DNA from: Amphiscolops sp. MND2022 | Lineage: Eukaryota | Assembly (NCBI GenBank): GCA_964187785.1 | Contig: OZ076409.1 | Coordinates: forward strand, 28,398,001-28,462,000 | DNA: 64,000 nt | Direction: 5' to 3' | In this document: positions 1 to 64,000 of the stretch, piece by piece | How positions within the stretch are numbered: position 1 is the stretch's first letter | Layout of the letters: each line of letters starts with the position of its first letter | Notes under the pieces: generated by a model | What the model saw: only the letters and a program-made list of their open reading frames with translations | What the model was told of the DNA's origin: nothing | Database searches by the model: none | Position numbers and translations under genes: made by a program

Positions 1-768
1 TATACTTTACATGATGTGGATGACACACCATCATCAGATTTCACTTTAATGCAGTTAGCCATGTAAACATTACTTATATAATCATTTAGTCATACGATGA
101 TAGTAGAATAACCACATTGCAGTGCTCTACGAATATACCAATTAGTGAGTCATGTAACCATATTAACGCAAGTACATTATATTTCAGTGCAGTATCGAAC
201 TTAAACTCAAATTGCGCAATTACCAGTTGAAGTGTGAATCTACACCACCAAAATGCTGCAATACTATTGGTCGATGTGGTCACGTGACCAACATCGACAT
301 ACTCAATAGCAGGTACGAAAGTGCCACCAGAAGAATGTGAAAAGATATTACGTAGAGCTGCTAACCACATTAGTATCTAGATATTACCAGTCTCAACATT
401 CTCGATTTATCCTTGCTATTTTCAACAATCAATGAAACTTTCTAACTCTATGTTTTCCTTTTTGGTTAATACTAGATCTCAAACAGCCAGAAATACTTCA
501 TCGAATATGAAGGGGACTGATAGATATAGTGATACCGAGAGCGAAGGTAGTGTTCCTGAAGTATTGACAAGAAATCAAATGAGAGAATTTGACGATGGAA
601 ATTTGCTACACAGTAGAAATGAGACTGAACGTCTGACTGTAAACCAAAGGTTCTCAGAAATGAACAAACAAATAACCGAGTTAACGAATCTAGTTTTGGT
701 ACTAACGGAGAAGCTTTCCTCTAGCAAAAGAGAAGGGAACGACATTGGACATGATACCCGTTCCGACA
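1..768 (+). mobile_element. 3' part of a Gypsy-type LTR (solo or 3' LTR) carrying a gag-leader ORF (VNTRSQTARN...QRFSEMNKQITELTNLV); left end lies outside the window
   Basis: ORF 432-839 has the same basic xxTRSQ start, acidic patch and coiled-coil layout as the other LTR leaders in the window. It ends in ...CCGTTCCGACA (768), matching the -(C)GACA/-TACA/-AACA termini of the other LTRs. No PBS follows. Confidence 0.6.
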
Positions 769-1565
769 AGTACACCGCGCCCTTGTACACCCTTCTGTTG
801 GCGAAGAAACAATTCCTCATGAGAAGCAATAAAAGTTGAAAAATTTCGCAGTAGTTACTTCGGAGTCTGACAAAACCACTTCGATATTTTTTGTCAAACT
901 CTTTTACGTCAACAACTTAATCTAAACATTTTAACGCTAGCCATTTAATGCAGTCTAAAGTGCTACATTTAGATGCTATTACCAGGAGCTACGTCCTGGT
1001 AACACTCTTCCGAATAGACACAACCTTTCTGGCGATCTTTTGGATGAAATTGACGAAGAAACAACTGGTATTGGCAAATCCAAACTTCATAGTAGAGAAG
1101 TTATGATTTCCGCTGATGCATGGACAGATGTGAATCAGACACCCATCTTAGCGTCTTCTACTGTTTGTGATGGTAAAATTTGCCTAGTTGATGCTGCAGA
1201 CACAACTGGCGAAGGACAACAGCTGTTCAATTAGCCCGTTACGCATCTGTTTACACTACAGTTTGGAATTTGATGGTTTTTGCGCAGCCATATTATACTA
1301 CAAGCATGCCGCGGTGCGAAAATTGTCTCAAAATTATTAAAATTTTCCTTCAAAGCTAATGTTTTGAATAAACAATCTCACACTGGAAAATTGAACCCTG
1401 AATTGATTGAATTGTTTGCCTTTCCAACGCATGAAATATAAGCAGAGATAAATTAAAAACACATATTTACAATTGAACCGAATTGTCTTCAAAATTTAGA
1501 GAAAGAGCGTGGTTTTGATGGTTCTCCCATCATTCACGGGAAAACTCTGAGTGATTCGTGGTCAT

Positions 1566-1812
1566 TCAGAAATGTTTAAGTGGCATTGATCTGTTGATAG
1601 ACCGGCAGAATTCTTCAAAGCTGTAAGGTAGAATGGAGTAATCCATGCCATACATGACGTTCCCCAGGAACCAGAGCTGATCATCAGTGATGCTGTCGTA
1701 ATGATGCAGGACTCTTTCATCATTTTTGCTAAAAGTCCTCAGGTATGAGAGTTGGTTCTTATAAAATTCAAAATCATTTTGGTTTGTTGGTTTCATAAAG
1801 TCTCTAACTTGT
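1566..1812 (-). CDS. Carbohydrate sulfotransferase (Sulfotransfer_2/CHST-like), last coding exon
   Basis: Acceptor tttcag|ACAAG. Translates (R)QVRDFMKP...HYDSITDDQLWFLGNVMYGMDYSILPY...KHF*, resembling the CHST C-terminal Y..L.....L..Y..DF.LF.Y pattern. Phase 2 matches the upstream exon. Confidence 0.8.
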
Positions 1813-2925
1813 CTGAAATTTAGATTTCGTTTCAAAATGCATGCCGAATGATTATGGATTGAACTTCACGATTAAATTTTGAGAAACTGACTAGATTCCA
1901 AAACTGAGAATACATTTCGCTCTGACATTTTTTTTGCTCTGAATTTACCATAATTAATTTAGTGTTGCTACTCTTTGTCCAAGTTGCAGCGTAATTTTGC
2001 CCCATTTCCATTGGATACATGTATTTTGACAAAATAAAAATTTTTATGTTCTTCATTAATTCTGCAATCATAATTTGCCGAGCAGTTTAAAACTACATCA
2101 AAAAGTGGTATGTTTGTTATTGCGACTTCTTTTGTGGTTTTCCAGGTCTAAAGCAAAGTCTGCAGGACTCAGTTCAACGGTAATTTGTCTTTGGCGCTGT
2201 CTGTTGAAACCATTTATTACTGATGATTTGCATGACAAGTTTCACAAGAAAAACCAACCTTTAATTAAACAACTTCAGTTGAACAAAGCACACTATAATT
2301 TTCGTAATGGCATTCAAATTCGAAACGACTGATATCCTCTCAACTGTGACAAAACGCTAACTTCTGAAAAACTTTGATACATTACCTGCAGTTCCAGGTG
2401 ATAAAAGACATTTTCAAACCAAATACGAAACGCGAAAAAAATTGAACTCGAAATATGAAATCAATTGATGTGATCGGTACATGTTTGCATTCTTCAGATG
2501 TCTTTTCTCTTTCATATAAAACTTTGGGATGTTTTTGAAAAATAAATTGCGATTTTTTGCAAATTACTAAATTTTTGCAATTGCTAAATTCCATGATGAA
2601 AAATTCATTCCTTGAAAAGTTACAAAATTGAAAGAAGTACATTTAACATGCGTTTTGGCCGTAGATCGGCATAATTAAAATTTGTTTTGAAATTTGAAAA
2701 GGTCTATAGAAAACTTTCTGATTCAAAACATACGAGAACCTGATAACCAGCATAGCTAGCACTTCGAAAACAGCACTTTTCACAACTCCTCAGCAAATCT
2801 TTCTGAAGCAGAGCTAACTGTTTGTGAAAAACCGCAGATAATCTTTTTCCTTTCTTTTTAAAAAAACACAGAACTGCTTTTACTCTGATCACAGTTTAGG
2901 GAAAGGGTATTTTTAGGGCTCATGC

Positions 2926-3113
2926 CTGGGTCTGACTGCGGCCAATGTTTCCGGGTAACCCACTAGTTCTGGATACTGGGAGAAAACTTGGTTGAGATGT
3001 TCACCTAGGTTCTCAAAGAGTACCACATGTTTCCACAGGGCTGCACAGGGGAAGCAAAACTCCCTAACCATAGAACACCAGTGCATCCACGTCCACCCTG
3101 GAGTCTCAAGTTC
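2926..3113 (-). CDS. Carbohydrate sulfotransferase exon (HW...C.PC...FE.L motif)
   Basis: Acceptor ttctgcag|GAA, phase 0. Translates ELETPGWTWMHWCSMVREFCFPCAALWKHVVLFENLGEHLNQVFSQYPELVGYPETLAAVRP. Donor is probably the non-canonical CAG|gcatga. Confidence 0.85.
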
Positions 3114-3425
3114 CTGCAGAAATATTGAATGTTTCCCAGCATTAGAGGGAAAAGTATCAAACAGTCAGACGTGAATGAAAATTTTAAAAAATGTACTTAC
3201 TATTTTCTGTTCGGCAGTTTTATTGGAAATTCATCTTTTCGGCTTTTTCCACACAAAAAGCATATGCTATTTAGTAAACTCGGCAAGCGAACAGTTTAAT
3301 GAAATGAGCGGTGGAATTATTGTTTTATTGGCATGAACAAATATTAATACACAGAAACTTGGTCGCAAAAATTTGTCACATTAAAAAAACATAGGCGCAA
3401 AGGATCTTGGCACAAAGCTCGCGTT

Positions 3426-3623
3426 CAGAGTTGGGACCGGGCTGGGCTTGTAAACGGGCCGGTCTTGTATTTCGATTGGTGAAGAACAAAAAGGGTCCAA
3501 ATTAAATTCATTTTCTGTCTATTAGTAGGAGTTTCGAAAGCATTGATCGGGGCTTGGACGGGGCGGGCCTGAATGTGACTGCGCCGGACCGGGCCTGGAT
3601 ATTTAGGCCCGCTTCCAACTCTG
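3426..3623. mobile_element. 198-bp hAT-type MITE
   Basis: TIRs CAGAGTTGG...CCAACTCTG. Perfect 8-bp TSD CTCGCGTT (3418-3425 and 3624-3631). GGGCC/CGGGC subterminal repeats. Confidence 0.9.
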
Positions 3624-4207
3624 CTCGCGTTTAACATGCACGCAAAACGTATGAGAAGTTTAACTGATGCAAGTTAAGGTGGCGAGATATGCCAACCGGT
3701 AGGAAGTTTGAGACAACAAAGCTTATAGAGCGAATATATTTTCTTTTCAAAAAAGCTTTTCAACAATTTTCGGAAATTAACGGTCGTAACAGAAATTTCT
3801 CTAGGGAAGTAAATTACATGATATTCACAGCACTTTTTGTAACATCAATTCGCAAAACTCTCGAGACGTAAGGATACCATTTCGTAGGAATAATTTTGCT
3901 CTCGGTAATTTTTGAAGAAGTATTTCAAAAATTACCAGCCCTTTTCTTCGTACCAAAAATTTTTTTTCGTACCAAGAGACATAAGTTACATGAAAATTTG
4001 CAGCTCTGCTTGGCGCATTGCTTCTTATATTCCCCGAGACGAAAAAATCCCTTATTGAAGCCTTTTTGTCACTCAGAAAAATTTTAGCAGAAACTTTGCG
4101 AAGTTTTCTGAAATTAGACAGAACAATTGTTTTAAAACATCAGTTTTATGGAAACTCTGAGAGCTTCTTATTTCTTCGATTCATTATTACCTTCAATTGG
4201 CTGAAGG

Positions 4208-4820
4208 TGTCGCAGGCTGCCGCATGCAATGGAAACTTGTATTCTATCTCTTACAACAACTACAACACTCTCCCTCGGACGATCCCGCTTGACTAAGGAA
4301 AATAGACGTGCCGTCCAAAAAGAACTGCAAACTTTGAATCTGGAACATTAGTGCTTTCAATTTGTTTTTTAAAACATGCTTGTAAATCGAATATAGTGTT
4401 TTTTTTCACGCAAATATTTGATACATTTGAAGATAATTGAACACCAAGGCGTACAGGTAAAGGAAACGTGTTCAAACGTTTCTTCGCCTGTCGCTGCGGG
4501 TAGGGCGTCCACTATGCATTTTATCCAATCAGCGGCGTTCACTTGATTAATGCTATACTTGATTGAATAAAAGGCCAAGTACGGCCATTCTACTTTGCTA
4601 GCGTACCACAGAGGGCGGCGGGACACTAAGTCTCAATTTGGACTAAAGGCGCTGTTTAGTAAATACCGCATTATAATTGAGCAGTAAGTTTTGATTATTT
4701 GATGATTTATTCAATATGTGATTTGTCCTGAGAATGTACAAATACCCAATAGTCATGTAAAATTTTATATGAAAAAGACAATCACATAAATCATGTAAAA
4801 ATCATTAAATTATACCCGCT
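4208..4820 (+). repeat. 5' LTR remnant of copy 1 (U3 part only; a deletion joins it to mid-gag)
   Basis: Starts like the 3' LTR at 16324. Gag homology resumes abruptly at about 4821 without PBS or gag leader. Confidence 0.7.
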
Positions 4821-5578
4821 TATGCAGACATTCAGGAACATAAACTCAAACAACCGTCAAACCTAAGAGGACGTGTTGGTCATATTCCGGCGAAAATATG
4901 TTAGGCCGGAATCACAAGCTACGGCAAAGCATAAATGGCATAGGCTCTTTTTCGATCCTATTACCATGGAAATGCCCGATTTCTTAGAAGAACTGAAGCA
5001 AGGCACCGAGAAAGCCTTTGGTGAAAACGCAAAAAGCATTATTGACAGCTTGTTGTATGCTAAACTGCCTCCAAAGTTGAAACAATCTGTCAACATGGCC
5101 TGTCTGCAGAATGGGACATATGAAGAGATCGTAGCTCATCTTGAAAGAGAGCAAGAACTCAACGCATTGAGGAATCAGATAACCTACCAATTTCCACAAT
5201 GGCCTCAGCGTCCTCAAGTAGCCGCATCTTGTTGTCCAATGGCCTTGAAACCAAAAAGGATGCCCAGTGCTCTTACTGTAAAGCAACAGGCTATTTCCGG
5301 AAAAACTGTCCAACGTTGAAGAAGAAAGAAATGGAGGAGAAACGTGGCAAAAGACCGCAGCGTCAAACATACCCACCATGTGAAACGTGTGAGAAAAAGA
5401 ACCACCCAGATGAAAGATGTTGGCAAGGCGCTGGTGCTCATCTTTTCCCGAAATGACCCAACTTGACGATAAAGCAAATGATGCCTCAAGTGATAAGGGA
5501 AAATCCAAGAAAGCAAATAATGCTGAAATGTCATCGTCAGGCTAATCAAACTCAAAAAAGCCTGATTCAAAAAGCTAA
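4821..5578 (+). pseudogene. gag: gag remnant, copy 1
   Basis: FRRKYVRPESQATAKHKWHRLFFDP...YAKLPPKLK, homologous to copy 2. Two zinc-knuckle-like motifs, CSYCKATGYFRKNC and CETCEKKNHPDERC. Frameshifted. Confidence 0.85.
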
Positions 5579-8500
5579 TTTTGCCACGACTCCAAACACA
5601 TAACTACATGTTGGTCCGACAGTATGTCATATCAGATACTCCGACAATCAAACTTCGCTAATTTCTCAAAGACACAAATGGCACCCCCTCAGTTGTCTGG
5701 CAGCAACAGAAGGAAAAAGCCTATATGAAGACTTATAAAATAGTACATAACGATTGCCCAGGCTCATACTATGAAATGGACTATACTAAAGACTGTGAAA
5801 CTCAATTTAGCCCTTTACAATTGGTCGAAGATTATAACTCTCAAAACATTGACCCCGAGAACGGAAAAAATTTGTATTGGGGTGACAAACTATATGATCA
5901 GGAAAATGTACAATTTAGTCATGACGACTATCCTTCAACAGACGACGAGGACGATCCAGCGATAAAGACAAAAAACTATCCGGGGCCCTCCTTGAACTTT
6001 GGCAGCCAAATTCAGAAGCGAATACCCCGGAGGAAATAGAAAAGTTTCATAGACAAGAAGTGCGCCAGGCTACAAACAGCCTCGTAGACGAGGCGGCCTT
6101 TTTGCACGTCCTCGTCACTAAGGAGGGAGAACCAGCAAACATTCCCTTTTCAACAAACCTTGGTCCTCAATTTAAACGACAGATGCTATACTTCCCGATG
6201 GACTTTAGGGAATTAACCTTAGACGGCTTAATAGACACTGGCCGCACATTTGCACGTAAATGCGTGGATGAAACACACGTGTTCACGTGTGCAACTTGCA
6301 TTGAATGCAGTTTATACGTACTATGCACGGTAGAGCTCAGTAATGATAACTAATTATTTATTGAATCATTGTTTACTTTGACTGGTTTATGATGCTGTGG
6401 TATGAATTAGAATTAAAATGAACACTGAGTTTTGAATGCATATAAACATGGTGTAAGTTAGTCAAAACTTTGACCACATTCCACTTTTCGGAAGTATAGG
6501 AGTCCCTCAATTTGCAAAAAGTGGAAGTTAGTCAACGTTTTGACTGACTTACGAAAAAGAGTATTTTTGGACTAACTTCCGCTTTTTTCTAATTACGTGT
6601 TTTGACTAACTTACACAATTTTCCATTACGCGCGTTGATTTTGCTAAACCGTTGAAGCATAGACCGTCTTGACTAACTTACGCTGAATGACCATTTTACC
6701 ATTTTACTCAGATTACGCTGCTTGACTAAAGGCAGCTTACCGGTACGTGTATCGTAATGGCGCCCACTCCAGTGCAATACCCGAAGCAGACCTCAGGAAA
6801 AAACGCCTACTAGCGCCTCAATTCATAATCAAAGAGGGACCTGCCCCATTATTTCAAATAACGGTCGCAAATGGAGATTTAGAATCACCAAAGAGTACCG
6901 TCGAATTAATGTTTCAAATGAGAGACATTGAGTTTCATGAACGTTCTATAGTAATGGAGAAAATTTCCAGCCCCATAATTGAATAATGTTCCTTCAATTG
7001 AACCACACAGTCTTAGACCTGCGCCAAGGTCTCCTCAACTTTCCTTATTTCTCAATGCAACTGACCACGACCACAAGTACTCAAATGTAATGGAACCCCT
7101 ACTCAGTCCTGAGGACGTGACGATTCCACCAAATGACCACGCGGTCATTACCATACAATCCCAAATTTATGCAGAGAACGCAGTCACAGGAATATTACAA
7201 CCTAGTGACGTTTTGCACGAAGAAGGCGACGTAACATTTTGCGCCGCATTTGTCACACTAAACGAAGGGACTATGGGCATACGCGTCAACTATTTCATTG
7301 ACCAACCTTACAAACTTGAAAAAGGATTGCATTTCGCAACTTTCTAAGTGATGACTCCTGAGCAAATGGAACACGTCAGACCATCAGACCCAGTGTCTAC
7401 CTGGCACTTACTAATCGAAAACCTAGAGGACGCTGTCTACTATATCAGCAGTCTTTTCAAAGCGAATCGGAACATTGACCAATACGAGCATTATTGGATC
7501 CTGACACATATACAAAAACAGCTACTTAGAGAAATGCGCAACTTGGAAGAAGCGGAAAAACTGAATCCGAAGGACGACGAAAAATCACGTCGCAAGCTTC
7601 TTAGCAATTTTGACTGGAAGGACTCAGTGCTATAACAGCATGGAATCATAGGAATTGAATCGCTATTAGTAGAAATCCATGACACCTTTGCACGTCATTG
7701 ATTCGACATTGGAATAAGAATTCACTGTCAAACTGACCGCTAGGTATGATTCACCAGCATACAGTCAAAGCTTGCATTACCCGATTAACTTAGTGGAGGA
7801 CATATTGGTTGAACTGGCGTCACTACATAAATATGGCATCAATTCAACTCTGCCATTTTTTGAATACGCGAGCCCTATATTTGCGCAGAAAAAACCCAAT
7901 GGGAAACTCAGACTACTAGTAGATCTGAAAAAGATCAATAATCTTATCTCAAGACGATTATATCAATAGTAATCATCCAGTCAGTACCCTGACTGACGCC
8001 GCGCAACATATACCCGGAAAGACACTTTTCTGTGAACTCGACTGTTCACAGGCCTACCATTGACTTCAAATGGCGGACCAAAGGTCTAAAACAATGCTAG
8101 CATTTAAACTTGCAAGCAGGACTTTTGCCTATAGAAGATTGACTCAGGGACTCAGCAGAGCCCTATCGGCCTTCTCCAGTTTCCTGAGGAAATACCTCAA
8201 ACGAGTTATAAAAGCATATCAATGCGCCCAATATGTCGATGACATTGACATTGCAGCTAACGACGTCGACCAACTTTTTAGAAACTTGAGGGCGACCTTT
8301 CAATGCATCAGAGAAACAGGATTAAAACTAACGATGCACAAGTGCAATTTCGTAGCAACTGAAATTGATTTCTTGGGGGAAGGACTATCACCCCAGAGAG
8401 TGCCAAGCCCCCCCCCCCAAAAAAAAATTACGAACTTCTTGGAAAAACAATCTTCCCGAAATCCAAGAAGGCCTAGCAACGTTATCTTGGTCTCCTAAAC

Positions 8501-11060
8501 TACTACAGAAAGTGTATTCCGAGATTATCAGAAACACTGGTGCCATTCTTCCAACTCCTTAAAAAGGATGATAAAGTCCTAGTGACCACGGAGCTGGTAC
8601 AACAATTCAAGGAAATCAACTAAGACCTTGACAGGTGTAGCCAGCTAGCCTTAAAGCAACCATTGCCAAACAAAGAAGTGGTCTTGATGTCAGACGCGAG
8701 TTTTACGGCAGCCGGTTATGCCATTCTGATTGAAAAGGACCCGAATCAAAAGTTCTTTCTGCCAAAAATTCCTATGCGCACATAGCCTACATATGAAAAA
8801 TCTTCACTACTTCGCGGCTGAAAAAGTCGATATATGCAAAGAACTTTTAGCCAAATACTACTCCTTCTAGGAGTTTGGACATTATTTCTGGGAGACACCT
8901 AAACAGAGAATTATCCTTACAGACAATAACTCGGTCACGTGGTTCTTCGAGACGAAAATAATACCATCGCCATTCTGGAAAGCGTGTGATTACGTGATAC
9001 AATTCAGTTTTATCTTAGCGCACATTCCAGGGAAGAATAACACAGCGGCGGACTATATGACCCGTATGGAAATGAATCCCAACGAGAAATTGATCCTAAA
9101 AATAGGGGATGTTGAAACCAGACCCATCAAGGTATATGTCCAATCGGCCGGCGTGTCCTTGAAAGCAACTATTCTTAACTGAAGAGGGCAATGAAACAGA
9201 AGAACAAAATTGGAAGCGCAAGAAATTGTCCAAAGAGGGACATAAAGTCGATGAGACCGTAATACAAATTGATGCAATATCTGAAAACAATGTGGATGAA
9301 ATCAATAATTTCACCCAGAAACTGTGACGAACAAATCAGATACTGTTGGAGCAAGCTAGAAATCCAATTTTGCTCCAATTTAAAGCAAAAATCCAGAAAG
9401 AAGAGTATTCCGAAGAAATTCTCCAACATGAAATTCGGTACAATCAATATTTGAATAATCTTGACTGCACAGTCCTCAAGGACAAAATAATAACACGGCA
9501 ATACTATGATGAAACTGGTCAAATCAAATATCATCAAATACTACTGCCCAAGCACTTGCTGAAAGAATTGCTACACGCCCTTCATGGCACGGCACACAAA
9601 CACCCTGCCATATCTGGGAAGTTTCAGGAAATTCGCCAAAAATACTACTACCCAGGGATAGAAAAGCATGTCAAAAGAAGGGTAGTAAGCTGCAAATTTT
9701 GTGCTAAAGACAAACATGTCCCAAAGAACGCAAAAACGCCTGAATTGCTTAATTTGCTTGAAAGGGACAATGGTCCAGAAAATGCCATGCAAATAGATCT
9801 GCTACCAAATATACCTATCAGTGGCGGATACCAGTCAGTGATGATGGCAATTGATGTTTTTTCAAAATACTTGTTCGCTGACACGCTAATTGAGGCACAA
9901 GCCGCAAATGTAACCAAAGTGTTAAATGATATCATGACAAGGCATTCATACTTGCCAAAAACTCTCCTCACGGACTAAGGGTCTGCCTTTACTTCAACGA
10001 TTGTAGCAGAAATAACTCAAATTTTGGGCAAAACACTTAAATGCGCTACTACTAAACCACCGCAGACAATTGGCAAGTTGGAGAGGACGCATGCCTCTCT
10101 CGAAACGAATTTGAAATTTGCCGCAGGGGAATTTCGACGCCAATGGCACAAATACCTGCCATTAGCTGTGCTCAATTATAATACCACACATCACTCTGGC
10201 ATTGGATATGAGCCAAGCAAGGTATTTCATGGACGCATCCCCCACAACGTCCTGGACCATAAGTTAGGGAACAATCTATTAAAAACCCTGAGCCAACGAC
10301 TGAATTTGCGAAAGAAGTACAACAAAGGACGCAAATCCTTATTGAACAAACAAAGAAAAAGATTGTGCAGTCGTACCTAAAATACAAGGACTATTATGAC
10401 CGGAAAGCCAAAGTTGCTCCGCTTCAAAAAAAAGGATTTTCGTTTCATTCTACAATCTAAAACCGACAGCCAAGCACCAAAAATTCCATTTAGAGACTGT
10501 TGATTGGCCCTTTTGTCATCCACAGAGTCCTGTCAAAACGACAATTATATTGTGCGTCGGCTAAGTACTAAAAAAACGCAAATATTACACCGAATGAGAC
10601 TCAAAAAATTGGGCCTAACACGCCCTTACAGGCCAAATATTCCAGTAAAAATAACAATCTGACGATGAGATAGTAATACCGCAAGACGACTTGTAGACTA
10701 TTTCATGGTAAGTGGATTTTGATTACGAAAAAATTGACACAAGAAAAGACAATTGGCCGGATACGGCCTTATGCCTACCAAACGACGCCGCGAGCGGCGA
10801 AGTTGACGATTACGTCACCGAAGATGAACGCAGCAGCGAGAGGAATGAAAGTGATGTCACTGAAAATGAAATACGCACGAGACCGGCCAGCAGCCGAGAT
10901 GTGACGTCTCCGTTGATCGAACTGCCTGATACGGCTCAAGATGAAAATGACGTCACCAACGAATTAAAAGATGAGGAACTACCTTCAAAAGGAGGCGCAC
11001 ATATGTACATATCTTCGACCTAATTCTACCCCCAACTTGACTGATGAGAACATATACTAG
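5579..11060 (+). pseudogene. pol: pol remnant, copy 1 (protease, dUTPase-like segment, RT, RNase H, integrase)
   Basis: LIDTG|AHSS (split by an insertion); YASPIFAQKKPNGKLRLLVDL; CAQYVDD; LMSDAS; HGTAHKHP...CKFC; QIDL, LLTD, LERTH. Many stops and frameshifts. Confidence 0.92.
6243..6757. mobile_element. ~515-bp non-autonomous insertion in the protease active-site codons
   Basis: Splits GAC ACT GGC|GCC (DTG|A). TGGC is duplicated at 6239-6242 and 6758-6761. Internal GACTAACTTAC/GTAAGTTAGTC repeats occur in both orientations. TIRs unclear. Confidence 0.65.
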
Positions 11061-11140
11061 TCAGATATGTAATTTAAGGCCACATTAGTCCTTTTGACTG
11101 ACTGACTGACGTATCTTTTTATTGGGACTATTCTGACTAT

Positions 11141-14100
11141 TTATAAATAAAGAATTACTTCAACAAAGGACAAATTGTATAATATTTGACAGAGAAAAGC
11201 CAATGATGAAAGATGAAGGTACAAGTTTAAAGAACAATTGTACAAAATGTACATTTGGGACTTAGAAGTAGTCTGCTCGGACTCTTCCGGGACTTTATCC
11301 TTCTTTGCAGACTCTGTTGACCCAAAAGCAGTTTTCCGTTTCCCTTTCCCGGGGGACCACTTGTGTCGACTGCTGGTAGAGGGTGAACTTGAACCGGAGG
11401 CGAAACGACTCGAGGATGCTGCTTTAGGCTTCTGTGTCATGGATTTATGCTTTATGCAAAGGGTTCTGTAGAAATTGGCCTTGCCAAATACATCAACATG
11501 GGTCCAGGGATCACCTGCTACGTTACCAGAATTGAACTGTTCTTCTAGCTCACGAAATCTAGACAATGAACTCTCGTTAGTACAAACTGGAATGGAGTTT
11601 GGAACTCTAACCAAATAGAACTGTGCTGATAATATGACGTCTCCCTGCCTATGTGAATCAACATCTTGGAACTGAATGGAGGAAGCAAAGGGTTATCTTC
11701 AGTAAGGCACATGCAGCTTATTCGGAAAAGTCGGTAGAGATGGAGACGATTTCTGAGTTCAGGCATTGCCGACAATAGATCCACAATGTCGGTAAATCCT
11801 GCTGGGGAGTTTTTCAGGGAGGGATACATCTGGCGAGAGTGACCCACGAATTCCAGATACTAATCACGGCAGTCGTTTTTAGAAGATCCACCCAACCAAC
11901 CTCGGAGGCTGAAAATCTGGTATATTGTCGCGAAGCAAAATGTAGCTTGTTCTAAAGGTAGGATCAAGAGAATGTGGAGATCGAAACTGGCTATCACCCT
12001 GACGATGTCGGCATTTAAACTAATGTGGCCGAGCAAAAATACCATATAGCCCCGTGCCTTTGCAACGAACTTTTGTTTTGTGTCCTCAACCAATTCTGAA
12101 AAACTGGGAAATGAGCTTTCCCTGTCACTGTTGTCTCTCTTCACTTTGGCTGCCTCATCAATGTCCAATTTCAACCTCAATATGGTGAGCAAATCCCTCG
12201 AAGATAATTGACTAAGCAATCCATCGAACAGTCTAGATTTCCCACTAGGCTCTTCTCAAAACAAACGTTGTCTAAATAATGAAATGTTAACAATTAGAGA
12301 ATTCAACCTCTAGGTCCTTTGACGAAGTGGAACTCCTAGGAGAACCCTACTCAACCATGGAAATTGAAAGGAGATTTACTTACAATCAATAGTACACGAT
12401 CCTTCCAAAGAATTCCAATTTGATTGGGAAGAAGTCATCACTGATGATCTGCTACTCCTGGTTCTGAGGCTGAAAGGAAATAAGATTTGTCAATGGTTTT
12501 CAGGTCATGAGCATATAACGAACCATCTGGTAACAATACTGGTCAATGAAAATTCAATAACTTTGTTTTTAACCCCTTGCATCTCGTACCCATGTGCAAT
12601 CTTGGTGATGTGATCCCAGAAGGGCTTCCAATTAGTAATTATCTTGGAACAGATAATCGGTATGGTTCGAATCCGCAAGTCACAACTTGATATGACCTGG
12701 AAGCAACAATGACGTGGAACTGGTGTATAAGACACAACTAACTTCTAATCGTTGACACCAATACTAACTTTGGCTAGTTCAGGGGTATTACCGATTCAAG
12801 GCTCATCAAGAATATTGGCTAGATAGGCCACCAGGTACTTGAGTTGGATGTAGAAGTCTATCCGCCCAAACACGATTCCCTCACGTTTTAGCATACGCTT
12901 GTGTAGTGACAAGACTTTTTAGCCGAAAGGGTATGCAGTTTCCTTCTTCACCGAGCAGACTGCTCAACCGTCCGGAGGACTTCGTAATTGCACCCTGACA
13001 TACAGACAACCTGAGGTGCTGTCGAGAGGAAAGACAAGATTCTGGCTATCACAAGCAGCTGGTTTCGGACACGAATGGAGGCCAAGCTACAACGACAAAG
13101 TTGGAATTAGACAAGATCGTCTGATTTCCAGTAGCTCAAAGATGCGATGCCATGGCTCCCTTGTGGCTCAATTTCAAGAGAAATCAACACTGTCTCTTTC
13201 AGTGATTGGGCTACGTCTTCCATACCACGTAAGGAGACATGATGGAAGATAGCCTGAAACAGTTTAGATCCCTTAAAATCATGCAAAATCGAATGGTACA
13301 CAAAGGCTCACAGTCACCCTCACTTTAGCCTGGACTAGGAGCAATGGCCCGACAGGCCTCGGTCCAACTCTAGCTTCCCTTCTTTCGATGTCTATTTCTG
13401 TGGAAGGGGCATTGGTGTCCGAAACGTCACCTTGGTTAAAAGAAGATGCTCCGATTTCTTCATCGGACGCTAAGGCTCCGCTGGTGTACCCGTCAATGGT
13501 GTATCCTTCGCTCTCGGTTTCCCATTCAGAGTTTGTGGGGACGCCTCTAGTTGGATTTTCTCCCCTTATGAGAGTCTTTCTAAAATGGCCAGGTGTTTGA
13601 CCTCTTCCCCCATACACTGCCTGAAGAACAAGCGAACGCGTGCAAAGACAACTTGACAGTTTCGTCCGAAATGGTTTTGAGGACGGCGTGGATATGCGGT
13701 TCGCTGTATTCAATCGTGGAAGGTCCTCTGGGAAGCACGGTTGGGTAGACTTGAAAAAATGTTTCCGGAGAACGGTTCGGCCATTGGCAGAAAGTTGCTC
13801 TGGAAATTTGGTTTCTTTGGTTTGGGGGATGACATGGAAGCCCTTAACCCCTTTGTTGACAGCCTCACGCTCTTCTTCTGGAGCTGAAAAGAGGTCAGAA
13901 TCAGAATTCGCTATGCTGGAGGTTGGCCTGTTTGGCAAGCCATCGGCACAGGGGCTGCTATACAGGTCTTCTACCTCACTTGCATCGGTCTCAAAATAGT
14001 TCTTCTCTCGTTCGTGTGACCAATCAACAGGGCCCATATCAAACTGACTGGAGGTCCCCTATAACTCAGAACCGATTTATTGGGTATCAGTCCGACCAAA

Positions 14101-14434
14101 CTCAAGGATTTTCGACACTGATAAACTGTAAGGGCCAGGCTCAGTCCTGTCTTGTTGAGAAGCCTGATTAGTTGCGGGCACGAAAGTAATGTCATTCTAG
14201 GGACTAAGGCCGCCAAAGAACGCAACGTTTGGTCTGCATAAGCCGAGAGCCTCTCCTCAGCATTACCACTGCTAGAGGAAGGATTGGACGCAGGACGAAA
14301 AGCCGTGATCTGTTCTCTAGACTCAACTGGGTCCTCTTGTGAAGTTTCAGAAACTTCATCCATCGGTTGTGAATTTTCAGTCGGATGCTCTTCAGATGAC
14401 GTTTCTGAAGGAAAAGAAGAAAATTAGCGGACAA
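11141..14434 (-). pseudogene. Antisense, intron-containing cargo gene of copy 1 (hAT-transposase-like; BED region apparently deleted)
   Basis: ORF fragments 13279-14363, 13107-13253, 12505-12696, 11860-12219, 11545-11847 and 11141-11614 are colinear and homologous to 45864-46918 (-) and 58200-61000 (+). GT-AG introns at 13254-13311 and 12697-12768. Confidence 0.75.
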
Positions 14435-15587
14435 ACTTCCTTATTTTGAGATCCCATGTGCCGCTGTTAAAACTTCTGGAAATGAGATATATTAAAATCG
14501 AAACACGTGAAATATGTGTTTATTGGGCAGGAAGTACATGAACAGAAAGTGAGCCGTGATCAAGCCTATTTTTGTTTACATGAAATTGGGAAATCATCCA
14601 CCAGAAAAAGTTCGGGATAGCAACCAAGCAGATTGTGGAAAAACTGAGAAGTTGCAGAGCAGCGAAGTGTGAGGGCACGTACAGCTGGGGGAAAGTGCTT
14701 GACGCAAGGCAAGATGAATTGCCGGGACTGGAAGCCGACGGTGCACAGGAAACCGAAGGTACCCTTAGTATTGATGATGACTGCACGAGGTGTCCCAAAT
14801 AGTAAAGATGAAAGGAAAGATAGTTAAATATGGTTCAAAGACTAACTATCGACTAAATACAAGTGATGATTAAATACTGGATAATAAGAAAGAATTGAAA
14901 ATGGACAATTTGAATGACGAAATGGCAATGTGACAATATATCAAAATTGGATTTCGTGTCTTTACAGTTTGGTGTCAAATTTACAGTTATTTAAAATTCA
15001 CGCCGAAATGTTGATAGAGTTTGCCAGTAATATCTACATTACCCTATTTTATCTCAAAAACTTTGTTATTTCATACAATTATTTCATTACTTTTGTTATT
15101 ATTTCATTGTTTCACAGTCATATTATTTTGTTCCGTATGTGGAGTTTAACCCTTGGATGGCCATTCCGGAAAAGAAGAAACTTTGCTTCGATCTTATTGG
15201 ACGTTTCACGAGAAGCGAGACCGGGTGGCCTTCAACCATATCTTCACCTATTTGAGGATTTCAAGTAGCTATTGAGTGTTAATAAACACTCAGCGAAGTC
15301 CTCGATTCCGCCTTCAAGAAGCAAATACGATATTGAATGTCAACAATGACACGGCCGGCCGCCCATAAAGGGACTACGAGGATGTTGCTGAATATTTTAC
15401 CAAAAAGGGAAAGGAAAACCCGGAAAAAAGAAAAACGAAATTGGGTGAGTCTCCCGCGAATCTGAGCGAGGTAAACTGGCATTCACTCATTTTCGTTCCT
15501 ACCGTTCAGCTCACTACTTTTAACCTGAAATTCAAAATCTGCCCCGTACTTTCATTTCAAAATGTTGCGTAAAAAATACGAAGACGC

Positions 15588-16410
15588 ATGTCTGACTTGT
15601 CTGGATTTTTTCCAATGGACTTCGTGGGAGCCGCCCAATCTGAAAGAGAACCAGCCATCATTGACTTGTCAAGTGACTATGACGATCATATGGACTGTGT
15701 CAGCACGGACTGTGTCAGACTGTGTGTGATTTTTTCGTCAGACGAAGAATCAGAGAACATTGAGCTGATGGCCGGATGTGTAGAAAGACAACTAGCCGAT
15801 CCAATTCACATACCCACCACTGGGACAACAATGGCTCAAAAGAGGAGCGGAACACCTAGGCCAAACCAACCACCGTTCCCCACTTTTGACCGAAGGTATT
15901 TTAATCTCGGACGCGGAAACAGTTTATTAGCATTTGATAATAGGGTAAGGAATAACCACCCTTTTTACAATTGTCGCAACCTAATACCCCGAATGGATTC
16001 CCCGCTGTCTCCTTCTGTCGAAGATAGAAGACCAAACTACGGGTCAAGTGCGCCTAGTTGCTCCTACTCTACTGATACTGTCTCAGTGGAGTCAATCTCA
16101 AACTATTTCAATGGGATGGCTGTGTCAGAAACTCCGGCGCTGGTGAACTGTTCAGACTGTGTGGTCTGCGGAAAGTCAATCCACCAAATACAGTCGGAGG
16201 CGGTCGATGACTACTTAAACAAAACTGTGAATCCAGGCTAAACGTTGGCAGAACAGGAAGCAAGGAGAAGAGCCTTCTTGGATGGAATGTCCGCAGGGAC
16301 GTTGCTTCTCATGCCAGGTGGAGTGTCGCAGGCTGCCGCATGCGATGGAAAATGGTATTCTATCTCTTACAACAACTACAACACTCTCCTTGGGACAATC
16401 CTGCTTGGTG
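15588..16410 (+). pseudogene. ORF-X (unknown protein; acidic N-terminus, DCVVCG motif) running through the PPT into the 3' LTR
   Basis: ORFs 15588-16241 and 16245-16454 are separated by one in-frame stop. Homologous to 53083-53868 (-): DCxVC.G...QI...A...Y...RRR..L.GM..GT...P.GV.QA. Confidence 0.75.
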
Positions 16411-17263
16411 GGATTTCACTTTTGGTGGACAATCACTTTGAAGTCGACCCATAACCATGACGTCATTGTGGCTAAAAATAGTCGGTGCTATTTTTCGAAA
16501 ACCCTTCAGGCTATTTTCAGTAAATGACCCCAGTAAAATTGCTAGTCATGTAAACGCGGATATATAAACACCCGGGAACATAAGTCCCGACACAAATTGT
16601 TTAAACTACATACCGTCCAGTTAAACAACCGTTAAAAAGTTTTGATTTGCAAGACAAAGACTCAATTTGATTCTTCCCTCGTAACCATTTTTGATGCCTT
16701 CAACGAGGAGACAGGAAGCAAAAGCAAAGAGATCTAGTGAGATGGGCATGATGTATTATTTTGAGGACTTAGACGTGATGGTAGGGTGCGATAACAACAA
16801 TCAAATCGAAAGAGAATTTGAAGCTAGCGCTATTGAAGGATCGTCTGTTCAATATGACACTAAGTCTAACCTACCTGCAAGGGAAGATTTTTTCCAAGAA
16901 AATGAGTTTAGGAATCAGAACTATGGAAATAGTTTTCCCAGACATGAAAGCATTTTGGAATCGTTAGAAACTTTTGCAAATGAAGTTAACTTGAGATCAT
17001 CCCAGGAAATGGATTCTTCCATGCTGTCGATGGTAATTGCTCAGATCAATAGAGCCATATGTTCGGCTATATCAGATAGAGTCATTCCAGAAATACGTAA
17101 TATTGTGAGCTCAATGTCTTCATCAGGAAAGAGGGACACTGAGGCTGGCTCGTCCCCTAACAGCCAGGAAAATAGAGGAAGAATGGCTGGGTTGAAAACT
17201 AGAATTACAAAGAAGGACTCTATGTCTGTGATCTACGAGACACAGGAGACTTTGGTTATTACA
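16324..17263 (+). repeat. 3' LTR of copy 1 (internally deleted), with TATA (~16561) and gag-leader ORF from ATG 16694 (MPSTRRQEAK...)
   Basis: TG...CA termini. Start matches the 5' LTR at 4208. ORF 16691-17290 is homologous to the gag N-terminus of copy 2 (38642 onward). Confidence 0.88.
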
Positions 17264-18540
17264 AAAGGTATATGCCCTAATTCAATTTGAAACAAAATTC
17301 GTTCTCACAAAATTATTGAAGTGAAACGCGACTATACTAGTGACTTCCACACAAACATCCAAACTAGTTAAATAGTTCCTCAAAAATATGCGAAATCTTA
17401 AGGTGTCAGATTTTACCATTTGGCCCAAGGAACCTTTTGTGAGACTTTTTTTCGAAAATTGTTTTCTCACCAAAAGGGGCCTCTTCAATTTTTCGATGTT
17501 TTGCGAAAAAATGGATGTTGAAGAATCCCAAACGGTCCATTTCAGTTTTTTGGCATTTTAGACTTTGTTTCGAAACATTGTTAATGTCTTCAAAGGGTCC
17601 CCTTTCCAATTCAGTCACCTTTTCAGTTTTTATGGGTACTGTTCAGGCAAAACTGTTTTTTCTTATCGAAACTGAAACTTATCGAAATTGGAACTAGCTC
17701 GAAAAATTTAACGATTCTATTAAATTTCAACGCAGCTGCCTAAAATATTATTTCTAAATTTCACGGCAATTCAGATTCATTGAGTTTCACAGGCTTTAAT
17801 ATGCATTAATTCAGTTTTCCAATGTTGCTGAGACTTCATCAATTTTACCGCCATTTTAATTAATGCAAATAAATTTCAGTCACTTTATATATTTCAAAGA
17901 AACGTCAACCTCAGCGGGCGATTCAAATAATGGTTATTACATTAATTATTCATCAAAATGAAATTCTCCAAAGTTTTTCCGGACAGGCTCCCGGAATTTT
18001 CATGTTTTGTATAAAGTTAGCCTCGCACGCATGGAAGCAGCGTGAGAAACTTCCCAGCAAATTCAACTAAGTTTATTCAAGGTCACGAGTGACTGGATGT
18101 TATCTCTAGTTTCAATACGATTTTGTCTGTCAAATTTTTTTTCTATCATGCCGCTGCTAGTTTTTACGAGTTTTCTCAAGTCTCAACATTTGCAAGTTGA
18201 GAGATATAGGAACCCGATAACAATGATAGATCTGACTGTGAATATTTTGACGCCTTTTGGTTAATTTTTCACATTTTTGTTAAGTTAGAATTTCTCCGAA
18301 CTATATTATTCTAGAAACCTAACAGTTTTTTCCAGTTTTCTCTTTTTGGATCTTTATATCTTTCGGAAAACAGAAAGTGCGAAAAATGCAAAAAACTGCC
18401 AAAAAGCAAGATGTTCAAATGTTTCAAATGTTCAAAATGTTCAAATAAAAAAAACATTGCTAAGTAGATAAAATTTTCCTATTGCATCTCGTTGGATATT
18501 CACTCTCACGGAAACATCGAGCATTTGTACAAAAATTGAA

Positions 18541-18925
18541 AGGGTTGGGGGACAATTCATCACAAGTGGCAGCTCGTCCCATATTGAAAAAGCGACGATT
18601 CGTCCCAAATTGATCAGCTAATTAATGAGTATTGGATTTTAATGTAGTCTTGAAATACTGAAGAATGTGAAAAAAGATAATCTTTTGCCTCAAAGAGACC
18701 CTATTAATTGGTCCTTATTTTTGTACCTGCCTCTAAATAAAATATTTCCGGATTCATTAATACAAAGGTAATAATTGGCAATTGAATTGGGAACCAATTG
18801 CAGCTTTTAATAATTGGGAGGAATTGCCGCCTTTTCAAAAAGGACGATTTGACGCTTGGGACAAATTGTCGCTTTTTGGAATTTGGGACGATTGTCGTTT
18901 GGGACGAACTGTCGCTTTACGAATT
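18541..18925. mobile_element. MITE with GCGACAATTCGTCCCAAA subterminal repeats
   Basis: Repeat units are direct on the left and inverted on the right. The AGGGTTGGG end is shared with the copy at 28303-29594. Confidence 0.6.
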
Positions 18926-19664
18926 GAAAAAAACTCTCAAAAATGACACTTTTTAAATTTACGTTATATTTATTATAACGAAACTTGATCAGTAGCCATT
19001 TTTTTGTTGTTAAAATCTGCAAATACTTGCACCGACAAAAACATTTAAAACAGTGTGTAAAAAACAATAAATTGTTACAAATTGAAATTTTTGGGCACTT
19101 TGGGTCAATTTGTTTTTTTTTTTGCTTTAATTACTTTCCCCGAAAAAGTTCAAATATCTGTACAAATTCAAATCCCACAATGTTTGATGACGAATTCTGA
19201 ATTATCATTTGGGTATAAATTATAAACTCGGTAAACTAAGAGAAAATGAGGAAACAACGCGGCTCAATCAGTAATTTTTCTTTCCCAAATGGACATATGG
19301 GCGCAAACCAATTGAAAGTCCTTGGTAAAAACAGGAGTGGTTTAGAAAGAGCTTCTGTTTGAGAAATATCGACAATATTACATTATGAAAATTCTTTGGC
19401 ATGATTTGGAAAAACTACATGCAAACATGGAAATTGACAGAATTAATCCGAGCTCTGATTCTGTTCCTGATCACACCAACAACTCCCACTTAATAATTTG
19501 AATTGTGGAATTGCCTTAGCAGTGCAAGATTACAAAGACATAGAATTTAATTGGTTTGTTGAACTAACTTTATTTCAAGGGGATCAAATTTCAGTGGGCG
19601 AAGACTTTCAGAGTGATAGTAGAAGTTTCAAAAAACTTTTCTATCTTTTCTTTCAGTTTCTTAC

Positions 19665-19906
19665 CTCGGTTTTATGTCCATTGGTATTACCGTCGTTGAT
19701 CAAGTAGATGTGAATGACGTAACTGACAAAGTCCGAGAATGACACCATGTTGGTGTGAACCTGCTTGATGTCCAAATTGTATAAGTTTGACTGTGTTTTA
19801 TTCTCGCGTTTGACAAAATCTGCAATGTTCTGGGAAAATGACTCCCACAGGAAACACGTATTTTCGTTAGCGTAGTCTTCGCAGTTTTTGAACTTGTTTA
19901 GGTAAG
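19665..19906 (-). CDS. Carbohydrate sulfotransferase exon (completes RLLS|AYLNKF; SFSDFVSY)
   Basis: Acceptor tgtttcag|CT, donor GAG|gtaaga. Phase 1 in, phase 0 out, joining both neighbours in frame. AYLNKF and SFSDFV are typical CHST motifs. Confidence 0.9.
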
Positions 19907-21029
19907 CTGAAACATATATAACATGGAATGTCATATTGATTTGTGCTTTTCAATGAGATAGGGCAGAAATATTACAATACTACTATACGTAGAATGTTGC
20001 ACATGAACAAACTTCGGTTGAATTCGTAAAAAGAATTCTGAATGGGGCAAGCGGGAATAACGTCTAACAATAACGTGTAAATGCAAAGCATTTCCCGAAA
20101 AATTTTTCGGCGTTACTCCCCAGACAATATTCGAGCCTCTATATGTATGATATTAATCCACGACACCATTTATTCATTGCACTACGCGATTCTACACGTT
20201 AGATGAAAATGAAGGTTAGTAAAAAAGATCCGGTTGGCTTCCGGTCATGCATTTCCATTCAAGATTCATCCATGGGCAATAGCTCTTCCTGGTAAGGAGC
20301 ATGTCATAGACCATGAATGGGAATCAGTAGATTACTCAAGACCTTAAGTTGGTTTCAACATTTTTGCTTCCGAAGAAGGCTGATTTTGCATGGCTTAAAC
20401 TATTAACGAATTGGATTGGCGTGCGATTGTCGCCGTCACCCTATTGGCAAGGGGCATGATTGCGCACTCAGGTTTTCAGGATGGTAACAAACTTTGAGAA
20501 ACATGTAACAACTCCTAATGTAAACTAATTAAAAGTAGTCTGTTACAAAATGAAACAATAGGAAACTTCCTGATATTTTCTGAAGTTGCAATTCTGTTTT
20601 TTTTGTTTAAATTTCCGTTCTGACCTTTCGAAAACGATAAGAGGGCACTCCGCCTTTTTATGAAAAATTCGGGAAAATTGCGTCCGAAAACTAAGGAAAA
20701 CTGTTCAAGATGAATTTACTCCGAGGCGTGTATTGGTCATTGACGACCAAATAGATAGGAAATTCCCAAACAGCAGAAGTTCCATACTGCAGAAATTGAC
20801 AATTCGGTCCTATACAGCAGAAATTTTCCGACGGCCAATCAAATGAGAAAAAAATTACGCCATTTATTGGGAACCAATAACAAATCGACGTAAAAACCAA
20901 CTAAAGATAATTTCAATTATCATTTCAAAACTCACATTATCAATTTTGGGAAAGAAAGCTGTAATATATTGATCCAACGAAAAATTTTATAGTTATTGAT
21001 GCTAAAAATGCCGGAAAATACCTCGTTTT

Positions 21030-22300
21030 CGACAGATATCCGTTGTCTGTCAATAAAAAACTACAAATACCTGGTAAATGGTGTGCGCTTCAACATGCGG
21101 AACAAAAATGAGTGTTTCTCCAAATTATGGACAAATAAAAAATCCCTGCATTCGTACACTCACATCCACCAAAAAATCCGGAATACGGCCACTAATTTTT
21201 TGACAAAATAAAAAAGTCGTCCGAAATGATTCAATCAAAACTGTGGAAAGGGGTCTATAAAAATATATGCGCCAAAAACACGTGGACAATACCGCCATTT
21301 GTTTGCTTCTATGAAAAGCAGCCTTCATCGAACTCGATCGGAAAAGTTTCCGAAACTTCCAAAAGATTCCAAAAACATTCAAATTTCTGGAAAGTGGAAA
21401 TATTTTGCGGAGAAGGAAAAAGTCTTGGCGAACCATGCGAAGCATGACAATGAGGTAGAGAAGCTCCAAAAATTTAAAAACTTTACCTATTTTTATTCAG
21501 TTTTTTTTCAAGTTTTCATAAAATTTTCGGAGCTTCCTAACAAGCCGGTGTCGCAATATTTGCAAGAGAAAATGTTTAAACTTTTTGTTGAATGTTCAGT
21601 AATTTTGGTCGACGGGACGCCCCAAAACAGTTTATCAAATATTAGCCATTCATGGCTCAATAATTACCTGGAAAATTCCGCTGGCATGGGCATACGTCGA
21701 AAGCAAAGCAACTTCCCACTGCCGAAAAGTTCTCCGGATCATAAAACGGAAATTCGGAGAATTATCATGCGAATAGTTTAATTGGAAACCGGCCGAGGTC
21801 GTTTCCGAATGTGAGGGGGCAATATTTTGGCCCCTGGAAATCGAATTTCAACGAAGTACCCATGTGGGATGCTTTGTTCACTTCACGCAAGTCGTTTATG
21901 TGAATATCGGAAGATGAGGGCTATCAAACACCTACAAAGAAGACGGAAGTTTTTGGGAAACTCGCCAGGTCGACTCCATTTTTGCTCGTATCCAAAGTAC
22001 AAGATTTAACTTTATACTTATGCGACCTGCAGTTTGTTAAAGACGCTTTCCGGGATCACCCTGGAATAGCTTACTTTCCGAAACATTTCCATTTGACATG
22101 GAATGTATTTTTGAACCCGAAATATCGAACGCCAAAACTGCCTTCGTACAACGAATTCGTGTGAAAGTTGGCATGTACAGTCGAATCGGCAACATTCCAA
22201 TTCTTTAGAAGTTCAGGTGAAAAATACAAGTTGTCAAGTCAGAATGGGTTACCTTCCACCATTGCAAAACAATTGACGCATTTTCGACGGGCATTTGCAT
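21030..22300 (+). pseudogene. Mutator-like (MULE) transposase remnant
   Basis: Motifs in order across frameshifts: VHSHPP (FLYWCH-like end), VILVDGT, VSECEGAI, GCFVHFTQ (CxxH), RTTNSCESWH. Element ends not identified. Confidence 0.7.
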
Positions 22301-23179
22301 GATCTCAGGATTTCATTTATGGACAGACAATGAACCGTTTTTGAAATTTGGGAGGGTGTTTCCCATTGTTCCGGGCCGATTAATAACCAACAACTGCAGT
22401 ACCAACTTTTAATTGCTGAATTTTTATTGAAATATTCTGTTCGGAATTAGCTGCTGCTGTATTTTGCGATTTGTAATCACTCTGCTGTTCGGAATTAGTT
22501 TCAGTTGTAATTAGTAATTAATTAGTATAGTCAATTAATTAGTATAAAATTCACTTTGTAAATTCAGTTATCGTCTCTTGGGACCTTATTCTTTTGATGA
22601 CAATGTTTCTGCTGTATTTCTTTCCAAAATTTGTTTACAAAACACTCTCATTTCCTTGGCTGATTTTTCTGTAGTATGGGACCGAGTTTAAGTTTTCTGC
22701 TGTATTAATATGCCTCCGAATAGACAGTGGTAGCCTGAAAAGTATTAGAGGACGACCTGCAATTTCAAGAATAACACCTCAGTATAAAATCTCAAAAACC
22801 CTGAGCCAACAAACTTTACTAGTGTTACTTAAGTTTAGAAAAATTGTAGCGTCACACGTGATAGAGTTTAGCCGAGTTCAGATCGATGTTAATGCAGAAA
22901 CAATATATAGCAGAAACGAATTGAATTCTCAATTGTGATTTGTCGTCAGTGAACTTTGGATGACGAAACTACTATGTAGCTTTGCAACCGACTCTTGTAA
23001 ATGAAAGCCAATGCATGCAATTTCTTCTAAATTACCAAACGGTTACATTATCGAGCGGCTAGTGTCTCGGCAACCGGAGTCACAGTCTCGACAGTCTCGC
23101 TAGCAGCACTCAAATACTTTGGTTAATCAGCCAAAGCGGGGCCATTAGCAAGGCTGTCTATTATGCTATTGACAATACT

Positions 23180-23800
23180 ATTGATGACAACAATCAATTA
23201 TAACAATATCAACTATATCTTTTTCAACTCGCACATTTAGATTCTGTATGTCTTTCAACAAGGTTTGACGTGATGTTGGCTCTAATTTTGTATATCTTCT
23301 GTTCACGATTTTGGGCAAATTTCGAAACAATAAGATTTGCGCGTTTTTTAATTTCGTCAATATAGTTCGGATGGTCAGATCTAATATGCTCCATCAAGTT
23401 GCCAAAGCCTCTTTTTAAGCTTTGTTTTCGCTTTCTGTCACAGCGACATTGCCATGTTTCATTGCCAATGTCAATGAAAAAGCTGACATAATACAATTTA
23501 CGGTTATAACACGTATATAACCGCGCTAGAATTAATTCACCCTGTGAAATTCCGTGCAATGCTGTGAGTTTCATCCAATCAGAATGCGCGATGCTGAAAC
23601 CAGATTACATTCTGCAAATGATTTTTCAGCCAATGCATTTTTTATGAAAATCACTACGTTATTTTCATAAAATGTTCCAATCAAAAACATGTGTTAAAAT
23701 TGAGTTTGAGATGTATTAGAAAACGGGAAATCCTATTGGACAATAATTGTTCAATAGCCGAACTTGTTTCCTTCAATTAATGTATTAACCACTCTGTTAA
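23180..23800 (-). pseudogene. hAT transposon 5' remnant with BED finger
   Basis: WQCRCDRKRKQSLKRGFGNLMEHIRSDHP. The DNA is clearly homologous to 30670-30842, 31290-31390 and 34560-34900. Confidence 0.75.
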
Positions 23801-24339
23801 CATTCATTTGTTCCAGCTATGTTATTGTCAATAAATGAAACTTACGTCAACAATTGATCAGTTGGGCTCTGAAAAATTAAACCGTAGACCGCAGACCGTT
23901 TTGTCTTGTTCTCAATTGATAATCGCAGAAAGCCTATGTTTTGGGAGTTTAATGCGGCCTTCCCAAACAATTGTTAATATACAATTGGAACGCATATATA
24001 CAGACTTCTCAAACGAAAAATAAAAGTTGTAGCAGTTATTGCTGATACTGCCAGAGCGTGTCCAGGGGCAATAATTAGGTTGATCAGCACACGACTGTCG
24101 GTAGCTGGCTTACGTTCTTCAACACACGTTGTAAAATTATTTGTACGCAAGGCAACAGAGAATTTTACACCCTTGAAGAACGCAAACAAAATTTTGCTGG
24201 ACTTAGAAGATAAGAAAACAGTGAACAGATTTTGGGACACAAGTCGGAAAAGCCGATATGATAGAATGAGAGACTTACTTTCGAAACTTGATTCGTTTTC
24301 TCCAATTGTAGCAGCATTGAAACACGCGCTCACAACAGT

Positions 24340-26759
24340 CCCAGTGTTCTTAGTCATGAAACCCTTGCCATGATCATGGTAAATCTTGCTAAATCATGAT
24401 TAACCATGGTACCCTTGTCAAGATCATGGCAAACCATGATACATGGAACGCTTGTCAAGATCATGGCAAGATCTTGACAAGATAACCATGGTAAGCCATG
24501 AAAGCTGGTATTACTTGTGCATATTTTATTCTTTTCGCAAAAATTCCTCGTCGTCTGCAATTTCTGAATTAGCCATTGTAATAACTTCGGACATAACTTT
24601 TATTGATGGAAAATAGTTTTTTAATTGAAAATTATCCAAAACTTGCTCAATAATTTGCTGCACCTATTGACCGAGTTTTGTTACTTGAGAGCACGGCATT
24701 GCTACTACCATCATAAATTATCATACAAAGCAAACTCGGAATCAAGTTATTGCAACTTGCAGGTTGGCAAAATCGGTGTGAAAACCAACTTTTCTAGCTA
24801 TGATTTGTTTACAATTATGCAAATTATGCTATTACCTTATCTATTGAGGTAACGGTTTCTAATTACTGAAGTTCGATAATGCAGTAAAAAGTTATAATTG
24901 TCGGAGCAAAAACACTTTCCTATAATGTCTTCTTGAGTATCAGTTTTTCTTCTGTTTAACAGTAGGCATGTCTGTTCTTTGGTCCGAAAAAATCTCTAGA
25001 TACTAGTTACAATTTGGAAATGAGAGCTCTGAATTTTCCAAAAATTTCGCTAATGGTACCATGGAACCCTTGACAAGATCATGGTTAATCATTGTTAGCC
25101 TTTGCACGATCTTGCATGGCCATGGTATCCTTGCCACGATCATGGCAAAAACATTGCAAGATCTTGGCAAGGTGTCGTGGTATCCCCTACAGTCTAGGGT
25201 ATTTAGAGAACTATCTCTAGAAAGGGGTTGACTGTTAGAATTTATTTGAATTGTGTTTTGGGTATTTCCCCAAGCACCATGGTGCTTTCTACCTTCGGTG
25301 TTCTTGCTCAGTCTACTAGACCGTGAGTCCACATTTGTCCCTAACCCACCAACTAGACCTGACAATGAAGTTTGTAAAGGAGGAAGGATAGTTTCTTGAA
25401 TCGCAGAGCTTATTGAATCTGTAATTTGTGTGTTCAAATCTCTTTTAAGTTCATCTAATCTTCTCGACTTTTGCTGTGATAATTCAGTACCAATAAATCT
25501 GGACGTATCTATAGTTACTTCAATTTCAATCCTTTTTTCAGTGTTCAATAGTGATCTAAAGTCTTCCACAATTTCTAGCCTTGTCAGTCCTGGCCGAACG
25601 ATTTCCTGGATAATTACCCAGCATAACAATCATATCCTCTAAATCAGACATCACGTCCGAGGGCCTTTAGCGCTTTTCCTTAGCTTTCTGCTTTCTAGTT
25701 GAAGGCATTAGTAGAAGTACTTTTGGAGCAACAGGTAATTGTGGTTAATCTATATCAACGAACAGAACTGACTATTATCAACAACTAATGCAATTCCAAA
25801 ATTGCGTTTAACTGGTTGATTGGGACTGTAGGTCAAATGGAGTTTGTAACACTTGTCTATCAGAGATTCGTATCATAAGGTGCATAATCAATTGTAATCC
25901 CGTGGCCTAAGTGGCCCTTGTATAAATACTCGGGAGAGCATGACAAGCAGTTTTCCTAGTGTCATATTTCTAAAAATAGCATCGATTCAGGAGAAGTGTT
26001 CTTCAGGACCTTACGTCACAATTGCATCACTAAACTATGAATAGAAATAGTCCGGGTCATGGACGTGTCAACTATTGAGGGGGTTGTGAGGGCGGCACTC
26101 CTTTCAAGTCTGGTATTTGTGATTTACTTTTATTTACATAGGTAACAGCCAGTGAAAATATTACATGCACTTCATGTTAAGGACCGGTGGTCCAAATAAC
26201 TAATTGCGGAGAATGAAATTTGCACACTACTAGCACATAAAAGTGAATGCTTAGCGCTGATTGGATAATACAAGGGGGACTACGCGTCCGACTTCACTAA
26301 GCGAGGCGTCAACTCGAACGCGTGTCCTTTCAACTATACACTTGTTTACTATTGTATTCACAGCTAATTCAGCTAACATTGATTCTCTTACATTCTGGTT
26401 TACATGACAATAATACATCACTAACATGAAATGAATATACACTGCATTTTACATGTAAGATAGGGTGAGATGATTAATAGGGTTGGTCATACTTAGGTAA
26501 ACGGACCAGTAGTCTTTATGTTTGTAAAATGCATAGAAAATCAGTTTATAATTAGTAAGGGTTCAAAATAAGGGTTTGAATGTGGACCGGAAGTTCGTAA
26601 GGCCTACAGTGGCAAAACTCCTGGAGGTAGTACGTCATTTGATTGTTCGTTTGGGGTTACTTGATAATCATTTCCATCACAGGCGGTCGCCTGTGACACA
26701 AGGCTAGCAAGGAACTTGTTATGGATCTTGGCAAGGGTACCATGGCTTCGAACACTGGG
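24340..26759. mobile_element. CMC/EnSpm-type non-autonomous element (CCC...GGG ends, 2-bp TSD)
   Basis: TIRs CCCAGTGTTC...GAACACTGGG. Flanks GT/GC. Dense CATGG/GATCTTG subterminal repeats. Confidence 0.8.
25173..26698 (-). mobile_element. Solo LTR (1526 bp) of the same Gypsy family
   Basis: Minus strand TGTCACAGGCGACCGCCTGTGATGG...CCACGACA. Perfect TSD CAAGG. The ORF-X tail (VSQATACDG...PPGVLPL*) is at its 5' end. The gag leader MPSTRKQKAK starts at ATG 25708. Confidence 0.93.
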
Positions 26760-28469
26760 GCGACACCAATTTTAAATCTTTTGAACCAAGCGCAGTTGGA
26801 CGGACACATGCAATTCGCAGGCAATTTACTAAGGTTTTTAAAGCAGAAGGTACAAGCGCTTCAAATGCAGGCTGTCAGAAACTTTTGAACACGTTGCATG
26901 ACTTGAAAATCCGGTCACAGTGACGATACAAATGTGTGAGGGCGATATTTTTTTGAAGAGCACTCAAGTCAAACACAAACATGGATCAAATCGCTAAGCT
27001 CAAAAATTGGCGAAGAATTTGAGTCCAAATACCTCAAACTTATAATGGATAACAGCCTGCCTTCTCTTTGAAAGTTTTTGAAGAGCAATTTTTGAAGAAT
27101 ATACCGACAAGTGAAGCAGCAGTCGATCGCGTTTTTAGTCGACACAAACTTATTATTCATACACCCTTGAGAAATTCCCTAAAGCCTGAGATTGTTGCTA
27201 AAATGCTCTTCATACGATATATTACAGGTAAATTGTACCCTAATTTGCCTGTCGGTGCACAGGAAGATACCAAAGATCAGTTTGATACCTTGTTTGAGTG
27301 AACAATTAAAATACATGAAATTGTGTTTTTGGACCGTTTCTAGGGACGGTAGGCCACAAACCGTGGACCGTAAAAATACGCGGTACGTGCACGATCTAGA
27401 TCTCTCAATGATCAGAGCTAATATGAAGCTATTTGATTTTACGTCAACGCTACGTCAACAGTTGGTCGCGTTAATCATTTAGGGCTCGTTTACCCGCTGA
27501 CGTCAAAATACGAATGCAATGGAGAAAATAATGAGATAATGAGATGGAGAGACCATAAGAGCATCTTTGAAAAAAGAAATAACTTCACAGATCCAAAAAC
27601 GCATAATCGAATCTCATAATCGAACTACTCGAAGTACTTGAAGCTTGAATTGTACCACCATTAACGCCTTTGAAAACGTTAACGATTGGTTAATGGAACG
27701 TTTTTTACGCTAACTAAACATCCACGTTCAATTGACGTCCAAAACAGCGGATTGGTAGCCACCGGTGAAAAGGTCTATGGTGCTTGTACTTATGATTCAT
27801 TGTACCCACAATAGAATAGGTAAAATTCGTAGCTCCGAGTTGGAGGTATCGATTCAATAAAAGTATATTACAACGAGCAAAAATCAACCTATTTGAGCAA
27901 GATTTGAAAAAATTTTGAGAGTACTTTTTCTACAATCACAAGAAATATGTGCTATTTTCGAGCAAAAATTAGAACAATTGCAGCTAGTGCTGACGATACT
28001 TGTCGAGTTGCAATAGAAATAAATCCAGTTGCGTTTTATTTTCTTATGACGCGCACTCAAGACGCAACAACTTTGAACAAAATCACAGAAAGCATCAAAA
28101 AATCAGATTTGTTTTCGACTTGAAAATCGAATCACGAGATCATGGAACAATAATTAAAGCTGGCGTTTTGTAATTTTAGTGGCTTTGAGATGTCTTTGAT
28201 CGTAGTTGATGATAATCCAAGATCATAAAGTGCGTGGGTCTTTGATAAACTCGACTCTTATGAATCCTTGATAAAAATTTATTTTAACCAAACTTTTTGT
28301 TTCCCAAGCAGCGATTCGCCCCAAGCGACAATTCATCCCAAATTCCAAAAAGCGACAATTCGTCACAAGCGTCACCTCTTTGAAAAGGCGACAATTTCGT
28401 TTTCGTCCCAAATATTAAAAGCTGCAATTCGTTCCCAGTTCATTTGCCATTTAATACCTTTGTGATAAT

Positions 28470-29383
28470 CAGGAAAACTAATTTTCGGCTGAGCCGAAAA
28501 GTGCCGAAAGTGCCGAAAACACCAGTTTAGTGCCGAAAACTGGAGCAGTGCCGAAATTCACTACATGTATGCTATTTCTTAGAAATATATTGTGTAGTTG
28601 ATCTGTTAATGTTGTATTTCTCAGAAATATATTGTGTAGTTGATCTGTTAACCCTAGTAGAGACTGCAGGAACTTTTTACATGCTGCAGGCCTGCATGCA
28701 GGGTAATTGTTTATAAAACCTAGAAAATTCAGGGTAATTCAGGTGGTAAATCCTGTAGAATTACACTGCATTTTCCACTACTGCAATTAAATTTGAAAAT
28801 AGATACAACATCATCACCGACACGACCTTATTGTATTTACAATTTGCTTTCTCAACTACTCATCTGATGTGATCACCGCGTCTCAAATAGGACGCTATAC
28901 ATGACGGTATATTGCAGTTTATTAGGTGACTGAAGTAATTTTGCATTAAAATGACTGTTAAACTGAGAGCAATTTATTTGCTTTTAAAATTAGAACTGCT
29001 TCTTAATGAAACCTGCAAAACTTCAAGGCGTAAAATTGCCGCCAAAACTTTGATGAATCTTTCAAGCAGCTTGATAAAAGTCATATACAACAGGTAAATA
29101 TTTTCTCATTAAAGTTTCCGTAAGAGTTTTAGAAAATCATAATAAAAGTTGCTGGCAACATTAAAGTACATGCAAAAAGTTCAAGAAGTTTCAACAAGGG
29201 AACGTTGTATTTTTCAGAAATATATTGTGTAGTTGATCTGTTAACTGTAGTTGATCATTTGTTGTGATTTGTAACAAAATAATTCAAGTTTGAATGAGTC
29301 CCGACTTTTCAAAAATAGTGCCAAAAAGGGTAAAATTAGTGCCGCCGAAAATGGCAAAATAGTGCCTAAAATTAGTTTCCCTG
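28470..29383. mobile_element. hAT-type MITE
   Basis: TIRs CAGGAAAACTAATTTT...AAAATTAGTTTCCCTG. Perfect 8-bp TSD GTGATAAT. GTGCCGAAA subterminal repeats. Confidence 0.9.
28652..29200. mobile_element. CMC-type non-autonomous element inserted in a ~42-bp tandem repeat
   Basis: Imperfect TIRs CCCTAGTAGAGACT / AGTTTCAACAAGGG (11/14). 2-bp TSD AA. The flanking unit AGAAATATATTGTGTAGTTGATCTGTTAA occurs three times. Confidence 0.65.
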
Positions 29384-29654
29384 GTGATAATGTATCCGGA
29401 AAGATTACATTTAGATGCAGGTTCCTACTGGTAACACCAATGTAAATTATTTCCTAAATGTAATCATTTGTAGTTTATTTGTTCAATTCTTCAAAAGGTT
29501 GTTAATTGGCTGATAAATTAAACAGTTTGGGACGAACTGCTGCTTGCGACGAATTGTTGCTTTTGGAATTTGGGACGAATTGTCGCCCAACCCTTTTTGT
29601 TCTCTGGCTCGAAATTCTGCTCCGAAAAAATAGAGGACTTTTGACTGAAATTAC

Positions 29655-29812
29655 CTGACAGAAGTCTATGCATTGGTTCCCTGATGACCATAAAAACTCT
29701 GATCAGTTGTTCGTTACTGGCTGTTTGCCGCAATTCGTTGTTCCCTTTCTTCAGGAGACGGTACTTCAGAAAGGTACTTCCGGCTTTTGTGTTAAGGCAG
29801 TATGCCAGGACT
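29655..29812 (-). CDS. Carbohydrate sulfotransferase exon with both PAPS-binding motifs
   Basis: Acceptor tttttcag|A, donor CAG|gtaatt. Translates VLAYCLNTKAGSTFLKYRLL...VFMVIREPMHRLLS, containing the 5'-PSB (YC...K.GST..K) and 3'-PB (R.P..RL.SAY) motifs. Confidence 0.92.
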
Positions 29813-30842
29813 CTGAAAAAAGTATTTGAGACCTGTCTGGAAATTTAAGGTGAAATCAAGAGGATATATGTGACTGGCACAATCAATTCCCATGTTGACT
29901 AACAAAACAAACTATTTTCTTTAATGTAGTAAGATCGTAGCGACGATTCATCCATTGAACGCATGATAAGATTTCTCGAAGGTCAAGCCCGAGTTTAGTC
30001 AGATGAGAGAGAAGTTTCATTGAAAACTGGATTTCATTTATCACTACAGTTGCTCAAATTGTAATTCGAAAACAATTCGGTAGAAAATTACGCTTTATTC
30101 GTTCCTCGAGACAAACCAATTGATTTATATAAGTGGAAATTTTACTCCGCAAAAAGTCGTTCCGCGCGATTGGAAGTCGGGGGTATCCACTGCAAATCAA
30201 TACTGGTCTTAATCTTTTTAGCGAAAAACGGTTTCGACAAAATTTGAATTCGATTCTTCAATTTCTTCAACATCGTCGTTCAAATTATTGAGAAAAGTTT
30301 TTTCCAAATATTTCAAAACAGTACCCTCTTGACTCTTGCATACAGCTAGCTCAAAATCAGACACTTTGTTCAAAACTGGTTCACCGTTACTTCCTGATGA
30401 TAAGAAGTAATCATGATGTAGAAACTTCCCCATCAGACTGTTAAGCAAGATACGGGTCTCGCCTAACTTGACATTTTCTTTTTAACATTTTTGAAATTTC
30501 CAAATGTTCAAAGGTATTTTGCGATTGCATGATTTCTGAAGCACTGGGAATGGTCGGCTCTAAATCAGCATCTGCCTCGTATATTGCCATGTAGTGGGTC
30601 GATGTATCGGACCAACCATCAAAAACAAAACCAAACTTTTTTGGGAGCTCTTTGGCTAAGTCTTTTTCAACTCGCTCAGTCAGATTTTGCATGTCTTTGA
30701 ACAAGGTTCAGTGTGACATTGGCTCTGACTTTGTATATCTTCTGTTCACTTCAACTTCTGCAAAGTTGATAGAAATCATTTGGGCGTTTTTTTAAATGTC
30801 GTTAATATCATTCGGATGGTCAGATCTAATATGCTTCATCAA

Positions 30843-31289
30843 CAGGGCCTCCGTAAACATAATTTTTCAGTGAAATAAATGCCATAAACAATTCATTTCA
30901 TGTGACTAATTATGGAAAAAACTTATTTTCAGACCTTTAATATGTAAATGATTTACGGAACGTGAGCAATAATTGTACTTTTATTTTAGCCATGTTTGGG
31001 GTACTCCTTTATCAGACGCATGACGCAGTACTTTGTTTACCTTGTGGCTGACGTATTGTATTGCATCATCCAATCAAAATTTGTACACTACTAAAATTCT
31101 ATTCCTTAACATGAATTTTTGGAACCCTGAACTTTTATCAAAAATTTTGTGAAATATTTTTTGCCAATTTACATTTATTGCAATTTTCAACAAAGATTTA
31201 TGGAAATAATTTATTTTACAGCTTAATTTATGGAAAATAATTGAGGGAACATACACCATAAAATGGCAATTATTTTTACGGAGGCCCTG
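30843..31289. mobile_element. hAT-type MITE
   Basis: TIRs CAGGGCCTCCGTAAA...TTTACGGAGGCCCTG. TSD TTCATCAA/TCCATCAA. The paralogous empty site (single TCCATCAA) is at ~23390. Confidence 0.92.
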
Positions 31290-31402
31290 TCCATCAAGTT
31301 CTAATAGCATCTTTTTTGGCTTTGTTTCTGCTTTCTACCACAGCGACCTTGCCATGTTTCATAGCTAATGTCAGTGAAAAAGCTGTTTGCAATGGATTTA
31401 TT

Positions 31403-34400
31403 GGACCATGTGATCTATTCCCCCCCAGGTACACCTTGTTAGGAATTCCCCCCCCCCCCCAAACGAAAACGGCTTTTTCACAAGTATATTAAATATTGAA
31501 TGAATAAAACAAGTTGATATGCTTACAAATAAATGTAAATTTGTAGGTAAATTTAATGTAACCATTTTAATAACTGAATATTGCTTTGGGCGAAAAAACT
31601 TCCCGTGCGAATAGAAAAAATACTTTTGAATTTCGCACAATTTCCATTTTGACACTTCCAGCCAAAACCATCTTTGACTTTTTTATATCTGTCACAGACC
31701 GCTCCCGGTCTGGGTTGCCATTGCAGACGAGTGGGGATCGGAAGAGGCCATGGGTGCAGCCTGCGATTCCCAAATGGTGTTTCAATTACTAACTTGAAAA
31801 CTTTAAACCCTAATCTTAAATAAACTGTGACAGGAAATACGAAAACGTACGTCTAACTTGCGCAAAGTTTGAATGAAAATGAGAACAGAAACTAAAATGA
31901 GCCAAAATGATTTCATACACTTCCGGTAGAACGCCTTTATCACGTCGAAATAGAAACATTCGCCACCTGAAAGCTAAACTAAAATACGTTTAGAATAATG
32001 CTCATGCACTGATCTAAATATCCAAAAGGAAAACATCAATTTTGTCTCTGAGGAAAACATCAATCAGACCTAAAACAGAGATTACTTTGAGATGGCACGC
32101 CGAACTATTTATGCCTCTTCTGAGAAAAGGCAGCTTACTTGCACTTTGAACGGCAATTAATGTAAAATAGGACGATACCGCGTCGCTGAGTAAACAAATA
32201 TTGAAAGTACATGCAAATATTACTATAATTGTGACGTCAGCATTCCGTTAACTAGTTAACAAGGTAGAAAGTATTCCAATTCAGACGTCAGCGTGACGTC
32301 ACAGCTATGACAGCTAGCTAGATTTCATTCCTAATTTACGTCCTCGCTACGTCCACAATGCTAGACTAAGCCTAATATTAATACGTACGTCCGCATTACG
32401 TCCAATATCCAGCGAGACAAGATGCTTTAGTCCATCCAAAGGATGAAATAAATATTATTCAAATTATTCGGTACTAGGGATGCGTTTAAAGATCTTGGGA
32501 ATTTAACAAAACGAATAATAAAAGATTTCAGGATCAACGCTACATTTCAGCCAAACAAATTCCTTACCGGTTAAAAATTTCCCTAAATGCTTAATTTGAA
32601 ATGAAACCTTCTGTATAATATGCGCGAAAAGTCACAGTTTATGATCACTATGGAAATAGACTGAGTATTTTGTATTGAAAACATATTTTTACATGTTCGT
32701 GTTTCGCATTTTATACTACCCAATGTACAAGCGGCAGTTCATTTGATGCCCACTCAGACGATGGCCCGTCGTCCCCCATTTTCAAGACCAATCAGTTATA
32801 TGTCTAAAATTGTTGCATTGTTCATATGTATTATGTCATGAGTGATTAACCCTCGTTATTAAATGCGTTGTAATACTGAAGTTAAATGTTAAAGAGGTAT
32901 TTAAAGTTTTGTTCTTTTGGTTTGTTTGTAAAATATCGACGTCACGTCGACAATTGTTTCGAGTCCAATAATGTTGCTATACGTGCAAAAGAATATTTAA
33001 TGACAGTGTATGAATGTTGAATTAACGCCACAATGTCGCTAAATTAGTGTCTTTCAGTGAAAGTACCAATAACCGAATTTAAGGTGCTAAATCAGATAAT
33101 TTGGCTTTCCTATTCAATTGGCGCTTACGTTTCGCTATCCCTTTTTCATTAAATAATAATCACCCAGTTTAGAATTAATTTGGAAATTGTTGCTATTTCT
33201 ATAATCTCGCCTTTATTCTTTCCTAGCATCATCGGAAATTTCAGTGTTGAAAACATTAGTCATGGCTTTTTTCTCAAGTTAAAATTCAAAACCAAGTATT
33301 AGTTGTTCACGTCAGCGTCATCTCAGCGTCAATTTCTAACGAACCAAGCAGTAAAACGGGGAAGCATTTCCGGTTTGACAGACTGAAGTGATATCTACTT
33401 CCTGCTTGGGAGGAAATAAAAAGGACGCCGGGATGAAATGATATGATTATGCTTGATGACTAATATAGGATGAAGGTCATCGTGTCTGAAAAATTGACGA
33501 AAAGTCGACGTAAAATTGAGAACAAATGATTTTTCACCGAAAATACAGGAAATGACTAATTGTTCGAAGGTAATTAAGATTTTTAACTCGTGATCAAATG
33601 ATGCTAGGAGGGTATAGATACGATGATTTTAGTTGGCTGAGGGACTCAGTCTTTTGCAATTGTACAAATCAGTTGAATTCTCAATTTCGCTAAACTCTCA
33701 TTTTCACCTAACTCTGTTAGAAAGGATCTCTGAAAGAAATTCATTTCTTCAGGACAAGACTTTTCTACAACAAAATGTCAACAACAAGAAGCCAGAAAAG
33801 AAGGAATGATCAACAAGAAGGTGATAGAAACGTAAGTGAAGGTTTTGTTTCACCAATAGGATTAGAAATCCCTGTTCCTCAAACCAGGACGTAGAAGTAG
33901 CGGGCCCACCTAGATCAAAATCTCCTCGAATTGAAAATAGTTCCTTGGAGAATTTAAGGGCTTCTTTGAAAGAGGAAATAACTTCCAAAATCAAGAATCT
34001 TCTCATTGAGCCTCAGAAGGAGATGTTGAAGCTTCTAAAACCCGAAACAAGAGAGAATGCTAGAGATAACATCGATGAGGAAATGGAAAACGAAACTAGG
34101 AGTTTTTATACTCCGACAAGATCATTTAGAATAAAATCTACACAAAACGACCCGAATATATGTCGTAACAATATCTTGTCCAAAACAGACAATTTTTGCA
34201 GATGGGACGATTTAAACTTCGTGGCAAAAGACCCAAATTTTTTAAAGGCTGAATGCAAAGTTCGTAGTTTTGTATATATGGAAGTATGTCCGTTTGGAAG
34301 CACATTTCAAAGAATAATGATTGATTTTAACTGTCAATCAATGTATAAGATATGATTATGTCGACATCAATTATTTTATTGGACTAAAATTTCAACGCAA

Positions 34401-34539
34401 CGATGTCGACATAATTGTATTTGACTATTTAAAATGTTATGTCGACATAATTAATTCGTTTAAAACTAGTATTTGAACCTACTGTATTATTCCCCCCCCC
34501 CCGCCGCAGTTTTGGGGGGGGGGGAAGATCACATGGTCC
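31403..34539. mobile_element. MITE with GG termini and 8-bp TSD (Merlin- or MULE-like), containing a solo LTR
   Basis: TIRs GGACCATGTGATCT(A)TTCCCCCC...GGGGGGAAGATCACATGGTCC. TSD GATTTATT/GATTTAAT. Confidence 0.8.
31690..34170 (+). mobile_element. Solo LTR (2481 bp), second subfamily
   Basis: TGTCACAG...GTCGTAACA termini. Perfect TSD ATATC. Gag leader MSTTRSQKRR...ENLRASLKEEITSKIKNLL starts at ATG 33775. Homologous to 47310-51278 (-). Confidence 0.93.
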
Positions 34540-35166
34540 GATTTAATTTATTAAACAACATAATATAATTTGCGGTAATAACACGTATATAGCAGAGTTG
34601 GAATTATTTCACATTGGAATTCCGTGCCATTCCGTGAATTTTAGCTAATCAGAATGCGCCAGGTGAAAGCGTGTAATTCTTTGAACAGCGTTGAATTCCC
34701 CTGAATGGTGACTACGTGATGCAAATGAAATTCCCGCCGGTGCACTTTTTATGAAAATCACTTCGTTTTTTTCATTGAATGTTCAAAATTATACGTTGAA
34801 ATCGAGTTTGAGATGTATCAGAAAATGAGAAATCCTATTGGACATTAGTTGTTCAATAGCCGAACTCGTTTCGTTTAGTTAACGTATTAAACACATTAAT
34901 AACATTCACTATGTCAATGTCACCGCATTTATCCTTTGCACTGCCGTGATAACAAATTATAGCTGAAAAATCGACGTATAATTTATGGGGACACTGGGAC
35001 ATCATATCATTCCAGCGATTGTCAGTCAGCCTTGCACTTCTTTGGAAGTAAAAAGTCATGTTTCCAGACAATTCTATACATGGAATCATATGGTCGCAGG
35101 TGATTACATTTATGGTAATTGAACGAATTTGTCGCATGGAAACTAATGTATGCATTCATTGGTTTT

Positions 35167-35740
35167 TTAGTCGGCGCTTTTCGAAGAAAAACGCAGACTA
35201 TAGTAGTGACTTTTTTTAAAGACCAACGAACTGACAGATTTTATAAATTTTATAAGTTGGCACTAAACCGGCACTAACACTAAACTGTGTCACACTACTT
35301 CACTGCCACTTGGCCACTACGGCTTTTTCGAGGTCTGACAAGCAGAATGACATGGGTTCGAGTCCCGCCATGACCAAAATTTTTTTGTGCAAATTTTTTT
35401 CGGCTTTGTGAGACTTTTTTCGCAAATATCTCCAAAGGGTCCACCCTTCATTTTTTTGTCTATTTTGCAAAAGAATGGATGTTAAAAAACTTCCAAGGGG
35501 CCCCATTTTACATGTTTCGGCACTATGCGACTTACGGGAGACCAAAAATTTAAAAAATTTCAAAAAAAATCGGAATTTTTTTTTCAATTTTTCCTCAAAC
35601 GGGTACTGTAGAAGAGAATACTTGACACTTTGAAGTCCCTTTGTTATTTTTGAGCCTTAGATATGGCGCCGACTTGGGACGTTCCCGGCTTGTTAGTCGG
35701 CGCTTTTCGAAGAAAAACGCAGACTATAGTAGTGACTTCT
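35167..35740 (+). mobile_element. Helentron-type non-autonomous element (HINE/DINE-like) plus the start of a tandem second copy; carries a tRNA-like fragment
   Basis: SubTIRs AGTCGGCGC (35169) and GCGCCGACT (35666). 3' hairpin GGGACGTTCCC. T-rich junctions without a TSD. The 5' end is repeated at 35693. Internal sequence resembles 17420-17620. Confidence 0.6.
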
Positions 35741-36246
35741 TTTTTTCATCCTTTGTTTGGCATAGTGATGTTTCATATATGAAACATCACTTCGTCAAAC
35801 AAGGAAAGACATAACTTTGGGTTAAAAAGTCTATCATTTTAAACATGCATTTCACTGATTTTAGTGGACTCCGCTAACATATGATTTGCAGGTAATTAGC
35901 ATTTAGCGAATTTCACCGAAAATGACCACTGAAAAGTTTACCGCAGTAATGAATTGAATCCTATAATCCCCCCATGGATAGCCCATTTTCAATTACAATC
36001 AAGGCTGACTCTACTTTATAGCTATGGCTCATTTCAATCAGAATGGTTCTGTTGGTATCTGGGAAAATCGCTTGCAATATACATAAAAATAAAATGAGTA
36101 AATAGCAAGAAGAACAAATTGACGAGTAGCAATTGTGATATATTAGTTTTGAACCCCTTTAAAAAGTATCGGCCTGTACGAAAGTCTAACAAAAACGTCA
36201 AAAAGTAAAAAGAGACTCAATTGATTTATGAGATAATTCAACTTAC

Positions 36247-36614
36247 TTTCCGTTCGATGACAAGATTGGAGACTCGTAGAGCTGCGTTCGTAACTGAGAT
36301 TGCCGCTTGGCTCCAACCATTTTAACAGCATGTTCATAATACCAAGTTTGGTCTTCTTCGTGATTGACAAGCAGCCGACAGTTGGTGATGACTAGTCGTG
36401 CTAACTCTGTAGTTGTCATGTTTTTGATACTCTCCATAACACTGCCTTCTTTCTTTTCATGATCCTTTTTTTCTGTCAATGCCAATTTACCTACTTTTAT
36501 TCCGCTGTCAAGAGAGGGTGTGGGGTTATTGGAGCAATTGCTACCACAGGTGTATTCATTTGGACTAGAGAGAACCGTTTGATTGAAGACACTTTGTAGA
36601 TTCGGAAAGTTTTT
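36247..36614 (-). CDS. Carbohydrate sulfotransferase stem-region exon
   Basis: Acceptor ttttag|AAA, strong donor GAAA|gtaagt. Open for 122 codons (KNFPNLQ...SPILSSNG). Phase 2 joins the next exon as NGK-VLAYC. Confidence 0.75.
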
Positions 36615-36749
36615 CTAAAATACATTCTCATTTCCATATTTCATGCTTGGTTCATCCTTGTGTTTATAACTGAGACGACCTTGTTTTAGAATCTGTTGCT
36701 TGTAATGAAAATCTCTATGTTAATTTTTAACATAACTCTTTAAACGTAC

Positions 36750-36802
36750 CTTCTGAGAAGTTACCGGGAACGTTGCTTGTATAATTGGGTTCATAATTAC
36801 AA
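36750..36802 (-). CDS. Possible short upstream exon of the sulfotransferase (end of signal-anchor?)
   Basis: cacctag|TTGTAATTATG...CAGAAG|gtacgt. Translates (x)VIMNPIIQATFPVTSQK; phase 0 donor fits 36614. No start exon or transmembrane segment identified. Confidence 0.35.
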
Positions 36803-37290
36803 CTAGGTGAAATTAACATCTTTACATGATGAAACAAGATTATTCATCAAAGCAAAACGACTTAACAAGAATGCATGTAATCGTCAGAACGGGGCTCAAA
36901 TTGACTTAGAGGCAGTGTATTCCCCCGTTGTTTTCTCTTCTGTTCTGTTCTCTTCCCTTCTGTTCACTTCTAGGAGGGGGCTTGATATCAATAACTTCTT
37001 TGTGCTCTGACTAGATCAGCGAGCGCAATCAATTTCCAAAAAATTTAATGTAGAGTCTATATATCCGAGAACGTCTGGTAATTGCCATTGTGAGTTAAAA
37101 TTTGGTGATTTATGCGCGGTTCAAAGGAAAAAGCTGGGAGTTTCTACTTTTATTATACTGTTAGTAAGGATGATGATGCTGAACAACGAACGATGTTTGA
37201 GGTTCGCAAAAAAAAACATTTATCAGTTTTAAAGTCGATAGCGTGTAGACTAGGTACGAGAACTCGTATTAAAATTAAACTATTGTCAAG

Positions 37291-39226
37291 TGTTGCAGGC
37301 TGCCGCCTGTGATGGTACGTCCGTGACTAATTCTGCAATCGCGCACGAAATAATACCAGGCACTTTGCCTACCTTTTAAATACAAACTACCAAACTTTAA
37401 AAAAAAACTCATATTTGCTTGTTCTTTTTCCTATTTTTATTTACCCATACAATGTTTTATGCATTAATGGAATTGTAATTAGTCTGTTAAAGCAATACAC
37501 TTTGGAAATATCCAAATCAGGCGATTGAATGATGTAGGCTAGTTCAATGTAAAACTGCTGAGATAAATGCAATACAAATTAGAAGCAACTGTAAGGCAGT
37601 ATAGGAAATGTGTTCAAGTGACGTACAGTGCTAATCCGAAAGCGTCACTTGAGCACGTCGTCCTAGCCAATCCTATTGCAGTATTAGTTCTCTTTATTTC
37701 AAGTTATCAATAATGGCCGAGTAGGGCCAGTTGCGTAATATTGCCACTTACAATTGATACTTTAGTCAAAGAGCCGATTCTGGCCACCTTATGTGAAATG
37801 AAAGTAGGAAATCAACCGCCCATATATTTGACTAATAATTATGTACCTGTACCTTTTATGATAAATTATCTTTTGTTCAGTACTAGTATGCAGTTTTGAT
37901 GATTAATTGCCTGTTAGGTCCTTTTGACCATATTTTAATATTAATTGTTCTTTGTTAGGCCATTGGTTCTATTTTGACCAAAACATGTAAAACGCAGTGT
38001 ACTCTTTTATTTTTATTGACGTAAATTTTGTCCTAAACCTCTGAATGCATTGAACGCCTTGTAAATGATTCAGGACGTCTATCTCAGGCTGTTCTGATTA
38101 TTTTGCCTATACCCCATTGGAAATGCAATAATAGAATAATTGGCCAAATTGGGCCTACTTCCATGTTGTATTTTACATTTAACCGTATTTGATGTACTCA
38201 GTCCTGTGTTTTAGCGTTCACGTGGCGGCACGTGCCAGCAATGCATATTTAGTGTATTTGAAGATGAAGTGTTTACATTCCTGAAGCAGTCACACCCCAC
38301 CGGTGATACGTGTGGTACTTGACACTATAGTTTGAACTTTGATGCCGCCCTTGACGCTAGTTATTTTATAGCTCCAAAAAACTAAGATGCAGTTGAAATG
38401 ATCAGGAGTCACGTGTTGTGAAATTGTTTTGATGAATTTTACCCACTAGGAATGTGGTCATGTGCATTTTAAGGAATTTGTTATTTACATTGAGAATGGA
38501 TGTCATTCATGAGGAAATATATATAACCGCTATTTTCCTTGGGATGACACAGTTTTTTAATCCGCTTACTGCTCAATTCAACCTTAAAATATTGTTTTCG
38601 AGCTAAGACTAATTCACTGTTTTATCTCGAGTTCCCTTCAAATGCCTACTACAAGAAAGCAAAAAAAGCTAGAAAATCCAGAGGAATTGAGGTTCTCTCA
38701 GATAAGGAAAATCTAGACATCATACTTGAAGAAAATCATTTTAGTAGAAACGAAAGAGATGAAAGCCTAAACAGCATTCACGCTGGAAGGTCAGAAAGCG
38801 ATTTAGGCGATGAATGTGAAACGAATGATGAGAACAGGTTCTTAAATCGAAGAAATGTCGGTACTAGTATTGATGCCGAATATTGCCAAAATTCGGCTAG
38901 TGGCGATTCTAGTGCAGAGATCAACAGATTGTCGATTGAGTTGAACTCGAGGTTATCAAGAGAATTAAATGAAATTATGAGTAGTGTTATCACCCAGATG
39001 CAAAGGGCATTTAGTAATGCAATCTGTAGTCAAATATTGCCTCAGATTCAAACTGCCCTTAGCTCCAGGTCGGACCATTTGACACAAGGTAGATGGAACG
39101 TTCTGTCTGACAGACCGGAAGTGAACTCCGAAAGGTTCTCCGATGAGAAATATAGAGAAAACTCAAGAAGTAAGCCAATTCATGATCGTCTTAATGATGA
39201 ATCTATAAACACTTGTGCATACGACA
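37291..39226 (+). repeat. 5' LTR of copy 2 (1936 bp; TATA ~38518; gag ATG at 38642)
   Basis: Starts TGTTGCAGGCTGCCGCCTGTGATGG like the other LTRs. Ends GCATACGACA directly before the PBS. Confidence 0.85.
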
Positions 39227-40332
39227 TGATGACAGGAGACAACGAATCTCCAATCGATGCTCCTGAGTTTCTCTCGGGACGAATGCCATCGAGAAGTCAT
39301 CTTCACAGATCCCATGATGCCCTCAACCCCCTGCTCGAACGACAATTTCAGCACAAGAAAGGACCGTTCCGGCCCTCGAACAAGACCCCATCAACAGGCT
39401 AGCTGATGTCTGGACAAGCATGCAGAATCGTCCAACAGCCCAACAGTTTACTATCCGCCGAGTCAACTCAAACACTATGACCTTAGACGGCAAAAGTGAG
39501 AAGTTCGAGCTGTTTGAAGATCTATTCCACACGATGATCAAGATGCAGCCTGATATATCCGAACAGAAGAAAATCAACCAATGCTCTACAAACATCCCGC
39601 AACATTAGCACAGCTAACCGACGAACTCTCGAGGACGTATTAGTCCTATTAAGACGGAAATACGTCAAACCCGAATTGAAGGCAACCGCCCAACACAAAT
39701 GGCACCGTCTGGTATTTGATCCAAATACGACAAAACTACCAGATTTCCTTAACGAGTTGAATCACGGCGCAAAAAAGGCGTTTGGAGACAACGTTCGAAA
39801 GATGATTGACAGTCTCCTATGCGCAAAACTGCCGCCAAAGCTAGAAAGATCAGTCAACATGACCAGATTGGAGAATGGCTCCTATGACGAAATCCTCGCT
39901 CATCTTGAGAGAGAATTGGAGCTTAACGATTTTGAAGAATCTGACGACCTACCAATGGCTTCAATGACTTCCACAGTCGCTAAAACCAAAACAGTCTCAT
40001 CCAATGCACAAATGAGTGACATTACATGCAACTATTGCAAGGAAAAGTGTCATATGGTCAAAGACTGTGAAAAATTGAAAATGAAAAAAAAAGATGCCCA
40101 ACAAGGCAAAACTACCGCGAAAAAAAACATATCCCAAATGCGGGACGTGTGGCAAGACGAACCACCCAGAGGAACGATGTTGACAGGGTGCCGGCGCACA
40201 TCTTAAACCTAAGCGCACTAGGCCCGAGGGTTCATCTGATAATAATCCCGACTCAAAAACCTCAAAACCCCACCAAAATCCAACATCATCCAACTCCCAG
40301 TCTTCCTCCAAGAAAGACGAATCAAAAACTAA
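38642..40332 (+). pseudogene. gag: gag, copy 2 (starts inside the LTR)
   Basis: MPTTRKQKK...; DGKSEKFELFEDLFHTMIKMQP; ATAQHKWHRLVFDP; knuckle CNYCKEKCHMVKDC and a second CGTCGKTNHPEERC. Frameshifted. Confidence 0.88.
39227..39238 (+). promoter_or_regulatory. Primer-binding site TG(A)TGACAGGAG, probably a mutated TGGTGACAGGAG; tRNA-Leu-like acceptor-stem complement (tentative)
   Basis: Lies directly after the LTR terminal CA and is absent after the solo and 3' LTRs. tRNA identity is inferred only. Confidence 0.6.
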
Positions 40333-43300
40333 CTTCACCACGACTCCAGTACGACCAACTAGACTCTGTTCGACAGTACATCAGATCGGACCCTCCAACG
40401 CAAACTTTCCACAATTATAATCAACAATTGATGGGCTACCCTTCGGTTGTCTGTTGCTGGCAGCAACAGATGGACAAAACTATCATCATTACCTATAATG
40501 ATACCTATTTGTTCCAAAAATCAAATCCTGTTTGGGACCCTGATTACACGCCTACCTACACTACAAGATTCAGGCCCATTCCCTTAATTGACGTCTACAA
40601 TCCAACATATATCAACCCAGACTGTGGCAGAGATCCCTAGTGGGACACCGAGCTCTATAACCAGGACCTAATACAATTCCAATATGTCTAGACGACATTG
40701 AGCACTATAATACAACAGTCCAGGAAAATCCTCCAATAACCCATAACAAAACAACAACAAGAGCGCTGATCGAAAATTGGCAGATGAATGACGGTACCAA
40801 CCATCCAGTGTTCCCAAATCCCTTGGGAACCGAGAATTCCGAAAACAAGGAGGAAACGACTCCACAATCATTACTCGATGAGAAACAATTCCAAAACGTC
40901 CTCATTCCCAAAGAAGGTGAACCAGACTGTATACCGTTGTCAACCAATGAAAACCTCAAATGCAAGAAGCGTATATTATATTTCTCAATGGACTTTGGGG
41001 AAGTGACCATAGACGGCCTAAAAGACACTGGGGCATTATCCAAAGCAATTCCTGAAATGGACCTCCGGAAAATTCGACTCCTTTCGCCACAATCCGTTGT
41101 CCGAGAAGGTCCGCCTCCGAACTTTCAAATCATGGTCGCAAATGGGCAATTAGCAAAATGGGCTTAGTACTATCGATCTCAAATTTGAAGTTGGTGACAT
41201 TGAGTTCCATGAAATCTTCATAGTAATGGAGAATTTGACGGGACCAATCATTGGACTAATGTTTCTTCAGAGAAACCATACAGTTTTGGACATGAGGCAG
41301 GGAATTTTTAATTTACCGTTCTTCTCGATGCAGCTCGAAACAGCTGATCACCGAAACTCCAATGTCTTGGAGCCAATCCTCAACCCGACTGAAATCACCA
41401 TTCCACCAAATGACAGAGTCCTAATCAGGACAAATCCCTTACTCTACCCTGAGAACACTGTCAGTGGCATACTGCAACCAAGCGATCCTCTACATGAAGA
41501 AGGCGACATTACCTTTTGCCCAGCTTCGGCAATATATCGATTCCTGTGAACAACTTCACAGATCACCCCTACAAACTCAAGAAAGAACTCCATATTCATA
41601 TTGCCAGTTTCTCTGTCATGATGCCAGAACAAATGAAGTACGTCAAACCGGTTGATCCGGCACCAAGAGCGGGCAGCCCATTATGTAAGCAGTCTCATCA
41701 AGACCAATAAAAACTCACAGAATACAGAAAATTCTTGGTTTCCAACTTCTGAAAACCCAAGTAACCCACAGGAGCACACACCAATCGAGAAACGAATACT
41801 ACGACTCTACAGGCCCTACAGGGCCTTGAGACTCAAGAATCGATCAAAGATGAGCAATTCATGGCAAAATTTCTAGAAAATTTTGATTGGAAAGATTCCA
41901 CTTTAACTACGGACAAAAAAAGCAAAAATTGAAGAACTACTAGAGGAATTCCACGATATTTTTGCCAGACACAGATTTGATATAGGCATGAATGAGGAAA
42001 TCAAGTTAAAAAAGACACTTAAAGACGATTCCCCAGGCTATAGTCAGAGCCTCCCAGCACCAATAAACTTAAAGGAAGACATCATAGTCGAACTAGCCAT
42101 GTTGCATAAATATAGAATAATCACTACCCTACCATTTTCGAAATACGCCAGCCCGATATTTGCGCAAAAGAAGCCAAATGGGAAACTCCGCCTCCTGGTT
42201 GACTTGAGAAAATCAACAACCTAATTTCCGATGATTATACAAACGAAAATCACCCCGTTAGTACCCTAGTTGATGACGCCCAGCATAAGGCTGGCAAAAA
42301 GCTCTTTTGTAAATTAGACTGTTCACAAGCGTATCACTGCCTTCAGATGGCCGACCAACGGTCAATTGAGATGCTAGTCTTCAACTTTGCAAGCCGTACA
42401 TTTGCCTACAGACAGTTGACACAGGGCCTTAGTAGGGCACTGTCCGCATTCTCCAGTTTCATGATGGAATACCTTGATAAAGTCATTAAAGCAGACCAGT
42501 GTGCTCAGTATGTGGACGATATCGGTATCGCAGCCAACGATGCCGACCATCTCATCGCCAACCTGAGAGCAACCTTCAAATGCATTCAGGAAGCAGGCCT
42601 TAAATTGACAATGCACAAATGTCATTTCGGTGCCACAGAAATGTATTTCCTTGGACGAACGATTACCCCACAAGGTGTCAAACCCCAAAAACAGAACGTT
42701 CAAAACTTTCTTGAAAAAACCAAAGTTCCGAAGTCAAAAAAGGCTTGACAACGGTTTTTGGGATTCTTGAATTATCATAAAAACTATGTCCCAAGACTTT
42801 CCGAACGCCTTACGCCATTCTACAAGATGCTGAAAAGTGACGAAAAGGTCCTAGTATCGAGAGAATTGGTTCAACAATTTGATGAAACCAATCGAGCACT
42901 AGACAATTGCTGCGACTTAGCCCTACAACAACCGGTTCCGAACAAACGAATTGCACTGATGACAGATGCAAGTTTTAGTGCTGCTGGATACGCAGTACTC
43001 ATAAAAGGTGACCCAAGTCAGAAAATCAGTTCAATCCGCAAATTCTATGCACCGGTCGCCTACGGATTTAAAACTTTTACCCCCGCCCAGATGAAAATGT
43101 CAATTTATGCAAAAGAATTCCTCGCGATGTACTTCGCATTCCAAGAATTGGGGCATATTTTCTGGGGCGCGCCGAAACCGGTCATCATCCTAACAGACAA
43201 AAAAGCCGTCACACGATTTTTTCAAACCAAAATTGTACCCCAAGCACTGTGGATTGCATGTGACTATGTGATTCAATTCAATTTCGTCATTGCGCACATA

Positions 43301-45504
43301 CCGGGGGCACAGAATACGGCAGGGGACTTTTTGTCCCGCCTGAAAGCTGTTCCGAAAGACAAATTAGTCATGAAACTCAGAGAGGATGTACAAACTGTAC
43401 CAAATGAAATAAATGTACAAGCAGCAGGAGTCTCACAGGAAGAGCAAATCTTCTACATGAATGATGACGATGAGATAGAAGAACAATTTTGGGCGAGGAA
43501 AGAGGCAATCAGGAAAAATCCCGCCATAGAAAAACCTGCTTTAACAATCCGAACGCTCTCCACAAATAGGGTTAAACAATAACCTGAAAAACAAGTCCCA
43601 TTACGGAAAACGAACCAGATAATCATCGAACAATCCAAAGATGCAGTACTTCTGCAATTAAAGACAAAACTCCTTCATGAAGATTACTCAGAAAAGTACT
43701 GCAACAGGATGCTCGTTACCGACATTATTCAAGCAACTTAGAACGAATTGTAGTCAAGGAAGAGATCCTTACCAGGCAATACTTCGATGAAACAGGGAAC
43801 GTAAAGTACCATCAAATTCTTCTCCCGCAGCACTTACTCCAGGAACTGCTCCAGTCCTTTCACGGGACTGCTCAAAAGCACCCTGGCACACCAAAGATGT
43901 TACAGGAGATCAGACAGAGGTATTACTACCCTAACATGGCAAAGTACGTTGAAAAGTGGGTAGAAGGGTGCGAACAATGCGCGAGGGTCAAGCGCGTCCC
44001 AAATGCAACAATTACGCCTGAACTACTTAGTTTGCCGGAATGGGACCTTGAACCCGAAGACGCCTTGCAGATTGACTTATTGCCGAATCTTCCCCAAGTG
44101 GAGGGTATGAAAATGTTCTAACTGCAATTGATGTCTCTCTCGATATCTGTTCGTTTATCCCCTTACGAACGCCTCAGCAATCAATGTAGCGAAAGTGCTC
44201 ATTGATATAATGACGAAACATGCGTATTTGCAAACAACGCTTATTACCGACAAAGGAACTGCCTTCACTTCCACGATTGTCGCGGAAATCTTGCAATTTT
44301 TGGGAATTACACTCAAAAGCGCAACAACTAAACATCCGCAAACGATCGAGAAATTGGAACGAACACATGCTTCACTGAAGACGAATCTAATAATTGCATG
44401 TTGGGAATATCGCAGACAATGGCATAAATATCTGCCATTAGCAGTTCTCATTCACAATACGAGCTATCACGCGAGCATTGGTTGTGAACAAGAAGAGTAA
44501 TCCATGGACGAGTTCCATACAATATGTTGGATCACAAACTTGGAAAAAATCCAAATGACCTGATCACTCCCAAAACTTAATTTGCGAAAGACGTCCAGAC
44601 CCGGACAAAACTCCTGATTGACAAAACAAAGCACAATACTATGCAATCCTACATTAAATACAAGGAATATTATGACCGCAAAGCAAAGCGGCACCACTGA
44701 AAAAAAATAGATTACTGTTTTGTACTGCAGCCAAAAGTGGGTCACCAGGGATCAAAGATCCCGTTCACAGATTATCGTTGCGTTGGACCATTTATAGTCC
44801 AGAAAATTCTACCTAATGAGAACTACATCGTCCACAGCCTCCATACAAATAAAACTCAGATCTTGCACCGAATTCGCCTTAAAAAGTTTGTTCCCAATCA
44901 ACAGCTTGAGGACAATTTCCGAGACGAGCGCTTGCAGCCAGACGAGAAAATTGTCATTCCGCAAGACAACTTATATACAATAACACGGGAAGCAAACTTC
45001 GGTGACCAGCTAGCTACACGAGGCAATGAGCCTATTCCGACTAGCCTGCCGAATGGCGTACAGCCGGTTACGGCAGAAAGGGATCCAAGTGACGCACACG
45101 AGAATGAAGCGGATTATATAATCACGACTGACAGTACAAATGCCGTCAACGGCGCAGTGCAAAATCAGAATGAAAAAATGAAAAGTGACGTCACCAAAAT
45201 AAATGAAGCTAGTGAAGCTGATAAAAATGAAAACTTAGATTGGCCGGATTCGGCCGTTTACCACAAAAATCAAGAACAATATTTTCCAGATCTGTCTGAA
45301 AGACAGGAAAACGATACAAATTTTTCAGAAGGAAATTCTGATAACGGAAACGATGCACAAAATTCTGCAAAAAGGGGAGTTGATATTATCGTGAGCGAAA
45401 TATCGCAAAATGATGACAGAAACGAGAGTCTGAGCCCTAAAAGAGGGAAATTTAACCTCAGGCCTAACCCTAACCCAAACTACTCAGAAGACTTTAGATA
45501 CTGA
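40330..45504 (+). pseudogene. pol: pol, copy 2
   Basis: KDTGA; CAQYVDDIGI; LMTDAS; HGTAQKHP...CEQC; QIDL, ITDKG, LERTH; VGPFIV (GPY/F); ends FNLRPNPNPNYSEDFRY*. Confidence 0.93.
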
Positions 45505-45789
45505 AAAGAATTGGATTTCGCCCAGAAACGAGCGTTATTTTGCCGTTCTTTTCTTCTATCTTTTTCGTTCTTTTTCTAGTCCCATGACAGACAGTATTTT
45601 CATTGAACTAGTAATGGGACGGCCGGAAAACCCCTTTGAACAGAATAAATACAGGGGTATAGTAGCGAAACAGAAACAAAATGAAATAAATAACACGGAA
45701 AGAAAGCAACAAGGTCTACAGTTTGGGTGTACATAGATACATATGTACATTTAGGAATTAGAAGATCCAGGGACAGTATCGTCAACTAC

Positions 45790-47305
45790 AGAAGAAGTCG
45801 CAGACCAAGACGCACTTCTTTCCATCCTTCGCCGTTTGGTATCAGTAGGGAGGGGCGTTAACGCTAACTCATCCACAACAGAATCTTTTGTCCACTGCGA
45901 GTGGAAGACTTCTTAGGGCCTGACAAAACGGCTCGATAGGAGGACTGCAATGATTTGTAGATTTTAGATCGACCAAAAGAATCAACATACTCCCAAGGGT
46001 CATAGGTGGGTGAAAAAGCTGTCCGTCCGAAGGAAGAGGAAAGGAGAGAAAGTTTCTCTAGATTAACATCATCATTGCATTGTGAGACTGAGCCAGAAAC
46101 TTGGCCCATGAAACTCTGACAGGGCAGTACTACATCCGTGAATCTACTCTGATGTCCCACAGTAGAAATTCTGTCAAGCGTGACATCGAGGTATGTAGGG
46201 CTGGGAGTAGTAATGCTCAGACAGCATAGCTTAAACAGGTAAAGGAGATGTTCTCTGTCCTGCAGGAAATCTAGGCCCATTAAGAACTCTATCAGGTCCC
46301 GGGTGGTACTAGTCAAATCGAAATCGGACCCATAACAGATTCTCAAGTGGTCGAGGAGCTGGGTATATTGGTCACGACAAAAGGATTCGTTATGTTTGAT
46401 GACCCCGGAACGAAGACAAAACTTTTGGTACAGCAAGTCAAATGTCGGAGCGCTGCATCCATGGGTTATCTCAACATATTGATCTGGTCGAAAGCTGCAA
46501 CACCTTTTATTATGTCTGCGCTGAGGCCTGTATGCCTCAATACTTCATTGATCAAGTATTGAAGGAAGTGGAGGCAATCACTAACAAAATCGGCTTTGAC
46601 CTTCTCAGCGGTCTTCAGTATGGCGGCCTTCTCCGATTTCTTCCCGAAGTGAGGCCCTTCAGCTTTGGCTTTGCTGGCATTGGCTACGTTGTTGGAAAGT
46701 TTGATACGAAGCATGAAATCTTCTGCTGTCATGAAGGTAGCATCACCCGTGTGGAAAGTTACTAGAAGGAACCAATCATTCTCTAGAGGGGCGGTATCAG
46801 GAGTGTAACTTCTGAGGCAGAGTTGATAAAGGAACCAGCTAGAGTCTCCGCACAGATAGAACGTGGCATCCCGCCTCTGCTGGAGATTCACCACAAAGCT
46901 AGACAAACCTACAAACACAGACTTAATCCTAATCAGGCCATTGGCGAACTCCTAACCCACTACTCTAAGGATACTAACTATCACTGACGTTCCGAGAGAA
47001 AAGCTCGAGCTTAACGACAAAGAATTCGTCGCAGATTAGTGTCCACTCGAAACTCTGTACCTGGAACATGAAACCCTAGTTAGAGCACCTGAACATCCAT
47101 ATGCAGCCTATAGGTGCTAGCATTCTACTAGGGGAAAGAGTCAAATTGATCGCAAATGAATGAAAGTTACTTACTCTGTCCCGAGACCCTTGTCCTACAT
47201 GCCGGGGAGCGTGCACCGTCAGGTAAAGGGTTACTGACTTCCCTTCTGTAACGAGCTCTCGGAAGAGTGTAGGGAGTCCCGAAATGTCCCATTTGCATGA
47301 AGTTA
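45790..47305 (-). pseudogene. C-terminal part of the antisense cargo gene, copy 2
   Basis: ADIIKGVAAFD, LYQKFCLR, CRDQY, HLLYLFKLCCL and YDPWEYVDSFG align with ADIVRVIASFD, IYQIFSLR, CRD*Y, HLYRLFRISCM and GDPWTHVDVFG in copy 1. Confidence 0.8.
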
Positions 47306-50189
47306 TCGCGAGAACATTCTTAATTTCCGAAGTTATCTCTTCTTTCACAGAGGCTCTCAAGCTTTCCAAGAGACTATTTTCAACTCTAGGGGATTTTGGT
47401 CTTGACGGACCGCAATGCTTACGTCCAGATCCGGGGAACAGTGATTTTCTACAACTATTGGCGAAACTAGACTTTCACTTACATTTTCACTGTTTTCTTG
47501 TTGGTTGTTTCTTCTTTTATGACTTCTTGTTGTTGACATGATGGGTGAAGAGATTGACTTTGAATTCTTATTCTGAACTGTATTTTCAACAAAGTTGATA
47601 ATTGAGATGAGAAATTGAAATATCGTAGTACAACTGATTTTCACAGGTGAAAAGACTGAGTCCCTCAACCTACAAAATGCATCGTATTTATACCCTCCTA
47701 ACATCATTTGATCACGACTATATTCATAATTTTCCTCAAACAATTAGTCTTTTCCCGTTTTTCCGGTGAAAAAAAATCATTACGATCCCAAATTTGCGTC
47801 GACATTTGGTCAAATTTTGAGACATGGCAATTCTAATATAGTATTAGTCATCAACTATGATCATATCTTTTCATTCCGGCGTCCTTTTGCTTCCTCCCAA
47901 GCAGGAAATTGATATTACTTTAGTCTGTCAAACCGGAAATGTTTCCCTGTTTTGCTGCTTTGGTTCGTAGGAAAATTGACGCGGAGATGATGCCGACGTG
48001 AACAACTAATACCTGATTTTGAATTTTTACTTAAGGAAAATGCTATGACTAATTCCTAAATTGTGGTTAATTAGACGATGCTAGGGAAGTATTTGGGTTA
48101 ACTAGAAGACAAATATTGTACTAGGAATAAGATAAACATTTACAATTATTAATACAGTAATTAGCACATTGGCAATAATTTTGGTCTGACGAGACAAGCA
48201 CGCCAAGTTTACAAACCAGAACTAAACAAAACAAAACTTCCAGTGGTGATTTCAAAAACATGAATTGGTAGCTCATTTGGAACTAATATGCAACTGAAGG
48301 GGGTTTTCTAGCAAAGTTAACAAGTCTTTGAGTTTCTCCAATTTATATGTCAGCGAGGTGACAACGTCATACAAAAATAAGCTGACAAGTTGAGAATACA
48401 AACTGTTATCAAGCAACGGGTCCTCCTCCAGCTTTGGCTTTGCTGGCATTGGCTACGTTGTTGGAAAGTTTGATACGAAGCATGAAATCTTCTGCTGTCA
48501 TGAAGGTAGCATCACCCGTGTGGAAAGTTACTAGAAGGAACCAATCATTCTCTAGAGGGGCGGTATCAGGAGTGTAAGTTCTGAGGCAGAGTTGATAAAG
48601 GAACCAGCTAGAGTCTCCGCACAGATAGAACGTGGCATCCCGCCTCTGCTGGAGATTCACCACAAAGCTAGACAAACCTACAAACACAGACTTAATCCTA
48701 ATCAGGCCATTGGCGAACTCCTAACCCACTACTCTAAGGATACTAACTATCACTGACGTTCCGAGAGAAAAGCTCGAGCTTAACGACAAAGAATTCGTCG
48801 CAGATTAGTGTCCACTCGAAACTCTGTACCTGGAACATGAAACCCTAGTTAGAGCACCTGAACATCCATATGCAGCCTATAGGTGCTAGCATTCTACTAG
48901 GGGAAAGAGTCAAATTGATCGCAAATGAATGAAAGTTACTTACTCTGTCCCGAGACCCTTGTCCTACATGCCGGGGAGCGTGCACCGTCAGGTAAAGGGT
49001 TACTGACTTCCCTTCTGTAACGAGCTCTCGGAAGAGTGTAGGGAGTCCCGAAATGTCCCATTTGCATGAAGTTATCGCGAGAACATTCTTAATTTCCGAA
49101 GTTATCTCTTCTTTCACAGAGGCTCTCAAGCTTTCCAAGAGACTATTTTCAACTCTAGGGGATTTTGGTCTTGACGGACCGCAATGCTTACGTCCAGATC
49201 CGGGGAACAGTGATTTTCTACAACTATTGGCGAAACTAGACTTTCACTTACATTTTCACTGTTTTCTTGTTGGTTGTTTCTTCTTTTATGACTTCTTGTT
49301 GTTGACATGATGGGTGAAGAGATTGACTTTGAATTCTTATTCTGAACTGTATTTTCAACAAAGTTGATAATTGAGATGAGAAATTGAAATATCGTAGTAC
49401 AACTGATTTTCACAGGTGAAAAGACTGAGTCCCTCAACCTACAAAATGCATCGTATTTATACCCTCCTAACATCATTTGATCACGACTATATTCATAATT
49501 TTCCTCAAACAATTAGTCTTTTCCCGTTTTTCCGGTGAAAAAAAATCATTACGATCCCAAATTTGCGTCGACATTTGGTCAAATTTTGAGACATGGCAAT
49601 TCTAATATAGTATTAGTCATCAACTATGATCATATCTTTTCATTCCGGCGTCCTTTTGCTTCCTCCCAAGCAGGAAATTGATATTACTTTAGTCTGTCAA
49701 ACCGGAAATGTTTCCCTGTTTTGCTGCTTTGGTTCGTAGGAAAATTGACGCGGAGATGATGCCGACGTGAACAACTAATACCTGATTTTGAATTTTTACT
49801 TAAGGAAAATGCTATGACTAATTCCTAAATTGTGGTTAATTAGACGATGCTAGGGAAGTATTTGGGTTAACTAGAAGACAAATATTGTACTAGGAATAAG
49901 ATAAACATTTACAATTATTAATACAGTAATTAGCACATTGGCAATAATTTTGGTCTGACGAGACAAGCACGCCAAGTTTACAAACCAGAACTAAACAAAA
50001 CAAAACTTCCAGTGGTGATTTCAAAAACATGAATTGGTAGCTCATTTGGAACTAATATGCAACTGAAGGGGGTTTTCTAGCAAAGTTAACAAGTCTTTGA
50101 GTTTCTCCAATTTATATGTCAGCGAGGTGACAACGTCATACAAAAATAAGCTGACAAGTTGAGAATACAAACTGTTATCAAGCAACGGG
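46660..50189. repeat. Tandem duplication, 1761-bp unit (46660-48420 and 48429-50189) with 8-bp filler TCCTCCTC
   Basis: Near-identical copies at offset 1769. One substitution seen (GTGTAACTT vs GTGTAAGTT). Confidence 0.95.
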
Positions 50190-51278
50190 CTTACACTGAT
50201 AATATTGGTAAAATAGAAAAAATATTATCATGTAACAAAATACAGTTGTTTATTCAGTATTAAATTAAAAACTGTGATTTTGTTCATGAAATGCGGAAAA
50301 ATCTCACTTAGTCTTTTTCTCAGTGTAATTTCAAATGTATAAAATTTTAGTCGGCCAAGGATAGACGCAACTTTATTAAACTTTACTTTCATCCTAGCTA
50401 CATTCGGTTCAATTTAATGATTTCCTTCACATCGTTTCCGCTAAAATCAGCGTTTATTTTGCTATTCTGGATTGGTTGAAACATTTATAATGATGGATTT
50501 GCGTTAACACGTTGACAAGTTTTCTCAGCTAGTTTGGCAAGCTGTCAAGTTTGACGAGTAGCTGACGCAAATTTCGGATCGAATTTCTGACTAGCTGCCA
50601 AGCTAGTGACGTCACGCCGACGAGTAACTTGGAATGCTTCTATTTAGTTGACTAGGTAGTGATGTAACACTGACGTCACAAGTATAGTAACATTTGCATG
50701 TACCGCCTATTTTTGTTTGTTTAACGACGCACCGACGTCCTAATTCTACTTTAATTGCTGTTCAGAGTGCAATTTAGTTGCCTTTTCTCAGAAGAGGCCT
50801 AATTTCCTCGGTGTCATCTCAATTGTACTTTCTGTTTTAGATCTGATTGACGTTTTTTCTTAGAGATAATTTGGGATATGATTTTCTATAGATTAGTTTG
50901 GGACGCTTTTTTATTCTGTTCCAAGATGCGTTTTAATTTAATTTTCAGGTGTCAAATGTTTCTATTTTGACGTAACAAAAACGTCCTACCGGAAATGCAT
51001 GAAATTGTTTTAGCTCAGTTGTTCCCTGTTTCCATTTTTATTTATAACTTGGGCAGAGTAGACGTATATATTGCATTTTCAGTCACAGTTTATTTTAGTA
51101 TTGAGTATTAGTTTAAAATTAGGTACTGAGTTACCATTTTGGAAAGCGTAGACTGCAGCTGTGCCCTCTTCCCATTGCAATGCGTCTGCATGAGCATCCC
51201 AAAACTCATGGGTCCCCAAAACCTCTTGAGCATCCCAAAACCTCATGAGAGCGAGTTCTGACTGTTGGTTGTGTATCA
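47310..51278 (-). mobile_element. 3'-truncated LTR of the second subfamily, partly duplicated
   Basis: Homologous to 31690-34170. Leader MSTTRSHKRRNNQQE...ESLRASVKEEITSEIKNVL. Probable TG start at 51278. Contains three ~19-bp GAGCATCCCAAAAC repeats near its 5' end. Confidence 0.8.
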
Positions 51279-51598
51279 TTTGGTGTGAACTAGTACCAAT
51301 TGCAGACCTCTTTACTCGCGATCCGTCACTTGCTCTAATTCTTACTCATCAATCACATCCTTTTACCCTTAACACTCGTCCAACAGATTGTCAACATCAA
51401 TCAAACCACTTTAGATCCAAACACGCATCTCAGATAATTTCCATTTGCTCCTTGAAAAAAGCCCTGTAAAATAGCTTAGCAGAAATTCCTGTTTCAAGAG
51501 ACAGCCGAAGTAAACCAGGTTCATTTTCAGAAAGTCGTTTGGAAACTACCTTTGCATCCACCTCCAATCAGCAAGAGACTAATGTTTCTGACTTCCCA

Positions 51599-53154
51599 TG
51601 TCGCGACTTTGTTCGCTTGTATAAGAGTCTACTGAACTCTCTCTTGACATCTGTTTACTATTTCACTGTGTAAAACAATTTTGGGTCAATTTTCCCACGT
51701 TTTCTTGGCATTTTCTGCTTCGGGGTTCCGTTGTAGCCCACTGTACCTTCTGTCCTCCACGGTGAAATTGGTCGTCCTTGGGCCTACATGTATCCCGTTG
51801 GACCCTCGGACCGCCATGGTAAAATTAGCTCTCCCCTGCATATCTAACGTGTTTTGAATAGAAGGAAGTACTGTTTCAGCTATTGCAGTTGTAGTTGCAC
51901 TTTGTATCTGAAAATTTAAGCTAGTTTTGATTTCATTAGGTCTCCTTGACAATGGGTTAGAAATTTCCTCGTTGATTATTCTAGTTGTTTCAAGAGTTAT
52001 TTCACTGTTTTCTCTACAATTGTTGAGTAGTGACCTAAAGTCTTCACCTGTTACATTTGAATTTTGTTGAGGCCTGCTTGACTGTGAGTCCGAATTTAGT
52101 TAGTTTTCACTTAGATAATTTCCCTCATTATTTCTTGAATACCTTCCTAACATTACATCAACATTTTCTACATCAGAACTCATGTCTAAATTGTCTTGGA
52201 CACCTTTCCTTAGCCTTTTGCTTTCTAGTAGAAGGCCTTGGAGAAATGATATCATGTCAAATATTGAATTCAAAAACGATAAGTACAAGTCAATGAGAAG
52301 GTTAAGTTAATCACAGTCTCGGATTCAACAGATTGATATTAGCAATTTGTTTGTAGGCAAATTCTTTTCAAAAGGATCCCCAGAGACCTCCAAGCCTCCT
52401 ATTTATAGTTGGGAGGAGATGAGAACGCCGAAATTGCGTGTCATGTTACTAAATACAAATATACCTGTGACTAAAAATAGCATCCCGTAGGGTTACATCA
52501 CCCTGACGTCATCACATCGAATAAAGGGGACTTTACGGTTAAGCCGACAAGGTGGGAAAACAGTTACAACACTTTATATGTATACCCAACACTAATCTAC
52601 AACACTACATGTGCACTAAAGATGAAATTTCATGCTAGCACAGTAAATAACCGTAGCGGACTTTAAGTTCGTGAAGCTACAATCATATATACTACCGGCG
52701 GCAGTCGCGTACTAATTCCACCGTGGCAGACATTCCGTCCACGGAGCTACATACATATACTGCGTTTTGATTGGTCAATAAAATTAGGACAGCGAGTACA
52801 ATTAGCTAGAAGATGCGTTCATTTGAAAACGTTTCCTCTTCCGCATCTAATTGCATTTAACTAATCATTCAATTTTACATTCGAATTATCGAATCACATC
52901 AAATTCCTAGCAAAGAAACAGGAACCTGACTATTTTCTAATCAGTTAAAAACAGCCCGATAATCTAAAATTAAAATTTGTATCGTGGCCGTATGGACCAT
53001 AGGTCTTTTACGGTGAAAATATAAAACAAGAACAATAACGATAAATTTACGTGTGGCACAATGTACTATTAGTCTTTCGTCGTCAAAATGGGTAGGACTC
53101 CGGGTGAGGGTTAGTAATATATCCTTCTAGCTGAGATTTGGTCAGCCTGCAACA
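51599..53154 (-). repeat. 3' LTR of copy 3 (1556 bp)
   Basis: Minus strand GGAG|TGTTGCAGGCTG...GTCGCGACA. TATAAATA at ~52400-52407. Decayed leader (M)PSTRKQKAKER...SSDVENVDVMLG from 52238. Confidence 0.85.
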
Positions 53155-53868
53155 CTCCACTAGGGATGAAAAGTACTGTCCCCTGATCCATTCCGGCAAG
53201 AGAAGAAATTCGTCGTCTTTGTCGTTCGTCATATCTTTCTTCTTGACAGGTTGTTGATTCCACATATCCCAACATAGCAGTCTCTTTTATCTGTTCATAG
53301 GTCCCACAGCACACAATACAGTCTCCATATTGCGCTTGATTAGGCTGTCCACATTGTGACGATACTCTCACACTAATTCCTTGTATATGCGCATTGCGTT
53401 GGAGATGTTGATGTAGTCGGTCTGGTGTAGTGTATTCAAAGGCACTGTAAGTCGGCCCCCGTTCGCTAGGAGGAGGAGATAACGACGTATCAACTTCCCA
53501 CAGTATTTAATTGGAGGACTGTTGCTTTGAGTCGCTGTACTCGGACCAGCTAACATGTCACGTGGGTTCGACTGATTGTCCACTAGCTGCATCATGCTGT
53601 CAAAGTCATTCCATGGAAAATTGGGGTACTCATCGTTGACACACTGTGATGTGTCTACCGTCATTGCTCGTCCTGCCACTAGGCCTTGGGGTTGTATGGG
53701 CACATGTCGATAGCATGCAGTTAACTATATATTGCTGTCATCTGAGGCGCTACTCAAAACTTCCACCGATTGTACGTCTACGTCCATCTCTTCATCAGAA
53801 GAGTAATAGCTGGGGCTCACCGCAGGATCAGAGAGATCGTCCAAATGGAAATGCAGATTTATTTCCAT
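53083..53868 (-). pseudogene. ORF-X of copy 3 (first duplicate)
   Basis: MEINLHF...YSSDEEMDVDVQSVEVLSSASDD...GDCIVCCGTYEQIKETAMLGY...RRR...GMDQGTVLFIPSGVLQA. Frameshifted. Confidence 0.75.
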
Positions 53869-56491
53869 TTTGAATCGATTTAAGAAGAGTTTTCTAGCAA
53901 TCTTCAAGAATCGATTGAGCAACTGGATTTCGCAGTTAGGTTTAGTAGAATACTCCCATCTCGCCCACCGGACCTTGGGTCTTTCCTCGTTTCGCGGGAA
54001 ATTTTAGGCGGGGAAACATTGTCAGCAGTTTACCAGTAATTTTCCGTAAAATTTCCATTTAGGTAATATGAGCCACTTCACACATATGTTGATGAGTCTT
54101 AACCTAAGTTAACAGACCGTCAAGTGCCTTTTGATCTATCTATTTATCAATCAAAGAGGTGTTAATCACCTCTGTATGTGCTTATCAGCACTAACTATCG
54201 GTAAATAAAAACACTATCAAAGACCTTCGGTCCGCATGGCTACATCAACTGAATTGACCAATGAGGTTCCTTTGATGAATGAAAGATGGAAGTCTGATGA
54301 AAATGAATGAAAATGACAATTTCATCTAAATTAATTCTAATCTACGAAGCAAACTAATCTGTAAAATGAAGTAAAAGCATGAATTTCACTGGTAGTTTCC
54401 ATCCATGGTAAAGGGGATTATGATTAAGTAATGATACACAGGGTACAAGAAATAAGTAGTAAATAATTATATATGAAAGACCTAATTATAAGGCCACGAC
54501 GTCCATTTATAATTTGAATAATTAACCGTTTTCAGGACTTTTTTCTAGAGTGATCCATCTTTTAAAGTCTGGCAAACTCGGAAAGTGAAAGTAATAATAG
54601 TACAATTCAAATGTATGTCACTGTCTCTGTATCACAGGATTCTACAATTTCAATTCTTTATATTTTGAGTTGCATATTATTTCCCATTGAGACTCATTAT
54701 TTTGGACGATAATTTCAGACTTCAAGCCACGACGGCCACAGAAGTGTCTAAGTAGTCAGATGATAATTCTGAAAAGGAGCTTGTCATACCCAGCAGTCTA
54801 TCACCCAGATTCGCATCCCCAGTCATTAGGTTTGGACAGAAGAATTCTGCTTTTCCGTCATGGAAATAGCATCAAGTTGGTTCTTTGAATGAGGCTCGAC
54901 TAAACTTGATCAAGGTTTTGGCCTGACTATTTTACTTCCGCCATCGTGAAATGTTTTCACATTGTGTTAAATAAACTGAACTTAACTTCCTGAAGATTTT
55001 AAAAGCGGTAAGAATGACTCTTGCAGGAAGTGAACCGCGCGAAACTATTCCTTTCAATTTAGGAAAAAAGGTCAAACGGCCAACCAGACCAATCATTAAC
55101 TGGTGATAGCACTACTAGTGACGACCTCGAAGTTACTAATCCTAAAATGGCCGAAAAACTGTCAGCCTGAATTGTTTCTGGTGATACAAGTGGAGCTCTC
55201 CGAAGTGCTGACCACTTCTCAAGCATCGGATACTCCTACGGAAACATGAGCATGATAGAATTACCGATTTTCCGCATGCTGCTGCCGAGACTAGTTGAAG
55301 TCGTGACGACCAGAAGTCCGACCCCGTTGTTTTCGATGCTGGTAGTCCAGGTGGTCAGACCTTAGCTGCCCTCAAGGCCGAAGCTATAAAAGACCAGAAC
55401 AAACGCTCTCGTAATAAGCGTGGGTGTTTCATCCAGCCAACTACAGCTCAAGGGACGAGAAGGAAGGTGACCGGTTCATGCAAGATCATGAAGGAGGCAT
55501 ACTTTAAAGGTATGGAGTGGACCCGAACCTTTGTATCTGGACCTGTCGACCCTCGTTAGAACCAGTACAAATTTTATTGTCAGAATTGTAAGGCCAACAT
55601 TTCAATATACGGGAAGGGAGCTAGAGAGATTCTGCGTCACCACTCCACCGAAAAGCACCTCCGAAAGGACCAAAGGTGGAGCTATGGGTACCTGTACAAG
55701 GTTAACCCCATCACGAAAACCAAGATCCATCAAGTCAGGGGAAACGATGGCAAGATATTGACTCCCTATCAGTAAGAGTTGGAACTTCCAAACTTTATAC
55801 ATGCCTCCTATTTATAGTTGGGAGGAGATGAGAACGCCGAAATTGCGTGTCATGTTACTAAATATAAATATACCTGTGACTAAAAATAGCATCCGGTAGG
55901 GTTACATCACCCTGACGTCATCACATCGAATAAAGGGGACTTTACGGTTAAGCCGACAAGGTGGGAAAACAGTTACAACACTTTATATGTATACCCAACA
56001 CTAATCTACAACACTACATGTGCACTAAAGATGAAATTTCATGCTAGCACAGTAAATAACCGTAGCGGACTTTAAGTTCGTGAAACTACAATCATATATA
56101 CTACCGGCGGCAGCCGCGTACTAATTCCACCGTGGCAGACATTCCGTCCACGGAGCTACATACATATACTGCGTTTTGATTGGTCAATAATATTAGGACA
56201 GCGAGTACAATTAGCTAGAAGATGCGTTCAATTGAAAACGTTTCCTCTTCCGCATCTAATTGCATTTAACTAATCATTCAATTTTACATTCGAATTATCG
56301 AATCACATCAAATTCCTAGCAGAGAAACAGGAACCTGACTATTTTCTAATCAGTTAAAAACAGCCCGATAATCTAAAATTAAAATTTGTATCGTGGCCGT
56401 ATGGACCATACGTCTTTTACGGTGAAAAAATAAAATAAGAACAATAACGATAAATTTACCTGTGGCACAATGTACTATTAGTCTTTCGTCG

Positions 56492-57277
56492 TCAAAATGG
56501 GTAGGACTCCGGGTGAGGGTTAGTAATATATCCTTCTAGCTGAGATTTGGTCAGCCTGCAACACTCCACTAGGGATGAAAAGTACTGTCCCCTGATGCAT
56601 TCCGGCAAGAGAAGAAATTCGTCGTCTTTGTCGTTCGTCATATCTTTCTTCTTGACAGGTTGTTGATTCCACATATCCCAACATAGCAGTCTCTTTTATC
56701 TGTTCATAGGTCCCACAGCACACAATACAGTCTCCATATTGCGCTTGATTAGGCTGTCCACATTGTGACGATACTCTCACACTAATTCCTTGTATATGCG
56801 CATTGCGTTGGAGATGTTGATGTAGTCGGTCTGGTGTAGTGTATTCAAAGGCACTGTAAGTCGGCCCCCGTTCGCTAGGAGGAGGAGATAACGACGTATC
56901 AACTTCCCACAGTATTTAATTGGAGGACTGTTGCTTTGAGTCGCTGTACTCGGACCAGCTAACATGTCACGTGGGTTCGACTGATTGTCCACTAGCTGCA
57001 TCATGCTGTCAAAGTCATTCCATGGAAAATTGGGGTACTCATCGTTGACACACTGTGATGTGTCTACCGTCATTGCTCGTCCTGCCACTAGGCCTTGGGG
57101 TTGTATGGGCACATGTCGATAGCATGCAGTTAACTATATATTGCTGTCATCTGAGGCGCTACTCAAAACTTCCACCGATTGTACGTCTACGTCCATCTCT
57201 TCATCAGAAGAGTAATAGCTGGGGCTCACCGCAGGATCAGAGAGATCGTCCAAATGGAAATGCAGATTTATTTCCAT
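56492..57277 (-). pseudogene. ORF-X of copy 3 (second duplicate)
   Basis: Duplicate of 53083-53868. Confidence 0.75.
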
Positions 57278-58199
57278 TTTGAATCGATTTAAGAAGAGTT
57301 TTCTAGCAATCTTCAAGAATCGATTGAGCAACTGGATTTCGCAGTTAGGTTTAGTAGAATAGTCCCATCTCGCCCACCGGACCTTGGGTCTTTCCTCGTT
57401 TCGCGGGAAATTTTAGGCGGGGAAACATTGTCAGCAGTTTACCAGTAATTTTCCGTAAAATTTCCATTTAGGTAATATCAGCCACTTCACACATTTGTTG
57501 ATGAGTCTTAACCTGAGTTAACAGACCGTCAAGTGCCTTTTGATCTATCTATTTATCAACCAAAGAGGTGTTAATCACCTCTGTGTGTGTTATCAGCACT
57601 AACTATCGGTAAATAAAAACACTATCAAAGACCTTCGGTCCGCATGGCTACATCAACTGAATTGACCAATGAGGTTCCTTTGATGAATGAAAGATGGAAG
57701 TCTGATGGAAATGAATGAAAATGACGATTTCATCTAAATTAATTCTAATCTACGAAGCAAACTAATCTGTAAAATGAAGTAAAAGCATGACTTTCACTGG
57801 TAGTTTCCATCCATGGTAAAGGGGATTATGATTAAGTAATGATACACAGGGTACACGAAATAAGTAGTAAATAATTATATATGAAGACCCTAATTATAAG
57901 GCCACGACGTCCATTTATAATTTGAATAATTAACCGTTTTCAGGACTTTTTTCTAGAGTGATCCATCTTTTAAAGTCTGGCAAACTCGGAAAGTGAAAGT
58001 AATAATAGTACAATTTAAATGTATGTCACTGTGTCTGTATCACAGGATTCTACAATTTCAATTCTTTATATTTTGAGTTGCATATTATTTCCCATTGAGA
58101 CTCATTATCTTGGACGATAATTTCAGACTTCAAGCCACAACGGCCACAGAAGTGTCTAAGTAGTCAGATGATAATTCTGAAAAGGAGCTTGTCATACCC

Positions 58200-61000
58200 A
58201 GCAGTCTATCACCCAGATTCGCAACCCCAGTCATTAAGTTTGGACAGAAGAATTCTGCTTTTCCGTCATGGAAATAGCATCAAGTTGGTTCTTTGAATGA
58301 GGCTCGACTAAACTTGATCAAGGTTTAGGCCTGACTATTTTACTTCCGCCATCGTGAAATGTTTTCACATTGTGTTAAATAAACTGAACTTAACTTCCTG
58401 AAGATTTTAAAAGCGGTAAGAATGAGTCTTGCAGGAAGTGAACTGCGCGAAACTATTCCTTTCAATTTAGGAAAAAGGTCAAACGGCCAACCAGACCAAT
58501 CGTTAACTGGTGATAGCACTACTAGTGACGACCTTGAAGTTACTAATTCTAAAATGGCCGAAAAACTGTCAGCCTGAATTGTTTCTGGTGATACAAGTGG
58601 AGCTCTCCGAAGTGCTGACCACTTCTCTAGCATCGGATACTCCTACGGAAACATGAGCATGATAGAATTACCGATCTTCTGCATGCTGCTGCCGAGACTA
58701 GTTGAAGTCGTGACGACCAGAAGTCCGACCCCGTTGTTTTCGATGCTGGTAGTCCAGGTGGTCAGACCTTAGCTCCCTCAAGGCCGAAGCTATAAAAGAC
58801 CAGAACAAACGCTCTCGTAATAAGCGTGGCTGTTTCATCCAGCCAACTACAGCTCAAGGGACGAGAAGGAAGGTGACCGGTTCGTGCAAGATCATGAAGG
58901 AGGCATACTTTAAAGGTATGGAGTGGACCCGAACCTTTGTATCTGGACCTGTCGACCCTCGTTAGAACCAGTACAAATTTTATTGTCAGAATTGTAAGGC
59001 CAAAATTTCAATATACGGGAAGGGAGCTAGAGAGATTCTGCGTCACCACTCCACCGAAAAGCACCTCCGAAAGGACCAAAGGTGGAGCTATGAGTACCTG
59101 TACAAGGTTAACCCCATCACGAAAACCAAGATCCATCAAGTCAGGGGAAACGATGGCAAGATATTGACTCCCTATCAGCTAGAGTTGGAACTTCCAAACT
59201 TTATACATGTCGAGTTAGTCGAGATTGGACAAAAGCTTCCTTACTACGACGAGTATATGTTTGTATGGACTACATGGCGTCTTCTTCAGAAAACAGAGCT
59301 CGTGTTCAAATGTCAGTCCTCGGCCAGTTCCTACCGTTTTTTAGTGATTTTGAAGTGCTGAAAACTTTCTGGAACGACGTAGGAGTCATTGTTAACCATC
59401 AGGCTCTCTTCACGGACTTCAACTGGAGGAGAGAACGATTGACTGTAAGTATTTCCTCAAAACTATTCCGAATTATACAGCTCATAGGGATTCGGTAACA
59501 ACATTCGAAAGGTTGCAGAGTAACTTCTTTTTCTTAGGTGTTGTTCCATCACATATTCCTGGAGCTCATTAATGATTTCGTTGCATACTCTACATTGCCA
59601 ATGGAGAGTATGCAATCGAGTTTGCAAGTGACGGTGCCTTCTTGCGTGCATTTGTACGAATTTGGCGTGAAGACGAACCTTGTCGGGTATTTTGAAGCGG
59701 ACTGGGAGGCTGCAGGGCCAGACTGATGCCGAAATTTGTTTGATTTTTTACAGCAAGGGCGCAATTTCTACCAAACCCTAATTAATCAGTTGCACGGGCG
59801 GTAGTGTGCGGACCATTCAGTTGATGGACCTGAGCCCATACAGTTCCTTCAGTGTGCAGATTCCTCCCTGAATTTAAGAGTTGTCTCTGCCACAGTTGAT
59901 GCACCGAAAGAGCCAGAGCGTCTTTGGACGGGTGGACTTCTTTTCCACTCTACGTTACCTAGTCGTTTCTCTGGGAGGCACTCTGGAACTAGGCTGAGTC
60001 CTGCTTTCTCCGGAATTGTCTAAGGTACGTTGCGTCTGGTGTTTATCATCTTCCTTCCTCTAAGTTACATGATTCCAATGGCATTTAACCCTCTTGGCTT
60101 AATAATGAGCGGTGACTCCTAGCACGTCCAATTTCAAATTCCAGGCCATCCGAACATACCAATTGGACATCTGTGGACTGCCCTTTTTATGTCTTGAACT
60201 TCTTGACAATTGGCCCAAAGTACACTCCTACCTTAGCAAGAAGAGATGCAAGGAGTTCGTAAGCAGGTAACCTTCTTGTTTTTCTTGTAGCTCCAGGTAC
60301 CTCAAGTCCATATAGGCAAAAATTTCCAATTGTTCTAGCCACAAAACCTGGAGTGGTATGAAGTTTACGACAGTCTCTTCCCCCGTCGACTCGAACTGTT
60401 TTATCGCCTCGTACAGGATTGTAAGTGGAGTTCTTATTGCATCGGCTGTTATTATGTTGTTCAGAATTCACTCTAGCTTCCTTTTTTAGACACTAACAGT
60501 TTTACTCTAAATCTGAAGTCGCAACGACACAGAGGCTTTCATGTCTACAAAGAGTTGTGTCAGTTCTTATTCAAACTTGGTCGAAGGTGTATTCGTCCCA
60601 GTAGTATTCCGGCTGACAATGACAACCAGGGGATATTCCAATTCTCCTTCCCTGACGCCAAAGCCTTGGTTGTTGACGACTTTATCACCCGCTCCAAACT
60701 TGCAGCTCGACTTGATGTCGGATGCAAGCAGGAAGCCGAAAAGGAACGTGATGAAGGGGAGAAGTGGGTATGCGGCCTATCTCCTGGGAGCAACCCAAAA
60801 GCTCAACCGGTTCACACCGATATCGTGAGAGGACTCGGGTCATTTGATTTAGAGATACTTCTGGTGGACCCTATGGAACAAGCCTCTTACTGTTTTAAAT
60901 AGCTTTTGTCCAGTTTTAGGACTCCGTGGGGGGTTAGTAATATCTCCTTCTAGTGACAATTGGTGAAAATTGTCGTCGCAGGCGGTAGCCTGCGACCTCC
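58200..61000 (+). pseudogene. Antisense cargo gene of copy 3 with BED-type zinc finger and two GT-AG introns (5' part duplicated at ~54800-55802)
   Basis: FYCQNCKAKISIYGKGAREILRHHSTEKH at 58978-59064. Introns 59445-59537 and 60025-60144. DIVRGLGSFDLEILLVDPMEQASYCF at ~60820-60898. Boundaries approximate. Confidence 0.78.
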
Positions 61001-62405
61001 CATAATGGCAATAACATCAGATTGGGTTTTCTAATTGTTAATGTCAAGCTTGATCAGGACTCCATTTTGACCAGTTAACTTCCTCCATCGTGAAACAAAA
61101 ACACGTCGTGTGAATATTCTGATTTTACACCTGCTTCCGGTGTCTTAAGCAGTACGACGGTTAGTTTTGCAGGAACTGAACCGCGCTTGTTCATATTTTT
61201 CTGTTCAGATAACGAACAAGATGACCAACCATCTCAAGTAACAGAAGAGGCGATGGAAGAAGTACCAATTACCATCGTCACTCCTACTTCTGGAGAACAC
61301 CTAGCAGGACTCTCGGTCGAGTTAGCCGCATCACAGGAGGTGAACACTGCCAAAGGGAGCGCTCACATTTTCAGCAGCAGTGGGTCGGAAGAAAGCTTCA
61401 CTGCTTACTTCACAAGGAAAATAGAATTTTTGGGTAGCAATCAAGAAATTTCGTCTTCGGAAGGCCCGGTCTTCTTTCCCAGAGCAGTTCGGAAGTGCCA
61501 GTTCTAGTGAAGGCATTAACATATTCACTTCTGTTAATGCCGACAGTTTTACTGTCACCACTTTAAGGGCCAGTTCCTACAATTGTTTTCCTAGATTCTC
61601 CGGTACTACCTTTGCAATCCACTCTTAGAGACCGTAAGAAGATGGCGCGAGTAAGAACTGAACTTCCTTAGACCGATGCTGTTCTTCAGCTTCGCGTTGC
61701 AAGTGGCTTCTCTCCCTATTGGGCTCTTCCGATAAATGATAGCCATTTTTCATCGACCGACAAGTCAACGTTACACCTATTCCTTGTTGAAGAAGCGAGG
61801 CTCCCCAAAGTCTACTTCAGCCGAAGCCTTGATTTCCCCAGTTAGGTTAGGTATAGCATGATGTATACTGACGACGAGTCTATCGACGTCACCCTAGAGG
61901 ACCTGCCCAATCAAGATGCTGGCCCTACACCCCTTTCTATTAGCAGTAGAGAGATCATCAGTCGTTTTTCAAAGAGATTACTCACATCAATCACCCTGAA
62001 GGGCATGCAATTTTTGCCTTTACGCAGGCACAGATTGGACAAATCCTGAGAATGGTCGCAGATGAATGTAGAGCCAGCCAACTTAACGTAGATAGTTCTG
62101 AAGCTCCGGGACATTCCGACAGATCTAGCAATGCGCTCATTCTTTCAACACCGCCTGACACTGTAACTGAGGTTGGTTCTGAGAGATCAGCTTTTACTAG
62201 GTGTATCGAGACTAGTCGTGGACTCAGAAGCGATGATGATTTACCGGCTTTCTCAGACCTTGGACGGGGCCGAGTCATAGCAATTACTGTGAGTGAATTT
62301 CTCGCCATATCGAAACTCAGCAGCAAATTGGAGGTTGCCTGCAAACTCAGAGTCGAAAGGGACCGACGAGAGAAGAAAATTGATCAAATTTGATCAGAAA
62401 ATTGA

Positions 62406-63310
62406 CCCGGGTTTCCCGACCAGGCCGATCATAATCTGACCATATTATGGCACCATAGAAATCATACAAATTTCCTTACTATGATCTTGCTATGATCGGC
62501 CTGGAATCATATATGGTCCAGAGTATGATCGGCCTGGAATCATATATGATCCAGAGTATGATCGGCCTGAAATCATATATGGTTCAGAGTAGGGTCAGCC
62601 TGGAATCATAATTTTTTTAAATATATATTTTTTTAATTTTCAAACAAAAATTTTCAAATATTGAGAACAGCCAGCTTTATAGGCTGAGGGCAATGGAGCC
62701 ACATTCGACCTTTGGTATCTGCGAACGATACATTGCAGGTCAGAACTCCGTTAAGCTCTAAGCGGAGTTAAAAACAAACTATAGTAACTCAATTTGTTCT
62801 CAGCCACTCATTTGTTAATAACTAACTCTTTTGTTATAGCAGTACCCACTTTGCAGTATGATTTTCGATTATTTCGAGAAAAATTACCAATAATTCAGCA
62901 AAAGATGCCCAAAATTGATGATTGCTGCCTTGTTTTCAATTTGGTGATTTTATTGGACATTTGGTTGAGGAATATCTTGTAATTTCATCAGTGTATGCGT
63001 TAATTGACTACATTATCCTAATTTGCTTTTTATGGCTCCAGGCTGACCATACTCTGGGCCATAAAGGTTTATGATTCCAGGCTGATCATAGACTGAACCA
63101 TATATGGCCCAGAATATGGTCAGGCTGGAACCATAAACTTTGCTTTTTTATGGTTCCAGGCTGATCATAGACTGGACCACATATGTCCAGAGTATGGTCA
63201 GCCTGGAACCATAAACCATTATGGTCCAGAGTATGATCAGCCTGGAATCATACTGTGAGTATGATGGCAGAGTATGATTGACCCGTTTTTGTATGGGAGG
63301 GAAACCCGGG
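62406..63310. mobile_element. CMC/EnSpm-type MITE
   Basis: TIRs CCCGGGTTTCCC...GGGAAACCCGGG. Perfect 2-bp TSD GA. 33-bp subterminal repeats (ATGATCGGCCTGGAATCATATATGGTCCAGAGT) in both orientations. Confidence 0.92.
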
Positions 63311-64000
63311 GAGGCTTTCAGCCTCGAAACGGTCACTGGACGGAACAATGATGAGGTTGGGCGATTAGCCCTAGTTACGTCACCCACTTTTTGAACGAGA
63401 CTCAATCACGTAGGCCTCACCAGCAGCAATATCAAGGTATCGGGGGCATTCGACATCAACGTCATCCTCGAGGGACCGATTGACAGTCAGTTGTGTTAGC
63501 CTGCTTTTCTCCCATTACCGCCTCCGAGGACATTTTCACATTGAACAAGAAATATCTTGTATTGAAGAGTACCAGTCAGTCGCTTGTTGATTAACTGAGG
63601 CAAAAGTATTTAGAAATGTTACAGCCTACCTTGTTCGTGGTACATTTCCGCATGGAACAACGAGCCCTTCGCAAGGAGCATATCTTATTTAGGCTGTTTA
63701 AACTGGCTTGTCGTTGCCTTAAAGAGCTTTTCCAGGTGTTACCGCTGGTCTTTTTCGGTTCCGTGAAGACTGAGAATCCCACCAGCAGATTAATTGACTC
63801 GATACAGCCATATTTCAAGAATGTTCCTCACAGTATAGAAGCTATGACAACTGACCAATCTGTATCCCGCTCTCTGCAGCTCGAGCCTGTTTTTTGGCAA
63901 TCGCGGGTTTTCCGACCCTTACAGTCCCTGGTCCTTTCTGTGGCCTCCGACGGACGAGGTCCTCCTAAATCTTTGGGAGTACCTGTCACAGTCCGCGCCC

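Follow-up and report, generated by a model that had tools for sequence, protein, structure and literature searches.

Does Amphiscolops sp. MND2022 harbour an LTR retrotransposon family to which two additional genes, one of them antisense and divided into several exons, truly belong, and what might these genes do? The question is raised by a 64,000-nucleotide stretch of DNA (the window), for which the initial annotation proposed that three diverged copies share one layout: LTR, gag-pol, a tail-to-tail antisense multi-exon gene and a head-to-head sense gene, ORF-X, running into the 3' LTR.

The window copies and the class of the element

The common layout was confirmed, with corrections to each copy (Table 1). 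Copy 1 (4208-17263, plus strand), described as showing all parts, does represent all four genes, but it is incomplete. Its 5' LTR remnant (92% identical to the 3' LTR over 85 bp) joins gag residue ~313 directly at 4786; therefore, the remainder of the LTR has been deleted together with the PBS and the gag head. Also gone is ~0.7 kb of antisense exon 1 including the zinc finger, leaving profile positions 184-401 of 659. Its pol contains a ~0.5-kb insertion (6242-6758), its 3' LTR includes the gag head (16694-17158), part of its spacer (14854-15292) is 72% identical to young relatives, and its flanks, GAAGG/AAAGG, are a target duplication matching at 4/5 positions. As proposed, the other copies show part of the layout. 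Copy 2 (37291 to ~47070, plus strand) comprises LTR, PBS, gag, pol and, of the antisense gene, the last exon alone; antisense exons 1-2 and ORF-X are absent, a partial duplicate of exon 5 lies at 48424-48831, and a 1.77-kb tandem duplication is found downstream. Copy 3 (51599 to beyond 64000, minus strand) has its 3' LTR, ORF-X and antisense exons 1, 2 and 5 in the window and its gag-pol beyond it (G000:C1:28463717-28468014); a tandem duplication of ~3.4 kb (52391-55803/55800-59209) is the source of the second ORF-X. For the extra genes, the claim that alignment is mainly at the protein level is correct; gag-pol of copies 1 and 2 can also be aligned as DNA (66% over 2.9 kb).

Table 1. Features of the three copies, in window coordinates
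Feature	Position	Strand	Remarks
Copy 1 5' LTR remnant	4208..4785	+	starts TGTCG; holds last ~28 codons of ORF-X
Copy 1 gag, C-terminal part, frameshifted	4786..5453	+	tblastn 75%/53% to young gag
Copy 1 pol (PR-RT-RH-IN), many frameshifts/stops	5584..11004	+	
Copy 1 antisense exon 5 (helical domain), broken	11141..12255	-	profile E 1e-51, 2e-25
Copy 1 antisense exon 2 (predicted RNase H-like core), broken	12760..13253	-	
Copy 1 antisense exon 1 remnant	13279..14423	-	zinc-finger part deleted
Copy 1 spacer of head-to-head genes (putative bidirectional promoter)	14424..15572	.	
Copy 1 ORF-X, one internal stop	15573..16410	+	ends inside 3' LTR; profile E 1e-112
Copy 1 3' LTR, internally deleted	16324..17263	+	ends TTACA
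Copy 2 5' LTR	37291..39226	+	gag head from ~38641
Copy 2 PBS (tRNA-Leu-like)	39227-39238	+	1 mismatch
Copy 2 gag, broken	38641..40327	+	
Copy 2 pol, broken	40323..45504	+	RVT_1 and rve Pfam matches
Copy 2 antisense exon 5 region only, frameshifted	45864..47071	-	element truncated here
Copy 3 3' LTR with gag head	51599..53154	-	
Copy 3 ORF-X, broken	53087..53925	-	duplicate at 56496-57334
Copy 3 antisense exon 1, C-terminal part	58765..59459	+	includes BED-like C2H2 zinc finger; second copy at 55242-55823
Copy 3 antisense exon 2, broken	59600..60054	+	
Copy 3 antisense exon 5, pieces 60456-60920, 63580-63940	60456..63940	+	split by inserted DNA

The element is a Ty3/Gypsy LTR retrotransposon, with direct LTRs ending in TG...CA, 5-bp duplications, gag followed by pol in PR-RT-RH-IN order (Pfam, one young copy) and a tRNA-complementary PBS (TGGTGACAGGAG) after the 5' LTR. 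The Pfam matches in the young copy are, in order, zf-CCHC (weak), Asp protease (227-315), RVT_1 (626-791), RNaseH (860-981), Integrase_H2C2 (1179-1234) and rve (1255-1350). The complementary tRNA 3' pattern has 964 genomic matches versus 0 for the control, and ARAGORN called a tRNA-Leu(CAG) at 1/5 loci. Ahead of the 3' LTR, where a polypurine tract would be expected, two lineages have a short (A)GGGG(G)AG and the copy-2 lineage has a pyrimidine-rich sequence. In the PDB, the RT is matched best by foamy-virus-type Pol (E 6e-32), followed by 8r0s and Ty3 (E 1e-24 to 1e-23), and identity to other Gypsy lineages of the same genome is 22-32%. An env-bearing errantivirus or retrovirus was considered and rejected: there is no sense env with a transmembrane anchor or fusion domain, hydrophobic 19-aa stretches (>1.8) occur in 0/34 ORF-X, 0/32 exon 1, 0/41 exon 2 and 1/35 exon 5 sequences, and no fusion-protein Pfam match was obtained, in contrast to other Gypsy lineages of the genome.

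Linkage, splice sites and selection of the accessory genes

The layout is that of a genome-wide family. The young relatives are 15.5-16.4 kb long, have LTR pairs of 98.5-100% identity and share the order LTR, gag, pol, antisense five-exon gene, ~1.1-kb spacer and sense ORF-X, which ends inside the 3' LTR; 5-bp target duplications flank 17/17 paired elements, 3/20 loci having no LTR pair in the stretch taken. In samples skewed, like those used for selection, to young, top-scoring copies, the antisense gene is present in 40/40 and ORF-X in 39/40 copies chosen by integrase alone (two lineages, within 10 kb), so that full-length copies lacking the extra genes are not the rule and the proposed accessory-gene-rich lineage is supported. 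In the one copy without ORF-X, exon 5 is interrupted by 2 kb of inserted DNA, which has probably displaced ORF-X beyond the stretch taken. Conversely, gag-pol of the same family adjoins 20/20 copies chosen by an accessory gene. None of 17 other Gypsy loci of the genome has these accessory genes; they occur at an 18th, but only where a fragment of pol from the present family adjoins. A first look across the genome gave 5,622 candidates for exon 5, 5,925 for the zinc finger and 3,677 for ORF-X, and the best 150 of each, which were scored, are all significant, which excludes chance. The family is a high-copy, recently active one.

The antisense gene is predicted to encode a protein of ~1,280 aa with a long acidic low-complexity N-terminus, a BED-like finger, a predicted RNase H-like core and a helical C-terminus. 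Its four introns, read by eye, have the same positions and phases (0,0,0,1) in three lineages, and the GT-AG boundaries are conserved: the exon-1 donor GT lies at an identical codon in 27/27 copies, exon 3 has 135 nt in 32/32 and exon 4 has 82 nt with a good score in 30/32, whereas intron lengths vary. Splice sites and exon lengths are thus kept across lineages despite accessory proteins of 25-48% identity. In five close pairs, divergence is 0.030/0.022/0.130 at codon positions 1/2/3 versus 0.087 in introns. For pairs limited to dS of 0.05-0.8 and not independent of each other, dN/dS is 0.07-0.10 for exon 5, 0.10-0.13 for exon 2, 0.16 for exon 1, 0.11-0.19 for ORF-X and 0.03-0.05 for the integrase. 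Both accessory genes are under purifying selection, and conservation at the protein level, as claimed initially, is borne out by values far from ~1 in unsaturated pairs. That the extra region is a functionless passenger, or was inserted repeatedly and independently, might be suggested by the decay of the window copies, but it is ruled out as extremely improbable by the fixed position, the conserved splice sites, dN/dS of 0.07-0.19 and the finding, in 3/3 copies tested, that the region is not bounded by shared terminal inverted repeats. The introns likely persist because they are antisense to the genomic RNA: as the gag-pol strand, this would leave them unspliced in the template, and they would survive reverse transcription.

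Origin of the antisense gene and exchange of cassettes

A model of the natural exon1-intron-exon2 frame, of moderate confidence (mean pLDDT 62, pTM 0.37), predicts a BED-like zinc finger followed by an RNase H-like core (residues 240-334). In a Foldseek comparison with 350,542 chains, the four top-ranking ones all belong to Hermes hAT transposase (E 2.6e-3 to 9.8e-3, prob 0.85-0.98), and the modelled order of finger, helical region and RNase H-like beta1-3/alpha/beta4 would be that of Hermes (PDB 4d1q/8sjd/8edg) and domesticated ZBED/ZMYM/THAP0-type proteins. VIA gave RNase H-like folds at Z 6-7.6, equalled on Z by actin/kinase-like folds; Hermes 8edg is the only listed match spanning finger to core (Z 7.0, 165 aligned, rmsd 17). 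It should be noted that RNase H-like folds are common and that the Hermes matches have Foldseek E values >0.001 and large rmsd. In contrast to hATs, a conserved DDE triad and CxxH motif are not found: with a register set by eye and by a non-significant alignment, in which the third acid is not locatable, the position of the first catalytic Asp holds E/A/Q/T, and strand 4 ends in S/T-G-C without an acid. An invariant Glu two residues ahead of the Asp position (28/28) might allow some residual chemistry. In the finger, C35 and C38 are invariant (20/20) and two His are conserved by eye; zf-BED scores only E 0.6, other C2H2 models E 1e-4. The all-helical exon 5, comprising the C-terminal half, has no clear structural match to its model, and neither a hAT helical insertion domain nor the PF05699 dimerisation domain was matched. 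Comparison with profiles of host Ac-type hATs and 48 public ZMYM/THAP0-type hATs was not significant (probability <=1.2%), Pfam hAT families and PDB sequences gave no match, and no inverted repeat shared by the 3/3 copies bounds the gene.

A hAT origin is nevertheless likely, though not proven. Capture of an intron-bearing host gene (domesticated ZBED/ZNF862-type), or mere convergence of finger and RNase H fold, would accommodate the four introns, the ~470 additional N-terminal residues, several host hATs that are single long ORFs, and the missing TIRs and sequence link to hATs; it appears rather unlikely, however, as there are no stand-alone copies among 20 accessory-picked, top-scoring loci, and nothing but unnamed assembly ORFs turned up among the 10 clusters looked up and 50 relatives of greater length.

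ORF-X (~290 aa) has an acidic, Ser/Pro-rich N-half and an invariant CxxC. The spacer contains ACTTCCGGAA ~20 nt upstream of the antisense ATG in 16/16 cases and AAAATGGC in 14/16, which we take to be ETS- and YY1-like motifs; it is probably an internal bidirectional promoter from which both accessory genes would be transcribed. The antisense stop is followed by TATTTAT (30/32) and TGTACAT (27/32), presumably ARE- and Pumilio-like motifs.

The trees of antisense gene, ORF-X and integrase are incongruent, and therefore the accessory genes have been swapped between copies as cassettes. With groups taken from prior clustering, tests reject a common tree for ORF-X and the antisense gene (p-AU 3e-5 to 4e-83); congruence with the integrase is rejected less strongly. 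Template switching during reverse transcription could swap entire cassettes. The 22 copies contain 15 antisense types at a cut-off of 88%; many old alleles seem to persist, as would be expected from conflict with host silencing or among subfamilies. ORF-X type matches the adjacent U3 type in only 7/12 pairs, which weighs against the favoured function given below and for which physical linkage alone suffices as an explanation.

Possible functions

The chances are about even that the accessory genes, the antisense one being a likely dead hAT-transposase derivative, act in the nucleus to keep element copies transcribed: the antisense protein would bind element DNA or chromatin as an anti-silencing or activating factor, and ORF-X might, as a guess from its composition, trans-activate the LTR. 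The fuller scenario, a hAT transposase domesticated as an antisense regulatory gene and a second gene sharing a bidirectional promoter, with dozens of ancient alleles freely exchanged in a family-wide arms race with host silencing, is tentatively advanced. Alternatively, the antisense protein might serve integration as an inactivated transposase, a scaffold bound to the ends of the element or to target chromatin, by which the pre-integration complex would be guided or stabilised. This would suit the predicted transposase-like finger and RNase H core and the lack of a chromodomain among the Pfam matches of pol, and such a role has been proposed for plant antisense ORFs in the available text of PMC7264820; it is improbable, however, as the integrase is complete, has a dN/dS of 0.03-0.05 and is freely paired with deeply diverged antisense alleles, which makes a tight co-evolved interface unlikely. 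Self-restraint, by copy-number limitation or allele-specific interference among subfamilies, via protein or antisense RNA, is likewise doubtful. The 15 antisense types would fit it, an antisense transcript would be complementary to genomic RNA, and there are precedents in dead transposases that act as repressors and in the self-control of Ty1 by p22 (PMC6719617, in part). Yet the abundance of the family is very high, many of its LTR pairs are nearly identical, and selection at the protein level argues against RNA-only restraint.

Quite improbable, too, is an action on RNA, in poly(A) read-through behind pol and/or export of unspliced genomic RNA. On the gag-pol strand, AATAAA occurs 68 times in the pol-antisense gap versus 19.3 expected (30/32 copies), and none is fixed in 10 LTRs; but 54/73 hexamers have the sequence AATAAATA, which reads TATTTATT on the antisense strand, a U-rich one, and motifs of an antisense 3'UTR would explain this just as well. 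ORF-X would be the best candidate for Rev/CERV-like export, CERV being reportedly an accessory gene of C. elegans Cer1 and a precedent for an RNA-acting protein, but the BED-like finger of the antisense protein suggests DNA binding.

Related elements and significance

Antisense extra ORFs had been regarded as mainly a plant feature, which holds for Retand, Grande and RIRE2, where an antisense coding region lies family-wide between pol and 3' LTR, as here (PMC11963269; PMC7264820), but fungal Boty/BcGypsy1 brtn (Botrytis, Sclerotinia) occupies the same position in Gypsy (PMC7264820; bioRxiv 10.1101/2021.04.13.439636). In the parts of these sources available, a Transposase_28 (TRP28) domain, for which DNA binding is predicted, occurs in 97% of Retand clusters (PMC11963269), and Grande gene23 is nuclear with its own promoter (PMC7264820; PMC11963269). 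The present family, in an apparently non-plant setting, differs from the plant elements in its fold call, with no match to PF04195 (TRP28) at E<=1, in its head-to-head ORF-X and in its four conserved introns, the word "intron" having 0 occurrences in the available Retand main text (PMC11963269). From brtn, as described, it differs by its predicted zinc-finger/RNase H-fold product of ~1,280 aa, by the presence of a second gene and by the exchange of cassettes. Accessory genes are likewise found in the animal elements Oikopleura Tor (env with internal promoter; PMC4402516), bdelloid ORF3s (modular; PMC5408684) and planarian Burro (PMC6431247), with env, esterase, exonuclease and polyprotein domains; the available portions describe no antisense multi-exon transposase-like gene. 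VANDAL VANC anti-silencing proteins, family-specific TE-encoded factors, would be a functional analogy, but their hosts are plant DNA transposons (PMC6719617, in part). Antisense extra genes are thus known, but the combination described here was not found in the literature searched.

According to the available text of PMC7264820 and PMC11963269, it is unknown where the antisense accessory genes of LTR retrotransposons come from and what they do. In the present family there are thousands of candidate copies, many of them young, in which the four genes are cleanly laid out. The predicted structure hints that a retrotransposon captured a DNA transposase, and alleles swapped in nature allow the effects of the modules to be told apart, so that the question of anti-silencing versus self-control becomes testable. 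The family also shows a route by which a retroelement can keep spliceosomal introns, and cautions that antisense genes of this kind are liable to be annotated as host multi-exon genes. If the fuller scenario is true, a complex-retrovirus-like regulatory genome would have evolved independently in an env-less Gypsy lineage.

Anatomy of the family and its copies in the window

A search of the host's own 1.07-Gb genome gave, at first look, 5,622 candidates for exon 5 of the antisense gene, 5,925 for its finger and 3,677 for ORF-X, figures that are not copy numbers; of each, the best 150 were scored, and most were stop-free. Of twenty elements, chosen via an accessory gene and fetched as separate overlapping stretches, 17 have paired LTRs of about 1.5-1.9 kb with TG...CA termini, identical at 98.5-100%, and all 17 have 5-bp target duplications; in the other three, further insertions interrupt or truncate the element. 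Members with the least disruption have a total length of 15.5-16.4 kb, and their gag of about 560-600 codons overlaps a pol frame of about 1,700-1,740 codons (PR-RT-RH-IN). The family is Ty3/Gypsy by the features tested; in a PDB search, its RT/RNase H matched foamy-virus-type Pol (E 6e-32) better than Ty3 (E 8e-24).

The LTRs are unusual in their anatomy: all ten examined contain the ORF-X stop at base 84-90, a TATA box about 130-180 nt upstream of the gag ATG, and the first 181-214 gag codons within U5. Therefore, the PBS is translated as part of gag, the gag head is present in every 3' or solo LTR, and a strong-stop region of about 0.7 kb is implied. The PBS is complementary to a host tRNA 3' end, with one of five loci called Leu(CAG). 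A fixed AATAAA is absent from the LTR. Elements of the copy-2 lineage show no polypurine tract next to the 3' LTR, where the ORF-X coding sequence is pyrimidine-rich, and despite this their LTR pairs are still 98.5-99.9% identical; other lineages of the family have a short GGGGAG tract there.

When proteins from young relatives were mapped to the window, the initial annotation's view of three diverged copies with one layout, and of copies 2 and 3 as each partial, was borne out; all three copies proved to be decayed. Copy 2 ends after the last antisense exon, and copy 3 has its 3' LTR, ORF-X and antisense exons in the window and its gag-pol just past the edge. Copy 1, which had been said to show all parts, does retain pieces of the four genes, but most of its 5' LTR is gone, as are the PBS, the gag head and the stretch of antisense exon 1 that codes for the zinc finger.

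Coordinates of features in the window and in other stretches of the same genome (L-numbers: stretches fetched around family members or other Gypsy loci; G000: the genome itself, in which the window is C1:28398001-28462000)
Stretch	Position (strand)	Feature
Window	4208-17263 (+)	Copy 1
Window	16694-17158	Gag head inside LTR, copy 1
Window	37291-~47070 (+)	Copy 2
Window	38641-39226	Gag head inside LTR, copy 2
Window	51599->64000 (-)	Copy 3
Window	62491-63278	MITE- or foldback-like insert of nested inverted repeats and short tandem repeats inside copy 3 exon 5
Window	25003-25708 (-), 26607-26714 (-), 33255-34355, 47310-48053	More pieces of LTR/gag head plus the tail of an ORF-X, probably left by this family as solo LTRs or remnants
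Window	23224-24393	DNA-transposase-like fragments
Window	23224-23604 (-)	BED-like finger, judged by eye
L013	1432-3277	Example of gag codons within LTR
L013	5898-7400	RT/RNase H
L014	609-850	Example of AATAAA-rich gap, pol stop to antisense stop; the motifs could form an internal poly(A) site or belong to the antisense 3'UTR
L014	~6180	Example of KIAKK-coding block
L014	~6870-6896	Example of absent polypurine tract
L028	5182-8175 (-)	998-aa ORF, no Pfam hit above cut-off, inserted in one copy at the expected site of antisense exon 1 start and ORF-X
L144	4805-7660	Fusion glycoprotein, other Gypsy lineage
L141	4112-5554 (element positions)	Fusion glycoprotein, other Gypsy lineage
G000:C8	35587099 onward	tRNA-Leu-like 3' ends repeated in tandem as a very large array, ~235-296 bp spacing among the matches listed (964 genome-wide)

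Retention, structure and selection of the accessory genes

Linkage was read over 10 kb downstream of the integrase in two samples of 20 copies, one spread across the ranking for the copy-2 integrase and one taking every seventh rank for that of the copy-3 lineage, both biased to young copies. Antisense exons 5, 2 and 1 were present in 40/40 copies and ORF-X in 39/40, with constant order and strand, so that in these young-biased samples it is not the case that most copies lack the extra genes. Eighteen loci from other Gypsy lineages, whose pol is 22-32% identical, were compared: 17 lack both accessory genes, and in the 18th they occur only alongside a piece of the family's pol. Shared TIRs bounding the accessory region were looked for in three copies and none was found, which speaks against an extra region with termini of its own.

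Identity between lineages of the family is 64-74% for pol and 25-48% for the accessory frames. For pairs at dS 0.05-0.8, a range that excludes the saturated majority (511 of 595 pairs for exon 5), dN/dS of the antisense exons is 0.07-0.16, that of ORF-X 0.11-0.19 and that of integrase 0.03-0.05. These values are far from a ratio of about 1 and uphold the proposal that the extra genes were conserved as protein across lineages; the exon-2 ratio of 0.92 in three pairs at dS<0.05 is expected from post-insertion decay.

The antisense gene is a real gene of the spliced type, its transcription and splicing being predicted from sequence. Protein conservation of exon 1 stops at the very codon where the GT donor starts (27/27), exon 3 measures 135 nt in 32/32 copies, and 30 of 32 exon-4 calls scored well at 82 nt, whereas the introns vary in length and diverge about three times as much as codon positions 1-2. 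The exon 3 and 4 calls were scored with two reference peptides, and in two copies the exon-3 donor was wrongly placed too late or exon 4 was miscalled. Intron phases, read by eye, are 0,0,0,1 in three lineages. The palindrome ACTTCCGGAA lies about 20 nt 5' of the antisense ATG in 16/16 copies, and U-rich motifs are conserved behind the stop. Introns opposite the genomic-RNA strand escape removal before reverse transcription, which probably explains the persistence of those in the antisense gene.

Identity of the two proteins and known relatives

Pfam and PDB sequence searches gave no match naming the antisense gene or ORF-X, and PDB searches with exon-2, exon-5 and ORF-X profiles gave no hits. 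A degenerate hAT transposase had been proposed by eye ahead of folding. The AlphaFold2 model of the natural frame covering finger and exon 2 (pLDDT 62, core 75-90) has an RNase H-like core, and Hermes occupies Foldseek ranks 1-4 (E 2.6e-3 to 9.8e-3); in VIA, Hermes alone among the matches listed aligned finger to core, other RNase H-like folds being equal on Z. Profile comparisons with two hAT sets were not significant, a DUF4371 search of the genome gave no match and nor did its control, and the helical exon-5 model found nothing above background in PDB, VIA-wide and BFVD fold searches. The model makes hAT ancestry of the antisense gene fairly likely, and, given that ancestry, DDE activity has very probably been lost; neither the catalytic acids nor CxxH is conserved, and the gene does not qualify as a hAT element. 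A word-seeded search found no long exon-5 relative at E<=0.001 among 6,923 candidates; a full HMMER scan gave 900 clusters at that threshold. Identities among the best 150 of these were <30% in 1, 30-40% in 21, 40-50% in 40, 50-60% in 35, 60-70% in 21 and >70% in 32, and the ten clusters looked up were unnamed (one member tagged NCBI/Logan, the others ENA).

One half of ORF-X is acidic and Ser/Pro-rich; its C-terminal block is conserved and includes an invariant CxxC. A transmembrane segment was looked for and not found, and the identity of ORF-X as env was rejected on this ground. A block coding KIAKK, conserved 5' of the first Met in 18/19 copies examined, may be either a non-ATG start or a conserved DNA motif.

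Other Gypsy lineages in this genome also carry additional frames: a Monjiviricetes-type fusion glycoprotein in L144 and L141 (E 2e-27 and 7e-17), lineages that also have further long unnamed sense ORFs, a DnaJ-like hit in L134 (E 5e-5), and long unnamed ORFs downstream of pol in L138, L139, L145 and L148. A family-wide antisense gene is common to this family and Retand, Grande and Boty (PMC7264820, PMC11963269); the family is not one of the TRP28 elements (Retand type). The literature covered turned up no account of this layout; an entry may exist in Repbase, GyDB, TE-library supplements or subscription journals, outside that scope.

Cassette exchange and a possible role in transcription

Fifteen antisense types occur among 22 copies. 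Exons 2 and 5 are co-inherited in 9/9 same-type pairs, which agree in ORF-X type in 3/9 and in U3 type in 2/9. The elements L014 and L020 are close in integrase (dS 0.14) and ORF-X (dS 0.07), yet their antisense genes differ at dN of about 0.4 with dS saturated; L012 and L014 present the opposite pattern. AU tests on 19 copies of one lineage, with three divergent rows excluded, rejected the clades of each module on the data of the other. The simplest cause would be template switching between co-packaged RNAs.

What the accessory genes do for the element can be read in several ways. They might help integration, or exert self-restraint on the element, two readings that we consider equally unlikely. 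A role in RNA read-through or export, which appears slightly less probable still, could draw on a 3.5-fold enrichment of AATAAA behind pol (gag-pol strand, 30/32 copies), but these motifs read equally as 3'UTR motifs of the antisense gene. In the accessory region, AATAAA had been predicted to be depleted on the gag-pol strand, which the counts refuted (134 vs 82).

To the most likely reading, that both genes encode nuclear trans-regulators, we assign about an even chance. It fits their obligatory retention, their faster evolution than pol and their long-lived exchanged alleles, and VANC proteins in plants fit the same pattern (PMC6719617). Under such a regime, the two genes would be transcribed from the spacer between them, and the antisense protein and ORF-X would act in the nucleus in trans, so that transcription of the family might be sustained despite host silencing.

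Follow-up and report, generated by a model that had tools for sequence, protein, structure and literature searches.

The prevailing view is that LTR retrotransposons purge their introns; introns that lie opposite to the genomic-RNA strand are not recognised in retrotransposition. The 64,000-nt stretch of DNA analysed here (the window) raises the question of whether an LTR retrotransposon can carry a gene with introns of its own on the strand opposite to gag and pol. A preliminary description, made from the letters of the window, had reported two such introns at shared positions in two divergent copies of an element.

Copies of the antisense gene within the window

The window contains two decayed Gypsy gag-pol regions on the forward strand, and four copies of the opposite-strand gene survive in it as remains (Table 1). 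In copy 3 the gene breaks off within exon 5, at about 60920, and the window contains no pol belonging to this copy; the pol located just beyond the window on the minus strand most likely belongs to the older, neighbouring fourth copy and not to copy 3.

The four GT..AG stretches first reported exist as written, all in phase 0 and with lengths of 58, 72, 93 and 120 nt, and three of them are genuine family introns: intron 2 of copy 1, recovered by both profiles and DNA alignment, and introns 1 and 2 of copy 3. The 58-nt stretch of copy 1 (13254-13311) holds up at one end only. Its acceptor is real, but its supposed donor at 13311 is exon-1 sequence, the segment 13339-13289 being 78-83% identical to the exon-1 coding DNA of loci L135 and L134 in another reading frame. 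A loss of approximately 630 nt near 13267 has taken the zinc finger, the true donor and most of intron 1 from this copy, leaving about 13 nt of the intron. With the copy-1 donor deleted, the match between its 'RVT/gt' and the 'RLT/gt' of copy 3, which had been read as a shared donor, is due to chance. The two introns proposed for the gene are real, but the total is four, and the two that were missed are found in copies 1, 2 and 3. Intron 4 of copy 1 scores below the profile threshold and its limits were set by eye against L134.

Several rearrangements are apparent in the same stretch. The 5' part of the copy-2 gene is replaced by a repeat present in inverted orientation at 31711-34004 and 47310-51201 (approximately 72-76% identical). 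Near-perfect tandem duplications of 1.77 kb and 3.4 kb lie inside copies (46656-50189 and 52391-59209), and a similar tandem duplication at L127-L128 doubles part of exon 1, in frame, in L127. Two LTR remnants, at 4207-4291 and 60917-60996, both end about 85 nt past the LTR start. Short tandem-repeat arrays are located at 62411-63278, inside the older fourth copy, and at 24336-25149.

Table 1. Element copies and gene features in the window, with one further small ORF from locus L047
Feature	Positions	Strand	Basis
Copy 1 antisense gene, decayed (stops, frameshifts, ~630-nt deletion near 13267)	11261..14457	-	tblastn with younger-copy exons, DNA alignment
Copy 1 intron 1 remnant, 3' end with real acceptor	13254..13266	-	DNA alignment
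Copy 1 intron 2, 72 nt, phase 0	12697..12768	-	profiles, DNA alignment
Copy 1 intron 3, 92 nt, phase 0	12470..12561	-	profiles, DNA alignment
Copy 1 intron 4, 112 nt, phase 1	12272..12383	-	by eye against L134
Copy 1 conserved pre-ATG motif, decayed form	14473..14481	-	sequence reading
Copy 1 gag (partial) and pol (PR, RT, RNase H, integrase), decayed	4786..10720	+	
Copy 1 5' LTR start, remnant	4208..4291	+	
Copy 1 small sense ORF, into 3' LTR (from 16324; LTR holds gag N-terminus)	15969..17290	+	
Copy 2 gag and pol	38677..45501	+	
Copy 2 antisense gene, exons 3-5 only; 5' part swapped for unrelated DNA	45754..47309	-	
Copy 2 intron 3, 114 nt	47061..47174	-	
Copy 2 intron 4, 70 nt	46909..46978	-	
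Copy 3 promoter-like motifs, upstream of ATG at 58422	58313..58403	+	
Copy 3 antisense gene, internal exon-1 deletion, cut in exon 5	58422..60920	+	
Copy 3 zinc finger	near 58960-59080	+	
Copy 3 intron 1, 93 nt, phase 0	59445..59537	+	
Copy 3 intron 2, 120 nt, phase 0	60025..60144	+	
Copy 3 intron 3, 72 nt (exon 3 having a small deletion)	60267..60338	+	donor by eye
Copy 3 intron 4, 69 nt, phase 1	60421..60489	+	
Copy 3 3' LTR (51599-52837) and small ORF, the latter doubled by 3.4-kb tandem duplication	51599..57420	-	
Older fourth copy, antisense-gene fragments	61160..63909	+	
Small sense ORF	15969-16385	+	
Small sense ORF	53087-54011	-	
Small sense ORF	56496-57420	-	
Small sense ORF, L047	2664-3641	-	

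Conservation of intron limits across the family

Judged from sequence, the antisense gene comprises five exons and four introns, which are likely spliced. Exon limits were set by eye in one locus, and protein profiles were grown from that locus with the dinucleotides unseen. The bases at the predicted limits were then read in 149 sequences, of which 129 had an exon-4 match and 113 passed all six windows. Because some loci repeat one place, counts were made on 57 representatives at 90% identity, a number that exceeds that of truly independent lineages since frameshifted old copies cluster alone; the loci had been sampled with preference for long exon-1 frames. Among these representatives GT is found at 207 and AG at 211 of 217 predicted intron limits. 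By intron, GT and AG respectively are present in 56 and 56 of 57 (intron 1), 53 and 55 of 56 (intron 2), 48 and 51 of 52 (intron 3), and 50 and 49 of 52 (intron 4), while the best dinucleotide at other intron offsets reaches 29-54% at most. Conservation of GT/AG in a multi-copy alignment, the check proposed at the outset, is therefore seen across the family and is not due to chance.

The introns are in phases 0, 0, 0 and 1, and taking them out restores the reading frame, as fits spliceosomal introns of the U2 type. They range from 39 to 211 nt, with an even spread modulo 3 for introns 1-3, while exon 2 measures 486 nt in most copies. The pyrimidine fraction ahead of the acceptors is 0.72-0.78, and branch-point-like words are modestly enriched (94 of 212, versus 53 on the reverse strand). 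Between subfamilies, dN/dS in the exons is 0.03-0.07 (25 pairs, non-independent), and in the same 25 pairs the intron interiors are 58-82% identical, a pattern of strong purifying selection on the exons and free divergence of the introns.

Probable precise loss and possible gain of introns

L101 lacks intron 2, L080 as well as L081/82/84/144 lack intron 3, and L043/45/101/102/112 lack intron 4, in each case with an exact junction; these precise intron-less lineages confirm the intron junctions. In an exon-5 tree of 34 loci they are nested among intron-bearing lineages, and intron 3 is absent in two separate clades, so that at least four losses are likely. Recombination of the element with cDNA of its spliced antisense mRNA is the most likely source of such exact losses. 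Lineages that have lost introns tend to have longer remaining ones, the summed length being 295-529 nt among 47 representative loci and 319 nt in L101, which has two introns. No decayed exon copies were identified inside long introns of the 47 loci, where two scores were marginal.

Database proteins were compared at the first junction; many of the 265 probably come from the host or a related organism and are hence non-independent. The end of exon 1 is reached by 156, and of these nine go directly on into exon 2, whereas in 138 of the remaining 147 the next residue is Val, which is what a GT donor would encode. The nine joined proteins were considered as transcripts and rejected, because those long enough to span exon 2, five in all, read through into intron 2 and so look genomic; the source records state no molecule type. 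A 1,334-aa open frame, considered as a processed copy, was likewise rejected, since it results from a tandem duplication within exon 1. The most divergent clade (P0164, P0180, P0266-P0270), for which no close member was found in the host genome, lacks intron 1 yet keeps intron 2, and intron 1 may thus be a gain.

Splicing, as first proposed, gains support from purifying selection confined to exons, from the lengths of introns 1-3 modulo 3 and from the precise intron-less sister lineages. We consider it very probable that splicing and translation of the gene take place now or did so recently.

The element carrying the gene

The carrier is a clade of Ty3/Gypsy LTR retrotransposons. In 20-kb stretches around younger copies the units measure 13.7-17.8 kb, typically 15.8 kb. 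Nine such stretches and one further element were surveyed and one stretch without an LTR pair was omitted, leaving nine full-length elements. Their LTRs are 1.1-1.75 kb long with TG..CA ends and are 98.2-100% identical within pairs, a PBS and PPT are present, and a 5-bp target duplication was detected by script in six of the nine. Gag precedes pol, and the pol domains follow the Gypsy order of PR-RT-RNase H-integrase (Pfam). The full arrangement is LTR, gag, pol, antisense gene, approximately 1 kb of intergenic sequence, small sense ORF and 3' LTR, with the antisense gene located between pol and the 3' LTR family-wide. Queries with the finger domain each returned 7,638-8,122 candidate places in the 1.07-Gb host genome, which are first-look places and not copy numbers. 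On these sequence features, the family is large and recently active.

Gag starts inside the LTR, so that 3' LTRs and solo LTRs hold about 200 codons of the gag N-terminus (L047-L048; window 16694-17182, 25093-25708 and 51597-52189). The small sense ORF is conserved and codes for approximately 170-330 aa with a Cys-rich motif. It faces the antisense gene head to head and extends about 30 codons into the 3' LTR; it has no Pfam match. A weak dUTPase-like match (E 0.0019, below cut-off) is located between protease and RT (L046:1-4281, minus strand, residues 355-439).

That the gene is antisense to the retroelement is borne out widely: in 57 of 64 loci of 10 kb, pol follows the gene downstream on the opposite strand, and no locus has the two on the same strand. 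Four of the remaining seven are cut-short loci with pol in the neighbouring sequence. L085, L086 and L142 are gene copies without pol within 4-5 kb downstream, and in L085 at least, intron 4 is seemingly interrupted by unrelated DNA. The stops of the antisense gene and pol converge, 131-276 nt apart in 40 loci. Trees of the gene and of pol have three deep clades in common and disagree within them (the pol tree being a quick one), and the gene evolves far faster than pol. As the deep clades are shared and reassortment occurs inside them, the gene appears to be an old, exchangeable module that has co-diverged with pol at depth.

In a scan of JGI metagenomes no locus was found. An earlier description was not found in the literature searched; one may exist, since subscription journals and Repbase lay outside that coverage.

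Promoter-like motifs and gene ends

All five exon frames are open in 33 of 47 representatives, summing to 1,201-1,347 aa. The motif TTCCGGAA lies 17-30 nt ahead of the ATG in 44 of the 47, versus 2 in exon-1 background, and further motifs are found near -109 (CTTGATCA, 39 representatives), -146 (AGGTTGGT, 30) and -79 (TACTTCCT, 26). TTCCGGAA resembles an ETS-type site; being palindromic, it could also serve the divergent small ORF. The fixed positions of these motifs support the earlier suggestion that the gene is transcribed from its own promoter, and an internal promoter is likely. After the stop, a canonical poly(A) hexamer is present in only 11 of the 47.

The predicted protein and its candidate descent

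The protein comprises a low-confidence N-terminus, a basic cluster (44 of 44), a finger, an RNase H-type core within exon 2 and a helical C-terminal half. The finger is BED-like, of the form C-x2-C..H-x5-H, and present in 34-35 of 35 sequences. Structures were modelled for two natural contiguous pieces, P0038 (exons 1-2, pLDDT 62.7) and exons 4-5 of L101 (74.5), with exon 3 absent from both.

The first model has a clear RNase H fold, for which the Hermes transposase occupies Foldseek ranks 1-4 (E 0.015) and also gives some of the longest alignments (108-144 residues). The second has Hermes 348-609 as its top match among 48,161 chains (Z 5.8, rmsd 7.2, 194 aligned). ESM Atlas neighbours of the finger-to-exon-2 part are hAT/ZBED families at 0.85-0.90, including zf-BED. 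There were no structural matches at E<=0.001, the Hermes Z scores of 5.7-6.1 are tied with or below those of kinases, actins and integrases, Foldseek found nothing with the second model, and for the C-terminal half ESM Atlas pointed to no hAT family. In four hhalign comparisons against alignments of host hATs, the probabilities were below 1%. Pfam matched neither hAT nor BED (zf-BED) in the protein, nor the C-terminal dimerisation domain PF05699, for which hhalign was also negative. PDB sequence searches yielded no family, and no full-length relative was scored over 709 aa, which is weak evidence. Descent from a hAT/ZBED-type transposase is nevertheless probable, because three independent weak pointers, none significant alone, agree with the right domain order.

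Catalytic columns were mapped from structural ranges, host hAT motifs and the Hermes numbering. None of 36 sequences has an Asp where strand 1 ends (column 29) or in the region of strand 4 (columns 82-90), and at the CxxH position a Cys occupies column 109 in 7 of 36. From this mapping no DDE triad is evident. A Glu in strand 1 is invariant and exons 4-5 hold several conserved acidic residues, including invariant Asp residues, which leave some catalytic role possible. We think it quite likely that the protein is without transposase chemistry. The gene falls outside the hAT transposons: it lacks the triad and the Pfam domain, and no terminal inverted repeats were identified around it in five loci. 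Several genuine hAT families are present in the host genome, with long single-frame transposases (L172-L191, chosen for long frames).

Possible roles of the antisense gene

The reading that we prefer, with moderate confidence, is a Gypsy clade with an antisense five-exon gene that has its own promoter, is spliced by the host and codes for a nuclear, DNA-binding, dead hAT-type protein regulating the element. The 5' LTR makes the genomic RNA, in which the introns are read backwards and stay unspliced, so that all four are copied into each new insertion; this much is established. The internal promoter would drive an opposite-strand mRNA, spliced by the host spliceosome like that of a host gene, and the product would be a nuclear DNA binder on the element's own DNA, aiding its transcription. 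Antisense orientation as the cause of intron retention, already proposed in the preliminary description, would follow from established retroelement biology. A nuclear regulator of the element is the most likely prediction for the protein; binding to the element's DNA, with support or protection of its transcription, is put forward more tentatively, as slightly under an even chance.

A role at integration is unlikely. The protein would bring the pre-integration complex into the nucleus or tether it to chromatin, guiding insertion, and a review contains a similar proposal for plant antisense ORFs (PMC7264820). The basic cluster and zinc finger suit such a role, as do strict linkage to pol and deep co-divergence with it, but it is not evident how a protein made separately would enter the particle, and a gene evolving so much faster than pol fits poorly.

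Less probable again is a self-limiting repressor like HTLV-1 HBZ, or an antisense RNA that regulates through double-stranded RNA with the genomic transcript. As the converging stops are so close and no poly(A) signal is conserved, the transcripts may overlap, and HBZ and APH-3/4 are described as damping 5' LTR transcription (PMC10186651). However, strong protein-level selection rules out a role for the RNA only, and a repressor sits badly with a clade that is very abundant and recently active.

It is very improbable that a DNA transposon or nuclease, nested in the retroelement and riding along with its catalysis intact, accounts for the gene. The RNase H fold, the invariant Glu and Asp residues and the genuine hAT elements of the host would agree with this, but inverted repeats are missing around the gene in the five loci, place and orientation are the same in 57 of 64 loci, and there is no Asp around strand 4. 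Finally, a gene that is never spliced, its introns being RNA signals of the sense strand or indels arisen by chance, is scarcely credible, for although summed intron length stays within its range even after losses, which may point to a spacing constraint, GT/AG is fixed while interiors diverge, lengths are not multiples of three, losses are exact and selection is confined to exons.

Returning to the spliced regulator, a fuller history can be sketched that is rather doubtful as a whole. A Gypsy ancestor would have captured a hAT gene in antisense and, with its active site disabled, turned it into a sequence-specific anti-silencing or trans-activating factor. Its four introns would have been kept by selection so that the mRNA passes as that of a host gene, with gain and loss of introns while mobile, and the gene would have driven the expansion to thousands of copies.

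The origin and role of extra antisense genes in LTR elements are described as open questions in a review (PMC7264820). The clade holds a whole host-like gene, with promoter motifs, five exons and strong selection, in many recently mobile copies. The gene has a candidate origin in another transposon class and makes unusual cargo in an element that multiplies through RNA. With dozens of diverged lineages and exact presence or absence of introns, loss and gain become directly observable, and tests of expression and function are made easy by the fixed junctions and the fixed motif upstream of the gene.

Comparison with known systems

The closest known cases are, in plants, the antisense ORFs of Grande and Retand and, in HTLV-1, the spliced hbz gene. 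Maize Grande gene23, rice RIRE2 and Retand have the same position between pol and 3' LTR, antisense orientation and family-wide conservation, and gene23 is driven by a promoter of its own and yields a nuclear product (PMC7264820; PMC11963269). The plant genes are described there as ORFs whose function is unknown (PMC7264820). The same 2020 review treats spliced antisense transcripts as still to be sought and reports no similarity to other transposons (PMC7264820), and the word 'intron' is absent from the main text of the Retand paper (PMC11963269). Unlike the plant ORFs, the family described here has four conserved introns and a protein of approximately 1,300 aa with a BED-like finger and an RNase H fold; TRP28 (PF04195), the Retand domain, has no Pfam match in it.

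HTLV-1 hbz and the APH genes of HTLV-2/3/4 are likewise spliced, antisense, protein-coding regulators in a retroelement (PMC10186651). These are retroviral, however, with a promoter in the 3' LTR and small proteins, as against internal promoter-like motifs and five exons here. Arabidopsis Ty1/Copia elements have spliced, multi-exonic antisense RNAs conserved across related LTR families, but these are non-coding and start in the 3' LTR (10.1101/2024.04.02.587720). The available parts of reviews of giant (PMC6431247) and rotifer (PMC5408684) LTR elements mention no such gene.

A different kind of likeness is to Penelope-like retroelements, which, as Arkhipova reportedly described in 2003, also keep introns, but are not LTR elements. 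Their introns lie on the sense strand. With regard to the protein, hAT transposases (Hermes) and ZBED/DREF proteins seem to share its predicted order of parts, from a BED-like finger through an RNase H core and a helical insertion to the C-terminal region. In contrast to hAT, there is no sequence-level match, no evident DDE triad, no inverted repeats, and a long low-confidence N-terminus. ZBED proteins have lost catalysis, and DREF is a domesticated hAT-type protein. Domesticated proteins of the ZBED/DREF kind are kept by the host, whereas the antisense protein is kept by a retrotransposon.

Follow-up and report, generated by a model that had tools for sequence, protein, structure and literature searches.

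A conserved accessory gene of Ty3/gypsy retrotransposons in Amphiscolops sp. that reads into the U3 of the 3' LTR

The window, as we call the whole 64,000-nucleotide stretch of DNA analysed here, holds one decayed Ty3/gypsy LTR retrotransposon at 4208-17263, with a gag remnant, a pol remnant and a target-site duplication (TSD), together with LTR starts of related elements (Table 1). The reading frame under study, ORF-X, precedes the 3' LTR, and its last ~30 codons cross the purine tract into U3. The 5' LTR of the element has lost its remaining part, and the primer-binding site (PBS) as well as the start of gag are deleted with it; the 3' LTR has an internal deletion after 16407, followed by its last ~850 nt. 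The two LTRs share just 85 nt in a self-comparison because each carries a different, complementary deletion, and in genome copies both parts are combined in one ~1.5-kb LTR. The complementary deletions (4208-4822, 16324-17263) mask this LTR pair from repeat finders.

Table 1. Features of the window, in order of position; promoter, leader and motif entries are predictions
Feature	Position	Strand	Remarks
Left TSD, GAAGG	4203..4207	+	right copy AAAGG, 4/5 bases match
5' LTR, first ~620 nt only	4208..4822	+	orphan ORF-X tail codons at 4207-4296
gag remnant	4823..5572	+	frameshifted
pol remnant, Ty3/gypsy	6180..10610	+	PR-(weak dUTPase)-RT-RH-IN order; Pfam RVT_1, Integrase_H2C2, rve; domain map
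Antisense accessory gene remnants	11444..14423	-	BED-like zinc finger in open copies
Conserved non-coding block	15196..15459	+	11 copies and the window aligned; non-triplet indels
ATTGG (reverse CCAAT)	15196-15200	+	in the non-coding block
Palindrome GAGTGTT-AATA-AACACTC	15274-15291	+	conserved; contains AATAAA
TCTCCCGCG	15450-15458	+	contains TCCCGCG motif; upstream of predicted start site
Predicted internal core promoter	15479..15512	+	Inr-like CA(+1)TT, A at 15481; CAG[TC] at +28
Leader, CAAA-ATH-GCN-AAR-AAR in other copies	15558..15587	+	degenerate, out of frame here
ORF-X, first ATG to LTR deletion	15588..16407	+	in-frame stop at 16239-16241
SIM-like motif IIDLSSDYDD	15657..15686	+	consensus from PMC8616421
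Conserved core, DCxxCG and predicted helix-loop-helix	16155..16322	+	ends RRAFLxGMxxGT
Weak PPT (CCAGGTGGAG)	16314..16323	+	translated P-G-G-(V)
3' LTR	16324..17263	+	ends TTACA; nt 1-84 are ORF-X tail, including invariant CDG
Right TSD, AAAGG	17264..17268	+	
LTR start, divergent ORF-X family	26607..26698	-	tail only
LTR start, sister lineage	31690..31772	+	ORF-Y instead of ORF-X
Start of second element's 5' LTR	37291..37380	+	relatives in its ORF-X group nearly without purine tract
Frameshifted ORF-X (group 2) into LTR at 53154	53087..53904	-	within 3.4-kb tandem duplication
Second copy of that ORF-X/LTR junction	56496..57313	-	frameshifted
Degenerate LTR start with ORF-X tail codons	60927..61001	-	absent from the earlier note's list

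The LTR boundary was located by comparison with other copies. Among 40 non-self matches to window 4190-4830, 31 begin at query positions 14-20, where 19 corresponds to base 4208, and none begins before 14. Exact 5-bp TSDs flank TG...CA in five solo LTRs (L034, L042, L053, L059, L060), and TGGTGACA lies directly 3' of 5' LTRs. The first TG of the LTR therefore falls inside a Val codon, as an earlier note on this DNA had proposed; with a slash at the boundary, the junction reads GGA G/TG TCG CAG GCT at 16320-16332. That note had also listed LTRs opening with the same peptide, which holds at 4208, 26698 (minus strand), 37291 and 53154 (minus strand) but not at 31690, where L-S-Q-T-A-P-G opens an LTR of another lineage. 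The tail pattern P(G)xxP(L/I) that it described stands as a conserved hydrophobic PGxxPL tail, except that SPGVLPI at 53154 lies in a shifted frame. Every LTR carries the ORF-X tail, since the 3' LTR is, as is established, the template of both U3 copies.

The elements belong to Ty3/gypsy by their ~1.5-kb TG...CA LTRs, TGGTGACAGGAG PBS, 5-bp TSDs and PR-RT-RH-IN order with gag upstream, the RT tree having been built without reference clades. In each ORF-X group, the elements that were fetched repeat the gene order LTR-gag-pol-antisense gene-ORF-X-LTR. The position that the earlier note had called that of env is thus right as a 3' slot and loose otherwise, since the antisense gene and a predicted internal promoter lie between pol and ORF-X. 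The antisense gene is apparently spliced (L079:3940-5559 and 6623-7705, plus strand). A dUTPase match lies between protease and RT (L080:3-3632, minus strand, residues 169-251) and is below the cutoff at E=0.011. The N-terminus of Gag is encoded in the LTR (window 16691-17263; L080:4143-5834, minus strand), over ~180 codons in group 1; the Gag frame crosses the terminal CA/TGG and the PBS, so that the LTR is coding at both ends. Tandem duplications of 3.4 kb and 1.8 kb were found at window 52391-59209 and 46656-50189, and head-to-tail elements at L079/L080 and L220/L221, with ORF-X ahead of both LTRs.

The ORF-X copy of the window is dead because of its in-frame stop and the deletion after 16407 in its 3' LTR, and only 3 of the 30 loci closest to it have kept the frame open. 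Protein searches of the genome with ORF-X gave at least 137-150 scored matches per query, mostly stop-free. From loci L001-L200 we collected 77 long CxxC frames and reduced them to 29 representatives under 90% identity; 21 of these have an open natural tail, and the other eight were left out as truncated or shifted. Selection was assessed in nine disjoint sister pairs, a tenth pair at 38% identity being excluded. The resulting omega values are 0.13 for the N-terminal half, 0.07 for the core and 0.10 for the LTR codons from 5 to the end. Codon periodicity at the LTR start, which the earlier note had set beforehand as the point to look at, is pronounced: in the LTR part of ORF-X the differences at the three codon positions number 22/14/90 (P=3e-18). 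The corresponding counts for the 120 nt 3' of the stop are 109/93/96, and gaps there are mostly non-triplet. The remaining five frames are interrupted by stops in all 21 open copies. ORF-X is thus shown to be a conserved protein-coding accessory gene of this Ty3/gypsy clade, its U3 part included in purifying selection.

The bases around the junction serve a DNA signal as well as the protein. Synonymous divergence (pS) is 0.053 at codons -3 to +4 and 0.50-0.66 on either side. At position -2, 11 copies have Gly and 10 have Arg; position 0 varies among Val, Met and Leu with the TG always kept. The PPT and ~17 nt of U3 therefore dictate the codons here, and the protein governs from codon +6. The earlier suggestion that the protein constrains the PPT and att sequence accordingly fails at the junction itself; it survives for the length of the tract, which the protein plausibly caps via the upstream Pro and hydrophobic codons. 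The tract is weak, as had been noted before: the purine run is GGAG in the window, 7-8 nt long in 20 of 21 open copies of groups 1 and 2, and two purines in each of the 19 group-3 copies parsed, which are near-identical and thus not independent. In group 3, the group of the element at 37291, 24 loci were examined, and ACACCCGCAG stands directly ahead of the LTR in all 19 parsed copies; one element has a perfect 5-bp TSD at this same ACACCCGCAG/TG boundary. This young family (L256-L279), and likewise L224/L225, has only AG as purines and no recognisable adjacent PPT. A polypurine tract of 8-49 nt adjoins the 3' LTR in LTR retrotransposons (PMC7264820). The hydrophobic codons ahead of the purine tract have a T content of 55%, compared with 19% in the core; a U-box is known upstream of PPTs (10.1101/2022.12.06.519325), and by analogy these codons could double as one. 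The pyrimidine-rich run and YAG just 5' of the purine tract and LTR, at window 16301-16323 and in homologues, resemble a splice acceptor; this resemblance may simply be a by-product of the hydrophobic codons and of where the purine run begins.

In all 54 motif-filtered proteins C128, P138, S140, P141, H172, C190 and C193 are invariant, as is the U3-encoded tail S-x-x-x-A-C251-D-G...T-x-P; a (T/S)PxSP motif is likewise invariant, and the core has a helix rich in Arg (RRR). The N-termini are basic and then acidic and do not look like signal peptides. AlphaFold gives a confident helix-loop-helix after the CxxC and little else (pLDDT 58, pTM 0.35; tail below 50). The maximum 19-residue hydropathy of the 54 proteins is 0.85-1.55, without a transmembrane (TM) segment, for which the KD19 threshold is ~1.6. 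Pfam gave no family at cutoff, and the ESM Atlas no usable match. The best hit of a sequence search against the PDB was a phosphatase (E 0.19), judged a chance match. With the low-confidence model as query, Foldseek found nothing at E<=0.001 among PDB and viral structures, and the best VIA-align hits (Z 5.2) were generic helical hairpins. Neither a recognisable DNA-binding fold nor a long classical nuclear localisation signal was seen. Four Cys and one His are invariant and widely spaced, with no RING match in Pfam, so a RING finger as in STUbL or ICP0-like ligases is not indicated.

A profile search of 1.84 billion proteins returned 365 at E<=0.001, and all 24 examined belong to the ORF-X family. 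Further protein searches found only unnamed ENA proteins without Pfam domains, none fused to a polyprotein; all 118 longer matches are stand-alone proteins of 193-363 aa. Two matches on short contigs are only 45-47% identical to this genome among the scored candidates, and therefore a second genome probably carries the family as well. In Pfam, PDB and protein searches there was no homology to a glycoprotein family, Gag or Env, nor a named homologue. The CxxC domain thus matches no known env or gag fragment, and the earlier reading of a non-Env accessory protein with a U3-encoded tail is borne out.

These results bear on the suspicion that the LTR peptide merely mirrors conserved att/U3 DNA, or that ORF-X is a degenerate fragment of Env or Gag. 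DNA-level fixation of codons -2 to +5 is real. From codon +6, however, synonymous sites are free to vary while residues are kept, and the stand-alone proteins without TM segment or Pfam family do not look like fragments. This explanation has next to no chance and is already refuted.

The acidic region near the N-terminus carries a SIM-like motif in which four residues, mostly aliphatic, precede S-S/D and acids. The SIM consensus is hhXh/hXhh with Ser and acidic flanks and is degenerate, and the motif resembles the SIMs of Daxx and PML (PMC8616421). Its strict form occurs in 15 of 23 representatives, compared with a mean of 0.15 and a maximum of 2 in shuffled sequences, which are a lenient control. 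This pattern and the Inr/DPE pattern below were both written after inspection of the sequences. Three of the eight representatives that lack it carry an acidic-then-hydrophobic motif of the DIEVIAC type.

Upstream of ORF-X, the conserved block at 15196..15459 likely represents upstream elements of an internal promoter; the TCCCGCG motif at its end is, we presume, E2F-like. A small sense ORF at ~14900-15290 is probably non-coding, as its frames break and its indels are non-triplet. An Inr-like motif with CAG[TC] at +28/+29 is present in 16 of 22 copies, where it sits 49-79 nt upstream, and in 1 of 146 control windows; the spacing rule of DPE elements is +28. In an additional group-3 set, the pattern matched only 6 of 14 leaders. 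These patterns suggest that ORF-X likely has an internal Inr/DPE-like promoter.

Translation probably begins ahead of the first ATG. There, 22 of the 29 representatives encode K-I-A-K-K with synonymous variation; these 22 leaders were chosen by that pattern, and the other seven are truncated, shifted or degenerate. Synonymous-only variation starts at the predicted start codon, which is ATT in 12 copies, ATA in five, ATC in three, and ACG and TTT in one each (n=22). In five of the 22, an in-frame stop lies four codons ahead of the Lys. In all 22, the distance from the predicted start to the closest ATG upstream is 82-366 nt (expected mean gap ~57), and no out-of-frame ATG intervenes between this start and the first Met. 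A purine occupies -3 in 22/22 copies, C occupies -4 in 17/22 and G occupies +4 in 20/22, positions that match near-cognate initiation (PMC9082881). ORF-X would thus probably start at a non-AUG codon, AUU, AUA or AUC, in a CAAA-NNN-G context. Splicing-in of a segment upstream of K-I-A-K-K is disfavoured, since 11 of 22 copies lack any YAG from the last in-frame stop up to the Ile codon, and in the others the offsets vary.

The lineage at 31690 has a 3' ORF without the CxxC domain. This ORF-Y (window 31690; L212, L213, L236-L255) is a second unnamed protein, of ~240 aa, in the slot of ORF-X. Its elements have the same PBS as ORF-X elements and still show traces of the antisense gene; the RT of L218 is 66-83% identical to other broken or open RTs, one badly shifted copy aside. 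ORF-Y carries SIM-like motifs of the LIDISS(S)E or LIDISSSEDE type. Its true ATG is preceded by AAA, AAG or AGA, a context as at the ORF-X start, and its U3 tail of 34 codons has the form CxC...HGC. The tail is under selection (differences 22/25/73, P=7e-10, six pairs), and 6 nt separate the purine run from the LTR. Homology between ORF-Y and ORF-X was not detected, with a single match at E=2e-4 to one of 80 ORF-X proteins and none in the reverse search. Within the ORF-X lineage, L080 and L229/L230 are 92% identical in RT, 35-37% in ORF-X, 34-35% in the LTR part of Gag and 32-42% in the antisense gene. ORF-X identity of 34-37% between elements with 92% in RT may reflect fast evolution or cassette exchange.

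Coding into U3 is known from nef and sag, and foamy viruses and MMTV have internal promoters, that of foamy virus for tas/bet and that in MMTV env for sag (PMC12789967). ORF-X resembles the foamy-virus, MMTV and HIV nef systems in being a 3' accessory gene, in reading into U3 (as nef and sag do) and in having its own promoter near the 3' end (as in foamy virus and MMTV), the last point being only predicted for ORF-X. In contrast to these viruses, its host element is a Ty3/gypsy retrotransposon that lacks env; sequence similarity is absent, and fold searches with the low-confidence model gave nothing above background. MMTV Sag is a type II membrane protein, whereas ORF-X has no TM segment; a further difference is that the ORF-X frame runs across a minimal PPT, with a probable non-AUG start.

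The plant LTR elements with Grande gene23, RIRE2 and Retand TRP28 carry additional conserved ORFs that lie after pol and ahead of the 3' LTR (PMC7264820, PMC11963269), and gene23 has its own promoter and a nuclear product of unknown function (PMC7264820). Those with their own promoter are antisense, while those in sense orientation resemble env and have TM segments, and the consulted parts of these accounts describe no read-through into U3 (PMC7264820, PMC11963269). The counterpart of the plant antisense ORFs is the antisense gene of our elements, not ORF-X. Among animal gypsy elements, CERV of C. elegans Cer1 (PMC10309623) and sORF1 of the Drosophila MDG1 group (PMC11952523) are non-Env nuclear accessory proteins; sORF1 has a short separate transcript and lies upstream of gag (PMC11952523), and CERV comes from a spliced mRNA (PMC10309623). 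Homology of ORF-X to either was not detected. Bdelloid LTR retrotransposons carry diverse, swappable non-Env ORF3s in the 3' slot (GDSL, DEDDy, env, TM, CC) and a dUTPase in pol (PMC5408684); the dUTPase-like insert here is below cutoff. The ORF3s have recognisable folds or TM segments (PMC5408684), and ORF-X matches none of them.

Our best guess, by analogy, is that ORF-X acts like the 3' accessory genes of foamy viruses, MMTV and lentiviruses, with homology to none of them detected. The U3-overlapping layout is already known from nef, sag and foamy virus, and plants, rotifers, flies and worms provide examples of additional 3' ORFs. A literature search by narrow phrase matching, which covered LTR retrotransposons with extra or LTR-overlapping ORFs, with non-AUG starts or without PPTs, found no description of the ORF-X family, its start or promoter, ORF-Y or the near-absent PPT.

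We propose, with a probability of roughly 0.45, that ORF-X is a nuclear SUMO-binding anti-silencing regulator. The internal Inr/DPE-type promoter ~50-80 nt upstream, as its conservation suggests, would produce a subgenomic RNA ending in the 3' LTR. Initiation at AUU, AUA or AUC in strong context would add a basic leader of 6-19 residues, and leaky scanning would reach the downstream AUG too. The product, likely a low-abundance nuclear protein, is predicted to have an acidic, SP-rich and poorly ordered N-terminal half with a phospho-SIM-like motif, and its CxxC helix-hairpin core may bind zinc via the invariant His and Cys, one Cys being encoded in U3. In the least certain step, ORF-X would engage SUMO-dependent chromatin silencing factors at element loci and weaken repression. 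SUMO connects piRNA targeting to chromatin silencing (10.1101/533091), and SUMO defence is countered by viral SIM proteins (PMC3174244).

The main rival, which we consider unlikely, is a Tas/Tax-like sequence-specific transactivator of the element's own LTR or internal promoter, with the acidic N-terminal half as activation domain and the CxxC hairpin as DNA-binding or dimer domain. The layout is that of the foamy-virus internal promoter driving tas/bet (PMC12789967), the core has a basic RRR helix, and ORF-X, the antisense gene and the LTR co-diverge (32-42%, pol 74-92%) as a cognate factor-LTR pair might. However, in 22 copies the internal promoter and the LTR share nothing beyond chance (best exact match 9-14 nt versus ~10.5 in shuffled sequences), no DNA-binding fold was matched, and the antisense BED-like protein is a better DNA-binder candidate.

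The remaining two readings are improbable. In one, ORF-X would be associated with particles or with integration (as a Vpr/Vpx-like adaptor, in nuclear import or as a target-site tether) or would put a brake on copy number; this would suit a small, predicted zinc/helical core and a conserved hydrophobic C-terminal PGxxPL tail fit for peptide docking, but the own promoter and weak start codon suggest a low-dose regulator, and no structural match to such proteins was found. A Rev/CERV-like factor licensing export or 3' processing of unspliced genomic RNA, to which we give, if anything, slightly less credence, has a precedent in CERV, which the animal gypsy element Cer1 encodes as a nuclear accessory protein dependent on phosphorylation (PMC10309623); the (T/S)PxSP motif and the Arg-rich helix of ORF-X agree with it. 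Here ORF-X has no homology to any named protein, and a SIM-like motif common to the unrelated ORF-Y favours SUMO over RNA.

The proposal of a SUMO-binding regulator can be extended, tentatively and with the odds against the whole, to the elements themselves. They would have complex retrovirus-like genomes with LTR coding at both ends and a 3' cassette, with Inr/DPE promoter and non-AUG start, for a SUMO-binding counter-silencing protein. The slot would be filled by non-homologous ORF-X or ORF-Y with a common SIM-like motif and a Cys-bearing U3 tail that locks the protein to the LTR type. One young family without a recognisable purine tract yet with normal integration ends would imply a non-canonical plus-strand primer.

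The overlap of ORF-X with the LTR illustrates how one set of bases can serve both a protein and the PPT/att signal; the two-purine "PPT" family offers a natural test of RNase H's requirements for defining the plus-strand primer. In animal LTR retrotransposons, few accessory proteins have been assigned a function, and ORF-X is retained across many divergent families within a 1-Gb genome. The predicted transcription start site, predicted non-AUG start, SIM-like motif and candidate zinc ligands offer testable handles. Should ORF-X indeed counter silencing that depends on SUMO, it would be a case of an animal retrotransposon encoding a counter-defence.

Follow-up and report, generated by a model that had tools for sequence, protein, structure and literature searches.

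Results

Elements in the window

The window, the whole 64-kb stretch of DNA analysed here, contains a number of retrotransposon LTRs and, from 37291 onward, an element with broken gag and pol genes, here called copy 2, Table 1. The start motif of the copy 2 LTR is shared by a TSD-bounded solo LTR and by other LTR starts. Its end was placed at 39226 because the position is fixed by the [YH]D/MVTG junction (the slash marks the LTR end) of 83 of the 85 database relatives described below. Neither a 3' LTR nor a TSD of copy 2 was found within the 64-kb window.

Table 1. Features in the window. In the columns: positions in the window, strand, feature and remarks.
Positions	Strand	Feature	Remarks
432..839	+	ORF crossing a putative LTR end (...CCGACA, 768)	same codon phase
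4208..4291	+	remnant of the 5' LTR of element 1	92% identical to 16323-16407
15573..16454	+	sense ORF with CxxC motif	one stop; crosses purine run and LTR start 16324 in frame
16324..17263	+	likely 3' LTR of element 1	leader 16694, open 198 codons
25173..26698	-	solo LTR	1526 bp, TSD CAAGG; decayed leader from 25708
31690..34170	+	solo LTR, lineage 2	2481 bp, TSD ATATC
37291..39226	+	5' LTR of copy 2, TG...ACA	1936 bp
38518..38526	+	TATA-like box, putative promoter	122-124 nt 5' of gag ATG
38642..39226	+	LTR-coded N-terminal part of Gag, copy 2	585 nt, about the family's usual 195 codons
39227..39236	+	putative PBS-like sequence adjoining the LTR	M-V-T-G here in intact relatives
39227..40332	+	internal gag: spacer, capsid, two CCHC knuckles	broken by several frameshifts/stops
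40330..45504	+	pol, broken	protease, dUTPase-like, RT (YVDD), RNase H, integrase
45864..46951	-	open frames on the antisense strand, following pol	resemble 11423-12036(-) in the other element
49079..51250	-	truncated lineage-2 LTR	leader at 49308; start coordinate approximate
51599..53154	-	LTR, decayed leader from 52238 (AGG replaces ATG)	leader profile E 6.3e-9

The frame spanning the copy 2 LTR end is open from 38548 to 39402 (284 codons) and crosses the end and the PBS-like TGATGACAGG as ...CAYD/MMTG, as the first-pass annotation had described. The ATG at 38642, which had been taken as the start of this frame, lies in another frame that is open for 24 codons only; the leader, as we call the LTR-coded part of Gag, is frameshifted in copy 2 within the first ~10 codons. 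This part matches the leader profile with an E-value of 7.5e-69. In pol, the dUTPase-like stretch is weak, and the integrase parts are H2C2, rve and the p58 C-terminus. Extra antisense and sense frames follow pol, and the antisense frames at 45864..46951 have no Pfam match.

The perfect 5-bp TSDs and TG...CA ends that had been described for the solo LTRs at 25173-26698 and 31690-34170 are indeed present, both TSD pairs being read directly from the flanking sequence. From each LTR end, the claimed start is the sole TSD+TG candidate within 4 kb, where 0.04 and 0.1 candidates are expected by chance. Both LTRs contain a leader. The lineage-2 leader, 33775-34170, stops exactly at the CRN/MVTG junction of its Gag family, while that of 25173..26698 matches the leader profile with E-values of 3.7e-5 and 4e-6. 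Element 1 spans 4208-17263 with the flanks GAAGG/AAAGG, a 4/5 match, and the leader of its likely 3' LTR is homologous to the N-terminus of the Gag P0451 (leader profile E 5.6e-16). The profile thus detects the LTRs of the 16694, 25708 and 52238 leaders with E-values from 6e-16 to 4e-5, and BLASTN connects none of these three to the copy 2 LTR.

A gag start 0.3-0.6 kb inside the LTR had been proposed, and the distance from ATG to LTR end is 396-640 nt in five LTRs and ~306 nt at ~466. The sequence at ~466 is regarded as an LTR by analogy only, and its leader has no match among the fetched proteins. A leader starting with methionine had been listed for eight LTRs. An ATG is found in six (16694+, 25708-, 33775+, 38642+, 47539-, 49308-), whereas ~466 has Leu and 52238(-) has AGG. 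The leaders listed at ~47540/49309 exist one base away, at 47539 and 49308, in a 99.9% duplication. Most LTRs in the window are decayed copies and not intact leader ORFs, since the frames from the leader starts close after 13-60 codons, except 16694 with 198 codons.

A strict TATAWAW motif is located 120-230 nt 5' of the start in four of six LTRs (background 5.7%, for a search window picked after the matches were seen), and the other two need one mismatch for a fit (background 51%). Upstream ATGs occur between the TATA-like box and the start in the decayed copies 25708 and 52238. AATAAA is found 41 and 74 nt before the LTR end in two LTRs, and no AATAAA/ATTAAA position is common to the LTRs. 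As the LTRs offer no position at which a polyA site could be placed, the coding region may be U5, as had been proposed, or a long R. According to our model, the RNA would start ~90-190 nt upstream of the gag ATG, behind the TATA-like box, R+U5 (the strong-stop DNA) would be ~520-730 nt long, and gag translation would begin at the leader ATG inside the LTR.

The other (5') end of the LTR also looks coding. A short purine-rich run (..GTGGAG) precedes the LTR starts 16324 and 53154. The sense ORF at 15573 has no convincing Pfam match, and a homologue of it precedes the 51599..53154(-) LTR.

The LTR/PBS junction in database relatives

The relatives are predicted database proteins that were found because their frames are open, and the DNA of an intact element is not among them. 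A typical relative is a Gag of ~570 aa with MVTG at the LTR/PBS junction. The leader is covered by 85 relatives of 430-750 aa, and D precedes the junction in 82. Leader length is 195 residues in 63 of the 73 measurable relatives and 189 in six. A second lineage, ~32% identical to the first, has a leader of 132 residues and the same junction; 55 of the 120 proteins listed continue into gag at CRN/MVTG or close variants. Its exact gag start is uncertain because in at least 15 of the 120 the open frame reaches back by another 44-47 codons.

In intact relatives the frame is continuous, with a leader of 131-198 codons (28-34% of Gag), in agreement with the earlier proposal of a coding 3' LTR part in which gag begins before it passes through att and PBS. 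The junction codons are xAC-A/TG-GTN-ACN-GGN (D or N, then MVTG) in both lineages, and MVTG implies a TGG directly after CA. We found no tRNA gene within the 64-kb window for a host match to the PBS, and the viral and JGI metagenome contigs searched yielded no related DNA.

Short relatives lose the resemblance to Gag exactly at the junction. In these, the final A of the LTR would supply the first base of the next codon. The next residue is encodable by an A-starting codon (I, M, T, N, K, S or R; background 0.42) in 70 of 75 family-1 proteins (P 6e-21), the junction being not locatable in 47 of the 125 short family-1 relatives, and in 65 of 65 in lineage 2 (P 4e-25). Three of the five family-1 misses come from a junction placed three residues early and are still counted as misses. 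The strict junction pattern fits 22 of the 120 lineage-2 proteins, and a looser pattern places all 120. For 11 of 20 putative same-contig pairs, the best match of the short form among 10-155 Gag leaders is its partner (94.7-100% identical, three with ties), the pattern expected of 5'/3' LTR pairs; in the other nine the partner is not the best match.

Conservation and structure of the leader

Leader residues 1-15 are 96% identical and residues 91-135 76-87%, while the linkers are 34-47% identical. Over 1,378 pairs the median identity is 58% for the leader vs 90% for the rest of Gag. Frame and length are kept across subfamilies that are ~50% identical. Between two lineage-2 LTRs, mismatches by codon position are 15/6/22 over 63 codons of the leader (P 0.012), and 5/6/5 upstream of it. 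The leader appears to be constrained at the protein level.

The LTR-coded part consists of a basic N-terminus and one predicted long helix and is mostly predicted to be disordered; capsid and zinc knuckles are located downstream of the junction. The leader had been called basic, which is true of the first ~15 residues, but whole leaders are net acidic. Pfam gives nothing convincing for the leader, and a homodimer prediction of residues 78-150 obtained a score of 0.02, which speaks neither for nor against a dimer.

Both structure models have a low confidence overall, with a mean pLDDT of 39.8 and 50.3. For residues ~186-350 of P0379, the best 34 VIA-align matches are all retroviral, retrotransposon or domesticated capsids, with Z from 5.1 to 7.6 (best Z 7.6, rmsd 3.8, 88 aligned) and all Z below 8. 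The capsid fold of the internal gag is thus demonstrated on the model of a relative, not on copy 2. Foldseek found no match at E<=0.001 for either model; for the second, PNMA2, Arc and MLV capsids are listed at E 0.04-0.4. The VIA-align matches of the family-1 model are mostly generic long helices or coiled coils (Z<=5.8) and say little.

Classification

Several features are those of Ty3/gypsy elements. The two solo LTRs have TG...CA ends with 5-bp TSDs. A protease DTG motif lies near 41026 and is followed by RVT_1, RT_RNaseH, Integrase_H2C2 and rve, found by Pfam in this order, which gives the pol order protease-RT-RNase H-integrase; an aspartyl protease is found by Pfam on the relative P0064. 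There are two CCHC motifs, and CCHC is found in 74 of 85 relatives. The RT matches 8r0s, 7kse and the Ty3 RT (4ol8, 7q5b) in the PDB with E-values from 5e-8 to 5e-4, and in the Atlas generic RVT_1 clusters only. The gag start differs from the usual Ty3/gypsy position downstream of the PBS, as the frame starts 131-198 codons upstream of it.

Membership in copia was rejected, as the integrase follows RNase H. BEL/Pao elements have a three-knuckle Gag and a YVDN-type RT. This assignment was also rejected, given two CCHC motifs and an RT with YVDD; the sole pointer to it is DUF1759 on P0379 (E 1.8e-9).

Read-through frames of solo LTRs

According to the first-pass annotation, each solo LTR is a promoter plus a coiled-coil ORF that reads into the flanking DNA. 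Frames of 130-200 codons are present in many copies, and the promoter is putative. The tail after the junction has a median length of 14 in family 1, vs 14 expected at random, and 8 of 75 tails reach 50 aa, where 11% are expected. The tails are mutually unrelated apart from two pairs, and in ten read-through proteins with short or long tails no convincing extra Pfam domain was found. Solo LTRs had been suggested as a possible seed of fusion genes; these random tail lengths without a convincing gained domain give no support to selected fusion genes.

Discussion

With a probability of about 0.87, these are Ty3/gypsy-type elements whose gag frame opens within the LTR, 0.4-0.6 kb before its end, and continues in a fixed phase across that end and the primer site. 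The LTR thereby encodes the N-terminal 130-200 residues of Gag, which are likely translated from the LTR ATG. The leader would be an N-terminal extension of Gag, with a basic tip, a long amphipathic helix and disordered linkers, and would serve oligomerisation or localisation. Reverse transcription places R-U5 at both ends of the element, which passes a truncated frame on to every 3' or solo LTR; this frame would end at the first stop in the flanking DNA. These inherited frames are most likely a passive by-product.

The LTR frame could also be a gene of its own, whose product restrains Gag assembly in trans or joins host fusions. We consider this unlikely, although it can coexist with the explanation above. 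Intact read-through frames are many (75 in family 1 and 65 in lineage 2), the leader profile matches 1,100 representative proteins, and in an 80-member cluster the tails all differ among the 15 members listed. A TATA-like box and an ATG-poor leader accompany each LTR. There are also a few long in-frame fusions, among them P0373 with a 443-aa tail and P0369, which is joined to the apparent leader of another LTR family. However, the family-1 tails are random in length, mostly unrelated and without a convincing extra domain, most leaders in the window close early, and the RNA could be cut short by a polyA site in the LTR, either ahead of the frame or inside it.

There are precedents for both roles. 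In mouse, solo MaLR/ERVL LTRs are described as giving promoter, start site and AUG to a new protein-coding gene, D6Ertd527e, by adding a short first exon via a splice donor (PMC5538554). In contrast, the LTR here would add 130-200 codons and a predicted helix by plain read-through. A truncated Ty1 Gag is reported to restrict transposition (PMC4974528). That protein, p22, is the C-terminal part of Ty1 Gag, whereas the leader is without capsid and knuckles, so that the earlier idea of dominant-negative Gag fragments is weak.

In its widest form, the LTR would be a doubly coding, portable mini-gene, with the C-terminus of an accessory ORF at its 5' end, a promoter, ATG and helical Gag module at its 3' end, and translated copies. 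This is equally doubtful. If true, hundreds to thousands of 3' and solo copies would produce leader peptides with random tails that temper the assembly of their own element, and with fusions to neighbouring frames the genome would be a large natural screen for gene birth.

It is less probable still that Gag is made mainly from the junction ATG or another internal Met, with the upstream frame as a rarely used extension. The junction Met is invariant in both lineages and its ATG could start a leaderless Gag, but this ATG is forced by CA+TGG, used or not, and several ATGs, in-frame and out-of-frame, are located upstream of it. Compared with the rest of Gag, the leader changes much more quickly, and most of it is predicted to be disordered; however, Met1 and the basic tip are its best-conserved part, present in both lineages, and its frame and length are kept across distant subfamilies.

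A further reading, in which the repeats would be assembly products, or short LTRs joined to a duplicated internal piece instead of true LTRs, is largely refuted already and very improbable. In its favour, the window has no element with two complete matching LTRs, its near-identical tandem duplications may be assembly artefacts, and only a short purine run precedes the LTR starts. Against it, both solo copies with TG...CA ends are flanked by perfect 5-bp TSDs that have no competitor within 4 kb, 140 short proteins with differing tails break at the same codon, and in intact Gag TGG follows the LTR end immediately.

A gag that starts inside the LTR is already known. The GAG of Ty1 from Saccharomyces cerevisiae is described as starting in the 5' LTR, 40 bp before its end (PMC10512236), with the PBS inside the GAG frame (PMC4974528). 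Both features are shared by the elements studied here. The overlap is, as had been claimed, much longer than the 40 bp given for Ty1 (PMC10512236), with 396-640 nt of gag and a conserved predicted helix inside the LTR, i.e. 10-15 times that of Ty1. Our literature search, in which subscription papers and repeat databases were barely covered, gave no gag/LTR overlap of such size, and a precedent may exist.

Unlike Ty1/copia, the pol order is of the gypsy type, PR-RT-RH-IN, and the TG...CA LTRs, the 5-bp TSD, the capsid fold and the CCHC knuckles are as in Ty3/gypsy (Metaviridae). In Ty3, the PBS segment is described as adjoining the 5' UTR and not in GAG (PMC4974528), and the gag of Diaspora from soybean begins 873 bp beyond the LTR (PMC1142308). 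The elements here differ from both by a gag start far inside the LTR and by the additional frames after pol. As in group A of the CRM centromeric retrotransposons, an ORF crosses the LTR start (16324 here). However, in CRM it is the integrase tail that overlaps the LTR, at the U3 end, whereas here a separate ORF located after pol overlaps that end, and the main overlap, by the N-terminus of Gag, is at the opposite one. MMTV sag and HIV nef are also long frames inside the LTR, present in both copies; they occupy U3, and each is a gene in its own right that is expressed from the 3' copy. The frame described here, in contrast, follows the TATA-like box and forms the beginning of gag.

In textbooks LTRs are non-coding, and the present finding extends this view. 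The same nucleotides serve as att site, primer site and promoter-proximal region and encode a quarter to a third of Gag, in lineages whose age has left them with only ~32% identity. The leader shares the fast turnover of the LTR, as the difference in identity to the rest of Gag indicates, so that an exchange of LTRs would give Gag another N-terminus. For annotation, this means that gene callers will report hundreds of spurious 'orphan genes' of 130-250 aa from solo LTRs and that LTR finders may misplace gag in such genomes. With the same N-terminus, random tails and datable insertions, the read-through frames are a test set for gene seeding or for self-restricting Gag fragments.

Retroelements in the window

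Our evidence comes from the window and from predicted proteins of public contigs; viral and JGI metagenome contigs yielded no DNA related to it. The 64 kb are filled with decayed LTR retrotransposons nested in one another, see the table. In copy 2, pol encodes protease, RT, RNase H and integrase (the protease Pfam match comes from a relative), which is the Ty3/gypsy order, and its relative element 1 is 66-68% identical to it in gag and pol. For both solo LTRs the claimed start is the sole candidate with a TSD and TG within 4 kb of the end.

Coordinates of the elements and reading frames (window positions)
Feature	Position	Strand	Remarks
Copy 2	LTR 37291-39226, then gag to ~40332, pol to 45504		
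Element 1	4208-17263		5' LTR mostly deleted; likely 3' LTR 16324-17263
Solo LTR	25173-26698	-	TG...CA ends, perfect 5-bp TSD
Solo LTR	31690-34170	+	TG...CA ends, perfect 5-bp TSD
Sense ORF after pol	15573-16454	+	CxxC motif, one stop
Homologue of the sense ORF	53344-53110; duplicate 56753-56520	-	upstream of the LTR at 53154 (-)
Gag end/pol overlap with A-rich run	~40320-40332 and ~5565-5580		

Two tandem duplications, of 1.77 kb (46656-48420 / 48425-50189, 99.9%) and 3.4 kb (52391-55803 / 55800-59209, 98.5%), are either recent or assembly artefacts. After the LTR that ends at 51599 (-) comes TGG, and before it an element's 3' internal region, which may place this LTR between two internal regions; the sequence beyond it does not read MVTG. 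Short direct and inverted repeats cluster at 62491-63278, MITE- or satellite-like, and another dispersed repeat (fragments at 23213-23806, 30656-31385 and 34558-34908) is split around the plus-strand solo LTR. Between pol and the 3' LTR of both elements lie long antisense open frames, 11141-14423 (-) and 45864-46951 (-), with a translated similarity of 26-49%; they also resemble 58542-60701 (+), have no Pfam match and are a candidate accessory gene. A weak dUTPase-like match (E 0.036) falls in the protease-RT interval (window ~41370-41700; residues 546-627 of the predicted relative P0064). In 53 of 85 relatives the family-1 Gag terminates in ...SKN, where an A-rich run directly precedes the stop and pol overlaps in another frame, a likely -1 frameshift site judging from the sequence.

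The gag frame begins inside the LTR

The first-pass annotation proposed that gag starts inside the LTR and reads through the att end and PBS. Across the LTR end of copy 2 the frame does read CAYD/MMTG (the slash marks the junction) and is open over 38548-39402. The ATG at 38642, taken as its start, lies in another frame that closes after 24 codons, so copy 2 is frameshifted near its start. Six of the eight proposed leaders have an ATG, while those at ~466 and 52238 have none; only 16694 is long open (198 codons), the other ATG frames closing at 13-60 codons. These leaders are thus decayed copies, and the decision falls to intact relatives.

Intact relatives of both Gag lineages bear the proposal out. 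A search with the copy 2 open stretch, restricted to proteins of 430-2000 aa, yielded 85 matches. MVTG stands at the junction in 83, preceded by D in 82, and 74 start with M[P/S/H]x[T/K][R/G], 64 of which also carry a CCHC knuckle. The leader is 195 residues long in 63 and 189 in six of 73 measurable relatives. The solo-LTR query (33882-34169) had 238 matches; among the 120 listed, 55 continue after ~132 residues into the second lineage via CRN/MVTG or a close variant. Overall the lineages are ~32% identical, sharing the N-terminal M-x-x-T-R-x-Q-K and the junction, and a third subfamily (P0451) connects the 16694 leader with the gag type of element 1. In the window the TSD-bounded solo LTR ends in ten bases made up of the C-R-N codons plus one A, and the DNA boundary of the LTR is thereby tied to the protein junction without assumptions. 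Capsid and knuckles lie downstream of the LTR, because residues ~186-350 of the lineage-2 Gag model match capsids: each of the best 34 among 48,161 chains is a capsid, whether retroviral, from a retrotransposon or domesticated (top match Z 7.6, rmsd 3.8, 88 aligned).

If LTRs that are solo or 3' keep the frame up to ...xAC-A, their products should leave Gag there, and the next codon should start with A. For family 1 we collected 125 short relatives (119 of 120 listed from a total of 154, after the protein of the window itself was removed, and six cluster members), of which 47 have no locatable junction and three continue into gag. The next residue is I, M, T, N, K, S or R in 70 of 75 cases (P = 6e-21) and, for lineage 2, in 65 of 65 (P = 4e-25), against a background of 0.42 from the same tails. 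We also formed 20 pairs of a long and a short form from contigs of equal size, which is only a proxy for a shared contig. In 11 pairs the short form matched its partner best (three with ties; identity 94.7-100%), as for two LTRs of a single insertion, and in nine it did not; in P0035/P0133 the leaders are identical over 195/195 residues.

Constraint and predicted structure of the leader

Sequence comparison shows constraint on the leader at the protein level. Its median identity is 58%, versus 90% outside it, across 1,378 pairs drawn from 53 full-length proteins. In a set of 13 diverse leaders, identity is 96% at residues 1-15, 80% at 16-30, 76-87% at 91-135 and 34-47% in linkers. A leader profile detects the LTRs of 16694, 25708 and 52238 (E 5.6e-16 to 3.7e-5), for which BLASTN gave no link to the copy 2 LTR. 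Two lineage-2 LTRs differ at codon positions 1/2/3 by 15/6/22 over 63 codons (P 0.012), and in their upstream blocks by 5/6/5 and 1/4/2. AlphaFold2 places a single confident helix per leader, 89-142 (pLDDT 68-84) and 56-88 (65-78), amid disorder, both models being weak overall. The basic stretch is limited to the first ~15 residues.

In P0029, P0067, P0082 and similar family-1 proteins the internal Gag is 95-96% alike and the leaders only 56-60%, a hint that subfamilies exchange LTRs, which would swap their Gag N-termini.

Proposed expression

Transcription would start ~90-190 nt before Met1, giving an R+U5 of ~520-730 nt, and translation would run through att and PBS, the D/N-M-V codons being set by the terminal ACA and the TGG of the PBS. 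Reverse transcription would place a copy of the leader in the 3' LTR, and LTR-LTR recombination would leave it in solo LTRs; both processes are established. In four of six LTRs a strict TATAWAW is present 120-230 nt ahead of the start (background 5.7%; range picked after the fact), and the other two fit with one mismatch, which carries no information. No ATG occurs in the 97 nt directly before the start at 16694, 33775, 38642 and 49308; the decayed copies 25708 and 52238 have ATGs between the TATA-like box and the start. No polyA signal that would mark the end of R is common to the LTRs. In some lineage-2 copies an open extension runs 44-47 codons farther upstream, and the junction ATG could act as a second start.

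Solo-LTR frames

It had further been suggested that solo-LTR leaders read into flanking DNA and might seed fusion genes or dominant-negative Gag fragments. Read-through frames do exist, and many of them, but family-1 tails are random in length (median 14 versus 14 for random DNA; at least 50 aa in 8/75, 11% expected) and, except for two pairs, mutually unrelated. The length floor of the search biases lineage-2 tails towards long ones. No convincing added domain appeared in the 10 read-through proteins scanned. The two longest in-frame fusions of a lineage-2 leader, each a single database entry, join it to the apparent leader of a further LTR family (P0369) and to a frame of 443 aa that has no Pfam match (P0373).

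A dominant-negative action is conceivable but weakly supported, because the fragment lacks both capsid and knuckle, in contrast to Ty1 p22 (PMC4974528), and a function of the free leader seems unlikely. Both the gene-seeding and the dominant-negative consequences are at present unsupported.

A probable second overlap at the 5' end of the LTR

In element 1 the sense ORF following pol continues in frame through the purine run and past the LTR start at 16324; its minus-strand homologue is 36% identical over 67 codons. This frame is open for 29-44 codons into the LTR in five of six distinct LTR starts (four of five independent ones, P 0.014), closing near PG[T/V]LP in three. Because it stays open into most LTR starts, both LTR ends are probably coding.

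Comparison with known systems

In yeast Ty1 the GAG start lies within the 5' LTR, 40 bp from its end (PMC10512236). CRM polyproteins extend into the 3' LTR (PMC3059260), as does pol in one pufferfish V-clade element (PMC11117352), and MaLR solo LTRs give new genes a promoter and AUG (PMC5538554). The usual case is opposite to a gag start inside the LTR (PMC1142308), and LTR-coded gag is not mentioned in the part of an LTR survey considered here (PMC3601003). Our literature search, which omitted most subscription papers, repeat databases and supplements, found no precedent for a gag/LTR overlap of 130-200 codons.

The gag-in-LTR architecture in a gypsy lineage is well supported, real and unusual. 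The arrangement itself is already known from Ty1, where the overlap is 10-15 times shorter. Here it holds a conserved structural module, and the opposite end of the LTR is probably coding too.

Follow-up and report, generated by a model that had tools for sequence, protein, structure and literature searches.

An intron-bearing antisense gene with a predicted hAT transposase-like fold in Ty3/gypsy retrotransposons of Amphiscolops sp. MND2022

Gene copies in the window

The window, that is, the whole stretch of DNA analysed, comprises 64,000 nucleotides of contig OZ076409.1. It contains four copies of a gene that is carried in antisense orientation by a family of LTR retrotransposons and is designated here as the cargo gene (Table 1). 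Copy 3, at 58.4–60.9 kb, consists of five exons with GT..AG boundaries. FTDFNWRRERLT of exon 1 ends at 59444 and is followed by a GT donor (59445), VLFHH opens exon 2 at 59538 directly after AG, and YAIEFASDG and LPFLCLELLDNWPKVHSYL lie in exons 2 and 3. The original prediction had listed these peptides, and they were recovered in the claimed order, spread over the exons. The zinc finger that it had described, C-x2-C-x16-H-x5-H, was present in the translated + strand. Cargo profiles matched the window exons with E-values down to 1e-105; these matches and the GT donors exclude chance, and the motifs and splice sites of copy 3 are real.

Table 1 Cargo gene copies and neighbouring features in the window.
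Feature	Position	Strand	Comment
Copy 1, cargo remnant	11333..13762	-	Antisense to gag-pol at about 4.8-11.1 kb
hAT-like fragments	23.2-24.4, 30.7-31.4 and 34.6-34.9 kb		Ordinary BED-finger type, unrelated to the cargo; weak zf-BED, E 0.03
Copy 2, cargo remnant (exons 4-5)	45888..47071	-	Antisense to gag-pol at 39.5-45.5 kb; part of the remnant recurs at 48.4-48.8 kb
Tandem duplication, 1.77 kb	46656-48420 / 48425-50189		99.9% identity; truncates copy 2
3' LTR of copy 3 host element	51599..53155	-	Inner edge approximate; 66-78% to LTRs of L031, L035, L039, L047
Tandem duplication, 3.4 kb	52391-55803 / 55800-59209		98.5% identity; adds part of a second exon 1 (about 55.0-55.8 kb)
ORF3, broken	53087..54011	-	Element sense strand, enters 3' LTR; repeated at 56496-57420
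Copy 3, cargo exon 1, decayed	58422..59444	+	Basic stretch, then C2H2 finger, then conserved helical region; Ser-rich N-terminal region lacks about 1.1 kb
Copy 3, C2H2 finger in exon 1	58984-59064	+	C-x2-C-x16-H-x5-H
Copy 3, cargo exon 2	59538..60024	+	Frameshifted, 4 stops
Copy 3, cargo exon 3	60145..60266	+	Helical; matches start of Hermes insertion domain
Copy 3, cargo exon 4	60339..60420	+	
Copy 3, cargo exon 5	60490..60931	+	Internal gap, 3' end missing
Copy 4, more divergent cargo remnant	61160..63906	+	Large internal deletion; gag-pol just right of the window, - strand (L049)
Insert in copy 4	62406-63310		Inverted ends, internal 33-bp tandem repeats (MITE-like)

The copy 3 gene is broken: exons 1 to 3 change frame, six in-frame stops occur in the pieces that were read, and the gene breaks off at about 60931 against a fragment of a different element. 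No gag-pol belonging to copy 3 was found within the 64-kb window. Copy 3 belongs to a high-copy Ty3/gypsy family, of which it is a decayed and truncated example. The C-terminal helix reported previously for copies 1 and 2 was confirmed as an HLLYLFKLCCL-type sequence in copy 2 (ORF 45864-46544, - strand) and as a related form in copy 1. A relative also lies in the fourth copy at 63.6–63.9 kb, and the helix is absent from copy 3, whose gene ends upstream of it.

The 1.77-kb tandem duplication at copy 2 may be an assembly artefact. No target duplication was seen around the MITE-like insert in copy 4.

The host retrotransposon family

Searches of the same 1.07-Gb genome each returned 3,545 to 7,276 first-look candidates, which are not copy numbers, and 100–150 of these were scored per search. 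Each of the 13 large contigs carried listed matches, and by eye these did not cluster noticeably. For the study of the elements, 28 matches were picked for their long open frames and taken with flanks. The cargo was antisense, with pol-derived sequence just past its 3' end, in every sampled copy (9/9, 8/8 and 11/11; 28 in total). LTR pairs were 94–100% identical in 23 of the 26 copies with 20-kb flanks, and a typical element was about 15.6–16.3 kb long. The element ends were TG..CA, a PBS was found in 9/9, and 5-bp target duplications flanked eight of nine elements, one boundary being mis-set. Pfam matches and the order of tblastn hits placed gag, PR, a dUTPase-like region, RT, RH and INT on the element sense strand; the dUTPase-like region between PR and RT gave weak Pfam matches. 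With an LTR pair, target duplication, PBS, gag and PR-RT-RH-INT all found, the carrier is a Ty3/gypsy LTR retrotransposon.

The sense strand carries a further frame, ORF3, of about 240–350 codons (for example L039:2120-3097 (-)). It is acidic with CxxC in clades 1 and 2 of the cargo (see below), takes a different, basic form in clade 3, and matched no Pfam family. ORF3 crosses the position of the polypurine tract and continues into the 3' LTR. A short purine run precedes the 3' LTR in clade 1, and no polypurine tract was evident there in clades 2 and 3 (L083, L169, L177, L171, L173 and L175), although these elements look young.

In L039 (702-1367 (-)), L040 and most fetched pairs, the start of the gag frame lies several hundred bases into the 5' LTR, and the frame stays open across the PBS; the 3' LTR therefore contains a second copy of the first ~220 gag codons. 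L035/L036 and L083/L084 contain PR-dUTPase-RT-RH as an internal tandem repeat. Three further observations concern neighbouring sequences: a SET-domain ORF lies directly past a break in the pol of one element (L042:2602-3579 (-)), a BEL/Pao element is nested in a family member (L096:576-5675 (-)), and a fragment of a protein-primed PolB (Polinton-like) lies beside another (L176:7401-8318 (+)).

Exon structure, clades and selection

The cargo gene has up to five exons, hence up to four introns, and encodes a protein of ~1,300 aa. Its N-terminal part is a low-complexity region of about 500 Ser-rich residues followed by a basic stretch; in the predicted structure of P0062, the Ser-rich region was mostly disordered except for one confident helical pair. 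Exon 5 of unbroken copies encodes ~380 aa. All 65 finger-pattern matches among the fetched loci shared the 16/5 spacing, and the four finger ligands were at least 90% conserved across 25 rows. GT stood at the next codon after exon 1 in 74/74 ends found in the fetched loci, many of which are related copies; 55 of these read GTRAGT. Introns 1 and 3 were common to all three cargo clades. Exact absence of a single intron was observed for intron 2 (L045 and clade 3) and intron 4 (L037, L043 and L045), and intron 1 was exactly absent from P0062, as would be expected from occasional copying of spliced RNA.

The cargo forms three clades, with clade 3 exon 2 only ~16% identical to the others. Groups in the RT/RH tree broadly track the clades (support 98 for clade 2 and 86 for clade 1); clade 3 was unresolved in this tree, which has a very long outgroup. 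Among seven clade-1 elements, INT and RT were 83–99% identical, whereas the cargo was 59–70% (96% in one pair) and the LTRs 62–86% identical. Since INT or RT reaches 92–99% identity where the cargo is 59–70% identical, pol has been exchanged among subfamilies with distinct cargo.

The finger and the following helices were the most conserved part of the cargo. dN/dS was 0.02–0.15 for the finger region, exon 2 and exon 5 in estimable pairs (dS > about 0.15); the values come from 12 pairs, many with saturated dS, and rows misaligned by frameshifts (ex1N e81/e93 and several ORF3 rows) were left out. Near-identical pairs gave 0.3–1.8, and one finger value was 0.27. A search of protein representatives gave 867 matches at E<=0.001, of which the best 150 resemble the family's own fragments. 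Two database proteins had a best scored match of 29% in this genome, which suggests that they belong to other hosts, although a closer copy may lie among the unscored candidates. Judged by its aligned copies, the cargo is a real, conserved gene with splicing signals and under purifying selection.

Predicted fold and probable hAT ancestry

The first structure model (P0062; pLDDT 53.6) had low confidence in exon 2, and a structure search with it matched nothing. The model of exons 2 and 3 of L175 (6215-6832) reached pLDDT 81.3 and pTM 0.49 and showed an RNase H-like core followed by helices; in relatives of copy 3, exon 2 was predicted to form this core (helix, three strands, helix, strand, helix). 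Foldseek placed Hermes at ranks 1–10 (E 5.9e-4 to 1.1e-2, about 204–219 columns). VIA aligned residues 1–206 of the model to Hermes 152–350 (about 180 residues), while the other listed rows spanned just 64–97 residues; its Z for Hermes (5.6–6.1, rmsd 7–10 A) was tied with actin, Hsp70 and kinase cores. In a viral library, the top query TM-score among the listed rows belonged to a Pandoravirus hAT protein (0.34, E 0.058). With clade-1 exons 2 and 3, the ten best family-bearing matches by language-model features in the ESM Atlas, scoring up to 0.86, were all DUF4371 or FAM200-ZBED5 RNase-like and shared a family or clan. As predicted by the model, exons 2 and 3 are an RNase H-like core with a helical insertion whose nearest structure is Hermes.

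Searches by sequence gave no such signal. Profile tests with zf-BED, DUF4371 and Dimer_Tnp_hAT had been proposed, and all were negative by HMM and HH methods: Pfam found no hAT, BED (PF02892) or DUF4371 match in any cargo part, although the same profiles do match hATs of the same genome. PDB sequence and profile searches with the cargo gave no match. Cargo HMMs missed the hATs of the same genome, to which no sequence similarity was detectable, and hhalign scores between them equalled those of reversed controls, the hAT profiles being shallow. A rare DUF4371-type hAT of this genome (L124; 3 matches) is the type nearest to the cargo in the Atlas, and no direct similarity between the two was detected. 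A PF14291 search of the genome gave no match; its control likewise gave none.

The claim of a DNA-transposase fold was supported by predicted structure and Atlas features, with an RNase H-like core, Hermes nearest by Foldseek and hAT RNase-like families in the Atlas. The claimed hAT order held for the finger, helices, core and helical insertion. The C-terminal half had no tool support as hAT: the Atlas gave no hAT signal for exons 4 and 5, neither Pfam nor the Atlas matched the C-terminal dimerisation domain (PF05699) in the cargo, and the helix pattern there was read by eye. We consider hAT ancestry of the whole cargo protein highly likely.

Missing catalytic residues and terminal inverted repeats

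CxxH and RW are names of hAT transposase motifs. Catalysis by Hermes requires D180, D248 and E572 (PMC2533014). We compared the corresponding positions of the cargo in a register set by strand pattern and alignment end-points rather than by residue-level superposition. The first-Asp site (column 30) held Ala in 25, Glu in 12 and Val in 8 of 52 rows. At the second-Asp site (columns 88–89), Gly occupied column 88 in 55/55 rows and Cys, Ser, Ala or Gly occupied column 89. No Asp was found at columns 29, 30 or 87–90 in 52–55 rows; column 28 was Glu in 38/53 rows, not in clade 3. Past the LxCL helix, where ERxFS would lie, 57 rows showed no conserved Glu. The CxxH site had His in 43/55 rows, without Cys. 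The RW motif was absent from the cargo alignment; a Trp present in 52/55 rows lies upstream. The hATs of the same genome keep D, D, RW and ER, and carry CxxH as well. The statement that the first Asp, RW and ERxFS are unrecognisable in the cargo was thus upheld by the aligned rows, and catalysis was probably lost.

No TIR pair around the gene was shared by four elements, those shown being only short, chance-like pairs, and no TIRs with an 8-bp target duplication surrounded the gene in any of the four. The similarity to hATs extends beyond a generic finger, and both the DDE triad and flanking TIRs are absent. With the build of a hAT transposase but no DDE, RW or TIRs, the cargo is a hAT derivative and not a hAT.

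Proposed origin and function

The proposed domestication by a retrotransposon agreed with the fixed antisense position, low dN/dS, missing DDE and lack of flanking TIRs. We regard it as likely that the cargo is a DDE-dead hAT transposase which the retrotransposon has retained. A Ty3/gypsy lineage would long ago have acquired a hAT DNA transposon, antisense, between pol and the 3' LTR; the terminal repeats and DDE site would then have been lost and the gene retained under purifying selection. Since the packaged RNA is the opposite strand, the cargo introns would persist through retrotransposition. From the integrated element, the cargo would be transcribed from its own promoter and then spliced. 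Its putative plan, a Ser-rich low-complexity region, a basic stretch, a zinc finger joined to a helical domain, and an inactive RNase H/insertion scaffold, resembles the build of a DNA-binding regulator. The gene is presumably expressed and its product presumably binds DNA; in the nucleus, it may keep its own family transcribed or unsilenced.

Given a hAT origin, activation or anti-silencing of its own element family has a little under an even chance, and we favour it over integration tethering and over repression or decoy action. Two results count against a regulator: no repeated short motif stood clearly above shuffles in eight elements, and LTR identity did not strictly track cargo identity. 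The full scenario is more tentative, namely a stable class I/class II hybrid in which a whole DDE-dead hAT was domesticated as a subfamily-specific anti-silencing or activating factor whose diversification goes along with that of the LTR region as pol is exchanged, helping to explain expansion to thousands of copies.

With the same hAT origin, the protein might instead tether or target the integration complex, binding element cDNA or host chromatin and steering nuclear entry or insertion sites. The finger, the basic stretch and the retention of a full transposase scaffold, which would be suited to holding DNA ends, agree with such a role, and nuclear roles have been proposed for plant antisense ORFs (PMC7264820). 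However, the swapping of pol among subfamilies means that cargo and integrase form no fixed pair, and the spread of listed matches over the large contigs also speaks against targeting; we consider this role unlikely.

It is improbable that the cargo derives from a different protein with an RNase H fold, encoded by a host gene or belonging to another DDE superfamily, and that the Hermes match reflects only a common core and helices. Foldseek and the Atlas both ranked hAT first on clades that are ~16% identical, Hermes alone aligned over the whole model among the listed rows, and the order of finger, helices, core and helical insertion fits hAT.

Dead transposases can act as dominant negatives. 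A hAT-derived cargo could limit its own element as a repressor, or act as a decoy against hAT transposases or silencing factors of the host; hAT elements are numerous in the same genome, with at least 150 scored PF05699 matches. Yet the cargo has diverged so far that no similarity to the sampled hATs is detectable, and the great abundance of the family, with its many near-identical copies, also speaks against this role; we give it little probability.

An ordinary nested, decaying hAT insertion or a functionless antisense frame would agree with the broken state of all four window copies and the dN/dS of near-identical pairs, but is ruled out for the family by selection and position: the position is fixed in 28/28 copies of all three clades, splice sites are conserved, dN/dS between subfamilies is low, and 4/4 elements showed no TIR pair. 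We regard this reading as very improbable.

Comparison with known systems

The DDE-dead hAT derivative proposed here resembles Hermes and other hATs in the order of its parts, with a C2H2 finger and helical region ahead of the RNase H-like core and a helical insertion after it, the DUF4371, ZMYM1/FAM200-like branch being nearest by Atlas features. Unlike them, it lacks D-D-E, CxxH, RW, TIRs and detectable sequence similarity, has a long Ser-rich N-terminus and travels inside an LTR element.

SLEEPER is reportedly a host-domesticated transposase, grouped with FAR1 and MUSTANG. A preprint describes TnpA (Spm), VANC (VANDAL), FAR1 and MUSTANG as transposase-derived, sequence-specific regulators without catalytic residues; it also states that cognate copies can be activated by transposases and that TnpA originated from a transposase (bioRxiv 10.64898/2026.08.24.746577). 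The cargo is probably likewise a transposase-derived protein without catalytic residues, and by analogy it may be a regulator. TnpA, VANC and domesticated transposases serve a DNA transposon or host, whereas the carrier of the cargo is a retrotransposon; the words 'Retrotransposon' and 'LTR' were absent from the main text of the preprint (bioRxiv 10.64898/2026.08.24.746577).

Antisense ORFs of plant Ty3/gypsy elements (Grande gene23, RIRE2 and Retand TRP28/PF04195) lie between pol and the 3' LTR and are conserved in most copies; DNA binding has been suggested for them, and how conserved antisense genes of LTR retrotransposons arose and what they do is described as an open question (PMC7264820, PMC11963269). 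The cargo is also antisense and in the same place past pol in the sampled copies. TRP28 (PF04195) gave no match in Pfam searches of the cargo parts. The 2020 review states that similarity data do not support an origin by TE insertion for the plant ORFs (PMC7264820). In contrast to these ORFs, which have no traced origin, the cargo shows a predicted DNA-transposase fold and up to four introns. Ty3/gypsy elements with dUTPase from planarians (Burro), rotifers and fungi resemble the family in the dUTPase-like region between PR and RT and in extra ORFs downstream of pol; the portion of that report consulted describes no antisense transposase-derived gene (PMC6431247). Our literature search by title and abstract, mostly without subscription papers and repeat databases, found no LTR element with a conserved transposase-derived gene.

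If true, hAT ancestry would trace an antisense accessory gene in an LTR element back to a DNA transposase, and would add a retrotransposon to the hosts and DNA transposons in which transposases have been domesticated. The family also illustrates that an abundant repeat gene can escape Pfam and sequence searches. With thousands of candidates, three clades and naturally occurring recombinants between pol and cargo, it lends itself to a comparative test of the regulatory hypothesis.
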